64,000 nucleotides of DNA, taken from assembly GCA_905178155.1 (NCBI GenBank), contig CAJINV010000004.1, forward strand, positions 9,524,625 to 9,588,624. The letters are read 5' to 3'. The DNA is from Amoebophrya sp. A120 (lineage: Eukaryota > Protista > Dinoflagellata). A model generated the notes under the pieces. That model worked only from the letters and a program-made list of their open reading frames with translations. It was not told the origin of the DNA and ran no database searches. A program made the translations under genes and the position numbers. This document shows positions 1-64,000 of this stretch, one piece after another (within the stretch, counting starts at the first letter, position 1; each line of letters opens with the position of its first letter).

Positions 1-90
1 TTGTCCAGTACGAGCTCAAAAATTCGCAAGAACTCACAGAAGACACACTGCAGCATTTAATGCGGGTGAGAACATGAGAGGAGCTGGGGC

Positions 91-1460
91 TATGAAGTCA
101 CAAAATACAAAAAGGTGACAGGTAAAAACCTCGAATATAATCGAAATCCCGCAGTTTTATTTTGCCAATTTTGGTTGTTGGGAGGTGGTTTTTGGAAAGT
201 AGGGGGGTTGGTTTTCGGGAGGTGTTTTTTTTTGTCGACGGGCAAAGAACCTACTGACACCGAGAGGAAGGCGCTTCGGTTTCCAGATGAAGGCGATTCA
301 ATTTCTAGACGAAGGCAACTGAGTTTCCAGATGAAGGCAATTCAATTTGCCGACTAAGGCGCTCAATCTGCCAAATTTGGTTTTGAAGAGCTGATTTCTG
401 CGCTCGCGTTTTTTGTTGTAAACGAAAAAAACCTTACAGAGACCTAGACCCCGCACACAAAAAGCATCGAAACGGTGGGGCCCGAGTGAGCTTCTTCATG
501 ACACTGAGACCTTGGCCAAACATCGCACAAACGTGATCCATCGGCGCCGAAATGCAAACCGAGGACCTTCTTGGCCGCGACCAACGAGAGCGCGCGCTGT
601 GCGACTGCGAGGAGATACGGGGGCCATGCAAGTCAGAGGCTTTTCATTTTTCAGGCAAAGCCAGGCAATTTTCTGGCAAATTCATCAAAGATTTGCGACA
701 TGCGAAAAATTGGCAATTTCAAAAAATTTGGGAATTCTGAGGAAATTCCGGCAATTTTCGGGATTATTCGAAAAATTTCGCTGCAAATCTTCAAATAATC
801 CCGAAAGTTTGGACTTTTCTCATCAAATTCCCAAATCTTTCGAAGTTGCCGTGCAGAAGTCCTTGAGCTTTCTCCAGAATTCGCTGACTTCCCTGCGCAT
901 CTGCACCGAAACCCGCAAGCACCTTCGCAGAGAGCATTTGCTCACGGATCGCGGTGAAAAAGCTTCGCGCTGGGTTGTGGTGAAAAGGGCGATCCCGTTT
1001 TCGGTGAGGATGGCTTAGGTTTTTCCGATGTTTGGCTAAGGACTCAGCGCCGTGAAAAAGCTCACTCGGGCGCTGGTGCTCATGCGTTTTGTAGGCGGAG
1101 GCCTGATCTCAGTAAGCTGCTTTTTCGTTTATAAAAAAGAAAACGAACGCAAAAGCCGCTGGCTTTTCCGTTCGTATTCTTGGTTTTCGAGAGGTGGCCA
1201 ACCTCTCGAAAACCGAAGTCGGCAGATTGAATCACCTTGGTCGGCAAATCGAATCGCCTTAGTCGGGAAATTGAGTGGCCTTTTTCTCGGTGTTAGTAAG
1301 TTGTTTTTCCGCCTACAAAAAAAAAATAGTGGCCGGAAAACAGCCTCCCTACCTTCCCAAAACCACCTCCCGAAAACCGAAATCGGCGAAATAAAACTGC
1401 GAGATTTCGACTCTATTCAGGAAATTTACCTGTCACCTTTTTGTATTTTGTGCGTTCATA
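91..1460. mobile_element. Non-autonomous foldback/MITE-like DNA transposon with long imperfect TIRs and 8-bp TSD
   Basis: Starts TATGAAGTCACAAAATACAAAAAGGTGACAGG, ends CCTGTCACCTTTTTGTATTTTGTGCGTTCATA. Inverted similarity continues several hundred bp inward (e.g. ~420-520 vs ~1020-1130). GCTGGGGC at 83-90 and 1461-1468. No credible ORF. Confidence 0.85.
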
Positions 1461-1595
1461 GCTGGGGCATCCACACCACATGATCTAAAGATAAAAATAT
1501 AGAAAAATGATCGTCCCGCGACTGCGCGGCGCCTCACAAATTTTCTTCGCAATTTTCAAAAAGCTTTTCCTTTTCGCACGACTTGAAAAGTTGTT

Positions 1596-3696
1596 TTGCG
1601 TCACATTTGGTGACGTTGGCAAGGTGGTATTCAAATCGCCTAGATTCATCGGTGAATGAAGAGAATTGAATTCACAGCCTCAACCTTCATGAACTTCTAT
1701 CAATCTGTCGTGAAAACCAGAACCAAATAAACCCGTCACAGGTCCTGAAGATGGTTTTCTGACTAGGCATAGGCATAAGATGGTGAACGTGTTGCGTCCC
1801 TGTACTATAGTTGTGACAAGTAAAAGCCCTTCAATAGTTGTTTCTCACGCCTGCTACACCAATGCACGATTAAAGTCCAGTATTAATCAAATTTATTTCC
1901 CTTTATGCTCCTTGTCAAAACATTCTACACCATTGCCTTTGCCAAGGACGAGTTATCTAATAAATTCATCCTGTGCGGCTAAAAAGCAGCTTACCCATAA
2001 TTCGGGTGCTCAGCAGAATGTTTCGTCCACCCGCTGCTGGCAAAGAGCAGCAGCGCGTTCCTACGTCACCACGAGTACTATCAAGTCGCTAACCGGAGGT
2101 GCGAAGATGCTTCCGGCTATTGGTGACCCGCGTTTGGGCGACGAGGAAAAGGGCGAGCAAGATGAACTTCCGCTGTCTGGACCAGCACTACAACAGGGAT
2201 CAAGAATAGCGAAGACCCGTTCCGACAGCGACACTCCGGCCGCCTTCCTCGACACACTGCACCAGGCGTTTTATGCTACTAAAAATGGCCGAGGGGTAGC
2301 CGTAGGCGTAGCGAGGATTTCTAATTTGGATGGTGGAATCGAACCTCTGCAAGCAGATGAAGACGACGATGATCCGATGGAGCAATCCGATTTTTCACTC
2401 TCGACGTCCTTTTCTACTTCCGAAGCCCAGGAACCACCACAACCGGCAGATCTTCCGGTGGGAAAAGAATTGTTGAACCACCAACGTCAAAAGCTTGAAC
2501 ACCTGGCCTCCACCTTGGAAAACCTTTTCAACCGCTGGCAGGACTGTTCTCTCCAGTTCGGCGTCGACGAGCAGTACAACAATAAAATCAAACACAATAA
2601 AATAATGGAAATCAAGAGGTTCTTCACGTTGAAGTTCCTCAAATAGACTCCTCATTTTGAGTAGAAGTCTCGCGTACAACGCGAACACTGTAAACTGTAA
2701 ACTGTAAATTGCGTCGCATTTGGTGACAGACGTTTGCAAGTTGAATTTCCAATCGCCTAGATTCATCGGTGAATGAAGAGGACTAAATCCAGAGCCGCAA
2801 CCTTCATGAGCTTCTATCAATCTGTCGTGAAAACCAGAATATTAAACCCGTCACAGGTCCTGAAGATGGTTTTTTCACTAGGCATAGGCATAAGATGGTG
2901 AACGTGATTCGCCCCAGTATAGTTGCGACAAGTAAAAGCCCTCCAATAGTTGTTTCATCTCACGCCTGCTACACTAATGCACGAAAGTCCAGTATTAAAC
3001 AAATTCACTTCCCTTTATGCTTCTTGTCAAAAAATTCTACACCATTGCCTTTGCCAAGGACGAGTCATTTAATAAATTCATCCTGTGCCGCTAAGCAGCT
3101 TACACTTACTCATAATTCGGGTGCTCAGCAGAATGTTTCGTCCACCCGCTGCTGGCAAAGAGCAGCAGCCCGTTCCTATCTCACCACGAGTACTATCAGG
3201 TCGCTAACCGGAGCGAAGATGCTGCCGGCTATTGGTGACCCCCGTTTGGGCGACGAGGAAAAGGGCGAGCAGGATGAACTTTCGCTGTCTGGACCAGCAC
3301 TACAACAGGGATCAAGAATAGCGAAGACCCGTTCCGACAGCGACACTCCGGCCGCCTTCCTCGACACACTGCACCAGGCGTTTTATGCTACTAAAAATGG
3401 CCGAGGGGTAGCCGTAGCGAGGATTTCTAATTTGGATGGTGGAATCGAACCTCTGCAAGCAGATGAAGACGACGATGATCCGATGGAGCAATCCGATTTT
3501 TCACTCTCGTCCTTTTCTACTTCCGAAGCCCAGGAACCACAAGCGGCAGCTCTTCCGGTGGGAAAAAACGTGTTGAACCACCAACGTCAAAAGCTTGAAC
3601 ACCTGGCCTCCCATCTGGAAAACCTTTTCAACCGCTGGCAGGACTGTTCTCTTCAGTTCGGCGTCGACGAGCAGTACAACAATAAAATCAAACACA
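1596..3696 (+). repeat. Tandem duplication of ~1 kb (copies ~1596-2596 and ~2708-3696)
   Basis: Both copies start near TTGCGTC(A/G)CATTTGGTGAC, cover upstream region plus 5' CDS, and stop matching after ...AATAAAATCAAACACA. Confidence 0.9.
1780..2646 (+). pseudogene. Truncated 5' duplicate of the ADO/PCO-like gene, lacking the cupin domain
   Basis: Near-identical to the N-terminal half of 2895-4556, diverges after NNKIKH and stops. Confidence 0.75.
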
Positions 3697-4556
3697 TCCA
3701 CAAACTCCGCGAGCAAGCCGGCGAGAGAAACCTGACCGGCTACGTGTGCACGCTGGTTTCCCGGCCGGACTACGGACTGTCCATTTGGTCGCTGCCGCCG
3801 AAAACCAGTTTGCCGGTGCATTCCCATCCCGGTTTTGTGGTGGGGAAGGTGTTGAGCGGGGGGGATTTGCTTTCCACCTCGTTGAAGACACTTTGTTCGA
3901 AGGAAGATGCTACAATGACGGGGAAGTCCGGTTGTGCTTCCGAAGAATCTGCTGCTGATTTTCGTTTGTCCGCAGCAGGAGGGGGCCATCAATCGGTGCA
4001 AGCGGTCCTTCATCCAGACGACAGCAAAAGAGCTGCGACTGAAAATAAAACGCAGTTTTTCGAAGTGAAGAAAGTAACACTAGCAGCCGCAGAAAAAACC
4101 ACCGAGATCATCGGGCACGCAGGCACGCCGGTGGCAGCGATTATCACGACAAAGAGTTCTATTCCTAATAGAAGTAGTGCTGACGCTACAGGTACAACTT
4201 CTTCCGTGTTCAAAATAACGCCGGAGGAAAACATACACACCCTGAGAAACGACAGCGACACGGAAATTGTGAATTTTGTCGAAGTGACATTCCCGAATTA
4301 CACGAAAGTCGCAGATTGCCGGTACTTCGAGCTTGATCATGTTCACGACGCTAGTACTCGTGGCGCGGCGTTGTCCTCAACCGGGGAAGAAGATAGTGCT
4401 TCTGCCCCTGCTCCTGCTGCTCGTCGTCCGCAATACAAACTAATTGAGCACGAAGGTCCGCCGGAATGGTTTCACACGGGGAATTTACCGTACGTGGGAT
4501 CGCTCGATTTACGGGGATTAGAGCCTGATGCGCCCAGTCCACGGCGAAAGACTTGA
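2895..4556 (+). CDS. Cysteamine dioxygenase / plant cysteine oxidase (ADO/PCO)-like cupin protein with long N-terminal extension
   Basis: Motifs LSIWSLPPKTSLPVHSHPGFVVGKVLSG, ENIHTL, VEVTFPNY..DCRYF and PYVG match the PCO_ADO pattern. N-terminus is Ser/Arg-rich and presequence-like. Confidence 0.75.
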   Translation: MVNVIRPSIVATSKSPPIVVSSHACYTNARKSSIKQIHFPLCFLSKNSTPLPLPRTSHLINSSCAAKQLTLTHNSGAQQNVSSTRCWQRAAARSYLTTSTIRSLTGAKMLPAIGDPRLGDEEKGEQDELSLSGPALQQGSRIAKTRSDSDTPAAFLDTLHQAFYATKNGRGVAVARISNLDGGIEPLQADEDDDDPMEQSDFSLSSFSTSEAQEPQAAALPVGKNVLNHQRQKLEHLASHLENLFNRWQDCSLQFGVDEQYNNKIKHIHKLREQAGERNLTGYVCTLVSRPDYGLSIWSLPPKTSLPVHSHPGFVVGKVLSGGDLLSTSLKTLCSKEDATMTGKSGCASEESAADFRLSAAGGGHQSVQAVLHPDDSKRAATENKTQFFEVKKVTLAAAEKTTEIIGHAGTPVAAIITTKSSIPNRSSADATGTTSSVFKITPEENIHTLRNDSDTEIVNFVEVTFPNYTKVADCRYFELDHVHDASTRGAALSSTGEEDSASAPAPAARRPQYKLIEHEGPPEWFHTGNLPYVGSLDLRGLEPDAPSPRRKT

Positions 4557-5331
4557 TGATGAGCGGTTGTGAATTTAATCTGCAGTGTGGATTGATGTGA
4601 TGATCTTCATCTTCGTCTTTCTGCTGATTGACATCGATCCCGCGTAGTCCGCGCACGATAGTACATGCAAGATAGACCAGAGCCTTTCAACATAAGTACC
4701 CTTGATTGCGAACTCCACCCTCGGAAGACCTAGTACCCATTTTCTTTCTACTCAGGACAGCGACAACACAGTGACATTTTTCTTCAGCCATGAACTGGCT
4801 GCGACAACATGTTGACTTTTCCACGTAGCGTATTCAACTGCCGGCTGTCAGTTTGATTGGCTAGCGAAGTGCAAGTGTTCCACCTGAAGAACAGCAAAAT
4901 TTATGAAACCTTTTACTTCAGCTTCGGTTTCGGATCTTACAAAATCGTCATCTGGATTTCGTGGCCCGAGTCGCTTGAGTGAGATGGTTCTTCGAGAGAC
5001 GAGAAGCGAAACAAGCACTATGTAGTGGTGCAAGAAAGTGCATGATGTTGATGGTCGTGTGTCTGGTGCTGGAAGATCGGCAAAAATATAATTCCTCGTT
5101 CGTCGTCGTCTCGTTATCGACATCGTTCTCGTTGAAAAAAAGAAGGTCGCACATCTGCGTGCCACTTTCACGCACTCCGAGTGCGATGGAAGGCGAATCG
5201 CGAAGAACATAATAAAGCGAACCCACATTGCATCTTCGTTCTTCCGGCACCTTAGGAGCTACAGCTACGGCCGCAGGTAGAGGTACAAGTGGAAGTTAGA
5301 AGACGCTAACCTCCAGACGAGAAAAAAAAAG

Positions 5332-7007
5332 ATGGTCGATCCAAAGGAGCTCCTCGCTGAGGTGAACCGCTTTCGGCGGAACCCGGCCCAGTATGTGGAG
5401 GAAATGCAGAGTGAGCTGCAGTTTCGACAAAACGTGGAGTCGGAGGTGCACCAACGGCAGGCCAGCTACACAACCGCCACAGACGCTATCGTTTTCCCGT
5501 CCGGCGCCATGGTGGAGACACAGGAGGGCATGAGCAGCCTGGAATCGTTGGAGGAGGACGTCAAAGCGCTCGGTAATAATCCACTGTTGTTCCTTATGCT
5601 TTGCGTGGTTTCTTGGCATGACAAGAAGAAGAAGAAGAAGGTTTCAACATGTACTTACAACTTTGCACGACAAGCAAACACATATCCCCAACCTCTATCA
5701 GGTTACGATCCAGACGTGACGCTTTTCCCGTTCGGCCTACCCGAGTTGCAGTTTTCCTCCGAACTGTCCGAAGCGTGTCGCGACCACGTGCAAGACCTCT
5801 GCTCAAACGATTTCTACTCGCACATCGGCACGGACGGAACAACCCCAGAGGAGAGAATAGTGAAGTATGGGAGCTTCAACTACGCAAGGTACTTATCTTA
5901 CTTCACTAAAGTACTGATAACATGCGACTCGCAATAATGCGTGTACTTGTTTAAATGCATACGTTAATATGCGGGTTTGGATTTGCGCCATGATTCATCA
6001 GACCACATATCAATCAGTGTACGCATGAAAATCTTCCAGTTGTAGTTGATCTTGAATTCACGTGTACAGGTTCCCGCAATATCACGCAGAGGTGGACAAA
6101 ATCCGGGCGAAAACCACGAATCGCAGAATGAACAACACGACGAACCACCGGTTCCGTGACCGTTCGCAGACAACGAACGTGGATTCTGCTTTGCTGAACG
6201 CGGAACTCAAGAAGTTCACCGGGGAAATCTCCCCGCCCACCAGTCCCGCCGGCGCTGGGAACATTGACAGAAGCTCCTCCCCCGGCGGGCACGCGCACGG
6301 CGGTGAAACAGGCGCGGAGGGAGGTGCGGCGGGCGCAGGTGGGGGTTCACCCAGCGGCGGTAAGGGCGGGCAGAAGGGGAAGAAAGGCAGTGGTACCGCC
6401 GGAGACGCCCCTTCGTCAGTGATAAAAAAGGCCAAGGAACCAAAAAACACAAACACCGTGCCCTATCAGGTATGGTCGAAGTGTAGAAGTCTACTCGGCG
6501 ACATTAGTTTCATCTGATGCAACAACATTGGGCAAACGTATGTTGGATCGATCGCCTTTTGATGGTGCTTTTTCTTTTCCAAAACTACAAAATCAACGAT
6601 CCACAAAACCCAAAACCCATCTCCAGGTTGCGGAGAACATCCACTTTGGGCTTTCCACCGCAAAAGACGTGGTTTACCATTTCCTCCTGGACGACAAGGA
6701 CCCGCACCGGGGCCACCGACAGAACCTGCTCAACCGCGACTTCCACCACTTTGGCGGCGCGTTTTCCGGGAAACACCCGTCCGCGCTGACCTGCGCGTGC
6801 GTTTTGCTGGTGGACGCGTCGTTTTTTCCCAAAAAGCCGCCACAAGTGAGGTTGGATTTGGCGCAGGAGTACATCGGGAAGCCGAACGTTGGGTACCAGG
6901 ACGACACATTCTACGACGTCATTCCGCTGTTACACGAACCCCCGAAGGCGGCCCGGGGGGGCGCGAACGTGCTCAATAGCCATGGGGACGAGTTTCTTTT
7001 GGTATAG
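5332..7007 (+). CDS. CAP/SCP (PR-1-like) domain protein, 3 canonical GT-AG introns
   Basis: EVNRFRRNP, LSEACRDHVQDL..FYSHIGTDGTTPEER, AENIHFG, GHRQNLLNRDFHHFG. Introns approx. 5573-5701, 5889-6069, 6470-6626. Confidence 0.85.
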
Positions 7008-7577
7008 TAAAATTAATCCAGGTGGATGGCTTTGTTGTAGTGCGTTGCAAGATGAAATGAAGGATAAGGATTAGAATTAGCATCCTGTGTCATCAGGATG
7101 CAGATCATGATGATCTCATGTTCATGCTGATCATCATCATGTTCAGCATCTTGCGTCACAAACACCAATACAACCTCCTCAGGACGCACCACCGAGTAAA
7201 GCTGGTTTTAGTCACATCGTATCCGGCGCCACGAGCAGACGAGACAGCCGGCCAGAGATTGATGGTATCAAGGCCTCGGACATGCACGATATGGGTATAG
7301 AGGTTTTCTGCCAAAACATCTTCACCCGGAACTCTTTACTAGTCTCTTCGGTTTGCTATGAAAGCATGCGTTCGCGCTTTTTCTTTTGTATGAGCGTATC
7401 AAATCTTTTGACTTTTTTTTCTTCCTCCAAGTGCGGCGCTCTACTGCAAATGCAAAATCTGACTGCACAGTGACGGCCCACCGGCGAGAACTGCTGAACT
7501 CGTCCCAGCAAGTGTCCAAAACGAACACCATTACGAGCAGTATCGTGACCAGCCACGAAGCTGGCGGCGACTACAGC

Positions 7578-10500
7578 ATGAAACGGAAGGTCGAGACAAC
7601 CACGTGGCAGGACGTTTGTGACTTAGTGAAGCCCACCCAGTACAAACTGTCGGCGAAGCAGGAGCAGCAGATCCCGGCGCTGATCAAACCGTTGAAGCGG
7701 TTTTGGCGGTACATCCCACCAAGAGATCTCTACCCGAAGTCCTTTCTTGGCGAGGTGGAAAAGCGACACGTGGCGAAGTCCATCGTCCGGGCGTTCTGTC
7801 ACCACGTGTCCCACAAGGGGGAGCCGAGAATACGGGAGAACGAGCTGAGCGAAACCCTAGAGCGGTTCAACGTGTACAAGCTCCGCCCGAACTACCACCC
7901 CGGGCTGGTGAAGGAGCTGTTCGACGAAATTATCCACCGCCGGCCGATCGAGCTGCAGAAATTCCGCGACATCTCCGATCAGGAGGTCTACGACGCGATC
8001 TGCGACAAACGCGAGTGGGCCCCGGTGATCAACATCGTATGCTTCCCGGAGAAATCCGATAAAATGCAGCAGCCCTACGAGTTGATCGGAAGGACAAGTG
8101 TGATCGATGAGTGGCTGCTGAAACTTTACGACGACTTCCAGTCGATCGGCTTTTTCGGCGGCAACACCGAGGTGCCGAACATCTTCGGACACAGTAGCAC
8201 GAAGGAAAACTACAAGGTCCCGGGCTATTACCGGGCTTTCGGCGAGGAGTTGGTGCGATTCATGAAACGGTCCCCGGATTTTAGGAGCGAGGTCTTGTCG
8301 TTTCTGCAAAAACCCGGAGCAACTACTGGTGGATCTTCTACTTCAATTAACAAGAATAACGAAGATGTCGTCGAACAGATGCACGAGATCAAGTTCCACA
8401 ACCCGCGGAAGCTGTGGGTGTTTTCCCGGCGACCAAACGCGGATATTTGGCTGGACATGATGAAGCTGCTGGATCACAACCCGGTGAACCAGGAGGCGCA
8501 CAAGCGGAACGACCACTTTTTCAACGGGCATTTACTGGACATCCAGGGGGAACCCGTGCCGAAGCAGAACCACGCGAAGATGGACAACAAGGAGGTGACA
8601 CGGTCAAAAGTGTTTCAGAACGAAAGGTCCGACGCGTGGATCCAGAACAAACCGGCCATGGGGTTGCTCGGCGGGACCTATTTGCAGACCATGACGGGGC
8701 AGCTGGCGACCCTACCGGGCGTCGGGTTGACCCGGGATGTGTACCGCGAACCGATCGACGAGAAGATTTCCGATTCGCTGAAAGTTGTGGTCGAACCGCA
8801 GAACAGTATCCAGATCAAGGAAGTGAAGATAAAGCCCCTCGCAACCGTCCACTCCCTGCGGCCGACGGAGCAGTACCCGGGCGTCAATGCGATTGAGGAG
8901 GGAAGGTTAGAGACCGGACCGGAGGAGAAGCCGAAACCTTTGTCGGAACTGGAGCAATTAAGTCACCAGAACGCAAACTACGTAAACGAGACGATCGGAG
9001 CATCATCTTCCTCGTCTTCTAGTGCTGGTGGTCCGCAACAACTGCAGCAGAGCCGATCCGCGCAGGGTGGTCTCCGCTTCACCCTTGACGGGAGCAAAAG
9101 GACCTTTCGCCGCGCGATGGCGAAAACAGAGAGGGTCAGCTTCAACCGCAACCAGCTGCAACAGGTCTTAGTCAACACAGCCGCTATGACGGGGCACTAC
9201 GACCAGACACTGTCCACTTGGAGGAATAGGAAAACCACGACGAGCGTCAGTCCGGAGAAGAGCAAAAGTAGCGTTGGTGCAAATATTAACGGCGCAACGC
9301 TCTACTACGCGGAGCCGCCTGGTGGTAGTTTTGAAGAGGATAGCGATGCAGCACTTAATATGTTGCAACAAGAACCAGCGGACCAACATCAAATTGAGCC
9401 AGCACTGTTAATACAACATCAGCCCGGTGGAACATCCCAGAACTCGAGTCCGAGTTGGAGAAGCAAGTCTTCTGGCATAAAATACCCGCCAACCGTCGTT
9501 GCGGGTTCGATAAAAGGGCCAGATAATGTCGATCCGGAAGTCCGCGACCAGCTCTACGGGCCGATTCTGAACACCAACGACTCGGTGTGCCAGCCCGAGG
9601 ACAAAATTCCGCTTACCAACACCGGGGATAGCATTCCCGTGATCGGGTCCGGGGGGGTCAGACTCCTGCGGCCCGCGAAGTTCAGTCTCGCGCAAACGTT
9701 GTCCGAAGCATACAAGGGGACGATTCTAACCTCAAAGTCCATATGGGATTCTCAAATGTTACATTCTCAACTGTTACATGATTTGCCATGCAAAATCACC
9801 ATGAGCCACCAGACGATAAAGCTACCTCGCATGACAAATCCCCGAAGGGCTAAACAGCATCTAAATCTGTGCCGCATTTGTGATGCGAGAGATGCAAGCT
9901 TGCCCATTTCACGACTGTTGCGGCTCTTGCATCACAAATTCATGCAACAGTTGAGAGTGTAACGTTTGAGAACTTCATAGTCCAAGGCGATAACGTATGG
10001 GAAATGCGCGATCGAGCACCCGCCGGCCGGGAGCGGGAACTATCAAACAAAAAAAGTTCGTCGCGATCACTCATGCGCATTTTTGCAACACAAAATTGTT
10101 TGTCATGCGTAAAAATGCATCACAGCCAAACTTCATTAGGGATTTCCCTAGTGTTTCTGCAATACAAGGAAAATTTTTGACGCTAAGAAAATTTGTAATG
10201 CAAAACCTGCAAGTTAGTGACTGTGACAAACTTTTTTCTCTCCATAGGAACAGCAGTAGCAGTAGTAGCTCCATGCTGCAGCGACACGCGTACTCGACCC
10301 TGAATCTGAACGCGGTGCAACCGACTGCGAAGCAGATGTGCGTTCACACGTGGTACAATAATTTACCATGTGCAGGGGACAGCACCGTCACGCAAATCGG
10401 CGCGATGCCACTACATCTGGCGTCGGGGATTGATGCGAAGACGAAGGTATTCTTGATTGGATTTTGTCATGTAAGTACTATGGGACAGCATGTGCATATA

Positions 10501-11614
10501 GATCAGCATTATAGGAGTTTGGGTTCAACAGCAGAAATTTTTTTCGTCTCTATTCGCTCCTGCTGTAGTGCCATGACGAATTTATATCAAAATGCGGCCA
10601 GCAGCACACGAAACATCAATCTTCCAAACATAGGTGAACGCGGTGCGGTTCAACGACAAAGAGTGCGGCAACATCGACCACTATGCGGCAAACATCCCCT
10701 CGAGAAACAACTACGTGGATACCAGCTTCTCCAGCGTAAAGCACCCGTATAACAACCACGGGATTTTCTACCACAACGTGAACAACAAAACCAGCAACAC
10801 GATCTCCGGCACGTATTTGGAGCTCAACGCGCAGAGGCTGTCGAAGAAACAGACGAAGTCGACCCTTTCCCTGGATCAGGAAGAGCTTTACCGCTACGTG
10901 GCAACGGACCAAGGTCCGGTGACGAATGCGGTGAACCACGCAGACCTGGGTGCGCACTTGGATCACTCGAAATACGTGCCACGGGGGGCGGATTACGACA
11001 AAATTGCGCGCTTGTCGGTATAGTTTTTAAACTTGTTTTGGTCTCAAGCTTTTTCCCACGAACGACTTGAACAGGATCTTCAGGGTGCTTATTTATTATC
11101 CCGATGGTGATCTTCGTCCTCTTCGCGGTGCCGGTGCATGCTGTTCGTTTTTGTAGAAGTAGTGCTGCATCATGTGATGACTGATGATCTTCTTCACATC
11201 GTCAAGTACAGACTGGGAAGTAGAAGTTCTTGTCAAATCTACCATTATCAGGTGGACCACCGTTTCGATGGCCAGTTTCTCGCGCGCAACAAGGAGATGT
11301 GTCCGACCCCGCAGGACGCCAAGAAAGCAGCTTGCCGGGGGACCAGATCGGTTTCTGGTCCGTACAAGCCGTGGAAACCGCACGTGTTTCGCGCCGATGA
11401 GCCGGAAAGGAATGGACGATTCGGGCCGAGGAAATTCAACGCCGAAAACCTCGGCGCGAGGCCACTGGCGTTGCCGATCTCGGGTATCGATACGTTACCG
11501 AATCCCGACCGGATTACGAACTTCCTGAACATCGAGAAGACCGACGCGAAGGAGGCAAACACGATCGTGACGCAGATCAGGCCAAATCTGCCGACAAACA
11601 GCGTGGGCATGTAG
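7578..11614 (+). CDS. Large hypothetical protein (multi-exon; start uncertain)
   Basis: Long ORF 7386-9962 with coding-like GC3, continued across two TAT..ATA elements and GT-AG introns into ORFs 10634-11023 and 11138-11614. No domain recognised. Confidence 0.65.
9742..9979. mobile_element. Introner / non-canonical intron, family C
   Basis: TATGGGATTCTCAAATGTTACATTCTCAACTGTT...AACAGTTGAGAGTGTAACGTTTGAGAACTTCATA; DR GTCCA. Confidence 0.85.
10041..10246. mobile_element. Introner / non-canonical intron
   Basis: TATCAAACAAAAAAAGTTCGTCGCGATCACT...AGTGACTGTGACAAACTTTTTTCTCTCCATA; DR GGAAC. Confidence 0.8.
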
Positions 11615-12744
11615 CTGCAAGGAGGACCAGGGCCGGGTTTGATACGTCGGAATGAACCGAAGCAGGAGAAAAGTAGTGAACGATTGAAATATTTAAAAAT
11701 TAGAACTTGATACGTCGAAAAGAAGCACCTATTTTGTATTATCAGGAAAAGTCACAAGGAGCCAAGGGTCGGCCGCTCAGAGGACCACTCTGAATTTACG
11801 ATGAACTTCCATTCTAGCAAAAAAAATATTCTACGTGTTTAACTAGGCAAGCGAAATTGATACTTCACTCAAGCTCATTTTCGTTCTCTAGGTGCCATCA
11901 CAAATGAAACGGGCTGCGATAATTCTGTACAATACGCACTGGCGTTCTTGATACGTATCTATCATAGCTACCTGTTTCGTTTCCATGTACTTTTTTCTTC
12001 CTGAATAAATTCGCAAATTTTATACGACTCAACTCACAAAACGCAATAAAGCAAAAAAAATCTGTTGACAATTTACCGCGAGGAACTGAAGATGGCAAGA
12101 ATGAACCCTGAACTAGACCTGTGGCGGTCTCTGGTTATACGTTTTGGTTTTACATAAACGGAATGAACCGTGGACAAAGCGTGTACCCCGGGGGAAGCCG
12201 AGCCTAGTGCTGCCATGCTGTAAGCAGGCGTGCAAAGGCAAGAAGGACAAGGAATTTCGATTGACCGACCTTTATATCGAAAATGTCGTATAGCGGAGAC
12301 TTTCGCGTCGTCGACGACACGAGGCCGTGCGAGCGACATCGGTGCTGACAATGAGAGCTGGAACTGAACTTAAGTAGTCGTGCAGCTCCTGGACAACTCC
12401 CATGGTCGTGTGTGAAGTCGGAGGAGTTTTGTGCTCGTGTCGTCCGCTGCTCCTCTCGTCAGTAAGTACGCAGCAGCATCCAAAGAATAAAATATTTCAT
12501 CAGGTGCATGACTCTTCATCTCCAAACACAACATAGTGAAGTCGTCGCGAACTCGCCACTTACAATGCCTGCATCTCCGCATTTGTAAAAGAAGATTAGA
12601 GAACCAGGGGCGCGACTTTGAAGCCACATCTTGCGTATTACACCCTTGTAAAAGTACTTAAAAAATCCGCCAAGATGGACACGTTTGTGGACCATTGCCG
12701 GAAAGGGAAGGAGTTCCGGACTGCAATGGAAGACAACCTGACCC

Positions 12745-13086
12745 ATGCAAAAAGGAAATTCCAACGTATTGAACAGAAATTTTTGGCTGCTTGTTTTGCC
12801 TGAACAATGTGATCTCGTATTGCACAAGCACGCTCTGTATATGCACGAAATAAACATCAAATCAGGCGAACTGGATTTCACGGCGTACCAGTATGGCCAC
12901 GACCCGATGTACCTCGGTGTCAATGGTCAAATTGACTACGGTAAGATCTGGGGTCAGACCTCCGCGACCATGCAGAAACTCCTCTGGCCAGCGAGCTACT
13001 GGCGGCGGGTGTACTTCAGAAAAAGAAATGAGGACGACCCAGACCCGGAGCATTACGAGTATCGATTTTTAGCACAGGATTTGTGA
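12745..13086 (+). CDS. Possible exon of a hypothetical gene
   Basis: 3' part (from ~12865) has coding-like composition after a CAG. No homology recognised. Confidence 0.3.
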   Translation: MQKGNSNVLNRNFWLLVLPEQCDLVLHKHALYMHEINIKSGELDFTAYQYGHDPMYLGVNGQIDYGKIWGQTSATMQKLLWPASYWRRVYFRKRNEDDPDPEHYEYRFLAQDL

Positions 13087-13583
13087 AGATTTTTGATGAA
13101 GCGAGCACTATGTCGATCGGCAATTGATGCTGTATCGACGAAAGCGCTCAGCGCATGAGCATTATAGAGTGTGTATTTCAACTACATCAGGACTGCCTCC
13201 GTTACAAGACAGCAGAGCGCACCCGCCGGGGCAGCGGGGTCGTCGAGCTCCAGCCGGGCTAAAAAGGGAGACAGCGGACCACCAGCCGATGACAACCCAA
13301 AGCCGACAAGCCTGCAACAAGGGTACGATAAATTTTTGCTACTTGATCAGATGATTTTGATTTCAAAGAAGAGGAAGAACAAGAAGTTGTAGGGCGGGCG
13401 TTATTAATTTCTCCTCGCTCATGCTCTGCCTCCGCGTCAGCAACAGCATGCATGTTGATGAACATGAGTTTGCCATATAATCTGCTCCGCCGGCGCAAAA
13501 GTAATATTCTACTAGACGTGAACAAATCATGAATCCTCGTCCACAGGACCGTTCCCTACAGCGAGCCGTCGACGGAGGTCTTC

Positions 13584-15107
13584 ATGAAGAATCCCAACCT
13601 GCAGCCCTTCCGGCAAGTGCCGCGAAACGCCGCGCCGGCCTCACGGGTAGTGAAAACCCCACCACAAAACTTCAACCCGGCGGATATTCGGGTGGCGGTG
13701 CGAAAAGAGGTTGCTAAGGTATCTAACGTACTAGCTGTAATCTTCCCTTCATCGAGGAGTATAGTAGTTGTACCGATAATACCAAGATTGTTGGGATTGG
13801 CAGTTCTAAGTGCAGCGAAATTTTCAATGCATTGGTGGAGCAGTTCTTGATATAAGAAAAATAAATGAAAAAAAACACTCATCTCCCAGCCCGGTTTCTC
13901 CACGCGCAAAGCGCCGAAGTTCAACCCGGAGAAGGTCTCGCCCGGCGCGTTTTTTGTTCCTCTTCAAGCTCCGGATGCAAACGAAATCAAGCCCGGGCCG
14001 CGGAACCCACCGAAGTCCAAGTCAGACCCAGAATACATCGACCCAGAAGACGTGCTCGCGGCGATCAATGCGGACGGCAGTTACGCAGGCCACGAGGCAG
14101 GACGCTTGCAGAGAGAAAAGGAAGAGGCGGAAATGGAGGCAAAGAAGAAATATGCCGTGAAGATAAACAAAAGTATCGCAGTCGCATATTAAAACATGCA
14201 CTGCAAATGTGATGTTTATACCTGAGTCTGCATTTACAAACTCCATTTTTGTTGCTGAAAATTTTGTGATGTAATTTTGCCACTTTTTTTTACTTAATTA
14301 TGCGATAGAATAGGATACTTTTGCCATGCATAGGAAGGAGGCCATGGCCAAACTGGGAAAAATGGCGGTGCCTATGCCGGACTGGCCGCTGCACCCGCAA
14401 ACGGGGGAGAAGTTGGACGGGTATCCGTTCGTCCGAAAGTGGCTGGAAGACGAAATTCGCTCGAAGGATAAGCCGTACTATCCGAAAACAAGGCCAAACG
14501 AACCGTTCACCTTTTTCAACACGCTGGGGAGGAGAAACGGTATACGTTGATTTGTTGCGAACTTAATAAACTTATTGTGATCCTACTAGGTAGGGTTTCG
14601 CTCGTCGTCTTTTTCGTGCAATAATGTTGCTGCAGCTGCGGGTACAGACTTGACATTCGCTACATACTTTTGGAGACTTGTCATGCCACACAAAATAAAG
14701 CTACCGACTCTTTATTTTGTGTTTGTCAGGTAAATACTGCATCAAGGGCGTTCCGGACGGTAATTTCCCCTACCAAAAGGAAACGCACAGATCCGTAACT
14801 TACGAGCACGAGTACATTGCGGGGCTGGCGCGACGGAACGACTACAATTTGATCACCAACTATCGCAAGAAAAAACTGTTTCACTGTGAACTTGTGATGC
14901 AGAAGATGGAACACAGACCTATTTGTATTGCTACACTTGCAAGACATTGCATTTTCGAGCGTCTTTTCCCTTGGGAAGAGCGCATGGCAAATTTTCTGTG
15001 TCATGAGTACGGAACTTGTGATGCAGATTTTGCAAAATCACCACTGTGAAACAGTTTTTCGGTGGGATACCAACGATGGGTTACCGCCGCTGGACCAGGA
15101 TTACTGA
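13584..15107 (+). CDS. Hypothetical protein (multi-exon; start uncertain)
   Basis: Exon segments MKNPNLQPF..., ...EAEMEAKKK|EAMAKLGKM..., ...DYNLITN|DGLPPLDQDY* join in frame across the two elements. Confidence 0.6.
14151..14332. mobile_element. Introner, degenerate family A-like
   Basis: TATGCC...CAAAAGTATCG / GATACTTTTGCCATGCATA; diverged DR AGAAA/GGAAG; frame restored by removing element + 5 bp. Confidence 0.7.
14861..15069. mobile_element. Introner / non-canonical intron
   Basis: TATCGCAAGAAAAAACTGTTTCAC...GTGAAACAGTTTTTCGGTGGGATA; DR CCAAC. Confidence 0.85.
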
Positions 15108-16298
15108 TTTGGGACGTGGTGACCAAGGAGGTCGGGATGATTCGCATTCGCATATTTGTGCGGATCGACGTACCGAGCGTGTTTGCCGTTTGTTTATGTT
15201 TTACTCTTGTATAATGACCACGTTTTCAATATACAAATCCGAACACAAATAGCTTTATTTCCTGGTGAACAAGACTAAAAAATGTTGACGAGTGAGTAAA
15301 AATGTTGCCGAATAATTCTAAATGAGCGAGAGATGTATCAAGTTCATCACGTCCTTGATAGCTATAGCAAGCCAATAGATCGATGCATTGTTGTAAAATG
15401 TTTTGACACGATGTTGATGAGAGCTTTGACCTACGAGATTGCGCGTTGTGATTAGCAGCTTCTGCAACATCCTCATCCGCTGTACAGAACAAATAAACAA
15501 GGATGATGTAGTAGAAACGACGACGAATTCATTGTCCCCTGTAAATCATTAACTGGGCAAAATCTTCAATCAAGAGGCTGGCTTCATCAGTTTCTGCAGC
15601 CTCAAGCCCCCCTCGCAGGCCATAATTTTCTGACAACAATGGGACTGTTCCGTCCAGGTTCGTGTTTTTTCTCTTCCCCTCACGTTGATGTTTCATACTA
15701 AACTAGAACTCTCTGTCCCAATAGTTGCACCTTCTCATTCTAGCTACGATGGTGTTTTATTCGTGTCGTCGTAGCTTTCTTGTTTTCAAGAGCAGGAAAG
15801 AATCCTGGCGAACTACAGAACCAAAAGCAGACTTTCTTTTATGCATGTAGGTCGTGTGCGGAGTACTTTATTATTTAGGTTTATCTACTTTATTCTTTTC
15901 CATTGACCTCTGTCACATGCGCATCTCGATCTGCTGAGCTTTTTGTGTCGCACAGCACAATTTGAATTTTTGAATTTGGTGGTCCACGTCGTTCGTCGGT
16001 AAAAGAAGATGTGTCTCTATTGACGCATGCTGATAGTTACCGTCGAAGAAAAGATGTCATTCTTCATCGCCTGTTGTCGCCAGTATTATACATTCGTGAA
16101 GAAACAGTTTTGAAAGTTCTTCTTCTAACCGTCCGCCTTCCACCGTTTGTCGTTTTGCGTGTTTGATCTTTGGGCTCGGCACGACCCGGTGGTCCCGTCT
16201 GTTCCATCCGTCGCGGTGGTCACCGAAATAAACCCTTTGAAAACCGACGTCGCAGGAGGTGGAGGGCAGGAGGTGGAGGCCTTTGTGTGATCCACAGT

Positions 16299-18844
16299 AT
16301 GGCCTGGAAACTGAACCGTCCGCGCATCCCCTCGGACGATAGCAACAATAATTTTGAGGTGGATGGCACCGCACTACATCATCAGTCACCAGAACAGCGA
16401 CACCAGAGCACGGGCAATCATCTACAACCAGTAACGCGACAGCCGTCTTATGAACTGCAAAAGTATCGTATTCGTAGTATTGCAACACAAATTACCCCAG
16501 CATGACAAACGGAATCATGCTGATTTAGCTTGAAAATGAAATTTGTCTTGCATGACTGTGATTACTACGAGTACGATACTTTTGCACCGGATACGTCTAT
16601 CGCCAGCACGATGTACGCGTCCGGCTCAGGCGGCAACCTATCCAGGAAAATAAAACACCCATCAACATCCAATTTGTCATGCAAAACACGTATGAAATCC
16701 CGTGTTTGTCATGCGAAAAAAGGATGGGAATGGGTTTTTTTACTTTTTCTGTGGATAAAACCCGCCGACGTCCTCCACCTCCCTCGGAGGTTCGTCCCCG
16801 GCCCCTTCCACGCCCGAGCAATCCTTCATCCCCGGCTTCGGCGAGATGAGCGCCCAGTTTCACTCCGCGCTCGCGGCAGAGCGGCAACGGATGCTGATGA
16901 AGGGCATCGGGCCGGGTGGGCCAACTACAACATCTTCCTCCAGCACGAGTCCCTACAGAGTAGGGGGTTCATCTTCGCGCGGTACTAGATACGCGGGCGC
17001 GTCACTGCACTGTAGGTACTGTGGGCTGCCGCACACGGGAGATTTTCCGGTGACTCTGAACGGGAATCCTGTCGTGATCGACCAGAATCTGGACCCCGTG
17101 GTCACCTGCTGCCCTAACGCGAGATGTACAGTACATCATGTACAACTTCAACTTCTATTGGATAAAAATAAATTAGTACGAAGCTCTGCTCGTGTTGATG
17201 AAGACGAAAACTCGGACGAGGCGTTTATTTTCATACTGTTGCTGCTACAGCTTTTGTTTCGCAAAGCGCAAGTTTCTTGCTGCATAAGCAGCACGCATTC
17301 CATACATATGATGGCAACATGAAAAAAAAAATGAAGGTAAGAAACCGCTACCCAAGTGCATGATTTGCCAGCTTCCACTATCCACAGTAAATTTCCTGTA
17401 CACGTACAAATGCAGTCCCTGCATGACAAAACTTGCCTTCAATCCTAGTGTAGCATGACAAGTTGGACACTGCAAGTTAGCGAAATTTGTCATGCATTTT
17501 GTACATGTACAGGAAATTTACATTGCATATCCACTTAAGTGCGCGGTGAAGAAGAACGAGAACCTGATTCCGCTGGGCGACTACACCGTGTTCTGCATGA
17601 CGTGTCACCACGGAGGACACCTGAAATGCGTGCAAGCCTGGAAGGAGCAGGAGCTGAAGCGAATAGCGCGGGAGGAATTGGACGACGTGTTTGGGCATTT
17701 GGTGGACTTGCCTCTGGCAGAATTGCAGGAAAGGGTAAGGGAGAAGGAGAGGCAGGAACAAAGTGATGCACAAGCTGCAGCAGCAGCAGCAGAAGCTGCA
17801 GCTGCGTCCTCGTCAGCTTCCGCACCTCCTCCTTCCGCATCTACTTCCCCAGAAGAGAACGCGAAGAACACCGAAGCAGGGAACAAGGACCCCGGAGATG
17901 ATGATGCAGATCATGATCCGATTTGTCGGCCCGCTGGCGGTATGCATTGCAAAAGTATCGTATGCATTGCAAATTTCCTCAACATGAGAAATAAAATTTG
18001 TAATGTGGATGTACGATAAGAAAAAGATTTGTAATGCTGCAAGACTTGCATTTATACGAGTACGATACTTCTGCAGTTCATAGGCGGTCCCGTTCGCTCC
18101 GCTTCGAAACAGCCACTACCCCGTATGAAAGTGCACAACTCCCCCTCCCCCTCGTTTGTTTTGCAAAATTCCAAATCCACGCTTTGCCTGTTAGCACTGT
18201 TTGCATGACAGATTCCGAAATCCAAAACAGCACTACAATCCTCTAGGAATTTGTCATGCTGAAGCTGCATCTTTGCCAGCGCTTGTGTTTCTGTTCATGC
18301 AAGAACACAACGGGGGGTGGGGGAGTTGTGCACTCTCATACCCCGTCCTCGAAAGATACCGTGCTGCCCAGTGCCAGGGTGTGACTGCACTTTTTGCTTT
18401 GCGCCGATAGACGAGGACTCCTCGTCCGATGAAGAAGAGGAGGCGGGGGCTGGTGGGGCGGCCGAACAAGTGATAAACGAAAACGAGGAAGTAAGAACCA
18501 CCCCAGCGCGACGGGATTTTTATAACCCAGATGCTGGTCTTCAAGTTCAAGGTCATCTGCTAGGCCTACCTCTGTCGATCGACGCCATTGGGGAAGATGA
18601 ACCATCGACGCACACAGGAGAAAGAAATCCTGTCGGCCGGGATGGAGGAGGTCCTCGTGTGGAAATGCAACTGCAAGTGCAAGATATGGATAGCCCTGTA
18701 CTATTTCCAGGAGGTTTTGGTGGGAGTCCTAGCAACAACGTCGGTCTTCGAGGAACTACAGATCCTCGGGCGGAGTTTACGCCACTCTCCCTAGACGACG
18801 AGGAGTCAGAGTTTGCTCTGAACATAGAGGACGAGTCGTATTGA
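16299..18844 (+). CDS. MIOS/Sea4 (GATOR2)-like zinc-ribbon/RING protein, interrupted by 5 introners
   Basis: Reconstructed CRYC...CCPNARC...KPLPKCMICQLPL...FCMTCHHGGHLKCVQAW...CCPVPGCDC resembles the MIOS C-terminus; acidic tail. Confidence 0.6.
16449..16593. mobile_element. Introner, family A
   Basis: TATGAACTGCAAAAGTATCGTATTCGTAGT...ACTACGAGTACGATACTTTTGCACCGGATA; DR CGTCT. Confidence 0.9.
16639..16757. mobile_element. Introner / non-canonical intron
   Basis: TATCCAGGAAAATAAAACACCCAT...ATGGGTTTTTTTACTTTTTCTGTGGATA; DR CAACC/AAACC; frame restored. Confidence 0.8.
17379..17529. mobile_element. Introner / non-canonical intron
   Basis: TATCCACAGTAAATTTCCTGTACACGTACAAA...TTTGTACATGTACAGGAAATTTACATTGCATA; DR TCCAC; splits CQLP|LKC. 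Confidence 0.9.
17941..18082. mobile_element. Introner, family A
   Basis: TATGCATTGCAAAAGTATCGTA...TACGATACTTCTGCAGTTCATA; DR GGCGG. Confidence 0.9.
18124..18340. mobile_element. Introner, family B
   Basis: TATGAAAGTGCACAACTCCCCC...GGGGGAGTTGTGCACTCTCATA; DR CCCCG. Confidence 0.9.
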
Positions 18845-21045
18845 GCAGGCCAGCAATAGCACCTCCCGCATCAACAGCGGATCGTAACAACCGGCGCGGA
18901 GTACTAGAGCAGCCTGCTACATGCAAGAACAACCAGTGGCACTCCTAATGCTAACGGTAATGCGCGGCTGTCAACTGCAACGGTTCCTTTTCCTCTCCCC
19001 CGGCCCGGCATGGGACGAGGTCATGACGAGCAGCAGTACTTCTTCACTTACGACGGGTGCTGGCAAGAACCGCGCAAGGCCAACACGGCGAAGCAGCAGC
19101 AGGCGGGCAAGAGGCAAATAATATTCCTCGGAGTTGCTCAAGCTCAAGAGCTGCTGCATCTTCTGCTGCAAAACTGGAAACATGGTCATGGAGGAGTGGA
19201 TGGTGCAAAAAAGCCGGATTCAAGATGAACTCGCAGCGTTTTATTTTGAAGTTTTTTAGCAGTATAGGTTTGAGTATGCTTGATACAGTAGAAAAAGAAA
19301 AACTACAGGCTGACCATTTATATTTTCAGTTTTGGTTCAATAATGGTAAAATGCAAATGGACGTTTTCCAAATGCTAAATTAACATGACGAGAGCGCCAC
19401 TCTCAGTCCTCTCCCTCTTCTGTCTAAGTCTGCAAAATGGTATTGATTTTTTTGATGCTTTATTCTAAATATGTAAGTACACTAAAAACCCTCTTCGACT
19501 GGTGTTGCTCCTGGTCGTTCGTACACTATTTCACTGAGGATGGTGGAAACACGATACTTAGTGATTAAAACTCTGCTGGACGCTCTACTGCATTGAGCTT
19601 GGCGCGCGTCCCGAGGGTTTGTTTTTCAATGAAGACTCAATAAACACTTGAGATGTCGCATTGAGTTCGACTGCGTATTCTCGTCGTCCCATGCTGCTTT
19701 TTCCAGATTTTTTCAAACAAAGTACTAAGCTACGTACCGCTACCGACTAGTGATAGTGTACAACTTTTAGAAACGGATCCGACACCTCCACATCAATCAC
19801 ACCTGGTGGAGCACGAGCACCCGGCGGCGCACACGCACTACACGGCCTCGTCGCACTCCGACGGACTACACGATTGACTTTGACAAGAGCCAGAGTATGA
19901 TAAAGAGGAGGAGCTGCAAAAATGCGGTCCCGGTCAAATCGGACGAGAAGCAGCGGAACAATAAATCGCGAGAGGAACGAGCCGCATCGTGGTGGACTTC
20001 TTCGGCACTTCTTAACGCCGGGCGGCTGGTGCTGCTCTCCGAAAACCACGACTCTCAAGAAGTAGCACGACATCGTCGACAAAATAAAAACGGCGGATCG
20101 TGTGGAGGTACTATCTCGGCGACAAGGACAACCAGAAGAGAATGCTGTTGCGGGCTCGCAGGCTTCTTCTGTTCCTATTCTCGATAGCTAGGATAGGCAG
20201 TGCTGTCGCACAGCACCACGCCGAGCCGCTGCACTCCATCTGTCGTGTTGTAGTACTATTCCGGATTGCTCAAGCATATGCCGCCGCAATCTACAACTTC
20301 CAAGACTGCAATAGAAATTGCTCATGTCGGCCCACCAGCCGCCGATATTCACATGAAACGCAGACATAGCTGAGCTTCTACTTGTTGGAAAAGAACACAT
20401 TGTTGAAGAAGTGTAAGACCGGAAGGCAAATAAAAGCTTTTTCCACAAAACGGAGAAACACAATAAACGACGAAGGTGTCAAGATATTTTTCGTCTGAGG
20501 GAGGTGAAGTAGTAGTTGTCTTCACATGATTTCTTCACGACCTAGCGCCATGCTCGTCCTCGTAGGGCTTGTTGCCATAATAAATAAAAAATAATCGTAA
20601 TCCGTGCGAAAAAAAACGATCTCTTCCCCGTCGGGGAATGAAGCTAGGACCTACAGGATGCCATCGGTTGCGGTTTTTGAGAGATCACGTTATGATGTTT
20701 ATTCGGTTTCTTAGCGAGCGACCAAACGAACGCCACAGACAATCGTGAAAGAAGTCGGACCGCGTTTTTCTTGTGCCACACCGATCGAAAGGAGTGAAGA
20801 GGACAACAGGAGATCGGTGTTGAGCGATGAGCTCGTTTTCACTTCTGGTAAAAGTTTATTTGCAGCTGTTCTTGAAAGAGGGTTGTATTCGTATTTCTGC
20901 AAAAATTGTCGTCCACAACTCTTGTTGGAGCAGCTATAAGGTGTTCATCGTGACTAGATTCATCGCTTTTATTAGCAATATTTACCGCGTAACTTCTCCA
21001 GGACCCCATTGTTCAACGTCGCATTATGTCACCATCATCCTCCTG

Positions 21046-21643
21046 GAGCGGAGTAACAACTAGGCCAACTAACTCGGGATTCCAAGCGCGAAAGTTTTTC
21101 GGGCGGCCGAGACTGGTCGCCACGCACGAGTTCCCTAGCCAGGTAACTCGTGGCGACCACTAGCTAGCAGGCAACTCGTGCTGGCAAGGGCCGACGATCG
21201 CGCAGTTTGTGACAGCCGGAATTCCCTATGCGGATTTGTGCTTTTGTGCATGCTATTTGTGCTTTTGGGGTCTTTTTGAAAGTCGGCGGGGCAGCGTTTT
21301 CGCTTTCTTTGCAACGCAGGCGGTGCCTGTTATTTTGTCATGGCGAGATATAACCTGCCGCGAAGCTAACATTTATGAAGCGCAACAATTTTACACGCTT
21401 TCCGACCTCTGAAGCGAGTTTTTTAATGAAAGCACAAAAATTATGCACAAAACCGCAGGAATTGCATACGTTGCCAGGACGTTTTCAAAACACACCTCTG
21501 ACCGAAGTCGTCGGCTCCGGAGTCGCTATATAGAAAAACTTTCGCGCTTAGAATCCCGAGTTAGTCGTCCGGCCGCCCGGATTCGGCCGGCCGGGTGACT
21601 AACTCGGGGAGCCGAGTTAGTTGGCGTAGTTGTTACTCCGCTC
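21046..21643. mobile_element. MITE, PIF/Harbinger (Tourist)-like
   Basis: TIR GAGCGGAGTAACAACTAGGCCAACTAACTCGG / CCGAGTTAGTTGGCGTAGTTGTTACTCCGCTC, inner inverted repeat AAGCGCGAAAGTTTTTC, 3-bp TSD CTG. Confidence 0.75.
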
Positions 21644-21705
21644 CTGTTATTGTTGAGAAGTAGTTTCTTTCTCTATCATTTTTCCCACAGAAGAGCAACC
21701 ACAAA

Positions 21706-22683
21706 ATGTCACGAAAGCAAGCCGGCAAGGAAGTCTCCAAGGACGAAAAGTACTTGGCTACTCTGTTGCATCATTCCCATTTGTTAGTTCCACAGTTTTT
21801 AATCGGTTTTTGCCATGCTGATGACCTGCAGGAGATGGAGAGCAACAGCAAGTCAATGCAAGTTGTGCAAGACAAGAAAAAGAAACTATATACAAGAACT
21901 CCCTCAGATCATGAAGACTCATCATGGGAAATAACTTAACATCAAAAACCCATTGTCAACAGGTTGGTGACGCTCCTGGACCGCGTCGCTGGCAACCTTC
22001 TCGAGGAGCGGCCGGAGGCCGGTGAGGCCGCGTATGACTTGCTCAAACGTTACAATCTCAAACGTTGCAATAGAGTCTGGAACTTGTGTTGCATGATGAG
22101 CATGACAGACTCGCACAGCGTTCCACTTTTTGCCATACAAATTTCGCCAGATTGTAGTGGGGTTCGGGGCTCCGGAACTTGTCATGCGCAGTCCTATGAG
22201 AGTTGGCTAGATCATGCACTCTTGCATCACAGATTTCCATATTCTATTGTAACGTTTGAGACTGTAACACCTGAGCGGGTTATACCGCGTGGAAGAACGT
22301 TCTGGAGACCCTGTACGAACAACACCCACTGTACGCGGTATCAGAGTGCACAACTCCCCTTTCCCCTCATTTGTCATGCAAAACCCCAAAACCAAGTCTA
22401 ATCCAGGCTTAGCACATTTGCATGACAGATTCCGGAAGCTGCTCAAAGCCAAACAGTACTACACTAGGCGCATGAAAATTTGTCATGCACAGGCTCCACT
22501 TCGTGTGCTGGTGTTTGTATTGCTGTCCATGCAATTATAGTACAAATGAGGGGGAGGGTGTGTTGTGCACTCTGATACGCGGGGCAAATGGAGCGGAAGC
22601 GGCTCTTGCGTCACCGCGAAAAGCTCGAGAAAACGCTCGTGTCGGCGAGAAAAGCCCTCACCACCGTCGGGGCAGGACAGTGA
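21706..22683 (+). CDS. Small protein with possible RIIa/Dpy-30-like docking motif
   Basis: MSRKQAGKEVSKDEK|...LVTLLDRVAGNLLEERPEAGEAA|WKNVLETLYEQHPLYA|GQMERKRLL...AGQ*; two GT-AG introns and two introners. Confidence 0.65.
22033..22284. mobile_element. Introner, family C
   Basis: TATGACTTGCTCAAACGTTACAATCTCAAACGTT...AACGTTTGAGACTGTAACACCTGAGCGGGTTATA; DR CCGCG. Confidence 0.9.
22339..22577. mobile_element. Introner, family B
   Basis: TATCAGAGTGCACAAC...GTTGTGCACTCTGATA; DR CGCGG. Confidence 0.9.
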
Positions 22684-25600
22684 GCAAGTAGATCAGGAGC
22701 AATTCTTGTTGCGGAACAAGATGCGGCTGCAAAAGAAGCTCCGACATCAAATTGGTCACGAGTATCAAATGTAACAAGAAGAATACAGAAGTACTTACTA
22801 AGCTACACCCTCCTAGTACATGCTCAGGAAGTCAACAAAAAAGCCGCAAAAACGTCGACTGATTATGCTATGGAGAGGTCGCGAAATCAAACGAACAATC
22901 ACCTCCTCCTACTGCTGACGTTGAGATGAAATAAGATAATATCATCAGCAAGAAGAAAACACGGGCTTGACTTTTTGTGGCTTCTAGAACTAGTTGATAA
23001 ATATCCCCACCCAAGCTTCATATACAGAATTTGCAAGATTTGCGTTTCGTCTTCTATCGCAATTTGATCAGATGAAATATTTTAGTGCACCAGAAAAATG
23101 AGCGCGTGCGTTCCTTCTTGTCCGAGCGGAACGCGCCGAACCAGCTGTGGTTCTTGCAGCTGCTGAGAAGAGTACCGATTTTTCGCAGCTCTGAAGATGT
23201 TCGAGGAAGTCCACGTCCCATTGTTGCCTATTGAGTCGTCGGTTCTAGTACTTCGCCCCCGAATTGTTACGTCATATAAGACGTTGTAATAATTATGACA
23301 CGCGGGGTGTAGTGTTTATTCCGTTGCGTCCTCCCTCGATCTGTCGCTATGGTGGACGAAAACAGGAACGCATGCTGTCCTCGTGTTTCATCTTTTCGTG
23401 TGGATATTAACTCTGAGTCATTCCGTCGTGGTTTCTGTCAGTTGCTTGCTTTTGCGATTTGGATCCAGGGCGGCCTAGCAAGCAAGCTCGACATCAGATC
23501 AGATATGCAGGGCGATCTTAACCATCGTGCTTGCACAAGTTCCAGTTGACCGCCACGAGCTCACTCATAATTTAGGTTTCGATCCACCACCACCTTCCAA
23601 CAGTGTTACAAGCTCTTTCAAATGAGACTATGCCGTGATGATCAAAAACATTTATATCTCAGTGGTCTCACGACCTTGATTCGCGAAATGATATAATAAT
23701 AACGATCTTCGTTCATTGCAAGTGCAACACAAAGAGGATCTACGATGCGTATGTAACGAAATGGTATGAATAGTTATGATTTCGGATCGCTTTTACAACG
23801 AATGCCGAAAGAATTTCCAATACTTCTCTAGGAAGCAATTCGTGTGAAGATGTCTTTTCTAATTGTAGGCGAGATCAGAATGTAAGTGATGATCGATCCT
23901 GATTCCCAGTGCTCTCGTGATGGAATGACATGGAAATCTGTGATCTCAAGCGACGTGATCAGTATGAAACTATCACACTGACACGGTGCACATTCACAGC
24001 GTTGAACGTGAATCCTCATTCTGAGCTTCCATCCTTTCAGGAGACGAAGTAGATGAAACGGACGGAAGATTTTCAATCGAAGACACGCCAGTCCTCTACG
24101 CGGGCCGAGCAGGAGAGCAAGTTGTACCGCTCGTCCTGGCGGGAGAGCAAGAAAATTGTCGGCACGATGAAATAAAGTCATCCGGGGCAAAGGTAAAGGG
24201 ACCGAATAAACGCGACACCCACAGTGGTTTTGAGGGGATTAACTCCTCTTCCCCGAGTGCCGCGAGAAATCGGATGATAGCCACTTCAACAACTTCTACC
24301 CGAGAACAGCAAACCACTTCCACTGCTTCACATGCTCTTGCTTCCCATACTGCGGCCGAGATTTCCACTAAGCACCAAACGTCGCTACAAAATTACGATG
24401 GCAGGAACGTGCGTCACTTTCACGCGAGCTCTGATGAAACTGCCACTCCTACTAGCTTTAAAAAACTCACCGCAAAGCGCAACGAGCAGCAGCCGCAGCA
24501 CCGTTTCTTCTTCAAAAACGGAAAGAAAATACACGAAGCACCGCCAGTGTTTGAAGGAGGAGAGAAGGAGATTAAAGGAGAAATGATTTGAAGCGCAGGC
24601 GACGAAGGTAAAAAGTAAGGAAAAAAAACATTTTTCTGTAGTCCACTCACGCATCCCAGAAGGTTAGTGCCCATATGGTAGGCTTTTATTTATACTTTCA
24701 CTGGAAACAAGTTCTATTTAGTTCGTCCTTCTCCTTGGGCTTACGCTTTGGTTGCGAACTTCTACTGCAGGCATCCACCTATGCCGTGTGCCTCTATGCC
24801 TTCTACCCCTGTGCCTTTGAATAGCGAGCCTAAGTTGGATATACACATGCTTCATTTCCTTCTCCACAAACGTCTAGTCATTACCTTCAGCTGTTGATCC
24901 GACGAGACCCGCACTAAGAATTCCTATTCCGTCGAGGCCGGAATGCAGTGTGCAGCAGGAGTCAATCCGCTACAAGTCTCGTGCTGGTGTTAGGCTGCGT
25001 GACCACAACAACAAGAAAATGTCAAAATGCGAATAAATCTAGTGAGTAGACCTTTTCGATACGCATGTGAATGTGCTGCATTTTTTATCTCTACTGTAGA
25101 ATAATCTTTGGCTGAACATGATAAGTATCTATAATCTTCAGAGCAGCGAGTACTGTAAGTATGCATCATTATTGAGTGAGCAACGAGGAGAAAGTTGTGC
25201 GGGCAATAATGCAAAATTCTTGCCACATGAACATGGTTGGACAGAACCCAATCGCGTAAATGTGAACAAGCTGAGTAGTGAGTACATAAAACCAACTACA
25301 TGTTTCAGGCAACTACACGTGACACCAATGATCATGTTGGAAAGAGACTGCGGGGCCGCCTGACACGTGCCACTCGACCAACTACTGACTCTGCTACACC
25401 ACAAGACATTAATGATAAAGTTTTCTGTGCTCTTTCAAAATAAAAATCGGCCCTCTATCGTGATAGAAATTTTGATCCACAAGAGCGCGTTCGCTCTCTC
25501 GGCAGGGACATGTCGTGTCAATACACCGTCTTCGTGGGTCGTTGGGCAAAAAATACCGTTCACAATCGCACCAGGTCGTAAGTACTTAACCGTAAGATGT

Positions 25601-26043
25601 GGTCAAAATAAAGCCGTTTTCGTGTGCGTCAACATCGTAAAAAAAGCAAGAAGAAACCACTCAGCAGCAGTGGAATTGCAAGTGGTTGGGTCAACATCAA
25701 GTTCAAAGTGTGTGGTCGCTGTTGACCACAGGTTCGTCTCCATTTCACGACGGTTTTGAAGGTGGCATGAATTGCACCTTCTCAGAAGATACAGATAGCT
25801 CATTTTTATTTGCGTTTTTGATGCTCCTCTTCTGTACTAGGTTTAGATGGAACTAGAAGCTTCACCACGCATAGATTCTCCGATCACCGAGATCATCTTT
25901 TACTCTTTCGAGACGGTGCTGAGGTTCGTGAGAGGACCCTCTTTGCCGACGAGATGTTGGTCTACTAGCTGCACCATCGAACTGTCGTGTCCTTCACTCT
26001 CCTTTGCTTCAAGTTCAAATAAATCTTGAATACGACACAGAAA

Positions 26044-29000
26044 ATGATGGGCCTCAGTGAGCCCGGTGGCGGCTCCAATAGCTCCACCGCGGACAAGTAC
26101 GACCCGATAGACACGTTGATGAAATGCAAGTCCACAATCCGGCAGCTCAACAGCGAATTAGAAAAGGAGAAAGCGGACCATGCGAAATTGAAGCGGGAGG
26201 TATCATTTGTAAAAACGTCCCCACCCCAGAGTCAAGATGGGAATTCTGCAACACAGATCCAGAAGTTTTGGGAGTGACGCATGACAAGTTTTTCTCTCTA
26301 CAGTAATGCGGGTTAGCAAGGGCAACCGCATCATAAAACCAGCCTGGTATCCTGTTTACAGCATCACAAAGTGCATTACACGATTGAAAATGTCTCTCAT
26401 TGGGATACGCATTACAAGCATTCCTGTAATTGTAATTCTGCCTGACAACTCTGAGGTGGGGACGTTTTTACACAGGATAGGAGGCTACCATCGTCGGCAA
26501 GGAGCTCGTGGAATTGAAGGGAAAGGTGGCCACGTTGGAAAACGAGAAAGAAAAATGGCGAGGGACGTACTTATTTGATTTCTCGTGCATGTCATGCTTT
26601 ATTTTCATATGCGTATCATCATCTACATCTTCCATATTCGTGCTGTGTGTGTCCATACAGGAATGTAGTTGGCTTTGTCATGCATACTCACGAAAACCGA
26701 AACCGTGTCAGGTACACCGAGCTTGAAAAGGTAAAAAACGAGCTGCAAGTCGCGAAACGCGAGTTGGCTGACACGAGGAAACAGGCGGCTGCAAATGCAC
26801 AGGGACTAGGTGGTGTGTCCTCACCCGGGGCCGGCGGCGGAGATCTGTTAAAGAAATACCAGGCGTCACAGGAAAGGGTACTGCTTACTAGTACTAGTAC
26901 TGAAACATCATGCAACTTCTCCGAAATAACGCATGCGGATCGCGCAAACAGTCTGGATAGATAAATGTCCCATCATGCAGCTACGGGAAAGTGCAAATTA
27001 ACACGCGGCAAACTAGTAATAGAACGTACACAACCGCCCAACTACCAGGTGTCCCAGCTGGAAGCGCAGAAGCAAACTTTGGAGGAGCTGTATTAAAAGA
27101 AAAAATGCGCCCACGCCGGATGCTTCAAAAATTTGTGATGCAAAGTTTCCAAATGAAAACTTTTTGTCTTGCATGAAAGGACTCTGAATCTTTCCGATGC
27201 AGAATCTAAGCGAGTAAGGCGTCTTTTACATGACAGGCTCGGCTGCTGCTGGGCTCTTACGCAACACAAGTTTTAGCTTTCCGCATTGTGATGCTGATAT
27301 ATGCAAGACAGGGAATGTTTCTAGTGGAAAGGTTTGCAAGACAAACTTGCCAAATTATGTGGTAGGGGCATGTTTTATTGTAATAAGCTGAAGGACCGGC
27401 TTTTGGAGGACGTAAAATACTTGGAGGATCGCAGTGCGCAGTACGATATCCTGTGCAAAAGTATCGTACTCGTATTGCAATCATGCATTACAAGTTTTTT
27501 CCTTAGGGTAAATCCGCATTACAAATGTCATTTCTCATGCTGAGAAATTTGTAATGCATTTATACGAATACGATACTTTTGCAGTTCATATACGAACTCA
27601 CCGTAAACCCCATCGTGAATCGGCAAAAGCAGGCAATATTGCAGCTCGAAGAGAGAATACAACAGTTAGAAGAGCACTGCCATCAAGTGGAGGGGAGACG
27701 TATTGATTTATGCTGTTGAGCTAGTATCGCTTTCGTTTTTACATCGGGAAGTTTACAAAGCATGAGCAAGCTCCTACTACTTGTTTATGTTTCCGCCCCG
27801 AATTATATCAAACAGTCCAACACGAGCGCGAAACACTTCGTGATTACTACGAGCAAGAGATTTTAGACCTCCGCGAAGACTACGAGCACCGCAAGCAGAA
27901 ACTCCAGCTGGAACACGATGACCACAAGCAAAACCTCGAGGAGGAAAAGCAGCGGAAGCACAAGGAGTGCGAGGAGCAGGTGCTTGCCGTCGTATCAAAT
28001 GCAAAAATGTTTCGGCCTGGAAAAGTCGGGGTTTGTCATGTACATTTTGCATGACCCGTGACGTCTGTGATGCAAACCCTAGCATCACAGATTTTTCAAG
28101 AGCTTCTTGATGCTTACCACGCATGAGAAACGCCCTCTCCGCGTGCCAAGAACTGGATTTCTCTTGCTGCTCATGCAACACAGCTATTTTTAGAATCCGC
28201 AGACAGCATTACAAGTTCCACTCTACTTCCAGACCCAGCCATTTTTGCATTTGATACGTCGAGCGGTTGTACGAGAAGGCGCGGGAGGAGTATGCATTGC
28301 AAAAGCACTTCACTAGCAGAAATCGCATGACAAATTCGCTCAGCATGAGAACTGGAATTTGTAATGCGGATTTACCTTCAGAATAAGACTTGTGATGCAT
28401 CAAAAACGAGATTAGTGCTAGTGCGGTACTTTTGCAACGCATAGAGAGCACGGCAAGCTGAAAGAGGAGCACCACGACAGCCACGCGGAGAAGGACCGGC
28501 ACATAGCGGATTTGGAGAACAAACATCTAAACGAAAAGCACGAGTTGCATAAGGAGAAGGAGTCCATAAAAAGCGACCTGCTCAACGCCGAGCAGAAACT
28601 GCAGCAGGCCAACGAAGCGCTGTCCATCCGCACCAAGCTGCACGACGCGAAGCACGAGGAATCGGTGCGATTGTCGCAGCACGTGGAGCATTTGGAGGGA
28701 AAGCACGAGGAGAAGGTGAATGCGATCACGTGCTTGCAAGGGGAGAAGAAGGAATTGAACAAGCGGATTGAGGTACGTATAGCACTGGTAGGTGGAGGTG
28801 CGTGTTGATCTTGATGAAATTTTTGATCGAAGAACAGAGATCTTTTCATTTGATTCGATACGCTGTTCTTACGTCTGCGAGGAACAGCGTTAGAATCAAT
28901 TCTGCTACCTCTCTACATCACAGCTCTTGGAGCGTTTGAACGAGAAGCACGAGCGCAGTAGTAAGACGGTGGTCAGGCAATTGGAAGCGGAGGTGCTCCA

Positions 29001-29679
29001 GTTAAAAACGAGTCTCGAGAAGTCGGAGCAGAAAAACGACGAGGGCAGAAGGCTTCTCTACGACCACCACAAGCTCCAGATGCAGCACAAAGAGCTCACC
29101 GCGTTGCTCGACCAAGTCAGAAAAGACACGCAGGACAAGTACGAAAACGTGATCACGAAGCTCTCCCAGCAAAACACGAAGTTGAAGCGGGAAAGTGCAA
29201 CTTTAGCCGCGAATTTGAATCATCATCTGGTCGACCGCGATATTGTCGGCGGAAGCAATCAGTATTCCTCGCCCGGAAAAAGGAGGTCGTCCTCCAGTAG
29301 GTACAACGATGATTACTACACGCCGAGCAACTACGACAGGAACTACAATGCGAATGATTTTTTGGCAGAGAAATCCAACCCGCGGTCAAGCAAAAGCCTG
29401 CGGAACCCGAGGGTAGTGGATTTAGAGCCCAGTAGCGGAATGAATAATGGAAACTCTTCCTCCGAACAGGACCAACACGTGGTGATCATAAAGCGCTCGC
29501 CCAAGGGCTCGAAGCGCTCATCTACCACAACGAGCGGTCGGGCTTTCAACTCGCCAGCAATGCCAGCTGCGGGACAACGGGAGGGACGGTCGTCGGGGAC
29601 GAGTCGAGGTAGTAGAGTGGTCTTGTCCGATGATCCCCTGTACCGAGCCGACCACTACTTTCGACCGATCGGCAGGTGA
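26044..29679 (+). CDS. Coiled-coil protein (multi-exon, 5 introners)
   Basis: E/K/L/Q-rich heptad-like exons from MMGLSEPGG to the last exon 28927-29679. Confidence 0.75.
26201..26479. mobile_element. Introner, family G
   Basis: TATCATTTGTAAAAACGTCCCCACCCCAGAGT...ACTCTGAGGTGGGGACGTTTTTACACAGGATA; DR GGAGG. Confidence 0.9.
27091..27385. mobile_element. Introner (aged TIR)
   Basis: TATTAAAAGAAAAAATGCGCCC...GGGGCATGTTTTATTGTAATA; DR AGCTG. Confidence 0.8.
27447..27590. mobile_element. Introner, family A (reverse orientation)
   Basis: TATCCTGTGCAAAAGTATCGTACTCGTA...TACGAATACGATACTTTTGCAGTTCATA; DR TACGA. Confidence 0.9.
27993..28256. mobile_element. Introner, family E
   Basis: TATCAAATGCAAAAATG...TTCCAGACCCAGCCATTTTTGCATTTGATA; DR CGTCG. 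Confidence 0.9.
28291..28443. mobile_element. Introner, family A (aged)
   Basis: TATGCATTGCAAAAG...CTTTTGCAACGCATA; diverged DR AGGAG/GAGAG; frame restored (REE|HGK). Confidence 0.8.
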
Positions 29680-30476
29680 TTTTCGGTTGTTCGAGGTGGG
29701 GCTTTGCAGAAATTGTTGCCTGCTGTTTGCACCGAAATTAAAGAGTATCTTGAGTAACGTAAACTGAACAGTACCTGTTAGCACATTTCTTTGGTGGAAC
29801 ACACACTTTGAATCAGAGTCGACCGTCGAGTGCCATTCTTTGTTTTCAATCTTTCGTACAGTTTCAAGCAACAAACTTTCTCAAAAAACTAAATACCAAG
29901 TAAGCACAATCACACCGATGACCACTTGTAAATGATTTGTCTTTGTCGCCGTCTTATGTACAATATTGGTGCGCTGTTAGAGCATGTGACTGTACAATGC
30001 AACATGAAAATGTTCCTAAAAAAACACGAATTGATCTGACTTTTCTGTAACTGTATGTCGTTTGGAAGCTCGCGCGAAGCTCTAACCTGAGTCATCTACT
30101 CCCCATGCCTGCAGCTTTGGCAAAACGAGACCACGATAATGGTTCAACTTGTTATTTCTCGTTTAATAGGAGTTTCGTTTTTTCGTTCTTTTCTGAACGG
30201 ATTAAGATAAAAAAGTAGCCGCATCTTCGTTATTGAGTTTGAAACAAGAACTACGGAGTGCAAGTTTGTTTTCGGTGGATCGACGCGAATTAGAACAGAC
30301 ACGGATGAAGATGTGTGATCGAGATCTGCCCCGCCACTCCTACGGCGTGCAGCCACGTGCATGACAGAGAATCCAAACAAAACAGTTCTGCAACTTGCTG
30401 GTAGCACAGGCGTCTGAACCAGCCTGCTATTCTTGTTTTGCGAACTCAATGTCGCATCAACTAAAACGACTGCAAA

Positions 30477-33400
30477 ATGTCCGCCTTGAGCCAAAAGCCA
30501 ACACCCGTTGATGAGACTCGGACTACACTCGCTTCGTCCACGAAGGACAGCACTTTGAATCCGGATTACACCGCGGAGCATTTCAATTTCCAACCAGACC
30601 GACTAGGCGTCGGATTCCAACCCGCCGACCGCTCCTCCCTGACTGCCCGTGAGTCTTTGGATAACATTTCCGCGATTCCCTTCTCCCCGCCTGGGTCAGC
30701 GAGAAGCAGCGGAGGGCCTGGAGTGGGATTAAACTCAAGCGCGGAACGACGCGGTGGCGATCATACCAGTGGCCCACTAATGTTTGCGCCGATGGCCGGT
30801 GCAGCCGGCAGTTGCGCAACCGGCGCGACAGCAGCGTGTACGGATGCCGTGGCGGGAGCCGCTGCGACACTGTTCCAGACATCGAATGGCGTCGTGAGAG
30901 ATAATAATAGTGCAACAGGAACTGATTTTCATCATCCTGCAAACCCTGGCGGTGCTACGTCCTCATCGTCGTTTCCGCGGCCTCGCGACGTAATCACCAC
31001 CCCAGTTACGACGACCGCTAACAACTCCGCATTTTACAACCCGCAGTATTCGCGCGGGAGCGGTGACAGAGGAAATAATAACCTGATGTTCAGCGCAAAT
31101 AGGTATAACGAGCCCGCAACCTCCTCCTCCAGCAGCGTTCGCCGGGCGGGGGCGAGAAGTGGCGGAATGACTACTTTTGGTGGTAGTACCGGTGGTCCCT
31201 CTCCTATCGCCAGTCTGAATTATGCGCGATCGCCTCTGGACGGAGGGGGCGGTGGAGGTACTATATCAACTGTAAAAATGTCTGGGTCTGGAAGAATCCA
31301 ACTTGTCATGCTAAATCTGAAGCATGCAAAAATCTGTGTTGCATGATTGCCAAAAGTCGCCCAGTTTTGACCAAATCGGGAGGCAGTTTCTCATGCAGGA
31401 TAGGCATGAGAAAGATCGCACAGAATCTGTCATGCTAGGCCCTGCATTCCAGACCTCATGGGTCATGGAAAAGCTGCATGACAAGTCGCGCACTCTTCCA
31501 GACCCAGACATTTTTACATTTGATATACTACAGCAGGCAGCCATCTACTTGCACATCAATCGGGTGACAACAACTTCAATTTGCAGCATCTGAACACTTC
31601 AACGACGTCTTCTTTCCTGAACCGCAGCGTTTTCAACACCAGCATAGCCGTCGGCTCCCCCGGAAGCACCGATATCCTGTGCAAAAGTATCGTACTCGTA
31701 GGAATTCTTGCAATCATGCATTACAAATTTTTTTGTGAAGCTAAATCCGCATTACAAATTTTATTTCTCATGCTGGGGAAATTTGTAATGCATCTATACG
31801 AGTACGATACTTTTGTAGTGCATAACCGATGCGGTGTTGCAAAAATGCCGAGATACGCTCGAGCTGCAGGCGAGAGAACTGGAACGAGAGAGGAACGAGA
31901 AATTGGAAGCAAGAAAACAGAAGAATGAGGCGGAAGCGGCGCTGCAACAGGAGAAATCCGCGCACCAATTGCTGCGCGCTCGGTACTATGAACTGCAAAA
32001 GTATCGTACTCGTATAAATGCATGGCAAATTTTCTCAGCATGAGAAATAAAATTTGTAATGCGTATTTGACTTAACAAAAAGACTTGTGATGCATGATTG
32101 CAATACGAATACGATACTTTTGCAATGCATAAATACGCAGAATCGGAAAACACGGATAACGTGCAGCGGAAACACTACGAAAGCCTCAGAATGGAAATCC
32201 TTAAAGTGGAAATGATTTGTGATGCATGAAATGCACGGCAAAAAAGACTGTATTGCAGAGGACACAATGAAGACCGACTATTGTCCTGCTAGGGGTTCTT
32301 TCAGAATTGGGCTGCTGATTAGCACGAGAGAAGTGCACCCCTTTGCCTACCTAGCATGACAGACATGCAGCTTCGAGTGCCCGACTAGAAATGGCGCTTC
32401 AACTGGAGTCGTTTTTTTGCATTACCACTTTGCGGATTTCCGATCTGAGGCTTTCATAAACACTACGAGGAGCAAATAAACAGCCTGGAAAAGAAACTTG
32501 ATCTTGCGCGGAAGGAACAGCAGCAGACCAGCACGCAGCTGACGTTGAACTCCACAGAGTTGAGCTCTTTGCGCGGCGTAGAGGAAAGACACCAGAAGAC
32601 GCAAGCGCAGCAGGCAGTTTTGCAGGCGAAGATCGAGACGCTGCTGCGGGAGAAAGAGGATTTGCAGGAAAACTCGCAGAAGCTGCAGCTGGAAGTGTAT
32701 GTGGATATTGTGCTTTTAGAGTGGTTTCGCTTTTCCTCGTGTTGCGAAGATGAGCTGTGTTTTTTGTCTGCATATACCATAGATCAACTTGTTGTCTCTT
32801 GTTCACACATGCAGCATACAAAACATCAAAGCCTCTAAAAATATTTCAACCTCAGTACCTCCCTCGAGCACAAGTTGACACAAGTCGGCTTTGAAGCGAG
32901 TCAATACGAGGGGCGTTGCGACGATATCCTGTGCAAAAGTATCGTACTCGTATTGCAATCATGCATCACGAATCTTTCTCTTAAGGTAAATCAGCATTAC
33001 AAATTTTATCCCTCATGCTGAGGAAATTTGTAATGCATTTATACGAGTACGATTGTTCTACTTTTGCAATTCATAGACGAGAAGACGCAGCGACTGCAGC
33101 AAACGGAAGAAACGCTCGCGCGGACGCGATCGAGAATAAGTATTTTGGAGCAGCAGGTGCAGATGGAACGGGAACGGACGCAGATGCTGGAGGACAAAAG
33201 GGAGAAAGAGTTACTACAGATGAAGGAGGAGCTCCGGTTGGACTACGAACAGAAAATCCGGTCGGCGGAGGTGGAAAAATCGCATCTCATGGAGGCCAAG
33301 GAGGAAGTATCAAATGCAAAAATGTCTGGGAGATTTGTCATGCAGTTTTTCCAAGCGCCCCCACGTCTGGAATGCAGGGCCTAGCATCACGGGCTCTGCA

Positions 33401-35745
33401 GCTCCTTGGTAATGCGTATTCTGCATGAGAAATGCCCTCTCAGCATGGCCAGAAGTGGGCACCTTTTGCACGTTATGCATCACAGAGCTTTGTAGGATCC
33501 GCAACAAGCATCACAAGTTCGAATCCTTCCAGACCCAGACATATTTGCATTTGATAGGAAGCCCGGAAGCACGATTTGGAAGCCGCCACGGAAAAAGGGC
33601 ACCGTATCCTGTGCAAAAGTATCGTACTCGTAGTAATTGCAGTTATGCATTACAAATCTCTTTCTTAAGGCAAATCCGCATTACAAATTTAATTTGTAAT
33701 GCTGACCCAATTTGTATTGCAATTTATACTAATACGATACTTTTGCAATCCATACACCGCGTGGAGAAACAACTACTGCTCAGGATCAAGGTATCAATGA
33801 GAATGACGCTTCGGACGTGTTTTTCATGCCGATGCCGGTAGGTTTTCCTTTTCTGCATTGTTTTTGCGCAATAAATATTGCTCGTCTGTCATGCTCAACA
33901 ACCTTTCCCGCTACACGAATTCTGTATTCAAAACCACTTTGCTCACCAGGACCTCGAACTCCAGCTGGACCACTCCAACCGCGACCGTGCCCGCCTCGAG
34001 GAAAGCTTCCGCAACCACGGGAGCCAGGCGCAAACCAAAATCGAGCAGACATCGCAGGAACTGAATGAAATTGCGAGGCACTACGAGGTTTTGCAGCACG
34101 CGCATACCGAGTTGAAAAAGCAGTTTTCGGAGAACCAGAAGTCTCGTTCCGAAGACGTCACACAGCTGCAGCAATCGTTGCACGACGTCACCGCGAAGCT
34201 GCACACCTTGGAGGAAGAAAAACGGCACATGGCGATGCGTGAGCAGGAACTGCAGAGGCACCACTTGGTGGAGCTCGACATGCGGGGGCAGGAACAGCAC
34301 CGCCTGCAGAAGGTGATCGACGAGCGGAGAGTCGAGTATGAGGAAAATTTGAAGAAGATCGAAGAGTCCAGCGAGATCATCCGGAAGGAGCTCCAGTCCA
34401 AGTGCGGGGAATTGGACCAAACGCGGCACCAACTGACCGAGGTCGAGAAGGGAAAGGACTTGCTCGTGGTCGACGAATCGCGGGCGCGGTGGGATCTGGA
34501 ACGGAAATGCGAGAACTTGACCGAGCAGTTCGCAAACAAAGAAAAGGAAATGCAGGTAGAAGTACTAGGGCATTCTCTTGAAAAAGGGCAGCGGCTCTGT
34601 TTTTATGGGTGGATGATTTTTGTGGCGATAGCCAGTGAAGTGATGAAAGTTCTTGCAACGACAACAAAATAGCTCAATCACACTACGCCCTTCAGGTCAC
34701 TATCGAGGGTCTGAAGGTTCGCTGGGACGTTGAGCGCTCGGAGCTCCGTCAATTTTACGAGCGGAAGATCGACTCCTTGCAACAGAAAGTGCAAGATTTG
34801 CGCACCGAGTCGACGGAAGTCCGGAAGATGATCGTCGGCGCGGCCGCAGACTTGTACAATTCCTACTCTTCGGATTTGAATCAACTGACGTCCACCGCTG
34901 GCGGTGGTGCAACTGGAACTGCCGCGCAGAATAGCAATCTCCCTCCGGGTGGAGCAGGTGTTGTTCCGCAGCATCTCGTCTCACAATCGCAAGTAAGAGG
35001 GAAAAATAATTCTCGACCAGTACCAGCCTCTCCCTCCACTCCCTCCGACGCGCCGACGCAGCCACAGGTACAACTCATGAGCGGAACAGCGGGCCCTTTA
35101 TCTAGTAACGCGACGAGCTCCAGAGGAGCAACTGCTGGTGGTGTTCCGCCGCTAGCAGGAGAAGTCAGAGGTGGTGCAAATAGCTTTTACCAAGAGCCTC
35201 CCCGCAACGAGGACCAAATAAGGAGTGACCAGATGCGAGTCGTGTTTCGTGGTCCCGGGAGCAGTAGTTCCTCTTCGGCGGGTGGTCGTTATAACCAGCA
35301 GCAAAGGACGGACCATCGACAGCAGCCGCAGCAAGACGACAACTACCGTCATGACATCAATCGCAGTAGACAAGATCACGAAGTACCCAACCAGCGAACC
35401 CAGCGTCCGGAAGTCCTCGCGCAGCCAGCAAACACCCGGCACGAGAGGTTACTCTCGGGTGACAGCGTTGCTTCCTATCAACAGCAGCAGCAGCAGTCCA
35501 GCATCGTCCCCGAGCACTGGCGCCGGTCAGTCGAGATGGCCGCGGGTGGAAGTGATCGACGACATCAAATAAACTACAAGCACATGTTGACGGCTGAAGA
35601 AGCGGAATCAGCAAGACAGAGTGCGGAGTCAGCGAAGTTTAAGTCGATGTTTGACCAGAACGATCAGGCTTTTCAGGAGCGGTTTCAAAAAATCGTGGAC
35701 GACAATGCGTATTTGATGGTCAATCATCCGCAGCGAACAAGATGA
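30477..35745 (+). CDS. Large protein with low-complexity termini and central coiled coil (7 introners)
   Basis: ORF segments 30477-31263, E/Q/K-rich exons 31830-34555 and last exon to 35745, joined across elements and GT-AG introns. Confidence 0.75.
31264..31525. mobile_element. Introner, family E (reverse orientation)
   Basis: TATCAACTGTAAAAATGTCTGGGTCTGGAAGA...TCTTCCAGACCCAGACATTTTTACATTTGATA; DR TACTA. Confidence 0.9.
31673..31824. mobile_element. Introner, family A (reverse orientation)
   Basis: TATCCTGTGCAAAAGTATCG...CGATACTTTTGTAGTGCATA; DR ACCGA. Confidence 0.9.
31987..32131. mobile_element. Introner, family A
   Basis: TATGAACTGCAAAAGTATCG...CGATACTTTTGCAATGCATA; DR GGTAC/AATAC. Confidence 0.85.
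32176..32458. mobile_element. Introner / non-canonical intron
   Basis: TACGAAAGCCTCAGAATGGAAATCC...GGATTTCCGATCTGAGGCTTTCATA; DR AACAC; joins RKH|YEEQ. Confidence 0.85.
32925..33075. mobile_element. Introner, family A (reverse orientation)
   Basis: TATCCTGTGCAAAAGTA...TACTTTTGCAATTCATA; DR GACGA. Confidence 0.9.
33308..33556. mobile_element. Introner, family E
   Basis: TATCAAATGCAAAAATGTCTGGG...CCCAGACATATTTGCATTTGATA; DR GGAAG. Confidence 0.9.
33605..33754. mobile_element. Introner, family A (reverse orientation)
   Basis: TATCCTGTGCAAAAGTATCG...CGATACTTTTGCAATCCATA; DR CACCG. Confidence 0.9.
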
Positions 35746-36328
35746 CAGCACAGCTGCTTTTTCGCAAATAACGGTTTTTTTGAACTGCTCCAATAAACCG
35801 GAACTTTTTCTTGCCCTTTTTGCTCACGTGCATAGAGACCACGTCCGTGTGACAGACTCGCCTGTATGTTGTACGAGACCTCTTTTAGTTCTTAAGAACC
35901 ACTCCCCACGACTGCGTCGCGGGGCAAGGCTGATTTGAATTGCTGCTGGGCCAAATTTGAAGCTATTGTCTGCAGGTGCTTTCTGAGTGGTTAGTGAAAA
36001 CAGGAACAGGTAGTCATAGTGGACGTCGTCCGCGCCCTGTCTCACTAACCAAGCTCCAGGCAGCAGTCACTTAAATGCCAACATGAAGCAAAAAAGAGAA
36101 AAAGAAAATCCGACTTCTCGTCCAGGGCAGGGCATTTACCACAGGCGAAAAAATGCCTTTCAGATGCAGAGAGCAGCACAGACCCAGGCCTCTGCAAGGA
36201 ATGTTGTAAACGCAGGCGCCATGTGCTTTGTTGTGATGCGCGACACAAACAGCAGCAGCGCCTTGTAGGCGAGCAGGAAGACAGCGCGCGCCAGCGCTTG
36301 TCGGAATGTTTGACGTTTTAGCAGACTA

Positions 36329-36839
36329 GCTGCAGACTCTTCAGAAGCTTTTGAGTCTTCAGAAGAAGCTACAGAAGATGACCTCCAGAAGGTCGAAGCT
36401 TCTGAAGAATACGAAAAAGCGCAAGCATAAAGTTGCCGCATTGGAGAAAGATTTGAAAAACCTTCTGAAAATTTTCAGTCTTCTGAAGGTTGGCCAAAAT
36501 CGCGACACTTTGCAGCTTTCTTTTGTCGAAAAAGTCGGGAAGTCTTCTGAAGGTCAAAAAAATGCGACCTTCTGAAGCTTTTTAACCTTCAGAAGATTTC
36601 AAAACGGTCATTTTTCACCTTCTGAAGGTTTTTTTGCTCATTTTCCATTTTTTTCTTCTGAAGGTCAAAAAAAACCTTCTGAAGGCGTGACCTTCAGAAG
36701 AAAAAAACGCTCACGGTTAAACCGATGGTATGCTTGCTCAAAAAAACGAGGCTTTTTTCCATTTCTTCTGAAGGTTTCACTGATGATTTTGGACCTTCAG
36801 AAGACCTTCAGAAGAAAAAGCTTCTGAAGGTTCAGCAGC
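36329..36839. repeat. Intergenic array of palindromic CTTCWGAAG motifs with imperfect inverted ends
   Basis: About 15 exact CTTCAGAAG/CTTCTGAAG copies plus variants. Ends GCTGCAGACTCTTCAGAAGCTTT / AAAGCTTCTGAAGGTTCAGCAGC. Confidence 0.7.
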
Positions 36840-37149
36840 AATTTTGAGGAGCCTTCTCCTTATAGTTATTAGATTAAATTCATGATAAAACCGTTTCGAT
36901 TCCAGTACAACTCAGCTGTTCCAGGAACACGGAGCTGATGTCGTGTGTTCGTGTGCAAGTTTGAACGTAACATTCGGATCTTCGTATTAGCTACGGTCCC
37001 ACGAAAATGAGCTCAACCATTTCGATTTCGTAAACAAGCGCTGCTCGTCCGATTATACATCCGCGATCCAAGACCCAAAACGGCAACCAAGAAGATCTCC
37101 ATCTCCCACCGAGTTCCCCGCACATCGCTAACGCTACCGTCCACCACCT

Positions 37150-37395
37150 ATGGTCCTGAACGGTCTATTGGTTTGCGCCGTGTGTGCGGGTGGCGCCTAC
37201 GTGAATCGGGACCAACTGCGCCCGTACTGGGACCGGTTTGTGGGTTTGTGGCTGGCGCAGAACGACGGGTGCCTGCACATGCTCGTGCAGTGTGTGGACA
37301 AGGCGGGCGAGAAGTTTGAGCAGATGACCGGCGTGAATCTCGGCCGCGACGACTTGCCGCCGCCACAACGCACGGTTGCGAGGAACGCTTCCTAG
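37150..37395 (+). CDS. Small hypothetical protein with hydrophobic N-terminus
   Basis: 81-aa ATG ORF with coding-like GC3; MVLNGLLVCAVCAGGAY. Confidence 0.55.
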   Translation: MVLNGLLVCAVCAGGAYVNRDQLRPYWDRFVGLWLAQNDGCLHMLVQCVDKAGEKFEQMTGVNLGRDDLPPPQRTVARNAS

Positions 37396-37532
37396 GACAA
37401 TGACATCAAGGACATCGACATGCTGTACTAGTTGCAGGAGAAAATAAGACGAGCTAGCACAGTTTGTTTTTTTTTCGCGCCGTCGAAGCTCTTCTTCATT
37501 CTGCGGGCCGTGTAGCGGAAACGAAAATAAAA

Positions 37533-40500
37533 ATGCGTGGTGTTTTCCGCTTCATTTTGAAGCGCCGTCGCTGTGCGATTGCATCCCTCGTTCTCGTCTC
37601 CGCCGTCGGGGCCGTTTCAATCGACGAAGGGGGCAGCATCGAATCCCAGGTCCTCGCGTTTTCAACGGAGATTCGCGATCGGCTGTTGTTGACAACAACG
37701 AACGAAGACGAAAACGAACGCGATGAAGATGACATCGTGGCGGGACAACCACGACGAGGAGGTTCACCAGCCAACCGGATGAAAAATCGACACCTGACCG
37801 AAGCCTCCCTCGAGTTTCTCCTCTCCTACTGCCACGAGCCTTTGCAAGGCCCCGGACTCCCGGAGGATTTCTCCTCCCGGTTTTCGCAGTGGCAACCGCG
37901 GTACATGCGGGATTCGTTGAAATGGGCCCGGCATTTCGAATCTCTGTTCCACGACAACAATTTGTACGCGCAGGTGCACAAGTGCCCGGGTTTGGTGCTG
38001 GACCTGATGATGAACACGGTTTTGCAGCAAGATCACGACATCAACCGCAATGCGGCGCAATACCGCTATCAGACCATCATAGACACGTCGAGGAGCTTGG
38101 TCAAGATGGGCGCGCAGGCGGCGGCGGGGCTGGTCAGGAATTTGAAGCAAGAACTTCAGGAGCGGGGAGCAGACGAGGACAGTGCGGCTCTTGCTGAAAA
38201 TAACGCAATTCAGATTCTGGAAACCTCGCTGGCGTCCCTTGCAGCAGAGCTGCAGCGACCAGTCACGGAGTTTAGTATTCTTGAAGTAGAGAATGAGAAC
38301 GCAGAGGGCACAAGAAAGGCGCAAAGAAAAGACGACCGCGAGGACGAAGAACCTCTCCACGTCCAAATAGAGCGTCTGACGAGCGGGTGGCTTGCGAAGA
38401 CTATCCGGGAGAAGTGGCGCGGCATGGACATTGCCAGGACGTATCCTACCCTGCTTGGAATAGAAAGCTTTCCCAGCCAACGACAGCAAGTGGGGGCAGA
38501 GAGGACTGGTTCTTCTTCTTCGGCGAGGACCACCCAAGTGACGCAAAAATCCTCCTGTCTGGGACAGAAATTCTTTGTTTACCCGCTGCACCAGATCTTC
38601 AGTACTCTCTCCGTTCTGAAATGCGCGTTCACGCAGTGGGGCACGGAAGTGCTGTTCCATCGCTATCTCGAGGAGTCTATGAATTGCAAAAGTATCGTAC
38701 TCGTATAAATGCATTACAAATTTCCTCAGCATGAGAAATAAAATCTGTAATGCAGATTTGCCTTGGGGACAAGATTTGTAATGCAGGACTTGCATTTATA
38801 CGAGTACGATACTTTTGCACAGGATAGAGTCGGAGTGTCGCGTCTCAGACCCGGACCTCGCAGACTGGTTTTTCGTGCCCATGTACTCGACCTGTTTGTT
38901 ATCAAAAGGAAAAATCCCCCCTCCCCATATCGAAAACGAAATTTGTGTTGCTGTATTTAAGTACACAAATCACATTTGTCTTGCAGTAAAGGACTGCACG
39001 CAGATCGTAAGCCTAAGGAGTGGCCTCTTGGTGTAGGGGCCTAGCATGGCAAACGTCTGCACTATAGGCCTTGCAGCATTACAAATCGCCCGCATATCGT
39101 GGCGGAGTCGCTGAGTTTGCCCTCTTGCACGAGAGACAGGATTTGTGGCCACAAATCAGCATCACAAATTTTTAGAAACATACCTTTTCAGTATGGGGAG
39201 GGGGGATTTTTCCTTTTGATATTTGTACGCCCCACTATGGCCCGAGCACGAGAAGAGGTTGGAAGCGGACGCAGACTACGCAAAACAGAGCGAAGAAGAA
39301 GCGCAGCAATGTGTCCTGGACGAGATTCGCGTGCGCGCAAGCACCGTACCCTCCTTGTCGTGGGCAGATTCCGAGAAGCGGGAGAAGATGGAACAGTGTG
39401 TTTTGCAAGAAGAGGGGTTTGGTACAACCAAGTCCACCTTGAAGATGCCAACATCAGAAACAGTGGTTGAGGCTGCAGGTGGGTCCAGTCAAGAGTTCGA
39501 AACAGAAAGCGCCACCGAATTCACGGAGCTTGTAGTTAAAGATACCGGTAGTGCGTGGGCAGCTGCACAAGAACCGTCGAGTTCTTCTGAGAAAGACCAA
39601 CATGGCGAGGACGTAAACCTGGACGGCTTGGGGTGGGACAGCGAGCAGATCGCTGGGTCGCTGTACGACGGAGATGTTCATTTTGAAGAGCAGGCGGCAA
39701 CTGTCATGTCTTCAACAGCTGCAAGAGCAGCCCAATCACCTCCAAAAGAACCCTTGGTCTCAACTGCTGCAACAGCCACGCCAACAGCTCCTGAGATGTT
39801 GCAAGTCTCACGAACAACAGATACTGCTTCTCTTGAAGATGCTGAACAGAGGAAAGTGACGTCTAACGCCACCTGCGGCTACCACGACTTGGACAACATT
39901 GCCAACCGGGAAATTTTCCAGCCCGCCATCCGCGACCAACTGTTTTTCAACTCAAAACACTACAACCGGAACCGCGGCACGGACCACATTTTTCTCTTCG
40001 CGGACGGACAAGGGCCGCGGTTGTTTGCGAACTTTCAGTTGCTGCAAAACTCGATTTTCCTCTCGGTCGAAGCTACTTGTCCCACCTGGGGAATCCGTCC
40101 GCACCTGCACAACGAGATGGACGTGTATGACTGCTTACAAACCACCTACAAGGACATCGTGATCCCCGGGCTAGTCACCTACGACCGGTCGGTTGGTTTG
40201 GCGAAAACCAATTTTCCGTCCGAGCAGCGCGACGCTTTGGTCATCTTCCACGGCCGACACCCGGAGAAAGCGCTGTCGCACCGGATGGCGAAGGTGCGGG
40301 GACACGTTTTGGACTTCTTCGAAAACCTTCCGGACGCCGACGTCTCCTCGGGCTTCGTAGAGAACTATTTCGAGCGGAAGGGGAGCGCGCACTTTTGTTT
40401 GATCCCGGGCGGGAGCTCACCCTGGACCGTACATTTATACGAAAGCTTCTTCGCCGGCTGCATCCCGGTGATCTTATCGGACGAGTACCAGGTGGCGTGG

Positions 40501-41130
40501 AAAACGGAGCTACCCTGGGAGGAGTTCTCGGTGAAGTGGCCGGAGAAGCCAGAACTACTGCCGGACTTGTATCGGTATTTGAAAAAAATTGTCGTAGAAA
40601 AGAAGCATCTGAGAATGAAATCCGCAGTCGACCGCGTCCGTTGCTGGTTCGACTACTTCTCGGAGGATCCGGACTGCAGCCCGTGGGCGATGTTTCAGCG
40701 GAAACTGAAGAAGCGGCTGCTTGTGAGGAGGTTGGAGGAGGAGACGCCGGCTGTGGTGTTTGGCAGTGGGGGTGAGGAAGATCAAGATGCGCATTATTTG
40801 GAGGTTCAGCAAGAGCCGGAAGCAGTAGCAAGAGAAAGTCTACTTTCACTTCTTGGCCAACTGGTCGAGCAGGAGTCGAACCCGCAAGGTGGACAAATCG
40901 CTATTCCGACAGCAAGTACTCCTGCTCATCGTCGTCCCGTTCGATACTGGTCGACGGGAGGACAAAGTGGCCGTGGAGACGCTGGTGCAGGTGCGGCTGA
41001 AGACCAGTCGACCGTTTCTTCAACATCTTTCGACTTCGTCCATTACGACCGACACTCGCGGTATCACACCACGGATCAAGAGTTGAATCTGGGACCGAAA
41101 AGGACTTTTGATTTGTTGCAGCGACCGTGA
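37533..41130 (+). CDS. Exostosin-family (GT47) glycosyltransferase
   Basis: KFFVYPL..QWGTEVLFHRYLEES|ECRVSDPDLADWFFVPMYSTCL|Y.., RNRGTDHIFLF, KDIVIPG, FCLIPGGSSPWTVHLYESFFAGCIPVILSD; N-terminal signal/anchor. Confidence 0.9.
38678..38826. mobile_element. Introner, family A
   Basis: TATGAATTGCAAAAGTATCGTACTCGTATAAATGCA...TGCATTTATACGAGTACGATACTTTTGCACAGGATA; DR GAGTC; splits a conserved GT47 motif. Confidence 0.92.
38900..39221. mobile_element. Introner, family F
   Basis: TATCAAAAGGAAAAATCCCCCCTCCCCATA...TATGGGGAGGGGGGATTTTTCCTTTTGATA; DR TTTGT. Confidence 0.92.
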
Positions 41131-41680
41131 GTAGGAGGATGACTTAGCGTCTATTGTGCGTGAGCTTCCCGTCATCTATTGTCGTGAACATGCTAGGGAT
41201 TGTACTTCATGCCGGCTACGACTGCGGTACTAGCTTGTTTTTCCGTGACTCCAATTTTCTGTTCGCGAAACAATGAATAAAACAAGCTGCTTGTGCTTCG
41301 AGTTTTGCTGAGTGTCAAAATTGAATGTCGAGCGCCCCACTGAGAACAACGAGGCGGAGACGCGAAAGTGGTTGGTACTCCTTTTTCACTGAGAGCACAC
41401 GATTGACGTGAAGTAGTAGCTACGGCCTGAGAATACAGCAAACACAATGTCCCGTCGCGGATCACCAGGGGCGTCGAGGGCATTGCCGCATCCGGTAACC
41501 TTGCGGCGCGCGCTCGCAAGGGGATGCTGGGCGGGTTTACCCTGCTCGCCGCTGATGGTGCTTCGTTGATAGAAGAGGTACAAGTACAGCTTGTTCCTAG
41601 AAGACCGCGACTACGGGTGGCACGTTGCTGCGCCGTGGCCTCCCCCGAAGAAGCTGCGAGCTTCCAGGTTTGCCGGGATC

Positions 41681-44600
41681 ATGGTGCGGCGCTTCGTCTT
41701 CGGCGTGCTGACCGCGAGCATTTGCGGTCGAGTGGTCGACGCGAAGTGGCTTTTCGACTACCTCAGCGATGAGGAAGTGGGGAGCATTGCCAACAGTACA
41801 GACGATGTAAAGACAGATGCGGTGCACAGTGTTGACAATGAAGCTTTTTATTATGCAAGCTGCGCATGATCCATACGAAAACAAAAACAAAATCAAAATG
41901 CAAATACTATACCCCAGGTCTCCCGAACATCGACATCGCCTCCCAGCAGCCGGACGTCGATGCTGAGGTGGATGACTGGGCGCCCGGAAAATCAGTCGAC
42001 GATCCGCACCCTATCTTCCTCACACCCGACCTCAGCAGCATCGTCACCACCACAGCACCTGTACTACAACCCGCTGCGCAACAACCGGCCACCACCACCA
42101 CCGCCCCCTCGCTGGAGGAAGAGGAGAACTTAGGCCCCGCGGCCGCGAAAGCAAAGGCCCTCGAGCGGATGAAAAACAAGAGGGAAAAACCGCAGATTCA
42201 GTGTGACCTAGCGACCGAGGTGATCTTGTCTCTCGGGAACGCGCGCTTGACGGAGGCTGTGATGCGAGACAGCCTGGGCAGCGAAGATCCGTGCGTCCTG
42301 GAAACCATTCGCGCCGGGCGGGTGCAGCAAATATCGGTACCTAGGAGCCTGCGGTTCCAGGTTGGGATGCTGGGAAGCAACTCGACAGCTGAAGTCGGGA
42401 ACAGCAGCTCCGGATTGAGCCTGAATAGCAGCATCGCGTTAATGTTTCTGCAGGAGGTGGGAGGAGAAGATCAAGTTCAAGACGAGGATCACGACCAAGC
42501 GCAATCTGCATCTGCGTTTCCTTTCCAGGACCCGAATAAGGTGAAACCCTTGCAGCATAAGCCCGCCGAGACAAAACCCACGCCCGAAAAGCCTACTGCG
42601 AAAGGGCCGGAGAACCAGCCGGCGTTTGCCAGGACCATTCCCGTCGGGGGGCCCGCGGCTCGGTTCCGGACCAGACTGCCGTTTCAACAGGTGAGGGTGA
42701 TTTCGATTTGCTTTTGCGAGTAGGAAACTAAATCATGTTGTCGTTGTCCACTATTTGCGGTTGCCCGATAATAGACCTGTTTTCGTTTTCCTCCACGTAC
42801 TTATAATCTTCTACAACTATCACTAGTATGTCAAAGACCCAAACTTCTATCAGGTCCTGAACGCGTTCTGGCTAAATTCCAATCCTTTCGGCCAGACCAC
42901 GGACAGTGTGTGTGCCATCTACCCGTCCAGCCGCGAGCAGGTGAAAATAGCGAAGCAAACGACAGAGATGGTCCGCCAGGTTTTCGAAGAAGACGCCAGA
43001 ACGCCTTCGCAGCTGCGGTTTCTTCTGCCCGGTGGCGAGGAGAATAACGTGAACGCCATGCTGCCCGCGGAACGCGAGCAGGCGAAAAATGCGGCGTTGG
43101 AGGAGCAAATGGTGTCAGCACTGGCGAAATCGAAAATCAGTAGTACTAGCAAGATGACAAGCTCTAGTACAGCAACAGCAGGGATGAAAACAGCTACATC
43201 AACAAACAAATTCGATCCAGCGAAGCCGTACACGCAGCAGGATTTAAAAAAAGTCCTGCACAACGTCGCGGACAAGTCGGGTGACGCCTCGGTGAAGCTG
43301 ATACGCATTGCAAAAGTATCGCACTAGTATAAATTGCATTACAAATTGCGCCAAGAACAAAATTGGAATTTGTAATGCTGATTCAGGTTGGGAAAAATAT
43401 TCGTCATGCTTTAGTGCAATTTATACGAGTGCGATAGCTTTTGCACAGCATAGCTGAAAAACGGGAACAAAAACGCGATATCCACGAAGGAGGGTATGAA
43501 GGAGTACGATAAGGAGCGAAAGGAGAAAGCTTTCTACGAGGCGGGGCTGACCCCCACCGGGGCATCGACAGTTTCGCCCCCTAGTACTTCCGCGACGGAT
43601 GTTGGGATAAAAGTTGGAGGCGCAGCTGCAGCTTCTGATCCACTTCTGGATTATTTCAACACGCCGGGGGGAGGATCAAGATCAACTTCATCTTCTGGTT
43701 ATCCTGTGCAAAAGTATCGTACTCGTTGTAGTAATCGCAGTTATGCATTAGAAATCTAGTTGGTTAGGTAAATCCGCATTACAAATTTAATTTGTAATGC
43801 TGAGCCAATTTGTATTGCGATTTGTCCTAGTGCGAAACTTTTGCAGTGCATACTGGTACGATCCCTAGATCCGCTCCTCCTCTCGGCTACAATCTAATGA
43901 CGGCCTCGGTGCAGGACGGTTTCAGCTACGACCCCCCGATATGCATTGCAAAAGTATCGCACTAGTATAACTAGCATCACAAATTCACTCAGCATTAGAA
44001 ATGGAATTTGTAATGTGGATTCCACCAAAGAAAGGGATTTGTAATGCACGACAGCGATTAGTACGAGTACGATACTTTTGCACAGGATACCTGACTTTGG
44101 TTTTCACCGAAGCACCTCTGCAAGAGCAAGACTTCCGCGGGCAAAGTATGGGACAACTCTCAAGCGTTACATTCTCGACTGTTACATGAATTTGCCACGT
44201 AAAATTGGCAGCTTCGCAGGACAAGTTCTCGACGCGCTAGATAGCACTTTAATCTACTCCAAATTCATGTAACAGTTGAGAATGTAACACTTGAGAACTC
44301 CATACAAACGGCGACGGACTACACGAAATCGATGCAAATGGTGCGGTTGGTGCATTCGCGGGGAAAGATCACGACAAGTCTGTGGAACGAGGAGAACATC
44401 CGGAAATTTCTATCAGAAGGAAAAATCCCCCCTCCCTATATCGAAAACGATGCTTGTGATGCTGTATTGGAGTACACAAATCAGATTTGTCTTGCAGTAG
44501 AGGACTGCAGGACCATGCCACGCCATGCCAATGTAGAGAGGTCTTGGCCTAGGCACTTAGCATGAGGAACGGCTATGCTGTAGGCCCAACAGCATTACAA

Positions 44601-47375
44601 ACCATCTGCGTAATGGGTCGGAGCCTATGCCGTTGCTTTCTTGCAAGACAGACGCGATTTGTGGTCACAAATCCGCATCGCAAATTCCCTGAGGCGTACC
44701 TTTTCAATATGGGGATGGGAGATTTTTCCTTCCGATAATTTCAGAATTTGCTGACCGGCACGACGAAGATCGCCCCGCCGATCCCGGTGGGCACCGCAAC
44801 GAAAAATTACATGGGTGTGGACGACGACGATGTAGCAGTTCATGCTGCGGAAAATAAAGACAAGGTCCCAGCATCAAAACCGAAAACAAGCTTGAACCCG
44901 ATCAGCTTGCTGTCCATGGCTATCAAATGTAAAAATGTCTGGGTCTGGAAGATTCCAAGATTTGTCATGCAGTTTGTCCAAGCTCCACCAAGTCTGGAAC
45001 GCAGGGCCTAGCATCACAGGTTCTGCAGCCCCTTGGTGATGCCCATTGTGCATGAGAAATGCCCTCTCAGCATGGCGAGAAATGGGGACCTTTTGCAAGC
45101 CATGCAACACAGATTTTTGTATGATCCGCAACACGCATCACAAGTTCGCACTCTTCCAGACCCAGACATTTTTGCATTTGATAATCGCGCTGCAACATCA
45201 AAAGTCGGGGCGGACCCCCGGGAGAAGAAGTACAGCTACATCTAGCAGAACGAATATCAAAGCGTCTTCTTTCATCTCAACAGCCACCACGTCGTTCGCC
45301 GTTGCACCACGAGCAGGAACAACATCAAAGCGGACGGCTGCAGAGAGCAGCGTAGCAACATCATTCCTGCAGATAGGTGAAGATGTGGTCGACGATCACA
45401 AAATGATGATGAACATGCTGGATAGGAACAGTGAGAAGAACGACCTCGCTGTGCTGCACCAGGAAAGGCACCATGATGGTCACGCTCACCACCACACCCA
45501 CAAGCATCTGCACGATGGTCAACACCGGAACGAAAAACAAAAAGAGCACCATCACCACCACCACCATCAGAGCCATCATCACCACAAGGATCCCTTGGGT
45601 CTGGTCGAGGCTGCAACTTCAGCCTCGTCTAGAATTACTCCGGCTCCTGTGGAGGAACAGCGAAAAGAAAGGCATGCGAACTACAAGCACAAAAGCTCCT
45701 TCGGGAAGGAGAAGACAAATCTTCGTCATCTCTTCGAGAGCGAGACGAGTACCAACCGGCTGAAGACGCACCACGGTACTTCTAATAAGAACGTCAGCTT
45801 GAAAATGATGAAAACGAAGAGTCCGGCAGGACGACAGTCACACGACCGAAATAGTTTTCAGTACTTGCAACTCTTCTCCGACAAAAGACCTTCCCCGGCA
45901 GGCGGCGTGGGGGCATCTCGTGGGGGCCAAAACGATGCAAATTTTGCCATCGGCAAACTTCGGCAGCCATCGTCCTCGATAATATCCGCGTGGTATCGGC
46001 ACGCGCACGGGAAAGGGGATGGAGCGGATGGTGAAGCGGGCCCGGAAAAATCGCGAGAGCAACTACAGCAGCTAGAGTTGCAAACTGCACCCCCTTCCTC
46101 ACAACAACATGGGCCGCGGCTCACATCTTCAACTACAGAATTGCTGGAGCGGGGGACGACGAGTGCAGCTCAGGCAGCGAAACTTCATAGGGAGCGAAAG
46201 ATGATGCAGACGGAGAAAAACGACAATGTGCAGCTGCAGAAGAACGAGCAAACTCATCTGCAAATACCGGCAACCACCGCCGGAAAAGAAGCCGAGCACG
46301 TGGCTCAGGCCGCGGGGGTGGTAGCTGCGGCGCAACACAAAACTGCACAAACAGCCGAAACCGACGAGGCCACAGCCGGTGGATCATCCGGAAGTACTAG
46401 TAGTGTCGTTAACCAAAGATCTCCCGAGGGGGCCGCGATCTCTGCCGCGACGTCTAGTGCGTATGCGTCTTCCGGTGCAGGATCGACTGCTGGAGGGAAA
46501 ACGGAGAAACAGGACCCCTCCGTTTTCGATGACTCAGAAGTTGCTGCAGCGATCAAAGAAGCGCAAGTCGGAGGTCAAGCGACTACTACAGCAGGGCCTG
46601 TTTCTGCGGACGGAGTTGCCAGAGCGAAGAACAAGGAGGAGGACTTGCGGGGAAAGCATGAGAGGCAAACCTGGGGTAATAAAACGTTCAGCATATAATT
46701 GCATGTTTGAGATTGTCGTGATGTTGCGAGAAGTCCTGCGAGCCTGAGATGTGCTGCAGTTGATTTTTTGGGAAAAATGCACGTGCTACTAGTAGTACGC
46801 TCCTTCTTCTAGAGTTGTCTAAATGAGCAATCACACAAAAAAACACACCTCAGCGTCCGAGTGGGTCCCTCTCATCGCCGGTATCGCGGTGCTCGTCGAG
46901 ATTGTCGCGCTGCTCTGCTTATGAACTGCAAAAGTATCGGACTCGTATAAATGCATTGCGAATTTTCTTAGCATGAGAAATAGAATTTGTAATGCTGATT
47001 TGCCTTGACAAAGGAATTTGTAATGCAAGACCTGCATTTATACGAGTGCGATACTTTTGCGCAGGATACTGCTGCGAAACGAATTTAGACACCTACGACC
47101 GCTCCCACTACTACCACAACTACTACTCCGACACTGATCGGTCTTCGCAAATCTCCACGCACTTAGCCGCGTCCTCCGCGAGAGGACGGTCTTCTTGCGC
47201 CAGCGGAACCGGGACCTCGCAGGATGAGGGGCCGGCGACGAGTATTTCCGCAACCCGGCAAGAGTGGACCACCAGGGTGCTGCTGCAGCATCAACTACAG
47301 GGAGGAACTACGCGGGAGAGCAATTTTCACAATCTGTACGAAGAGACCCGGAAAGCGAGCAGTAAATCGAAGTGA
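41681..47375 (+). CDS. Large secreted/membrane protein: signal peptide, His-rich tract, C-terminal TM (7 introners)
   Basis: MVRRFVFGVLTASICGRVVDA; HHHHHHHQSHHHH tract ~45470-45590; WVPLIAGIAVLVEIVALLC|C. Single-gene interpretation is inferred. Confidence 0.65.
43302..43452. mobile_element. Introner, family A
   Basis: TACGCATTGCAAAAGTATCGCAC...GTGCGATAGCTTTTGCACAGCATA; DR GCTGA. Confidence 0.88.
43700..43852. mobile_element. Introner, family A (reverse orientation)
   Basis: TATCCTGTGCAAAAG...CTTTTGCAGTGCATA; DR CTGGT. Confidence 0.9.
43940..44089. mobile_element. Introner, family A
   Basis: TATGCATTGCAAAAGTATCG...CGATACTTTTGCACAGGATA; DR CCCGA/CCTGA. Confidence 0.88.
44147..44304. mobile_element. 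Introner, family C
   Basis: TATGGGACAACTCTCAAGCGTTACATTCTC...GAGAATGTAACACTTGAGAACTCCATA; DR CAAAG/CAAAC. Confidence 0.85.
44411..44737. mobile_element. Introner, family F
   Basis: TATCAGAAGGAAAAATCCCC...GGGAGATTTTTCCTTCCGATA; DR ATTTC; homologous to 38900-39221. Confidence 0.9.
44921..45183. mobile_element. Introner, family E
   Basis: TATCAAATGTAAAAATGTCTGGGTCTGGAAGA...TCTTCCAGACCCAGACATTTTTGCATTTGATA; DR ATGGC/ATCGC. Confidence 0.88.
46920..47068. mobile_element. Introner, family A
   Basis: TATGAACTGCAAAAGTATCG...CGATACTTTTGCGCAGGATA; DR CTGCT. Confidence 0.9.
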
Positions 47376-48142
47376 GGACGAGGAGTAGGAGAGCAGAGGG
47401 AAAATAAGCCTGGCAAGTGAAGGAGAAAAGGCGCAAATATGTAGAATATAATTACAGAAGTCCTCTCACAGGTCGTGAGCCGTTGCAGCCGACCAAAAGA
47501 TGTCACCAACTCACCGTCGGGTGTGAAGTAAGAGAACATAGAATATGTTGTTGTCCACTCATTTAGAGGAGGGAACCTCATGAGAATAGAGAGCAAAGGA
47601 GACTTCTTCTACGCGGAGGTTTTTGTACAATCACAAAAGCGTATTTATCAACAGAGACAAGGACAACATCAGAAAGAAGAGTACCGCAAATAATTTGTCG
47701 CTTCTACTGGCCCCACAGTAGCTATGTACGGCTGCGAGTCTTTACGAGTGTTGTGTTCTACGGCCAAAAAAAATTGAGCGAAGTGACGAGGAGTTTATTT
47801 GACGCAGCGATGCGTTCTCTGTAGGACATCACGAGGGCGCTTCTCAGCGTTTGTAACGCGCCGGAATGTAAGCCTCGGAAGGATGAAAAACGAAAGGTAG
47901 ACGTACCAGGACCAGGACGAGGCCTGAAATTCAAAGAAACAGAAACTGAGGAAAATAAAACCTGAATGCCTGAACCCCAGTGGGCGCAAATAGATTGAAC
48001 TCCCTGTTTTTATCAACAAGACCTAGACGACCTTGATCTGAGTTTGTACACCTTGAGGACAATCGGCGACGTCGGTGTCGTGTTACTACATCAAGAAATG
48101 TCAGTTGATCTCTCCGCATCTGCGGGACCACCGCCCGCTTCG

Positions 48143-49203
48143 ATGAGCGCTTCCTATGAACTGCAAAAGTATCGTACTCGTATAAATGCATTGCAAATTT
48201 TCTCAGCATGAGGATTAAAATTTCTAATGCGGATTCACCGTAGGAAAAAAATTTGTCATGCATATTTGCAATTAAGTACTACGAGCGCAATACTTTTACA
48301 CAGGATACTTCCGCTCCTCCACCAATGTCAGCAGCGGGGACCGCCGCGGCAGCGAGGGCGGGATCCGCGTCTTTGGTCGAATCAGCGGTGGGGACTGCAA
48401 AGACCGTCCTGGATCGCTCAGTCACGGAAGTGAGAAATTTCGTGGAGCAGAATCCGAGCCAGATTCGAGCGACGGTATTGCATAGGTGGGTGAGGAAAAC
48501 CTTGTGTTTTTCGCGATAAGTTACAAAATCATTAGCTTCGGCGGGCGGAGATAGAGACACAGACGCTAAGCAGAAGCAAAAAAACTGACCAACCAATATA
48601 TAAAACAGGTTTTCCTGATGGGCCTGGCCCAGGCGGTATATTGCGGCCTTGGCATCGTGAACATTTTCGCGCTCTCTTTTACCCCTGTGGAATACATGGT
48701 AAACCTGTATCTTTGCCTCTTCGCTGTCGTCACACTGATTCTGGAGGGGAAGCCGGAGTGGCCGGGCGTTTCCGGGGTGCAAGAGAAAATTTTCTTCCAA
48801 GCGCACTTTTTGTCCACGGTGCACGGCAGGGCGGGCTTCTACATGTTCCAAGGCACGTTTGGGATGGCCAGGTGAGAGATTTAGATTGAAGAAGCTTCTA
48901 GTGCCGGAAAGAGATGTGAGTACTTTTTAGGTTTGCTGTTTATTCATGTCGTTCTGCTCGGCCGGGGTTCTACTCCTCGGGTTGTAAATTTAGAAGATCT
49001 GATTTTCATCCAAAAATTCCAGATACGACTCCGATTTCCTGATGTTCGTCTTCGGTTTAGGCTTCTTCGCAATCGGCGCCCTAGTGCTCGCGCAGCAATA
49101 CAGAAACCGGGGGCAGACCGCAAATCTCCCAAGCGAAAACTTGCTGAGGGATTACCACGGGCAGGGCGGAAACCTGCCGCCTCCGACGGTGAACGCTGTG
49201 TGA
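48143..49203 (+). CDS. COPI-associated (Tvp15-like) membrane protein
   Basis: Hydrophobic helices; NLYLCLFAVVTLILE and FLSTVHGRAGFYMFQG resemble the COPI_assoc family. One introner and two GT-AG introns. Confidence 0.7.
48155..48307. mobile_element. Introner, family A
   Basis: TATGAACTGCAAAAGTAT...ATACTTTTACACAGGATA; DR CTTCC; 12 bp after the ATG. Confidence 0.9.
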
Positions 49204-50209
49204 AGTAGGAGCGGACACGGTTTCTGAACTGGTGGCAGCCCGTGGACTACGCCGCGACGAGATCGATTCTAAAATTGGATCCGGATGATCAAACGCCTGA
49301 AATGCCTCTTAAGCGGCTCTATGCCTGAATACTTTGATACTCTTCAGCATTTTCCAGTCTCACCTGCGAGCTTCTCGAGCCAGCCTGTTGTACACTATGA
49401 TGTTATGAGGATGAGGAATGAATACCCGGAAAATCTAAATTTTGCGGAATAGCAAAATGAACGCGTAGGTCGTGGGAGAGTGACTTGTCTGGAATGAGCG
49501 CATAGCTTGCTTTTTGAAGAAGTGCACACGTAAAGATATTAGAACTCGAGGGCAGGAGCGCCGAATTTCGTTTAGTCTGCGTTTTCTGTCCATTGAGGAG
49601 ATCAACGCGGCTTTTTAAACGTCAATTGTCGCCAGCGAACTGCAACTGGTGAAGTTCCCGATATTCGTATTCCAATTTAAAGATCATCACCTCTATGCTC
49701 CTTGTGAGGGCACAGTTCGATCGTAATTGCGCATATCCGCTGATCCAAGTTGAGCTCGTGGCAGCTCGCTTTGAAAATTTAAATTTCGGTTCCGATCAAG
49801 ATCGCAAGTCCTAACATGACCTGTTTAGTTCCGTAAGATTACCTGATCTAAAGAGTGGCTTTCCAAGAAGTCCAAAGGATCAACAACGTGTGACGCTAGC
49901 CATGAGGAAGATCATTTCAGGCAAAAATAACGATCCGGTTCTAAAATAAATTTTCGATGTAAAAACGGAAATCTAAATTTAGATCCTCGCGAACCACGAC
50001 ACGAGGAGGTTCGCATACTAGACTGGAAATAAGGTAAATGATCATCACCAAGTACATCACGTTATGACACTTCCCAATCGAAGACTCGTCTCCACTTCGA
50101 AACTCCTATAACCATCCTATCTCCACACAGGGACCCGAGGCTCAGAGTAGTGCTTCGCTATATCACATTGTGATCCTTCTTCAACCACAACACCCAAAAC
50201 CTTTCCAAA

Positions 50210-51204
50210 ATGGTTAAGTACTCTCGCACCCCGGAGGACAAGGCCAAGTCCGTGAAGGCCATGGGCGTCGACCTGCGCACCTCTTTCAAGAACACCTACA
50301 ACGTCTGCCAGGCCATCAAGGGCTTCAAGCTCGAGGATGCCAAGAAATACTTGCAGGTAATGAAGATGCGAAATTTAAATTTAGATGGGGGAACATAAAC
50401 ATTTGGTTTGTTTTGTGTCAACATCTCATGCAACATCATTTTGGTTTTTCGAGAATGATGTCATACGTAATGCGATTCAAAATATTCGAAAAAACACCAA
50501 AACCCCAGGCTGTGATCGAGAAGAAGCGCATTATTCCGTTCCGCCGCTTCAAGTCCGGTGTGAGCCGTGACGGACAGTGCAACGAATTCAAGACCACCCA
50601 GGGTCGCTGGCCGGAAAAGTCCTGCAAGGTCGTCTTGGGCTTGCTCCGCAACGCCGAATCCAACGCCGAATTCAAGGAACTGTCCCCGGAGGAACTGGTA
50701 AGGAGTTAATTTTTTCTTGTGAGTGCAATTTTCATTTTCCGAGTCATGTTTATTGCTATAACAGTACAGCCTGTGCGATTTTTCGGTCATTCCTTGGTTG
50801 TACGTTTCGCTCCGTTTTGCATTGTTTCCATTGTGTGAGTGGACCACAGATTTAGATTTTGATTTTCGTTTGAGAGACTACTTACTACCTATCGCAGCCT
50901 ATCCAAGTTCAAGGGATAAGTGTCGCAATGTTCGAGAGATGAAGTCCTCGCAAATTATCCACGATTCTTCGCGAAAAATAAAAAACAACAGGTCGTTTCC
51001 CACATCGCCGTCCAGCGCGCTCGTCAGGGCCGCCGCCGCACCTACCGTGCCCACGGTCGTATCAACGCGTACATGAGCTCTCCGTGCCACGTCGAGCTCA
51101 TCCTCGCCGAGGAGTCCGAGCAGGTGTCCAAGCCGGCTGGCGAGAAGGTCAAGAAGTTCACCAAGAAACAGCTCGCCAAGAAGCGCGTCTTGGAAAGCAA
51201 CTAA
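50210..51204 (+). CDS. RPL17: 60S ribosomal protein L17 (uL22); exons 50210-50356, 50509-50697, 50992-51204
   Basis: [64 protein letters not shown]; two GT-AG introns. Confidence 0.97.
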
Positions 51205-51992
51205 GGTTTTTTCTGAACAATTTCATCGGAGAGAACTCATGCTACAAACTCGGTACTTGTGTTGAAGAAGATGTGTTACAGTTGTGAAAAAAGCCCGAAG
51301 GATGTTAGTTGACCTGAGCTTTTTGCTTTGTTGATCAACATGATCGGGTTTTTTAGGACTGCAGAGACTACAGCAAATGAGAGGCTCACAGGACCACTAT
51401 CGCGGCTAAGTAATAATCTAGGGGTTTGCGACGTCAAACAGTCATACTGTCGTAGAGAAGATGCTAACCTCTAGAACGACGCTGCGACTTGAAGCAAGAC
51501 GAAGTGAGTTGGAACGAAACTACTCTGTCCCATGAAAAACAACCCGACGCTCGACTTGAGCGGCACGCCTCACATGATTTTAGCTGAGCGTGTTGTAATT
51601 TCGCCATTGTGTGTTCGTGTTCGCTGCAGATCTTCATCCGGGTGCAGTAGTCTTCGTCGATAGTGTTTGCATGTTCTATCGCATTTGTGGCCCATTTGCA
51701 CATTCCAATTCGTCTGTCCGACGTTCGCGTCTCAGCACTGTGATAGAGTTAATCTTAATCGCAGGCGCTGTGAGAATAACTTTTGAAGAGAGAAAGAGAG
51801 AGAGTCGCTGCAATGGAAATATCCTCGAGAGAGGCCCTCGACTTGAGGCGTTCATAGGCATCTCCAACTTCGATAAAGTAATCTTCTTAGCACCGTCACG
51901 ATTTTTTCCTTTTTCTATCCCGTGTCAAAAAGGTTTTGTATACACAAGAGTTCTTGTAAAGGTCGACATTTAAAAAGCCTGACAGGAAGATC

Positions 51993-52703
51993 ATGCCGCC
52001 TGTCGCTGTCCATGGAGCACTCCTCGAATCATATTCGAGCGGGAAGATTCCTGTCATCGCATTAACACTAAATTCGCCGACAACATCGTCCTCCTCTCTT
52101 GCGATGCACTGGTCGGGCCACACGACTTTGGCAGACCATCCTTCCGGACGTCTTGATCCTGCCCAACATCATCGTGTGGCAGCTTCTCACATAAGTACCT
52201 CGTCTACAGTGACTTCCTTCGCCGAAGGTCCAGCCTGTATCAAGAACGGTGCAAAATGTAACAACGACAAAGACATTCTCTTCGAGGTGAAACAAGATTT
52301 GAAAAATGAACGGCTACAGGCCGCGGAATCCACGAACAAGTTCCACGACGCGGCGGTCCGGACCGGGAAAAACGTAAAGAGGCTCTACGCGAAATTTCTC
52401 GGGGCGGTCAAAGAGTACGACGAAGCGCGCGCGGATTTAGATGATTCGGCGTTGAAAAAGGCACGGACTGAGATGGATTTCACGTACAATCTCGCGACGG
52501 ACATGCACGCGCAGACGTGCAAGAAACTGCAAGATCCAGAGCTCCCGTGTAGCAAGCAGTTCGCGTTCATGACGCAGCAAAAATGGGCGCGGATGCCGGT
52601 GCCAACCTGCGTCACGGGGGTCACCACGCCGTATGACGATCAAACCATTCAGAACGACGTGAACGCACTACGAGAAGCGGAGAGATCTTGTGTTATCCTG
52701 TAG
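51993..52703 (+). CDS. Hypothetical protein
   Basis: 236-aa ORF with a coding-like, Cys-containing helical 3' half. Start uncertain. Confidence 0.55.
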   Translation: MPPVAVHGALLESYSSGKIPVIALTLNSPTTSSSSLAMHWSGHTTLADHPSGRLDPAQHHRVAASHISTSSTVTSFAEGPACIKNGAKCNNDKDILFEVKQDLKNERLQAAESTNKFHDAAVRTGKNVKRLYAKFLGAVKEYDEARADLDDSALKKARTEMDFTYNLATDMHAQTCKKLQDPELPCSKQFAFMTQQKWARMPVPTCVTGVTTPYDDQTIQNDVNALREAERSCVIL

Positions 52704-53344
52704 TGCTGACACGGAGCGACGCATAAGGTCGAACTCGAAGACAAAATGAACAAGCACAAAAATAAAGCTGTGCGCACCTGTCAGCTTCTGCGAGTTTCAA
52801 TGAATGACGGATGTTTTCAAACCTACCTAGCCATGTTGCGTTTCCGTGAATGAAGTTGATTGAGTTTGCCGTGTGTCGAGAAAAACTTGAAGGCAAGTCC
52901 GACAGAAGATGTTCCACGCAGGTGACGTTGTGGAACCACATGAGAACTGGGTGCGGCACCAGCCCATGACAACTGGGTGACGCTACCTGAGAACTGTATG
53001 ATACCGCATGAGATGAAGCGTACGAAAAACAAAGTCAGAAATCAAGATTGCAAGACAAGCAAAAGTGTACCTTCAAGCGAGGCCAGATCTGCATCAGAGA
53101 ACGCGTGCGTGCAGGTTGTGGCGTATGATGCCATGGTGGGTAATCTTTTTCGCGATGGTATGAAGAGAGAGAAAGAGTGAAGAGCAAAGACGCAGGCTGG
53201 ATAAGATTACGCACGATGGCATTATGCTTGTCATCACAATGCAGCATTTTTCGTTTCTGGAGCGAAGCTACTATACCGTCGTGGGTAATCTTACTCTGCG
53301 TGGTACTATCGTAGTTGATGCTGTGCACATTGTGAAACAAAAAA

Positions 53345-54648
53345 ATGGTCCGCTTTCTGTTTCTTGTCGCGATGCCTGAGGAGGGCAAACACCTCGAGAA
53401 GGTGTTTGACTTGACAAAGGACGACGATACTGCGGCTGGCAATCCCTTCATCGATCTGTACTCCAACACGAAGTTTTGTTGTAGCGGGAGTAAAAACGAC
53501 GAGGAGGATAAGAAAACCACAAAACGACAAATTTTCATGGTTGTTCCGAAGCGGGACAAGGTCCACAACTGCCCCTCGATCTCCTCTGAGTCCGCCGCCG
53601 TCTGCGCGTTCTCAGCACTGAACCTCCTGGTTCCCATTTTCGGCGCGTTTGACTTGGTGGTGTCTGCGGGGACTTGTGGCGGGATACAGCAGCCGTTGGA
53701 CGTTTTCTTGGACGAGGAACAAGGTACAAGCACAACAACAGCGACGACGACGACAACAACGGCGATGCAGCAGGGGGACGTGTTTGTCGCGAAACAGATC
53801 CGGTATTTGAACCGCTTTATTCCCTTTGACGAATACAAGCAGTATCTGCATGGCAGCGGGTACAAATTGGTGGATCCGAAAAGGGTCAAAACCGCTATCC
53901 TCGCTGATAAGAGGAACAAAGACACACTTCGTGTTTTCGAGGGGAACGTCGCGACATCCAACACGTTTGTCACGGACGATTCCATTCCGCTGCAAGAAAA
54001 AGCTCACGTCTGCGAAATGGAAGCGGCGGCACAGGCGAGGATCTGCTGTTTGATGAACGACGTTCCGTTCACCGCGGTGAAAATCGTTTCTGACGTGGAT
54101 TTGAGCAGTGCAAAGCAGAAGCAGTATCGCACCCGCACAAGTTGGAGTCACGCTTGTTGACAGATCTGCTTTTTTTATTTGCATCGGCATGACAAAAAAA
54201 TTTTTAATTGTGATGCAGTAATTCCTACTGGTGCGGTGCTTTAGCTTTTGCAATGCATAAGAGTCCGTCGAAGGGATGACGAAGGAGGAACGGGTATCCT
54301 CAGTGAAAACGTCCTCGCCCCAGAGTTCTCGAGAAGCACTCTCTGGTGCAGTTTCGGGATTTGTCATGATGCTCGAATCAGGATCAGGTGGTCGATTTGT
54401 GATGCGGTTGCACTAGCTACACAGGACTACACTTCTACGAGCCCGAACTTGTCATGCGCGGCACCCAAAACTTGTGGACCTGTGTAGCAGATTCTGGTTG
54501 GTTCTGCTTCGACGTGACTCGGGGGTGGGGAAATTTTCGCTTAGGATAATGGGGGCATGCGTTTTTGGCTTTTTTGGACCACGGAGTGGAAAATCTGGGG
54601 AACGCGTGCAGGGGGCTCGTGGAAAACTGGAATGGTATTGTGGAGTGA
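53345..54648 (+). CDS. 5'-methylthioadenosine/S-adenosylhomocysteine nucleosidase (PNP_UDP_1 family)
   Basis: LVAMPEEG, DLVVSAGTCGGI, GDVFV, ATSNTFV, CEMEAAA, VKIVSD. C-terminus EERGHAFLAFLDHG...GIVE* recovered after removing elements. Confidence 0.85.
54100..54259. mobile_element. Decayed introner (left end eroded; start approximate)
   Basis: Right end CTTTTGCAATGCATA; internal GCATGACAA and TTGTGATGC; no clear left TAT or DR. Confidence 0.55.
54295..54548. mobile_element. Introner, family G
   Basis: TATCCTCAGTGAAAACGTCCTCGCCCC...GGGGTGGGGAAATTTTCGCTTAGGATA; DR ACGGG/ATGGG. Confidence 0.85.
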
Positions 54649-55489
54649 GGCACTGGTACGTGCGCCGCGCAGGACAGACGACAAAAAGACATCTCCATGC
54701 ATGATAAGAAGGACGGAATTGATAATATGTATGATTGCGCCGTCGGACGTCCTCTGTAATGTACTTGATTTTTGTTTTTCAGTTTGCTCCCACTTTCAAA
54801 TTTATAATATCCTGTGAAAGTTTGAGTTTCTTTGCTTTCACACACGAGGAGATCTTCGATGGCGAATGTAGTGCACAGTGATGGTGGTTACAGGGCACCG
54901 CCGAAATAAAAATATTAGTGCCTGAGTGGCGGTTAGTGCCTGCAGAGGGAGCCGGGCGTTACGACCACATCGTGCCAGGAAAAAGAAGAACTTCCGGATC
55001 TTTATCTTCCCCCGCAAGTTACATCTATCTAGAAGATCCCTTGTTGTTGACTCCAAATTGATGGGTCTTGCAACATCTGAACGAAAAGGTTTTTTTCCAA
55101 ATTGCATCTAGTAAAGCTGCAGCAGCAATCAGCACAAAGAATCGGCTTGACTACCGTTGGTCGACTCGTGGAAATGACAAATCTAGAGAACACGAAGAAG
55201 ATCAAGGCAGGATCAACGACGCGCTGGTAAGAATGGATCCATGGTTAGTGGGCGATCAAATTCGTCGTTGGAGTATTTAACATTGATTATATTACCGCAT
55301 TTTCTCTTGCAATGTGAGGAGCATCTGTCTACAGTCTACAGCCTCAACTAGCCCGCATTACTCTATTTGTTGAACATTTTTTTCGAGGATTGTAAACAGT
55401 ACTACGCACGCTACATCCAAGTAAAAACAACACTGTAACTGCAAACAACTTTTCTGCAACTTTTCTGCAATCTCTCCTCGATCTTGACC

Positions 55490-56182
55490 ATGACGTCCCT
55501 ACTTAAGGTTTTCGCCGTTCTCTCCTCTCTGCACTTTGTTGTGCAGCACTTCTGCGACGTGATGACTTCTTCTGGTGTGCTCATGCACGTGCAGGGACTG
55601 CAGCTGTCCGGGACGGGGAAAAAAGGAAAGCGGTCCGCTTCTGCCGGCCCGACCGTCGGACGTCGACTACCCCCGCTGCTGGTGGGAAACGGAAATGCAG
55701 GACGGCAAAATCAGCTCGCAGCTGCACCTGCTCGCTCTACTTCACCTACTGCTAACCCTGCTGCTGTTGCTAGGAGTGCTATCTCCGATTCCGCTGGTGC
55801 CGCTTCGTCTGGTGCCGCTTCGTCTGGTGCTAGTACAGGTGAACGTGAAGGTGAAGCCCCAGAAACATGTATTATTTGTCTGCAACCGGAGAGGGGCGAC
55901 GAAGACGGACAGTTAAAACCGATGTGCACATCTCCATCTGGGGCGCCGCACCTTGTGCATAAGAAGTGTGGAAAAGAGTGGGGCGCTAGAGCAAGTACTT
56001 GTCCCATGTGCCGCGGGCCGTTGCAGGAGGAAATGCGGGATCCTCGTCGTCCACCATCCGCAATCCCAATCGATTCTACTACTACTACTAGTCCACGGCC
56101 GCGGGAAGACGAACGGACGATGATGGGGATGGAAGATCGAGATTTGCATAGGTTTTTTCTTCGTATTGAAAGTCAAAATTAG
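55490..56182 (+). CDS. Signal-peptide protein with RING-type zinc finger
   Basis: MTSLLKVFAVLSSLHF...; CIIC...C...HLVHKKC..W....TCPMCR. Confidence 0.75.
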   Translation: MTSLLKVFAVLSSLHFVVQHFCDVMTSSGVLMHVQGLQLSGTGKKGKRSASAGPTVGRRLPPLLVGNGNAGRQNQLAAAPARSTSPTANPAAVARSAISDSAGAASSGAASSGASTGEREGEAPETCIICLQPERGDEDGQLKPMCTSPSGAPHLVHKKCGKEWGARASTCPMCRGPLQEEMRDPRRPPSAIPIDSTTTTSPRPREDERTMMGMEDRDLHRFFLRIESQN

Positions 56183-57262
56183 ATTCGTGAAAGTCGCCTT
56201 TAGAGATGACATTTACAACGCTTTCGCTGTCGTACTCGATCTTCTCGCCGCTCATTTTGAAATCTTCACCTGCTTGTCAATTGCAGGATTGTATGATTAT
56301 TGTCTGAGCTATTTCTCCAAGAGGACCACGAGCACGACCACGCTGGGACAGGAGGAAGTTTTGATTACCCAAACGCAGAGTCAAATTTATTTTTTAGCCC
56401 TATCATCCAAGGCCATGCATTGGGATATCTCGTGTACCTGTACAATGAAGTCGTGTATTTTTTTTCTCAAACGGACGGCCATGCAGGTGCTTATCGCCAT
56501 GTAAAAGCTACTTCTTATCGCCATGTAAAAATCCCGTCAGGGTCAGCGCTACAACACTAGTAAAAAGTCATGAAACTATCAGGACTGATTTTTGGTCACA
56601 GGCAAAATATTCGACCAGTAGGCTCCTGCGCCGTCTTTTCCTCATGAAAGCGGTGGGAGATGCGGGTGAGGTTAGTATTGATGGGTCGAGTAGGTAGTGA
56701 AGACAAAAAACGGCTTTTGTGAAGATTGCGCCCTTCCCGGGGATGAAGCAAGTGAGCTGCTTGCGCTATGATGGGAGTCAATTAAACACAACATATCGCG
56801 TCATGTATTATTTGATTGTGGATGTGCGATCCTCATCCTTTTGTCGTATGAAAAACAAAAAGTATTGGTATTCATGTGCCGTTCTTGCACCGTGACCTAG
56901 ATCAAGTTCGAAATCCAGATCCTCTACTAGCATAAAGAAAATGCAACCGCTAGAGAAAGCCAGTAGCCCCAGAAGATTTTTCGATCCAGATACGATGCAA
57001 GGTTGGGTCTTGCAACATGTGAACAAAAACGCTTTTTTCCAGCAAATTCTTTGCATCTAGTAAAGCATGAACATCCGTCTACAAACAGTCACAGTCTACA
57101 TCTACAACTTCAACTCGCCCGCATAATTGCTCTATTTGAACACTTTTTTCGAGGATCGTAAACAGTACTACGCATACTACATCCAAAAACGACACTGTAA
57201 CTGCAAGCAACTTTTCTACAACAATTTTACTGGTCCAGTTATCTTTGTTCCTCGATCTTGAC

Positions 57263-59234
57263 CATGACGTCCCTCTCCCTACGTAAGGTTTTCGCCGTTC
57301 TGTCCTCTCTGCACTTTGTTGCGCAGCACTTCTGCATGATGACTTCTACTGGTGTGCTCACGCACGTGCACGGGCTGCAGCTGGCCGGCAAAAAGCATCG
57401 GTCCCGTTCCGCCGGCCCTACCGTCGGAGCGCGTGAACTACCGCTGCTGGCGGGAACAAACGGAAATGCAGGAACGACCGCTGCTGCTGCTGCTGCAAGT
57501 AGTGCAGCTTCTAGCTCCGCTGCGGTTCCACCTGCCACCGCGACTCGTCGCCTTGCTCGAGAGGTTTCTATTGCTACTGCCCAGGCTGCTACCGGTTCTC
57601 CCCGTGGTCCTGCTGCTTCTACTGGTCCAGCGCCTCGTCCTGCTGAACGTCATGTTGATCTCGGTGCAGCTGATGCTGCTCGTCCAGCTGATGCTCCACC
57701 TCGTCCGCGAGTTCCTGTCCCCGGCCCGCCTCGTCCCCACCGCCTGCCCGTCGTAGGCCTAATGGCCCATTGTGTAGGCGGCTGCTGCTGTTTCGACACA
57801 ACGGCACTAGTGGGTGCAAACAGGGACACCATCGACCGGCGCTTTTTGGCGGCCGAGGAGGCAGGAAAGGACTGTCGTGTTGGAGCGGCCTGCTGTGTTG
57901 GTTTTGGCTATGCATTGCAAATAGTATGTCTGGGTCGGGAAGACGGGTGCGGTGCAACACTGTGACGCAGCACACGACAGAAAACTGTCTTGCATGATCA
58001 CCAAAAGCAGCCGTCCACTTTTGGACAAGTTGAGAAGAAGTCTGTCACGCAGGATAGCGATTTAATATGTAGGCATGATGGTGATCACGAACATCATAGA
58101 ATTAAAAACCCCACAGAATTCCGATTCATGCTAGGTCCTGCACGCCAGACCATATGGGGCGGGGGCCGGGGGGGCAGTGAAAACCTGCATGACAAACCTA
58201 GCAATCTTCCAGACCCAAACATGTTTGCTCCTGATATAGGCGCTTCGGTGGCCGCCGGTGCCGGCATTGGGTACCTTTGTGCTCCTAGTGCGACTGGCTG
58301 TGTGACAGGGGGAGGAATGGCAGCAATACTTCCTGGAGGTGTTTTCGGAGGTACGGGGGCGGCGTTGCTCCAAAGCGGGTGCAGCGAGTGGGGTACGGCG
58401 AATTCGCGGTTCGAGGAACCAACTCCACAGCAAGTTATCAAATGCACAAATGTCCGGGTCTGGAAGGTTGGAACTTGTGATGCTAACTTTGGACTCTAAA
58501 AAAATCTGTATTGCATGACCAGCAAGAGGAGGCTTGTTTGTGCTACGCGGGGCGGGCGTTTGTCATGCGGAGTAGGCATCAGGATTCAGGAAGCCCTCTA
58601 AAAATCTGCGATGCTAGGTCGTGCATTACAGACATCCTGGGTCATGCAAAACATGCATGACAAACAAGACCCACGCGTGGGGACAGGGTCCCCACGCTGG
58701 GGCCTTGTGCCCGCCCCTAGTGGCGCTAGTGGGGGAAGGGTGTTCGCCATCGGGGCGGACAGCGTCCGCCCCTCGCCTCACACCAGGCGCGCGCATAGTG
58801 ACTTAGTGCGCGAAACGCTAGTGGGGGAGGGGTGTTCGCCATCGGGGCGGACAGCGTCCGCCCCTCGCCTCACACCAGGCGCGCGCATAGTGACTTAGTG
58901 CGCGAAACGCTAGTGGGGGAAGGGCCCTCACCTGTCGCGGCCACCTGTCGCGCCCACCTGTGATGGCCACCTGTCGCGGTCACCTGTCGCGGTCACCTGT
59001 CGCGGTCACCTGTCGCGGTCACCTGTCGAGGTCACCTGTCGAGGTCACCTGTCGAGGTCACCTGTCGCGGTCACCTGTCAAGGTCACCTGTCGCCGGGGG
59101 TATGCGTTACCAGAACCCGGAAGTCAAGCAATGTAAATATTAATCTCAGAATCTTCCAGACCCAGACATATTTGCATTTGATACAAGTACTTATGGCGCT
59201 AGGTGGGCACGAAGGGCTCTTCCCGGATTATTGA
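57263..59234 (+). CDS. Signal-peptide paralogue with Cys/Gly-rich hydrophobic C-terminus (2 introners)
   Basis: N-terminus homologous to the 55490 gene. Reconstructed ...ACCVGFG|ASVAAGAGIGYLC...EPTPQQV|LMALGGHEGLFPDY*. Confidence 0.7.
57909..58236. mobile_element. Introner, family E-like with family A-like tip
   Basis: TATGCATTGCAAATAGTATGTCTGGGTCGGGAAG...CTTCCAGACCCAAACATGTTTGCTCCTGATA; DR TTGGC/TAGGC. Confidence 0.85.
58436..59183. mobile_element. Introner, family E, carrying a ~480-bp internal insertion
   Basis: TATCAAATGCACAAATGTCCGGGTCTGGAAG...CTTCCAGACCCAGACATATTTGCATTTGATA; DR CAAGT. Confidence 0.88.
58724..59094. repeat. 92-bp tandem repeat (~2.2 copies) followed by a 13-bp minisatellite (CACCTGTCGCGGT, ~13 copies)
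   Basis: Units start at 58724, 58816 and 58908; minisatellite ~58929-59094. Confidence 0.9.
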
Positions 59235-60202
59235 TTAGACGAAGATGAAGATCATTGAAGGGTGAGGCCGAAGGATAATTACACGTAGCCGTGCTTCCAC
59301 CGCGTGTGAAAATCTACTGTATGATCTATAGGTCTTATTTATGTCGATGTCCATGTCGGGTACTGTACAATGTGTCACACAAGTTGTAGAAGACTTTTCT
59401 GCCTGAGTTGATGCTTCAGCTCACCTTTGTCTTTCCAATTCCTTTGCCTGGAACCGAGTGGACGAGGCGGATTTTTCGTTTTCTGTATTTAGAATCGAAG
59501 TTACATGGTGAAGATCGCCGCTTTTCTACTGAAGTACTTATCATCTTTCGAGATGATGATGATGATGATGTCACGCTTTCGCTGTTGTTGTCGATCTTGC
59601 TGCTGGTTTTCAAATCTTTACCTGTTCGATTCATCTTGCAGGATTGTATGATTTTTTTCTGGGTTTGTCGTGCAAGAGGACACCTGAGCAACAGGAAAGT
59701 TTGATTACCAGGAAGCAAAATCAAATTTATGTTTTAGCATTAACATCTAAGCCAATGCGTTGTGCTTTCTGTTGGACCTTATTCCCTGAGTCTGAAACGG
59801 ACAGCCGTATAGAAGTACACATGCAAAAGTTGGAAAAGGAGAAGGACTAAACGGCGCACGATCAGTCATGCGCCGTCGAGTAGCCTGGATTGTATGATTG
59901 GGATGGGCGGGAGGATGTCTTGTCTGATCTGTGCAAAGCAACTAAGGGCTAAGACGTAAAGAACGCTTCTTCAAAAGGGCGGCAGTGCCAGTACTAGCGC
60001 TAGGGCTAGATGCAGGAGCAATCGCAAAGCCTCCAAGCTGTGCATGCAAGAAACAGCAGGAAGATGATAGTCCTCGTGTGTTCATCAAGTTCAATCCTTT
60101 ATCGGCATGAAGCATTTAAATTTATTTTAGCATGCGCATTTGCATAACAACTATTTTTTTCGATTTGATCTTGTCCTACTTGTTCCAGCATATTTCATGC
60201 TC

Positions 60203-61591
60203 CTACTTACTGCCAATGTTGTTGTCCCTCTTCCACTTCATTTTCTTGACTATTGGCCGGATCGGTTGGAGGTCTCCGCCTTCGCGCCGGACATAATCGC
60301 GGACGCGCTGCACGACCTTCTTGTCTGCAACGTCATACACGATAACGTCGAGGGAATGGCGATCGAAGCCCAAAAACTTCCCGGGCCTCCGGCGCGGGTC
60401 CAACTTCTGCAACTTGTGCACGGGGACGTTGTAAAATATGTCGGCCCCGAACTTCATCAAGCGGGTGGTGTCGAAGTCCTCGCCGTGCGCCTCCTTCCAT
60501 GCGTTGGAGTACTGGAGGCACTTCCGCGGCATGATGCCAAGGCAGAACGTGTAGTGTGTGATCGCGTAGCACCACAGTTCGCGCGGTAGACCCGATTCGG
60601 CCAGCAACGTCCTGGCCCCTGCTAGGGTCAGCTTGTTGGTGACTTCTGCCCCGCCATTCATCGCAGATTCAAAATACGAAGTATGAATCTGGATGATGTT
60701 ATGCGCCCTGCATTCTGCGCGGAATTTTTCAGAAACATATTCCCCGCCATTGTCGGTCTTCAATTTCTTCGGCGCCCTGTTGCGCGCGATCCAGCTACGA
60801 AGCCCTTGTACTGCGTCGGACTTCTTTTTTAGTGGTGTGGAGTCCGGAAGCCGCGTTTTCTTGTCCACCATCACCATGTTGTAGCGGTGGCCATGGATCG
60901 ACGGCGGCAAAATGGGCCCACACAAGTCCGAGCTGACCTCATCGTTGAAAGACAGCTGCTCATGTGGATCATCGCGCTGCCCGCATCGGTGCGGCGACTT
61001 CGCTGCCCGGCTGGTTGCGCAATGTTCGCAGAAGCCTCGGTATGGCAGGATGTGGCTGCTCCGGCAGTGGTCTTCATAGCTATAATTCAGTAAGGTTTTT
61101 TCTTCCTTTTCTACTACTTTTCGGAACAATAAGTAAAATAGGCCATTGGCGAAGCGCCTAATTACTATGTGTTTCTTGCGCTGCCCCGGTAGAAATAGTT
61201 TCGTGTAATCTGAAGAAACCCGAAAGCCTTTATCAATCAATCGCCCGAATGACAAAATATTCATTGGTAGCGATTCATTGTAAATCGCCCGGCTGATTGA
61301 TATCTGTAAATTGTTCGAATGCATTTTCTTTGGCCGACACAGTGGCGCTGACACCGGATCGCCAAAAATGCCTCGAACTGAAACGGACTGATTTGTAAAG
61401 ATTTGGTCTAGCAAATTCGGGTCCTGCAACATGTGCGACGTTGCTCCCCCGTCTAGAATCCAAATAGAAAACAACAGTCGCTCGAGCTCTTCGACCTTTT
61501 CTACCATACTGAAAATATTCTCTATAGAGCTGAAGACCTGCTCTGCAGATGGTGCTTCCATCAGCAGGCTTCGCTTGTAACTTTCGTTCAT
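60203..61591 (-). CDS. Copia pol fragment: aspartic protease + integrase
   Basis: WILDGGATSHM; HCRSSH..CEHC; SDLCGP, TDNGGEY, NGGAE (DDE); KLDPRRRPGKFLGF. Last ~15 aa derive from the flanking duplication. Confidence 0.92.
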   Translation of the reverse strand: MNESYKRSLLMEAPSAEQVFSSIENIFSMVEKVEELERLLFSIWILDGGATSHMLQDPNLLDQIFTNQSVSVRGIFGDPVSAPLCRPKKMHSNNLQISISRAIYNESLPMNILSFGRLIDKGFRVSSDYTKLFLPGQRKKHIVIRRFANGLFYLLFRKVVEKEEKTLLNYSYEDHCRSSHILPYRGFCEHCATSRAAKSPHRCGQRDDPHEQLSFNDEVSSDLCGPILPPSIHGHRYNMVMVDKKTRLPDSTPLKKKSDAVQGLRSWIARNRAPKKLKTDNGGEYVSEKFRAECRAHNIIQIHTSYFESAMNGGAEVTNKLTLAGARTLLAESGLPRELWCYAITHYTFCLGIMPRKCLQYSNAWKEAHGEDFDTTRLMKFGADIFYNVPVHKLQKLDPRRRPGKFLGFDRHSLDVIVYDVADKKVVQRVRDYVRREGGDLQPIRPIVKKMKWKRDNNIGSK

Positions 61592-62057
61592 TTTGTTTTG
61601 AAGTTAGATAGAAAACGAAAACACTATATTGCCAAAATGGCTACTTCAAGTCCATGCATTTGTATTTCTACCTAAAACGTCACTAATTTTTAAATTTAAA
61701 ATTCGGATGTAGTTATGAAAGTAGTGAAAAAACGCAAATTGGCCAGCGTTCCCTCCTACTTTCGTGTCTGTATTTTTTTGCGGTTTTTACGTGCGTGGGA
61801 GTGATTATTTTTCCCCGACGAGAAAAATATGTCTTTCACTTTTAATATGACATGGCGTGCTGTTTTACTCTTATGTATGTACTTGGCAGTGGTTCAACTT
61901 CCACTTCAAATTTTTGTGTACAAGAATAAAAACTGAACTGGCACTACAAAAAATAAATATTGTACAGAAGGGAGTGCAAAATCGAAAATTAATTTTTTTA
62001 AAAAATATTAATATACATAGTCTGATTTGATTTGATTTTGTAAAACCACTGCCGGGT

Positions 62058-63455
62058 TTACATCTCCACCTGCTCGGTGGATGTCGCTCTGGATTGGGAT
62101 CGCGACTGCTGGCGGAACGGCGATTTGTTTCCACCGTTGCCCTTGGACTGGGAGTTTCCGCGGCTAGTGCTGCGGTTTCCGCGGAACGCCTGTCTGCCGC
62201 GGTTCCAATCCCAGGCGCCGTCTTTGTTCCAATGCCAGTCGCGCCCGCTGTTGTTGTTCCGGCCGAACTGACTGTTGTTATTGTACCGCCCGAACTGCTT
62301 CTGGTTGTTGTTCTGCTGTTGCCGTCCGCGCGGCGAGAAGCCCAGAAACACGCTGCTGGAAGAATTAGAGGCGTTTTTCCCGGTAACGTCTGCGATCCTG
62401 TCCGCCAGAATGATTTTCACTGCGCCCTGTACCTTTTTCAGGGTGAAGTCGCCGGCAATTTTCACCAGGATCGCCGTCAGCTGGTGGGGCTCGAGGTCCT
62501 GGAGCAAGGCCTTCAACAAGTTCAGGCCGTCCCGCTCGGCAATCGGGATGTTCTGGATTTTCTTGCGCAGCTTCTCGTATGTGACCAGGTCACTCAGGAG
62601 GTGATCCGGGCGCACGTTGAAGTGGGTGTACTTCAGCCAGTTCGAGAACTTTTCGCTGTTCTTTCCCGGGTAGACCGCTTCCTTCAAAGCAGCCAAGAAC
62701 TCGTCGACGCTGGAGATCGGGATGTCACGGATTTCCGCAAGCAGATCCGCTACCTCGATGTTCTGCTTGAGCTGGTATAAAATCGTCTTGGCCGGCAGCT
62801 CGTGTGCGATTTCCGCGTACTCCTTGACGTCGATTTCGTACGAGTCGATGTCTACCGCGTGGCAGCGGATATCGAACGGTGAATTCCCGATGTCCTTGTC
62901 GTCCTTCAAGACCGGGACCTTGAGCTTGCTCGGGTCCAGTTGCTTCGCCGGGTAAAATCCGGTCAGACGATTCGCCGATGCTCCGGGGGTGTAGATGCTG
63001 TACCGCTCCGGGACGTTGACGTTGTTATCGGGTTCAGACGCGGAATCGTCGGTGTCCTGCTGATTCGTTTTCGCAGGTTTTAATTTCCAGTGGTCCAGGT
63101 TGGCGCCGGCGCTGTTCTCGAGCAGGTCAAAAGCCTGCTGCTTCAGCTCCTTCAAATTCTCCTTGCTCAGCTCGCTCGGGTCTACGCTTCCCTCGGTAGC
63201 CCGGATGTTGTTCGCCACCCTGGCGACAAGTTTCAGAAAGAAATATTCTTCGTTGACCTTCAAGAACTGGCTCTTGTTCTGGTCGTTCACCGCACTGGTG
63301 CCGGCCTTGCGGGTGAAAATTTGCCACACCTGGTCCTTTGATCCGGCCAGGTAGATGTATTTCGCCGCGTTAATTGTGGCGAGGCCACCAATCTTGTTTT
63401 GCGGTGCGCGAGAATTTTCAGGCGGCGCCATCTTTAGTTTTGATGCATATATCAA
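62058..63455 (-). CDS. Gag-like protein of the copia element
   Basis: 465-aa ORF between PBS and pol with basic R/N/Q-rich C-terminus. Assignment is positional; no CCHC knuckle seen. Confidence 0.7.
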   Translation of the reverse strand: MIYASKLKMAPPENSRAPQNKIGGLATINAAKYIYLAGSKDQVWQIFTRKAGTSAVNDQNKSQFLKVNEEYFFLKLVARVANNIRATEGSVDPSELSKENLKELKQQAFDLLENSAGANLDHWKLKPAKTNQQDTDDSASEPDNNVNVPERYSIYTPGASANRLTGFYPAKQLDPSKLKVPVLKDDKDIGNSPFDIRCHAVDIDSYEIDVKEYAEIAHELPAKTILYQLKQNIEVADLLAEIRDIPISSVDEFLAALKEAVYPGKNSEKFSNWLKYTHFNVRPDHLLSDLVTYEKLRKKIQNIPIAERDGLNLLKALLQDLEPHQLTAILVKIAGDFTLKKVQGAVKIILADRIADVTGKNASNSSSSVFLGFSPRGRQQQNNNQKQFGRYNNNSQFGRNNNSGRDWHWNKDGAWDWNRGRQAFRGNRSTSRGNSQSKGNGGNKSPFRQQSRSQSRATSTEQVEM

Positions 63456-63555
63456 CTTGCTCTATTGGGGGGGGGATATCGCAAGGTGTACTCGTGTTCC
63501 GTGTTCTTGGGGTGCATGCAAGAAGTGGCTTACTGTATACGGAGGCTCATAACTC

Positions 63556-63932
63556 TGTTGATCGGTAGATCTTGCCACTTGAACACTTGTGTCTTGCCTT
63601 TACCCGCGGGTGACAAAAAACTTCTTCCTGATTGTTTTGCTCAATCTTGAGCCAACGGCTCACAACAAAATTATACAGGTTGCATCGTGTCTCACATGTT
63701 CCAGGGTCTATCTAGATGTGAATCAACGTAATGAAACCTAGTGGCCGATTGGCAAAAAAAACGGGTAGGCAAAAGTAAAAAAACATTCCCCAAAAAAACG
63801 ACTTCTTCATGCGACTCGGCGATATCAGTACGATGTACACGATTCAGAAAAAAGCTCAACCGAGTAGTCACGACCAAGAAGAAAACTAGATCTTGACCGA
63901 TGAAGATAGGTGTGAACATTCTGTGAACAACA
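63556..63932 (-). repeat. 5' LTR (377 bp), followed by PBS at ~63541-63554
   Basis: Minus strand TGTTGTTCACAG...CGATCAACA, then GAGTTATGAGCCTCC, resembling the copia half-tRNA-Met PBS GGTTATG(G/A)GCCC. Confidence 0.8.
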
Positions 63933-64000
63933 CTACTTACTGCCAATGTTGTTGTCCCTCTTCCACTTCATTTTCTTGACAAAGTTGATGCAAAGGGAAA

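Follow-up and report, generated by a model that had tools for sequence, protein, structure and literature searches.

Inverted-repeat elements in plus-strand exons of Amoebophrya sp. A120

The stretch of DNA analysed here (64,000 nucleotides, henceforth the window) carries a GT47 gene, an exon of which is 100% identical to the A120 protein P0001 over 299 aa; an earlier note, made from the sequence alone, was right to link this DNA to Amoebophrya, and the window is from A120 itself. Its coding exons harbor elements that end in terminal inverted repeats (TIRs) and are flanked by a direct repeat (DR) of 5 bp. The earlier note had counted about 37 of them; our curated list holds 37, from 9742 to 59183, measuring 119-748 bp each and 8,090 bp in total. 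Their 5' ends are TAT or TAC in 36 cases (TAC twice, at 32176 and 43302; the exception, at 54102, is TGA), their 3' ends are ATA, and the DR is perfect in 27 and imperfect in 10. A strict scan, demanding TAT/TAC..ATA/GTA ends, a perfect 5-bp DR and an ungapped TIR score of at least 10, returned 26 matches in the window versus a mean of 0.1 and a maximum of 1 in 30 Markov-shuffled windows; with relaxed termini the noise of the scan was too high for use. A search of the window against Rfam gave 0 matches.

All the elements lie on the plus strand, and throughout the predicted intron extends from one base before the element to four bases beyond it. In the first part of the window, where they are recognized by sequence features, the strict scan and curation agree on candidate elements at 9742..9979 (DR GTCCA), 10041..10246 (GGAAC), 14861..15069 (CCAAC), 16449..16593 (CGTCT; a member of a 14-copy family), 17379..17529 (TCCAC; within CQLP|LKC), 17941..18082 (GGCGG), 18124..18340 (CCCCG), 22033..22284 (CCGCG), 22339..22577 (CGCGG), 26201..26479 (GGAGG), 27091..27385 (AGCTG), 27447..27590 (TACGA) and 27993..28256 (CGTCG; of a 5-copy family). 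The curated list adds putative elements at 14151..14332 (AGAAA/GGAAG; apparently decayed), 16639..16757 (CAACC/AAACC) and 28291..28443 (AGGAG/GAGAG).

BLAST clustering of 36 elements yielded five multi-copy clusters (14, 5, 2, 2 and 2 members; 69-89% identity within clusters) and 11 singletons. The elements at 9742, 22033 and 44147 have common termini by eye and would make a sixth family; the earlier count was at least six families plus several singletons. A terminal consensus common to all elements, approximately TATSMWNTGYAAAA, was derived from related loci, and the inverted repeat (TAT, 7 variable bases, then at least three A) has the published A120 pattern. We recovered 147 stretches matching the elements in another assembly, and in 268 of 335 anchor-defined copies there the DR is 5 bp long (lengths of 3, 4 and 6 occur 6, 1 and 0 times); in about 1 in 7 copies the repeat matches at 4 of 5 positions. 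Neither the first base of the intron nor its end shows selection in 196 oriented perfect-repeat copies: G at +1 was observed 56 times against 64 expected, AG 18 times against 18 expected, and there is none for +1/-1 base pairing (p=0.48). The DR is thus arbitrary and uniformly 5 bp, as had been claimed. One asymmetric element type occurs in both orientations (11 vs 13), and the terminal variants lack a clear 5'/3' asymmetry (12 vs 9). Folding predicts a terminal stem, in which TAT/ATA pairs with p>0.5 in 19-20 of 35 elements and the inner core pairs in 28-31 of 35.

The elements display the traits of miniature inverted-repeat transposable elements (MITEs), being short and non-coding with TIRs and a target-site duplication (TSD) of fixed length. 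Homologous proteins have no insert when aligned; neither an empty site in DNA nor a cognate autonomous partner was found. We infer a transposon origin and with it an enzyme class, the TA..TA ends suggesting an integrase-like DDE transposase. No transposase-like ORF was recognized when the longest frames of the long related-locus elements (631, 972 and 1031 bp) were read by eye. A 4,208-bp element of the related loci looks composite. The Copia-like integrase and gag of the window had no tblastn match in the related loci, a viral contig set gave 0 matches for two terminal patterns, and no transposase was reported in A120 by Farhat 2021 (PMC7789003). The single mobilizing enzyme class posited earlier is plausible from the common terminus of about 13 bp, even as the search found no transposase to go with it.

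Exact removal of the elements in RNA-like contigs

A GT/GC..AG intron is possible in any register at only three of the 37 elements (17941, 26201 and 57909), and at 12 neither GT nor AG is on offer. Upon removal of each element with 5 nt, along with the GT-AG introns, continuous plus-strand ORFs of 1,131, 1,063 and 1,268 codons are rebuilt, spanning 7, 2 and 7 elements respectively, and in the GT47 gene the junctions YLEES|ECRVSDP and STCL|Y align to homologues without insertion; the claim that deleting an element and one DR restores the frame is thereby borne out. When the element is kept, a stop or a frameshift results in 36/36 tested. Intron phases in the window are no more uneven than 15/12/10. 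A codon-score frame test, which is circular and weak in that it was trained on the spliced window, preferred element+5 in 23/36, and 10 of its 13 'misses' are supported as +5 by RNA.

In RNA-like contigs the element plus 5 nt is skipped exactly at 10/10 elements between 43853 and 59330, and the same contig set also skips five GT-AG introns. The joint is present in 4/4 runs at 43940..44089 (DR CCCGA/CCTGA; joint 43937>44093), 44147..44304 (CAAAG/CAAAC; 44141>44305, with 4 bases common to both sides), 44411..44737 (ATTTC; 44404>44737), 44921..45183 (ATGGC/ATCGC; 44918>45187), 46920..47068 (CTGCT; 46914>47069), 48155..48307 (CTTCC; 48149>48308), the decayed TGA..ATA element at 54102..54259 (GGATT/AGAGT; 54100>54264, with 1 base common to both sides), 54295..54548 (ACGGG/ATGGG; 54291>54551) and the 748-bp element with internal tandem repeats at 58436..59183 (CAAGT; 58430>59184), and in 3/4 runs at 57909..58236 (TTGGC/TAGGC; 57905>58239). 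Length arithmetic fits exact removal of 11 further elements, which brings the total covered to 21/37. These lie at 31264..31525 (TACTA), 31673..31824 (ACCGA), 31987..32131 (GGTAC/AATAC), 32176..32458 (AACAC), 32925..33075 (GACGA), 33308..33556 (GGAAG), 33605..33754 (CACCG), 43302..43452 (GCTGA; 377 nt observed and 377 predicted) and 43700..43852 (CTGGT), and in the GT47 gene at 38678..38826 (GAGTC; 68 nt observed and 68 predicted) and 38900..39221 (TTTGT), the last two with support from homologue alignment.

All the RNA-like runs are of one sample and comprise contigs only, their RNA status being a guess. A DNA-like run (X5) continues from exons into elements, which are kept among the joints listed; two raw-read RNA runs (X8 and X9) gave partial element matches without covering the exons. 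The earlier note had named retention in transcripts as a test of its proposal: the RNA-like contigs are without elements at all 21 covered, and removal with one DR at non-GT-AG boundaries is upheld by the 10 direct joints and the 11 cases of arithmetic. The examined elements thus function as non-GT-AG introns, each of them missing from RNA-like contigs together with a single copy of the DR. Their anatomy, the uniform 5-bp repeat, the exact removal in these contigs and the presence of the elements in DNA are all observed, and removal at the RNA level is the best reading of them.

The register of the cut

Where the DR is perfect, the position of the cut within it is hidden; it is readable only at imperfect DRs, as the number k of upstream repeat bases kept in the mRNA. 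Six junctions are informative: k is at least 3 at 43940 and at 44921, at most 4 at 44147, at least 4 at 54102, and at least 2 at 54295 and at 57909, and k=4 is the sole value that fits all six. This value hangs on a single upper bound (44147) and a single lower bound (54102), the latter at a decayed element whose start was placed by eye. We infer the single register from the few junctions that bound it: the cut is likely made in one fixed register, N|TAT...ATA-NNNN|, one base before the element and four after it. That imperfect DRs bound the cut, and that the six informative junctions fit one register, is new here; in the text of the literature we found no statement of a fixed register for Amoebophrya, and the published figures may show part of the pattern.

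With k=4, T stands at +2 in 36/36 and A at +3 in 35/36, and the 37th element also starts with TAT; this matches the canonical GTA donors, A being at +3 in 7/9 of the GT-AG donors in the window. In this 1+4 register GT/GC..AG ends occur at 1/37 window elements (predicted as GT..AG at 26201) and in 10/196 copies of the related loci, and the intron at 54102 reads TT..AG. The related loci display a phase-0 excess with k=4 (89/56/51, p=0.0015), their first downstream exon base (DR position 5) is without purine bias, and their imperfect repeats show no drift of the DR toward GT or AG. Annotated proteins gave no match at 500-2000 aa at the imperfect repeats of these loci; a representative protein search there brought up nothing beyond two A25 proteins, a short protein and the ORF call of the contig itself. 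In Table S4 of Farhat et al. (PMC7789003), as far as its top classes go, the nine top A120 non-canonical splice pairs all have T at +2, as do all nine A25 pairs, which start with TT, although the +2 base may depend on the boundary-placement rule of that table, and the splice position is described there as variable.

Candidate machinery and comparison with known systems

We propose that these A120 introner elements, which are likely MITEs, are taken out of the RNA with a fixed 1+4 register, a relaxed spliceosome being the likely agent; we assign this reading a probability of roughly 0.55. The 5-bp repeat would be the insertion footprint of a non-autonomous DNA transposon, and a relaxed U2/U5/U6 spliceosome would read U+2/A+3 and the paired ends of the element in place of G+1 and AG. 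Since 1+4 equals 5, only elements making a 5-bp duplication would be removed without a trace, and such removal would explain their spread through exons at random targets and in either orientation. With regard to this presumed catalytic machine, most spliceosomal proteins and U2/U4/U5/U6 have been reported in A120, with U1 undetected (PMC7789003). The standard spliceosome needs G+1, AG and the +1/-1 pair, and in Fritillaria it can be retuned to non-GT/AG introns, according to the parts of PMC13326754 cited here. As there is no selection at any of these positions, the machine should be either strongly modified or a different one. The terminal stem, predicted over +2 to +6, would need to unfold before U6 could pair there, and no branch point was identified.

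The strongest alternative, which we nevertheless regard as rather unlikely, accepts the elements and the fixed 1+4 register and invokes a dedicated endonuclease/ligase outside the spliceosome, one measuring from the foot of the terminal hairpin, as in Euglena. The indifference to the +1, -1 and -2 bases speaks for such an enzyme, as do the stem predicted in most elements and the symmetric ends that work in both orientations; the Euglena 3' spacer is likewise 2-3 nt longer than the 5' one, and the authors favor non-spliceosomal factors, in the sections of PMC12501133 drawn on here. However, of the six possible registers just the one in use yields the T+2/A+3 of GTA donors; ends of hybrid type (GT..NN, NN..AG), rare in Euglena, are common and spliced here (44147, 54295, 54102 and 58436); the A25 repeat starts with TTA and yet T is at +2; and the decayed 54102 element is still exactly removed. 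That the excision pathway is 'dedicated', as the earlier note had it, is not borne out, as the T+2/A+3 register speaks no less for a relaxed spliceosome. Considerably less probable is that removal is real while the cut floats within the repeat, as depicted by Farhat et al., with the fit to k=4 arising by chance: only six junctions are informative and perfect repeats hide the register, but the top classes seen in Table S4 all have T at +2 (PMC7789003) and no alternative letters were listed at the junctions at a 10% share. Moreover, were k spread evenly across 0-5, the chance of k=4 suiting all six would be about 0.03. A hairpin with a direct repeat is where reverse-transcriptase template switching is classically encountered, and the evidence comes entirely from cDNA-derived contigs of guessed RNA status, but that the joined forms are such switches or DNA-level excisions is very improbable, given exact joins sharing just 1-2 bases at 54102, 43940 and 44921, an unbranched long contig as the joined form in 4/4 runs, frames that retention would break in 36/36, joined proteins that align with homologues and the elements kept in the DNA-like run among the joints listed.

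Relaxed splicing in the 1+4 register might be part of something more general, a formulation that we advance tentatively, at somewhat short of even odds: a third splicing code, single and strict, N|TA(T)...ATA-NNNN|, carried out by a spliceosome independent of U1 (or by a new enzyme) that disregards G+1/AG and takes its ends from the transposon terminal hairpin. Here, 1+4 would equal the 5-bp footprint left by a single TA..TA integrase-like clade, neutralizing every exonic insertion of that clade; the A25 TT..NN introns would share this geometry, predicted as T|TA...TA-NNNN|, and prefer T..A targets, while Euglena (3+5) would be convergent under the rule 'spacer sum = TSD length'. If true, exonic neutralization allowed copies in the tens of thousands to turn into introns. 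More than 60% of Amoebophrya introns are removed without GT-AG, and the mechanism has been in question since 2021. A single register would turn an ambiguous intron class into a precise code, fix gene-model boundaries and predict where precisely the excised RNA begins and ends, with a machinery that ignores the G+1/AG pair central to normal splicing and keeps T+2/A+3. A further gain is a simple account of how a single transposon class, given its 5-bp duplication, could colonize exons freely, and a fixed cut rule, if true, would make the splicing mechanism directly testable.

Among known systems, canonical U2-type introns share the T+2/A+3 donor, given k=4, but not the GT/GC..AG ends, which the elements offer at 3/37 in any register. 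In Fritillaria borealis, as described in the cited parts of PMC13326754, transposon-derived introns likewise escape GT/AG in most introns of the genome, with restricted ends (many isosteric first/last pairs being possible), U1 present and U2AF duplicated; here, in contrast, +1 and -1/-2 are random, and U1 is undetected in A120. The euglenid nonconventional introns (Nomura et al. 2025, PMC12501133; review PMC11282704) resemble the elements in a TIR hairpin close to either end, terminal dinucleotides of any kind, TSD-like repeats and fixed spacers with the 3' one longer than the 5'. The juxtaposition of the ends by a hairpin is predicted here too. The euglenid introns have 3 + 5/6 spacers, a CAG/CTG motif, a purine after the 3' site, circular products and few hybrids (PMC12501133), whereas here the spacers are 1 + 4, the termini TAT/ATA, exon-base preference absent and hybrids frequent. 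The euglenid code, N3-CDG...CHG-N5-6|R, does not describe the elements, whose stem runs from +2 to -5 with TAT/ATA and no purine bias. The IS3EU/GingerRoot transposons, which use an integrase-like DDE transposase, have TA..TA termini and TIRs, and such termini are found in 36/37 window elements; their TSD is usually 6 bp in the portion of PMC10045372 cited, versus 5 bp here and 6 bp in 0/335 copies.

The window elements are the introner elements published for Amoebophrya A120 (Farhat 2021), for which the TAT inverted repeats, an example of a 5-bp DR and RNA-seq support are already on record. Their inverted repeat starts with TAT, 7 variable bases and AAA (PMC7789003), the DR is 3-5 nt with a 5-bp example in the legend of Fig. 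S19 (PMC7789003, as far as that legend goes), they are MITE-like, and their non-GT-AG removal is supported by RNA-seq (PMC7789003, PMC12130899). Automated TSD calls by Gozashti et al. 2025 range over 2-6 among 32 of the 58 A120 family rows (PMC12130899, in the rows cited), and splice positions have been described as variable or unknown, with 'no clear splicing signature' (PMC7789003, PMC12130899). The window thus shares with the published set the same strain, the TAT inverted repeat, a DR within 3-5 nt, non-GT-AG removal and repeated copies, and differs from it in a DR of uniform 5-bp length and a cut that agrees with one register, N|TAT..ATA-NNNN|.

Anatomy and coding location of the elements

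A strict scan of the window, requiring TAT/TAC..ATA/GTA ends, a mismatch-free 5-bp direct repeat (DR) and terminal inverted repeats (TIRs) scoring 10 or more, recovered 26 matches, against a mean of 0.1 across 30 shuffled windows. Curation admitting imperfect DRs and two decayed copies brings the total to 37 elements of 119-748 bp, spanning 9742 to 59183, with TAT/TAC..ATA ends in 36 and a perfect DR in 27. BLAST grouping of 36 elements gave clusters of 14, 5, 2, 2 and 2 along with 11 singletons, and a terminus of about TATSMWNTGYAAAA is common to all clusters and singletons. GT/GC..AG is available in any register in 3/37 elements, and neither GT nor AG is on offer in 12/37. Retention disrupts the frame in 36/36 tested; when element + 5 nt is deleted together with the GT-AG introns, the resulting frames run to 1,131, 1,063 and 1,268 codons and span 7, 2 and 7 elements, respectively. 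A protein labelled Amoebophrya sp. A120 matches the GT47 exon at 100% identity, and two spliced GT47 junctions align with homologues with no insertion.

With the elements taken out, the sites of all 37 lie in plus-strand open frames, and between genes the window showed no short, complete TAT..ATA element flanked by a 5-bp repeat; this coding-only location suggests exon-biased insertion or retention. A 600-bp intergenic element (21045-21644) has non-TAT 33-bp TIRs, and a 1,370-bp foldback element (91-1460), with TAT..ATA ends and long TIRs, carries an 8-bp direct repeat instead of a 5-bp one and possibly belongs to a different superfamily. At 55300-57400 lie two adjacent paralogues whose upstream regions are duplicated; of the two, the second alone has elements (57909, 58436). 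GCATNACR, counted with its complement, reaches a density of 5.4 per kb in elements against 0-0.1 per kb in exons, and the motif GT[GAC]ATG one of 3.9 per kb across nine canonical introns; candidate readings are a transposase-binding or splicing signal, or the origin of canonical introns from old elements. The canonical acceptors (e.g. of 46676-46853, 50357-50508 and 50698-50991) have an A/C-rich tract upstream and no polypyrimidine tract.

Removal at the cDNA level

We compared 43853-59330 with four contig sets from one sample that are presumed to be RNA; the same sets also skip five GT-AG introns. Among the joints listed, all 10 elements of this interval are skipped by exactly element + 5 nt, nine in 4/4 runs and one in 3/4. 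In the RNA-like run X1, lengths taken from the record coordinates agree exactly with those expected for 38678 and 38900 together (68 = 68 nt) and, taking its 4,409-nt record as one contig, for 43302-44304 (377 = 377 nt). Across seven elements in 31259-33947, the 318 nt left over equal two 159-nt GT-AG introns, which we placed at 32697-32855 and 33791-33949. The RNA comparison took in 21 of the 37 elements, and these 21 are supported, 10 by direct joints and 11 by exact length matches. The DNA-like run X5 passes from exons into elements, with a unique depth of 42-46 and pile-up within them; therefore, the genome retains the elements. At the level of cDNA contigs, the element is removed with one DR copy. 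The earlier note was accurate in describing TIR elements with 5-bp DRs in exons, and its observation that one DR goes with the element has RNA support.

Repeat neutrality and cut register

A terminal-pattern search gathered 147 stretches from 144 loci (552 kb) of one other assembly, which carries the same element families. Among 335 elements defined there solely by their termini, the 5-bp DR is exact in 268 and matches at 4/5 bases in 46, with exact repeats of 3, 4, 6, 7 and 8 bp in 6, 1, 0, 1 and 1 copies. Orientation came from a codon model (neighbours concordant in 102/103), and 196 oriented perfect DRs were kept from genomic sequence alone, low-margin and imperfect ones being excluded. Their composition is that of phase-matched exon sequence: G at +1 was observed 56 times versus 64 expected, AG at -2/-1 18 versus 18, the +1/-1 pair test gave p=0.48, and GT/GC-AG is available in any register in 10/196. 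Terminal variants among 318 show no clear asymmetry between the 5' end (12) and the 3' end (9). At one related locus (L026, 134-1119) the elements are closely packed, with intervening exons of only about 25 nt.

Imperfect DRs bound the number, k, of upstream-DR bases retained in mRNA: at least 3 (43940, 44921), at most 4 (44147), at least 4 (54102) and at least 2 (54295, 57909). Only k=4 fits all six bounds, this value being set by one upper bound (44147) and one lower bound from a decayed element (54102); under a random register the chance that six junctions all suit it is about 0.03. The intron then comprises the last DR base, TAT...ATA and the first four DR bases, placing T at +2 in 36/36 and A at +3 in 35/36 elements. 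In Table S4 of PMC7789003, with boundaries taken as tabulated, the top nine non-canonical A120 pairs all have T at +2, and the top nine A25 pairs all begin TT. Canonical donors in the window resemble k=4 elements in having A at +3 in 7/9. Under k=4, introns in phases 0/1/2 number 89/56/51 in the related loci (p=0.0015) and 15/12/10 in the window.

Catalysis, mobilisation and known systems

We favour removal by a relaxed U2/U5/U6 spliceosome (probability about 0.55), which would cut N|TAT...ATA-NNNN|; as general background, U6/Prp8 read U+2. Three points speak for it: of the six registers, only that used restores T+2/A+3; hybrid ends get spliced; and Fritillaria provides a precedent (PMC13326754). 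A dedicated pathway measuring the hairpin is a distinctly less probable, tentative alternative, kept because selection on +1 and AG is wholly absent, a terminal stem is predicted by modelling, and Euglena offers a precedent whose 5'/3' spacer offset resembles that of the elements here (PMC12501133; review PMC11282704). A cut floating within the repeat is unlikely beside these two, and artefacts of template switching, against which joins sharing only 1-2 bases argue, or of DNA excision are very improbable.

The elements would be non-autonomous TIR transposons making a 5-bp target duplication. The earlier note proposed a search for long elements with the same termini that encode a transposase; no transposase was found in long related-loci elements or, by terminal pattern, in viral contigs. 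The TA..TA ends of IS3EU/GingerRoot match those here, and membership in that group fails on duplication length, because its duplications are usually 6 bp (PMC10045372) as against 5 bp. On the minus strand, a 48-bp direct repeat (60203-60250 and 63933-63980) brackets a region (60203-63980) with a Gag-like ORF (62061-63431; no Pfam match) and a Copia-like Pol_BBD/rve/SH3 ORF (60206-61603; no RT or RNase H match). We found no TAT-type terminus adjoining this region, which is reminiscent of A120 TIR/Copia-like family 38 (Gozashti 2025, PMC12130899), that paper describing one A120 TIR family with Copia-like ORFs.

The element class is already known, since Farhat et al. 2021 and Gozashti et al. 2025 describe introner elements in A120 itself. 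RNA-seq-supported A120 introners were described with inverted repeats that start TAT and continue with seven variable bases followed by three As, and with DRs of 3-5 nt, alongside an undetected U1 and no transposase (PMC7789003); most A120 families were classed as TIR DNA of unassigned superfamily, with automated duplication calls of 2-6, as covered here for 32 of the 58 A120 rows of Dataset S2 (PMC12130899). In the running text of the open-access literature searched, we found no earlier statement that the duplication is uniformly 5 bp and neutral in sequence, nor of the probable fixed N|TAT...ATA-NNNN| register; together these make the question of how the elements are spliced a testable one.

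What the first reader, a model, noticed from the sequence alone, without database searches (positions are those of the whole stretch)
9742..58665. Shared internal motif GCATNACAA / TTGTNATGC across otherwise dissimilar introner families
Seen: GCATGACAA, GCATTACAA, GCATCACAA and their reverse complements recur, often several times per element, in families A (27484), B (22371, 22480), C (9828, 9930), E (45136), F (39075, 39159) and G (26279, 26361). By eye they are much rarer in exons and intergenic DNA. Inference: a binding site for a common trans-factor (transposase or excision protein), retained while the TIRs diverged and present on both strands, consistent with orientation independence.
Basis: partly seen in the sequence, partly recalled or inferred. 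Interest (0 to 1): 0.78.

Follow-up and report, generated by a model that had tools for sequence, protein, structure and literature searches.

The report
Spaced docking motif inside mobile introns
Dozens of dissimilar transposon-like introns in this likely Amoebophrya (marine parasite) genome carry the same short, conserved DNA motif at set distances from their ends, likely the docking site of one shared, still unidentified protein that copies them to new places.

Summary
The motif is real. GCATNACAA occurs 75 times against 2.5 expected. Seventy copies lie in 37 TAT…ATA elements (8.1 kb), none in 20 kb of exon. The elements match the published Amoebophrya A120 introners: 5-bp target duplication, an empty orthologous site, and exact removal from RNA contigs (12 of 12 element joints shown). 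In 392 elements from a related genome, all 14 families carry it. The site is polar (GCA-W-B-ACAA). It is almost absent within 35 nt of an end, peaks at 37-39 and 45-49 nt, and often repeats at 31-33 nt. Outward-pointing sites are phased near 10.5 nt. Its core changes about three times more slowly than the interior, while its free base does not. Elements whose sites all point one way insert in both orientations. Best reading: a double-stranded-DNA site for one shared mobilising protein (about 55%). No transposase was found. A host role in intron marking is the main rival (about 22%): the motif persists in some GT-AG introns without inverted ends, and a transcript-strand bias appeared in the related genome but not in the small window sample. 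I found the motif undescribed in the papers searched.

The parts
9742..9979 (.).
10041..10246 (.). Element, single family; sites 48+, 65-, 80+, 122+, 158-
14151..14332 (.). Decayed family-A-like element, left end set by eye; two weak sites
14861..15069 (.). Element; sites 37-, 68-, 125+, 161-
16449..16593 (.). Family A element; sites 37+, 55+, 100-
16639..16757 (.). Short element; both sites same direction (41-, 73-), 32 apart
17379..17529 (.). A-related element; sites 46+, 78+, 114-
17941..18082 (.). Family A element; sites 27+, 45+, 63-, 94-
18124..18340 (.). Family B element; sites 38-, 83+, 133-
22033..22284 (.). C-related element; five sites
22339..22577 (.). Family B element; sites 38-, 85+, 147-, 182-
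26201..26479 (.). Family G element; five sites, all + (51, 82, 164, 212, 243)
27091..27385 (.). Element; eight sites, outermost 48 and 47 nt from the ends
27447..27590 (.). Family A element; TSD TACGA; sites 42+, 73+, 91-, 108-
27993..28256 (.).
28291..28443 (.). Family A element; mismatched TSD; removed with +5 nt
31264..31525 (.). Family E element; sites 45-, 76-, 130-, 169-, 216+
31673..31824 (.). Family A element
31987..32131 (.). Family A element; mismatched TSD; removed with +5 nt
32176..32458 (.). Element starting TAC; sites 47-, 78-, 182+, 247+; removed with +5 nt
32925..33075 (.). Family A element
33308..33556 (.). Family E element
33605..33754 (.). Family A element
38678..38826 (.). 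Family A element; removed with +5 nt
38900..39221 (.). Family F element; sites 49-, 82-, 148+, 180+, 263+; removed with +5 nt
43302..43452 (.). Family A element starting TAC; removed with +5 nt
43700..43852 (.). Family A element; removed with +5 nt
43940..44089 (.). Family A element; mismatched TSD; removed with +5 nt
44147..44304 (.). Short C-family element with no strict motif (two weak sites, scores 10 and 12); still removed exactly
44411..44737 (.). Family F element; removed with +5 nt
44921..45183 (.). Family E element; mismatched TSD; removed with +5 nt
46920..47068 (.). Family A element
48155..48307 (.). Family A element
54100..54259 (.). Decayed A-like element lacking the left TAT (left end set by eye); shared with ortholog L075
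54295..54548 (.). Family G element; all sites -; shared with L075; one site disrupted in the window copy
57909..58236 (.). Family E element
58436..59183 (.). Family E element with a nested insert of about 470 bp
5616..5624 (+). Strict motif in GT-AG intron 5573-5701
14678..14686 (-). Strict motif in GT-AG intron 14540-14729
26675..26683 (-). Strict motif in GT-AG intron 26567-26711
54057..54061 (.). Empty target site (AACGA, approximate coordinates); the ortholog L075 has a family A element here between two copies of it

Best explanation
The motif is a conserved, polar site of about 11-13 bp (GCA-W-B-ACAA), placed at set distances from both TAT ends of non-autonomous transposon-like introns, and it is likely read on double-stranded DNA by one shared protein (a transposase or its partner) that would hold the two ends together for transposition. 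Shown: insertion with a 5-bp duplication; both insertion orientations; exact removal of element plus 5 nt from RNA contigs; conservation, polarity and spacing of the site. Inferred: the site is bound on DNA; several protomers line up on one helix face (first site 37-39 or 45-49 nt in, direct repeats about 31.8 nt apart, roughly three turns); these internal sites carry much of the specificity, which lets TIR positions 4-10 and 14-30 drift between families. Splicing would depend mainly on the ends. If one register holds for all elements, the cut falls 1-2 nt before TAT, so that N|TAT would stand in for GT-AT. A weaker host-level use of the site after insertion is possible.
For: Enrichment and presence in every family: 35 of 37 window elements; 375 of 377 members of 14 families in a related genome, scored with a matrix trained only on the window. 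Conservation in 8 of 8 families: terminal branches 3.78% core against 9.98% interior, internal branches 1.15% against 4.95%, N base 8.67% and 5.24%; 200 decoy sets 11.4%, minimum 9.5%. Polarity: GCA-W-BACA is 32-fold over shuffles, while the symmetric versions and other spacers are not enriched. Geometry: 6 of 1,379 sites lie within 35 nt of an end; outward sites have R=0.46 at 10.5 nt, p=0.0006 under family-shift shuffles; 8 of 11 window families have a same-direction pair 31-33 apart against 1.27 expected. Orientation: the family whose six sites all point one way lies 15 times with and 18 times against the inferred transcript; the motif reads 374 times one way and 404 the other. A single-stranded RNA reader or +/- pairing cannot easily explain that. 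Element 44147 has no strict site and is removed exactly. Older insertions (one TSD mismatch) gain about the same extra divergence in core and interior (+1.0 and +1.0 points). Precedent: the Herves transposase binds a short repeated subterminal motif, and the same is cited for Ac, Tol2 and Tag1 (PMC3143072, passages).
Against: No autonomous element or transposase was found: long TAT…ATA candidates were nested inserts or chance pairs, and Farhat et al. report none in A120 (PMC7789003 section 16). The period is loosely fixed: for all sites the best fit is 11-11.5 nt, and inward sites are not significantly phased (p=0.105). Five of 14 families mostly lack the 30-33 pair. Core changes depend on transcript strand in the related genome (4.31% against 2.93%, permutation p=0.0014-0.007), which transposition alone does not predict; the window did not repeat this (13/327 against 11/294). 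Strong sites persist in predicted GT-AG introns without TIRs (13 against 2.1 expected). About 90% of copies are in coding context (396 of 439), so selection for splicing could also conserve a motif.
Confidence: 0.55

Rival explanations
1. A host protein binds the site (on DNA during transcription, or on nascent RNA) and marks the intron, setting splice points at a fixed distance. Elements keep the site because only well-spliced copies survive in exons.
For: Transcript-strand bias confined to the core (A>G 3.73% against T>C 1.85%; none in interior or TIR 16-30). Sites in 10 of 90 predicted GT-AG introns with no element homology, with element-like spacings (46, 46, 33). L013:2225-2328 keeps three sites at 42, 60 and 74 with no TIR. 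Elements are nearly all exonic. U1 snRNA was not found in these genomes (PMC7789003). If the neutral post-insertion rate is about 5% (third codon positions of TSDs mismatch at 10.5%), the core is constrained after insertion.
Against: Element 44147 is spliced exactly with two weak sites only. Most GT-AG introns have no site (80 of 90). Core divergence is the same near the 5' and 3' intron ends (3.70% against 3.52%), whereas the terminal TA is asymmetric (1/676 against 10/676). The strand bias was not seen in 24 window copies. First and second codon positions give a post-insertion rate of at most 3.3%, compatible with neutral decay.
Confidence: 0.22
2. A host chromatin or architectural factor binds the site and is co-opted, either to bend the ends or to keep the element accessible. 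The transposase itself reads only TAT-N7-AAA.
For: The same DNA geometry; residual sites in introns; one motif shared across diverged TIRs; the terminal word does not score as the motif in most families.
Against: A host factor's site should also occur in promoters or intergenic DNA. It is nearly absent there (2 in 30 kb; 0.17/kb outside elements).
Confidence: 0.12
3. The opposite-strand copies exist to base-pair in the pre-mRNA hairpin that brings the splice ends together.
For: Elements fold far better than shuffles (z -3.1 to -11.2); 58-91% of core positions are predicted paired, often with an opposite copy.
Against: The N positions of opposite copies do not covary (19 pairs tested, none clearly above permutation). 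Family G has no opposite copies. Pairing would not need one fixed sequence across families. The wobble-type bias is as strong at unpaired core positions and absent from the TIR stem.
Confidence: 0.07
4. The motif is a neutral relic of one ancestral element, spread by internal duplication.
For: Shared ends and TSD imply common ancestry; some families link at Z>=4 after motif deletion.
Against: The core is about three times more conserved than the neighbouring interior and its own N base. Sites at the same distance from the end point inward in some families and outward in others.
Confidence: 0.04

Closest known systems
Introner elements (IEs) of Amoebophrya sp. A120 (Farhat et al. 2021, PMC7789003; passages, section 16, supplement text search)
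   Same: Non-canonical introns of about 150-330 nt with terminal inverted repeats starting TAT, seven loose bases, then AAA; short direct repeats; many copies.
   Different: The paper describes no internal motif in what I read. It splits the elements into 1,954 families, gives direct repeats of 3-5 nt, and argues against general transposase mobilisation. Here the duplication is 5 bp and one internal site with fixed spacing is shared by all families.
Subterminal transposase-binding repeats of hAT elements (Herves; Ac, Tol2, Tag1 as cited in PMC3143072; passages)
   Same: A short motif and its variants repeated near both ends, inside the TIRs.
   Different: Those sites are element-specific and binding is shown. 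Here one motif spans families with different TIRs, is strictly spaced, sits in spliced introns, and no protein is known.
IS3EU/GingerRoot DNA transposons (PMC10045372, PMC12730594, PMC6839031; passages)
   Same: TA..TA termini (TAY..RTA in fungal IS3EU; TAT and TAC occur here); no sequence-specific target.
   Different: Their TSD is usually 6 bp; here it is 5 bp. 'Subterminal' does not occur in the GingerRoot paper. No transposase was found to compare.
A120 introner families of Gozashti et al. 2025 (PMC12130899; passages, 11 of 58 A120 rows of one dataset)
   Same: Most rows seen are classed as TIR DNA of unknown superfamily; one family has TIRs with Copia/Gypsy-like ORFs.
   Different: They attribute A120 introners to several transposon classes. 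The shared site argues that the TAT…ATA families use one machinery. 'Subterminal' and 'binding site' do not occur in the main text.
Mu, Tn7 and Tn5053 multi-site ends (recalled, not from a call)
   Same: 5-bp duplication and several spaced transposase sites per end.
   Different: TG..CA termini, sites of about 20 bp, prokaryotic.

Membership tests
Amoebophrya A120-type introner (IE) | TIR beginning TAT, 7 variable nt, AAA | tested here: met
   terminal logos; description
Amoebophrya A120-type introner (IE) | Short direct repeat at the exon/intron boundary | tested here: met
   5 bp in 240 of 355 candidate end pairs, 4 bp in 2, 8 bp in 1
Amoebophrya A120-type introner (IE) | Removed from RNA with non-canonical ends | tested here: met
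   12 of 12 element joints shown equal element+5 nt; one sample, RNA status guessed, but GT-AG introns are skipped too; ORF kept in 31 of 31
Amoebophrya A120-type introner (IE) | Host is Amoebophrya | tested here: met
   closest relative of a window protein (65% identity) is named Amoebophrya sp. A120; next hits 24-35%. Lineage only.
Non-autonomous TIR DNA transposon (MITE) | Empty orthologous site with one copy of the duplication | tested here: met
   window against L075
Non-autonomous TIR DNA transposon (MITE) | Insertion in both orientations, many copies | tested here: met
   very high summed depth over elements in a DNA-like run (not a copy number)
Non-autonomous TIR DNA transposon (MITE) | Autonomous partner with the same ends and a transposase | tested here: inconclusive
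   none in 64 kb plus 618 kb, a small part of a genome
Subterminal transposase-binding array | Short motif repeated near both ends and conserved among copies | tested here: met
Subterminal transposase-binding array | Bound by the transposase and needed for transposition | not testable with these tools
   needs pull-down, EMSA or a transposition assay
IS3EU/GingerRoot | TA..TA termini | tested here: met
   definition
IS3EU/GingerRoot | TSD usually 6 bp | tested here: not met
   5 bp; no 6-bp case among 355 pairs
IS3EU/GingerRoot | Integrase-like DDE transposase | not testable with these tools
   no autonomous copy in hand
hAT5 | 5-bp TSD | tested here: met
   hAT5 definition in PMC12730594
hAT5 | hAT transposase and hAT-type termini | not tested
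   no transposase found; termini not compared
Known structured RNA or self-splicing intron (Rfam) | Match to an Rfam model | tested here: not met
   0 matches at gathering score in the window

The most novel reading that the evidence does not exclude
A sequence-specific protein bound to phased sites on the DNA marks these introns and tells a U1-less spliceosome, during transcription and in either orientation, to cut at a fixed offset from the TAT and ATA ends. The same protein may also mobilise them. Intron boundaries would then be defined on DNA, and dead elements would become GT-AG introns that keep the site.
Probability: 0.17. Interest if true: 0.92.

Novelty: new variant of a known kind. 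Interest (0 to 1): 0.66.

Why it matters
How tens of thousands of Amoebophrya non-canonical introns move and are spliced is stated as open: no transposase is annotated in A120 and U1 was not found (PMC7789003). One conserved, polar, spaced site in every TAT…ATA family unites families that were described as unrelated. It argues for one DNA-level machinery and gives a ready bait for catching the missing protein. It also gives a filter for finding autonomous copies and ancient introner-derived GT-AG introns. The cut register (1-2 nt before TAT) would help fix gene models.

Tried and rejected
No whole genome was held for the window or for locus L014, so replication used 134 loci from one metagenome-collection scan. 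These were picked by a family A end, which biases them towards family A. Eight overlapping loci were dropped, leaving 126.

A naive gene parser read through introns; introns were then curated by hand. One acceptor was corrected later from RNA contigs (42853 instead of 42826); one search used the earlier value.

The idea that the site is a palindrome for a homodimer came from the symmetric matrix. It was rejected because symmetric forms are not enriched. The idea that the TIR holds a degenerate copy of the site was rejected for most families. The G-U wobble reading of the strand bias was rejected.

The Copia-like integrase at 60203-61603 was not supported as a partner. The nearby TAT word scores 2.4, below the 5th percentile of real ends (7.1), and 6 of 403 such words outside elements lie at a similar distance from a site. 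No matching far end was found, and there was no tblastn hit in the fetched loci.

Virus scans were not useful. The 109 hits to the paired motif showed no element architecture. A family A end gave 0 hits. A family E end gave 7 hits that were not followed.

The coding versus non-coding comparison was uninformative (18 non-coding copies, younger). Families 5 and 6, and most of family 7, dropped out and later copy-level tests, which rest on five families. No RNA holder was listed on record. The raw-read run laid (X8) matched only parts of elements. Scripts 39 and 42 crashed after printing the figures cited. A resemblance to the Oct-Sox composite and C/EBP-ATF sites is recalled, untested and treated as coincidence.
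Full report
OBSERVATION. GCATNACAA has 75 matches on both strands against a shuffle mean of 2.51, largest 7 in 100. The ten cited coordinates are right within 1 nt. I called elements without the motif, as TAT…ATA with a 20-nt imperfect inverted repeat and a flanking direct repeat: 24 strict calls against 0-1 in 10 shuffles. Looser calls and three set by eye (14151, 54100, 57909) gave 37. Seventy matches lie in these 8,092 bp, 3 in 25 curated GT-AG introns, 0 in 20,080 bp of exon and 2 in 30,205 bp of other DNA. In a leave-one-family-out test each of 11 groups exceeded all 20 of its shuffles (that matrix counts overlapping strands twice).

WHAT THE ELEMENTS ARE. Removing element plus 5 nt, but not plus 0, 3 or 4, keeps the frame for 31 of 31 elements in nine curated genes. 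Contigs of four runs (one sample; RNA status guessed) skip exactly element plus 5 nt at 12 of 12 element joints among the 15 of 23 joints shown; the other three are GT-AG introns. Contigs of run X5 keep element ends joined to their flanks. An ortholog about 89-91% identical (L075) has a family A element between two AACGA copies where the window has one. The closest relative of a window protein is named Amoebophrya sp. A120. The ends match the published A120 pattern of TAT, seven loose bases and AAA (PMC7789003). So these are A120-type introners, already known as a class. Five joints have unequal duplication copies. If one register holds, the cut lies after base 3 or 4 of the left copy, 1-2 nt before TAT (my deduction). 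This fits GTAT being the commonest canonical donor (10 of 25; 50 of 106 predicted). It also fits the 5' TA being nearly fixed (1 of 676 changes against 10 of 676 at the 3' end).

REPLICATION. A scan with a family A end returned 134 loci; the 80 rows listed share one assembly prefix. In 126 non-overlapping loci (618,221 bp) the same rule gave 392 distinct elements against 5 in shuffled loci, in 14 families plus 15 singletons. With the matrix trained on the window, 375 of 377 family members and 13 of 15 singletons have a strong site. Strict matches run at 8.48/kb inside and 0.17/kb outside after masking. These families are largely the window's own, so this replicates copies more than families.

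ANATOMY OF THE SITE. The consensus is (T/C/A)GCA-W-B-ACA(A/G)(A/G)T. N is A in 10 of 816. The site is polar: GCA-W-BACA is 32-fold enriched, while the two symmetric forms and spacers of 0 or 2 are not. Of 1,379 strong sites, 6 lie within 35 nt of an end, 195 at 36-40 and 301 at 45-50. Sites whose ACAA points to the near end are phased (R=0.46 at 10.5 nt, p=0.0006). Inward sites are not significantly phased (p=0.105), and for all sites the best period is nearer 11 (window R=0.32 at 10.4, p=0.017, best 11.25-11.5). Same-direction pairs 31-33 nt apart occur in 8 of 11 window groups against 1.27 expected and in about half or more of the members of 9 of 14 families; the mean is 31.8 nt. The same distance from the end is held inward in some families and outward in others. 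After motif deletion, interiors of different groups do not link at Z>=6; some link at Z>=4. Two TAT-ended elements with 8-bp duplications lack strong sites near their ends.

SELECTION. On trees of eight families the core changes at 3.78% on terminal and 1.15% on internal branches, against 9.98% and 4.95% for the interior; the N base behaves like the interior. Decoy columns give 11.4% against 3.58%. Neutral descent is therefore rejected.

DNA OR RNA. Elements lie both ways in transcripts, with strand inferred from a codon model for 367 of 447 copies. This includes the family whose six sites all point one way (15 and 18). The elements fold strongly, but N bases of opposite copies do not covary. 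A polar site used on either strand, with near-helical spacing, is most simply read on double-stranded DNA. The known parallel is the subterminal transposase sites of hAT elements (PMC3143072).

TRANSPOSITION OR SPLICING. Three results favour transposition. Element 44147 is removed exactly with only two weak sites. Copies with a mismatched duplication gain equal extra divergence in core and interior (small numbers). Core divergence does not differ between intron ends. Three results count against a pure transposition role or leave it open. In 364 related-genome copies the core changes more when the RNA reads GCAU-N-ACAA (4.31%) than the reverse (2.93%; p=0.0014 with five neighbours, 0.003 and 0.007 with three and eight); this is not general mutation bias or wobble pairing, but 24 window copies did not show it (13/327 against 11/294). 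Predicted GT-AG introns without element homology hold 13 strong sites against 2.1 expected, in 10 of 90 introns, on both strands (the predictor was tuned on the window), and others are half elements. The duplication clock brackets neutral post-insertion change at about 3-5%, which cannot separate neutral decay from modest constraint. I put transposition first (0.55) and host intron marking second (0.22).

PARTNER AND FAMILY. No autonomous element was found. TA..TA ends recall IS3EU/GingerRoot, but their duplication is usually 6 bp. hAT5 has 5 bp. I do not file the elements under either.

PRIOR ART. Searches found no description of the motif. I read passages and section 16 of PMC7789003 and text-searched its supplement (no GCAT or ACAA; its figures, including S25, were not visible and may bear on novelty). 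I read passages of PMC12130899 and one of 33 parts of one dataset (two files not searched), and passages of PMC11282704, PMC10045372, PMC12730594, PMC6839031 and PMC3143072. Roy et al. 2023 (Current Biology) was seen only as a citation. Earlier scan notes on this genome were empty; four notes from other genomes were not used as support.

VERDICT. The motif is real, conserved and geometrically ordered inside a known class of introner. It is a new variant of a known kind and makes the missing protein directly testable. Interest 0.66.

Noticed in passing
window 91-1460: 1,370-bp element with long TIRs starting TATG and an 8-bp duplication; no strong motif, no Pfam match for two ORFs. A similar 8-bp-TSD element is nested in an introner at L004:2204-2726. 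This looks like a second, possibly hAT-like class.
   Followed up: partly
window 60203-63461 (-): Copia-like protease/integrase ORF (rve, SH3, Pol_BBD; closest relative named Amoebophrya sp. A120, 65%) with an unnamed 467-aa ORF upstream and no reverse transcriptase in view. About 47 bp of its 3' end recur near 63935.
   Followed up: partly
window 36330-36860: Intergenic repeat with 15 copies of CTTCTGAAG/CTTCAGAAG, all the copies in the window; raised depth in run X5.
   Followed up: no
window elements; L001-L134: Strong exonic bias: 31 of 31 elements in the curated genes are in exons, and 396 of 439 related-genome copies are in coding context.
   Followed up: partly
L001-L134 TSDs: The two duplication copies differ at 10.5% of third codon positions but only 3.2-3.5% of first and second positions, as if both copies were exposed to protein selection (variable cut register?).
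   Followed up: no
L001:1570-1837, L007:418-592, L059:3290-3451, L013:2225-2328: Predicted GT-AG introns that are half or decayed elements (G+TAT start or ATA near the end): a route from introner to canonical intron.
   Followed up: partly
window 58670-59135: Nested insert in element 58436 with a 13-bp tandem array; introners at L006:505-1608 and L022:6184-6998 also carry nested inserts.
   Followed up: no
window 54100-54259: Element that lost its left TAT in both genomes; the downstream frame suggests a different splice register, with no RNA data there.
   Followed up: no
window 1700-3700 and 55000-59900: Tandem duplications of gene-sized segments.
   Followed up: no
run X8 on window 31270-31346 and 32184-32234: RNA reads of another sample carry related element ends with different flanks, in the hundreds at single loci.
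   Followed up: no

Follow-up and report, generated by a model that had tools for sequence, protein, structure and literature searches.

Introners of Amoebophrya sp. A120 occupy exons in either orientation at approximately equal frequency. Their removal very probably takes place at the RNA level and is defined by the inverted ends of the elements. We analysed a 64-kb window (the whole stretch of DNA given here), a second, related assembly, and contigs that are likely to represent RNA. Public proteins identical to those encoded in the window carry the label Amoebophrya sp. A120.

A sequence-only reading of the window had claimed that the reverse complement of 27447..27590 aligns with 38678..38826. 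Global alignment bore this out, with 130 of 149 columns identical; unreversed, the same pair still shared 109 of 159 columns on the forward strand because of the element's own inverted ends. Using blastn, we recovered all ten family A and all five family E copies in the orientations assigned by that reading. Family A copies are forward at 17941..18082, 31987..32131 (imperfect direct repeat), 38678..38826 (the reference copy), 46920..47068 and 48155..48307, and reverse at 27447..27590, 31673..31824, 32925..33075, 33605..33754 and 43700..43852. Family E copies are forward at 27993..28256, 33308..33556 (reference copy) and 44921..45183, and reverse at 31264..31525 and 58436..59183, the last being enlarged by a 13-nt tandem array. 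Four further family A copies, all forward, were found at 16449..16593 (also recovered by a scan for TIRs and direct repeats), 28291..28443, 43302..43452 and 43940..44089, giving blastn totals of nine forward and five reverse copies for family A and three and two for family E. The scan returned 36 candidates in the window, a few of them spurious, compared with 2–8 in five shuffled sequences. Elements of other families lie at 27091..27385, 32176..32458 and 44147..44304, and family F elements at 38900..39221 and 44411..44737.

All host genes had been placed on the plus strand. This held at every site where it could be tested, based on GT..AG introns in the same contigs, long plus-strand ORFs regained on removal of the elements (an ORF also places the host of 17941), and Pfam hits; for the hosts of 46920 and 48155 the strand is that of a plausible plus-strand ORF. 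It is unproven for the family E element at 58436, where a plus-strand frame is open across the junction, yet the strand model leaves the copy uncalled and a host gene is not established.

Removal in both orientations, as predicted by the sequence-only reading, was borne out by contigs X1–X4, whose RNA status was guessed by a tool and of which the element-skipping ones represent one sample. Among the 15 joints listed of 53, the reverse family A copies at 27447 (joint 27441>27591, in X1 and X2 contigs) and 43700 (43694>43853) were skipped. The same contigs skipped forward copies of family A at 28291, 43302 (43295>43452) and 43940 (43937>44093) and of family E at 27993 (27987>28257) and 44921 (44918>45187), again among the 15 of 53 joints listed; the label 'between: not known' applies to most joints, and those listed include no reverse family E joint. 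The elements at 27091 (27085>27386), 44147 (44141>44305) and 44411 (44404>44737) were skipped as well, and at least four GT..AG introns were also missing from the element-skipping contigs (15 of 53 joints listed). Each element was lost from the spliced contigs together with one copy of its repeat. Record 3 of X1 contains 68 letters between 38672 and 39222, which exactly matches the expected removal of both 38678..38826 and 38900..39221 (the latter also indicated by the TIR/repeat scan and by ORF restoration) from a plus-strand gene with an Exostosin GT47 domain (37533..41130; Pfam and ORF). The share of words was 0.60–0.64 in X1–X4 (0.63 expected for spliced transcripts) and 0.87 in X5/X6 (0.82 expected without elements), and both values were set aside as evidence. 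In X8 and X9, two raw-read runs of 2026, matches were limited to short element-like stretches with foreign flanks.

Removal is also required by a plus-strand gene of 1127 amino acids at 30477..35745, whose model is identical to the public protein P0004. This gene carries seven introners (four reverse, two forward and the element of another family at 32176..32458, found by the TIR/repeat scan) in addition to three GT-AG introns. Keeping any single element truncated the ORF, and all seven copies are already handled as introns in P0004. The intron status of the copies at 31264, 31673, 31987, 32925, 33308 and 33605 is that of this ORF and protein model rather than of a directly observed joint. A second public protein, P0001, was reproduced by none of the junction pairs tried and thus gives no register information.

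In the second assembly we found 354 elements, of which 236 received a strand call and 174 of these a family. Host strand was taken from a codon model which, applied to the window, called 22 of 31 elements, all plus; 127 of 385 elements were left out for want of a strand call, with dropped loci below 1 kb numbering 59 of 141. Relative to the host, family A was forward in 55 and reverse in 49 cases (p 0.62) and family E in 9 and 17, and both orientations occurred in all 11 families with at least four copies. Adjacent family A pairs were split evenly (15 same, 15 opposite). Nearest neighbours agreed in orientation in 65 of 115 comparisons, close to the 57.7±6.2 of shuffled data, so orientation is not inherited. 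Spread by reverse splicing, which would leave orientation-fixed lineages, was looked for among these 115 nearest neighbours and no such lineage was found.

It is likely that these small elements with inverted repeats were spread as DNA transposons. A single 5-mer at 54056..54060 on the plus strand, within a PNP_UDP_1 coding region, occurs twice in the orthologous locus L080, once on either side of a reverse family A element, and comparison with this empty site identifies a 5-nt target duplication. The elements thus show the traits of MITEs or non-autonomous TIR DNA transposons, namely TIRs, a target duplication of fixed length and an orientation reset with each insertion. No cognate transposase is reported in A120 (Farhat et al. 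2021, PMC7789003).

We then examined the ends of 258 copies. TAT occupied positions 1–3 in 97–100% and A positions 11–13 in 89–97% of copies in both arms, figures to be read in view of the scan itself, which demanded A-rich positions 11–16 and, at one end, TAT. The resulting consensus, TAT-S-N6-AAA, is identical at both ends in either orientation. The 5-nt direct repeat was perfect in 27 of the 31 elements in the window, including 27447, and had the base composition of the flanking exon. A register permitting GT or GC donors with AG was present in 20 of 258 copies (24±5 by chance). In no register was G in excess at the first position or AG at the last ones, and AG acceptors were at background in registers 2–5. 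Given the exon-like composition of the repeat and the chance level of GT/GC..AG, canonical ends confer no advantage. None of the ten element joints observed (among the 15 of 53 listed) permits GT..AG or GC..AG, and CTRAY occurred in the last 45 nt of one of 59 forward and one of 53 reverse family A copies. Neither orientation thus showed a GT/AG register or a CTRAY branch motif of its own, a finding that would have spoken against a shared signal.

Motifs of other splicing systems were equally scarce. The U12-type 5' site (RTATCCTT) was approximated by RTATCCT in only 37 of 258 copies, in register 4 and at one end type; minor snRNAs are reported absent in A120 (PMC7789003). The Euglena signature (N3CDG / CHG N5-6 | R) was found in 0 of 258 copies in all six registers, and Rfam gave no match within 27000–39500. 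With motif definitions taken from general knowledge, CNG|CNG at both cuts, as for IRE1, was found in 0 of 258 copies, and a BHB-like central helix in 2 of 258 in register 3 and 0 of 258 in register 4, as expected by chance, and in 10 of 258 in register 5 (3.5±1.9 expected). The proposal of a tRNA- or IRE1-type signal thus failed in registers 3 and 4, and recognition of this kind is largely refuted at the motif level.

The position of the cut is bounded by four joints at imperfect repeats, all in plus-strand hosts. The left repeat copy gives positions 1–2 at 28291 and position 3 at 43940 and 44921, and the right copy gives position 5 at 44147, which puts the cut right after position 3 or position 4 of the repeat. 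Among 53 single-mismatch repeats the mismatch positions were flat (8, 14, 9, 10 and 12) and did not locate the cut. With the cut after position 4, the intron would have U at +2 followed by A at +3, matching the canonical GUA.

The removal signal had been proposed to be symmetric. This is true of the end consensus, which is the same either way, but not of arm conservation, which follows the direction of host transcription. Over positions 8–24, the arm on the 5' side of the host differed from the family consensus by 0.95 and the 3' arm by 1.65 positions on average, and the cleaner arm was 5' in 117 and 3' in 48 of 221 copies (p 1e-7). The test kept 221 of 258 copies, excluding families with fewer than four copies and arms with more than six differences; when the latter were readmitted the counts were 125 and 54 of 237. 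The polarity was present on both record strands and disappeared (80 vs 85) once host strand was ignored. It was repeated in the non-A families, which the search pattern had not selected for (58 vs 25 of 112); family E had none (1.5 vs 1.36 differences), and the window alone gave 13 vs 7 of 26 (p 0.12). A sense-strand A>G mutation bias was rejected as its cause (interior A>G 3.3%, T>C 4.6%). The polarity points to a directional reading at the RNA level and argues against DNA excision.

Folding, which the sequence-only reading had suggested as a check, predicted a hairpin joining the ends in both orientations (z −6.9 for the reverse copy at 27447 and −8.9 for the forward copy at 38678), as any inverted-repeat transposon folds. 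Watson-Crick pairing at positions 4–7 occurred in 35–58% of copies. Over positions 8–20, G-U and A-C mismatches numbered 99 and 108 overall, and a wobble excess after correction for polarity was marginal (p 0.10 and 0.04). An excess of G-U over A-C was rejected as a sign of pairing: it was seen at position 21 of family A (34 vs 5), whereas the other families showed the opposite (33 vs 53, positions 15–20), and this reversal led us to reread the signal as arm polarity.

We propose that a DNA transposon would insert into an exon in random orientation with a 5-nt target duplication. In the pre-mRNA, the two ends of the element would pair, and the hairpin would juxtapose the exon ends. Cuts would be placed by distance from the element ends without GT/AG, presumably 1–2 nt before the stem on the 5' side and 3–4 nt after it on the 3' side, so that both halves would rebuild one repeat. 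Because mirror-image ends would be read alike either way, orientation would not matter; the responsible factor, however, may read the first-transcribed arm more strictly than the second. Such a route would be euglenid-like and distinct from GT-AG splicing. On balance we lean towards a separate, non-GT-AG route of this type. The stronger form is more tentative: Amoebophrya might, independently of euglenids, have acquired another way to splice mRNA without the spliceosome, with a factor that docks on the first-transcribed hairpin arm and cuts at fixed distances on either side whatever the sequence, so that an insertion of these families anywhere in an exon and in either orientation would instantly be a perfect intron. 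A ligase of the RtcB/Trl1 type may follow some other nuclease, and is counted under the separate-route explanation.

A diverged, U1-less major spliceosome is a less probable explanation, in which the inverted repeat would offer identical 5' (N|UAU) and 3' signals either way. The branch point would be an adenosine in the terminal ATA, the 3' cut would follow at a fixed distance and the hairpin would be at most a bridge. A branch adenosine just 4–7 nt from the 3' cut would be unusually close, which counts against this explanation, as does the rarity of CTRAY. The directional arm conservation favours it, and a relaxed spliceosome would be served equally well by the +2 U and +3 A that register 4 yields. 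Moreover, A120 was found to have U2, U4, U5 and U6 and almost the full set of spliceosomal proteins, but not U1 (PMC7789003). Either-orientation spliceosomal introners are described in Polarella and Aureococcus (bioRxiv 10.1101/2020.10.14.339549), and U2 splicing of inverted-repeat, non-GT-AG introns in Fritillaria (PMC11282704; bioRxiv 10.1101/2025.08.15.670264). The idea that both orientations are beyond the reach of a polar spliceosome is therefore not supported, and inverted ends offer it the same 5' and 3' sequences either way. The Polarella and Fritillaria introns, however, have fixed dinucleotides, whereas our copies lack enrichment of a first G or last AG, and an orientation bias is noted for Polarella classes 6, 8 and 10.

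Two further explanations are far less probable. Excision of the DNA before transcription, IES-like or by a transposase, would let transcripts copy an element-free template. We consider it improbable, even though symmetric ends, unbiased orientation and the exact loss of one direct repeat agree with it and the four bounded joints also fit a crossover near the repeat centre. The elements stay in place in two genomic assemblies, and a strand-symmetric reaction would not predict arm conservation that follows host transcription. To our knowledge, dinoflagellates have no separate somatic nucleus. In addition, Farhat et al. defined these introns via RNA-seq junctions on the genome (PMC7789003). The least probable explanation, and a very improbable one, is a tRNA splicing endonuclease or IRE1-type nuclease cutting at the stem base, followed by a tRNA-type ligase. 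Stem-joined ends, sequence-indifferent junctions and the small BHB-like excess in register 5 are in its favour; the joint-permitted registers 3 and 4 at chance, the missing CNG|CNG and the lack of an Rfam match oppose it.

In the marine parasite Amoebophrya over 60% of introns lack GT-AG, and how they are removed has yet to be settled (PMC7789003). Both the elements and a hairpin model have been published before: in the same organism, Farhat et al. (2021, PMC7789003) described introners with TAT + 7 nt + AAA ends, direct repeats (3–5 nt) and non-canonical junctions, like the window copies, and proposed a hairpin joining exon ends. Orientation, arm polarity and cut register are not mentioned in the accessible parts of that article's text and supplement text. 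Either-orientation introners are known in other organisms; what we did not find in print is the unbiased orientation, the lack of advantage for canonical dinucleotides, the stricter 5' arm and a cut that follows position 3 or 4 of the repeat. Such findings narrow the possible splicing modes, indicate the bases to target by mutation and open the question to tests on RNA-seq data already available.

The introner-like elements (ILEs) of Polarella glacialis and Aureococcus anophagefferens likewise carry TIRs and TSDs, act as introns in either orientation and are removed precisely (Roy et al., bioRxiv 10.1101/2020.10.14.339549, which also covers Huff 2016). They differ in drawing GT/GC/GA and AG sites from the element or repeat and in an orientation bias, both of which the Amoebophrya copies lack. 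The introners of Fritillaria borealis are also MITE-derived, with inverted repeats and non-GT-AG ends; these ends are fixed as AG-AC and AG-AT inside the TIR, and the U2 spliceosome is implicated (PMC11282704; bioRxiv 10.1101/2025.08.15.670264). In Amoebophrya, by contrast, the direct repeat that holds the junction bases is variable. Ciliate IESs have transposon-like ends and are removed precisely, in either orientation, leaving one direct-repeat copy, but need a germline/soma split; the Amoebophrya elements stay in genomic assemblies and their constraint follows transcript direction. Euglenid nonconventional introns need end pairing for their splicing and leave as full-length circles rather than lariats. 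They remain the best analogue, as the sequence-only reading had suggested, with inverted ends that pair there and are predicted to pair in Amoebophrya, direct repeats, no GT-AG and canonical introns alongside (PMC12501133, PMC6221363, PMC11282704), a 3' overhang past the stem that is longer than the 5' one and a suspected MITE origin; the Euglena signature itself did not carry over, and the lineages are unrelated. Should the route in Amoebophrya lie outside the spliceosome, it would explain the tolerance of tens of thousands of exon insertions and add to the euglenids a second case, reached by convergence.

The reverse complement of 27447-27590 was identical to the reference copy of introner family A (38678-38826) at 130 of 149 alignment columns, compared with 109 of 159 for the forward strand, and every family A and family E orientation listed in the sequence-only reading was reproduced. 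With four further forward A copies, the window holds nine forward and five reverse A elements and three forward and two reverse E elements. Inverted ends flanked by a direct repeat were found at 36 candidate sites (2-8 in five shuffles), and a refined scan kept 31 elements, 27 with a perfect 5-nt repeat. A codon model on element-free sequence called the host strand for 22 of the 31, all +. The claim that all hosts are + held wherever testable; for E at 58436 no host was established. Two window exons were 100% identical to proteins labelled Amoebophrya sp. A120.

The E element at 58436-59183 is 748 nt long, expanded by a tandem array of 13-nt units that begins near 58902, and more E-like fragments lie at about 57978-58238. 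In all families the motif TGTNATGC, counted together with its reverse complement, recurs subterminally (12.4 per kb within elements vs 1.25 outside) and is a candidate shared protein-binding site; 250 of the 385 elements carry it in both directions.

Removal was read from joints, contig junctions that skip a genomic segment, in two contig sets, X1 and X2 (one sample, presumed RNA; region 27001-47000). Among the 15 joints listed, of 53, ten corresponded to elements and four to GT..AG introns; the last, a long skip whose shorter side has just 21 letters, is probably a repeat artefact. As had been proposed, both orientations were skipped, including reverse A at 27447 and 43700, forward A at 28291, 43302 and 43940, and forward E at 27993 and 44921; no reverse E junction was among these 15 of 53. 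By record offsets removal was exact, with 31 letters left between 27993 and 28291 and 68 letters both observed and expected for 38678/38900, and the joints restored open frames of 494 aa and 1193 aa. The middle gene (30477-35745, + strand) had no joint among the 15 listed. Its model, with three GT-AG introns and seven elements removed (four reverse, two forward, one of another family), each element together with one repeat copy, gave an 1127-aa protein identical to the public protein P0004; retaining any element or leaving an extra repeat truncated it. The annotation of P0004 is not independent proof of splicing. Indirectly, given removal of all seven elements, a middle-gene contig would start at ~30418, just 5' of the start codon.

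A 21-nt end motif search yielded 141 loci in one public assembly, and the codon model called the host strand for 236 of 354 elements in them. Relative to the host, family A was forward in 55 and reverse in 49 copies (p 0.62) and family E in 9 and 17; both orientations occurred in every one of the 11 families that had at least four copies. Adjacent A pairs shared orientation in 15 cases and opposed it in 15. Nearest neighbours by interior sequence agreed in 65 of 115 cases, near the shuffled level (57.7±6.2), so every insertion sets its orientation anew, in the manner of a DNA transposon. One locus, L080, is orthologous to about 51600-56300 (82-91% identity by segment) and holds three elements where window sites are empty; one of these is a reverse A copy that lies in a PNP_UDP_1 coding region and is flanked by a perfect 5-nt duplication. 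An element at about 4440-4760 of L080 (empty window site 52358-52363) has a 6-nt, not 5-nt, duplication, so its removal would need different spacing.

That each orientation might use conventional signals of its own was not borne out: a GT/GC..AG register was available in 20 of 258 copies (24±5 by chance), and of the 59 forward and 53 reverse A copies a single one in each orientation had CTRAY. Direct repeats had the composition of the flanking exon. Four joints with imperfect repeats were informative on the cut. Positions 1-2 came from the left repeat copy at 28291, as did position 3 at 43940 and 44921, and position 5 came from the right copy at 44147; assuming a single rule, the cut falls after position 3 or 4, which would put the cut sites 1-2 nt before and 3-4 nt after the stem. 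Judged by reading frame, element 54295-54548, common to the window and L080, appears to agree (window right copy altered at position 2, L080 left copy at position 5).

In folding, a hairpin joined the ends in both orientations, as predicted (z -6.9, -8.9); this is expected of any such inverted-repeat transposon. The removal signal had also been held to be symmetric, which the arms do not support: in host sense the 5' arm carried 0.95 differences from the family consensus and the 3' arm 1.65 (positions 8-24). Among 221 copies the 5' arm was cleaner in 117 and the 3' arm in 48 (p 1e-7; 0 of 20000 locus-level sign flips reached this). The polarity was present on both record strands and was lost when host strand was ignored (80 vs 85). 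It held for non-A families (58 vs 25, n=112), was absent in family E, and was not significant within window elements alone (13 vs 7, p 0.12). All three substitution classes were commoner at the 3' arm, including the class that worsens pairing there (86 vs 54); G-U and A-C mismatches were equal overall, and any extra for G-U was marginal (p 0.10; 0.04 pooled). In family A the polarity was strongest among young copies, at 35 vs 5 compared with 27 vs 20 among older ones, suggesting filtering soon after insertion.

The premise that a polar machine cannot act on both orientations is not supported: element ends read alike either way, so orientation-blindness alone does not speak against such a machine. 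Arm polarity favours directional recognition at the RNA level and speaks against excision of the elements from DNA, which we regard as improbable. An initial G or a terminal AG brings no advantage, which favours, less strongly, a route apart from GT-AG splicing. We lean towards a separate stem-and-ruler route, in which the inverted ends would be recognised directionally in RNA and the cuts set relative to the stem.

The same ends would present one sequence in either orientation to a relaxed, U1-less spliceosome reading N|UAU, and spliceosomal introners of either orientation have a precedent (bioRxiv 10.1101/2020.10.14.339549); with the indifference to G and AG against it, we rate this as less likely but a serious alternative. 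Recognition of tRNA/IRE1-type motifs, as had been suggested, is very improbable: bulge-helix-bulge and IRE1 motifs were at chance for cuts after repeat positions 3 and 4, and the slight central-helix excess after position 5 (10 vs 3.5±1.9) concerns a register ruled out by one joint.

A Copia-like unit at 60203-63980, flanked by an identical 48-nt direct repeat, has two - strand ORFs, 63461-62061 (467 aa, no Pfam match) and 61603-60206 (466 aa; Pol_BBD, rve, SH3_retrovirus); no reverse transcriptase ORF was seen in it. Copia-type integrases make 5-nt duplications, and such an integrase could be a mobiliser of the introners. At about 54100-54264 lies an old, degenerate A-like element common to the window and L080, where the frame in which P0001, a public protein, terminates is not the one matching relative P0003; the P0001 annotation may be wrong there. 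Two similar + strand ORFs occupy 55439-56179, whose Cys/His pattern we take to be RING-like (no Pfam confirmation), and 57201-57962. The intergenic stretch at about 36340-36840, which has low contig depth, contains numerous short CTTCTGAAG / CTTCAGAAG repeats running in either direction, a repeat other than the introners. At 2098-3696 an internal tandem duplication (about 1.1 kb spacing, 94-98% identical) overlaps ORFs, one with a weak PCO_ADO match in Pfam.

The window elements are the introner system of Farhat et al. 2021 (PMC7789003), which describes inverted repeats of TAT, seven variable bases and three or more A, 3-5 nt direct repeats and a proposed hairpin bringing exon ends together; elements and hairpin model are thus already in print. 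PMC12130899 catalogues A120 introners and reports Copia/Gypsy homology, and the method of PMC9860276 admitted opposite-orientation matches. PMC7789003 also states that 15% of A120 canonical introns have IR/DR organisation; these introns may be elements in which a GT..AG register arose by chance, as it does in about 8-9% of the elements here. For Amoebophrya, we found no statement on element orientation, on arm polarity or on the cut register in the text and one supplement file of PMC7789003 (its figures may bear on the claim), nor in the parts covered of PMC12130899, PMC9860276 (supplements of these two may bear on the claim), PMC11282704, PMC11453091, PMC12787238, PMC6221363, PMC12621601, bioRxiv 10.1101/2025.08.15.670264 and PMC8469720 (zero matches), nor in wider literature searches; Huff 2016 and subscription journals may also bear on the claim. 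To a known system we add one confirmed property and two new constraints, which make the splicing mechanism testable. Introners of Polarella and Aureococcus likewise insert in either orientation and are spliceosomal; Roy et al. (bioRxiv 10.1101/2020.10.14.339549) note an orientation bias, in contrast to the 55/49 of family A. The route apart from GT-AG splicing proposed in Euglena (PMC12501133) resembles the one favoured here; of the euglenid analogy drawn earlier, that likeness stands, whereas the Euglena signature occurred in 0 of 258 copies.
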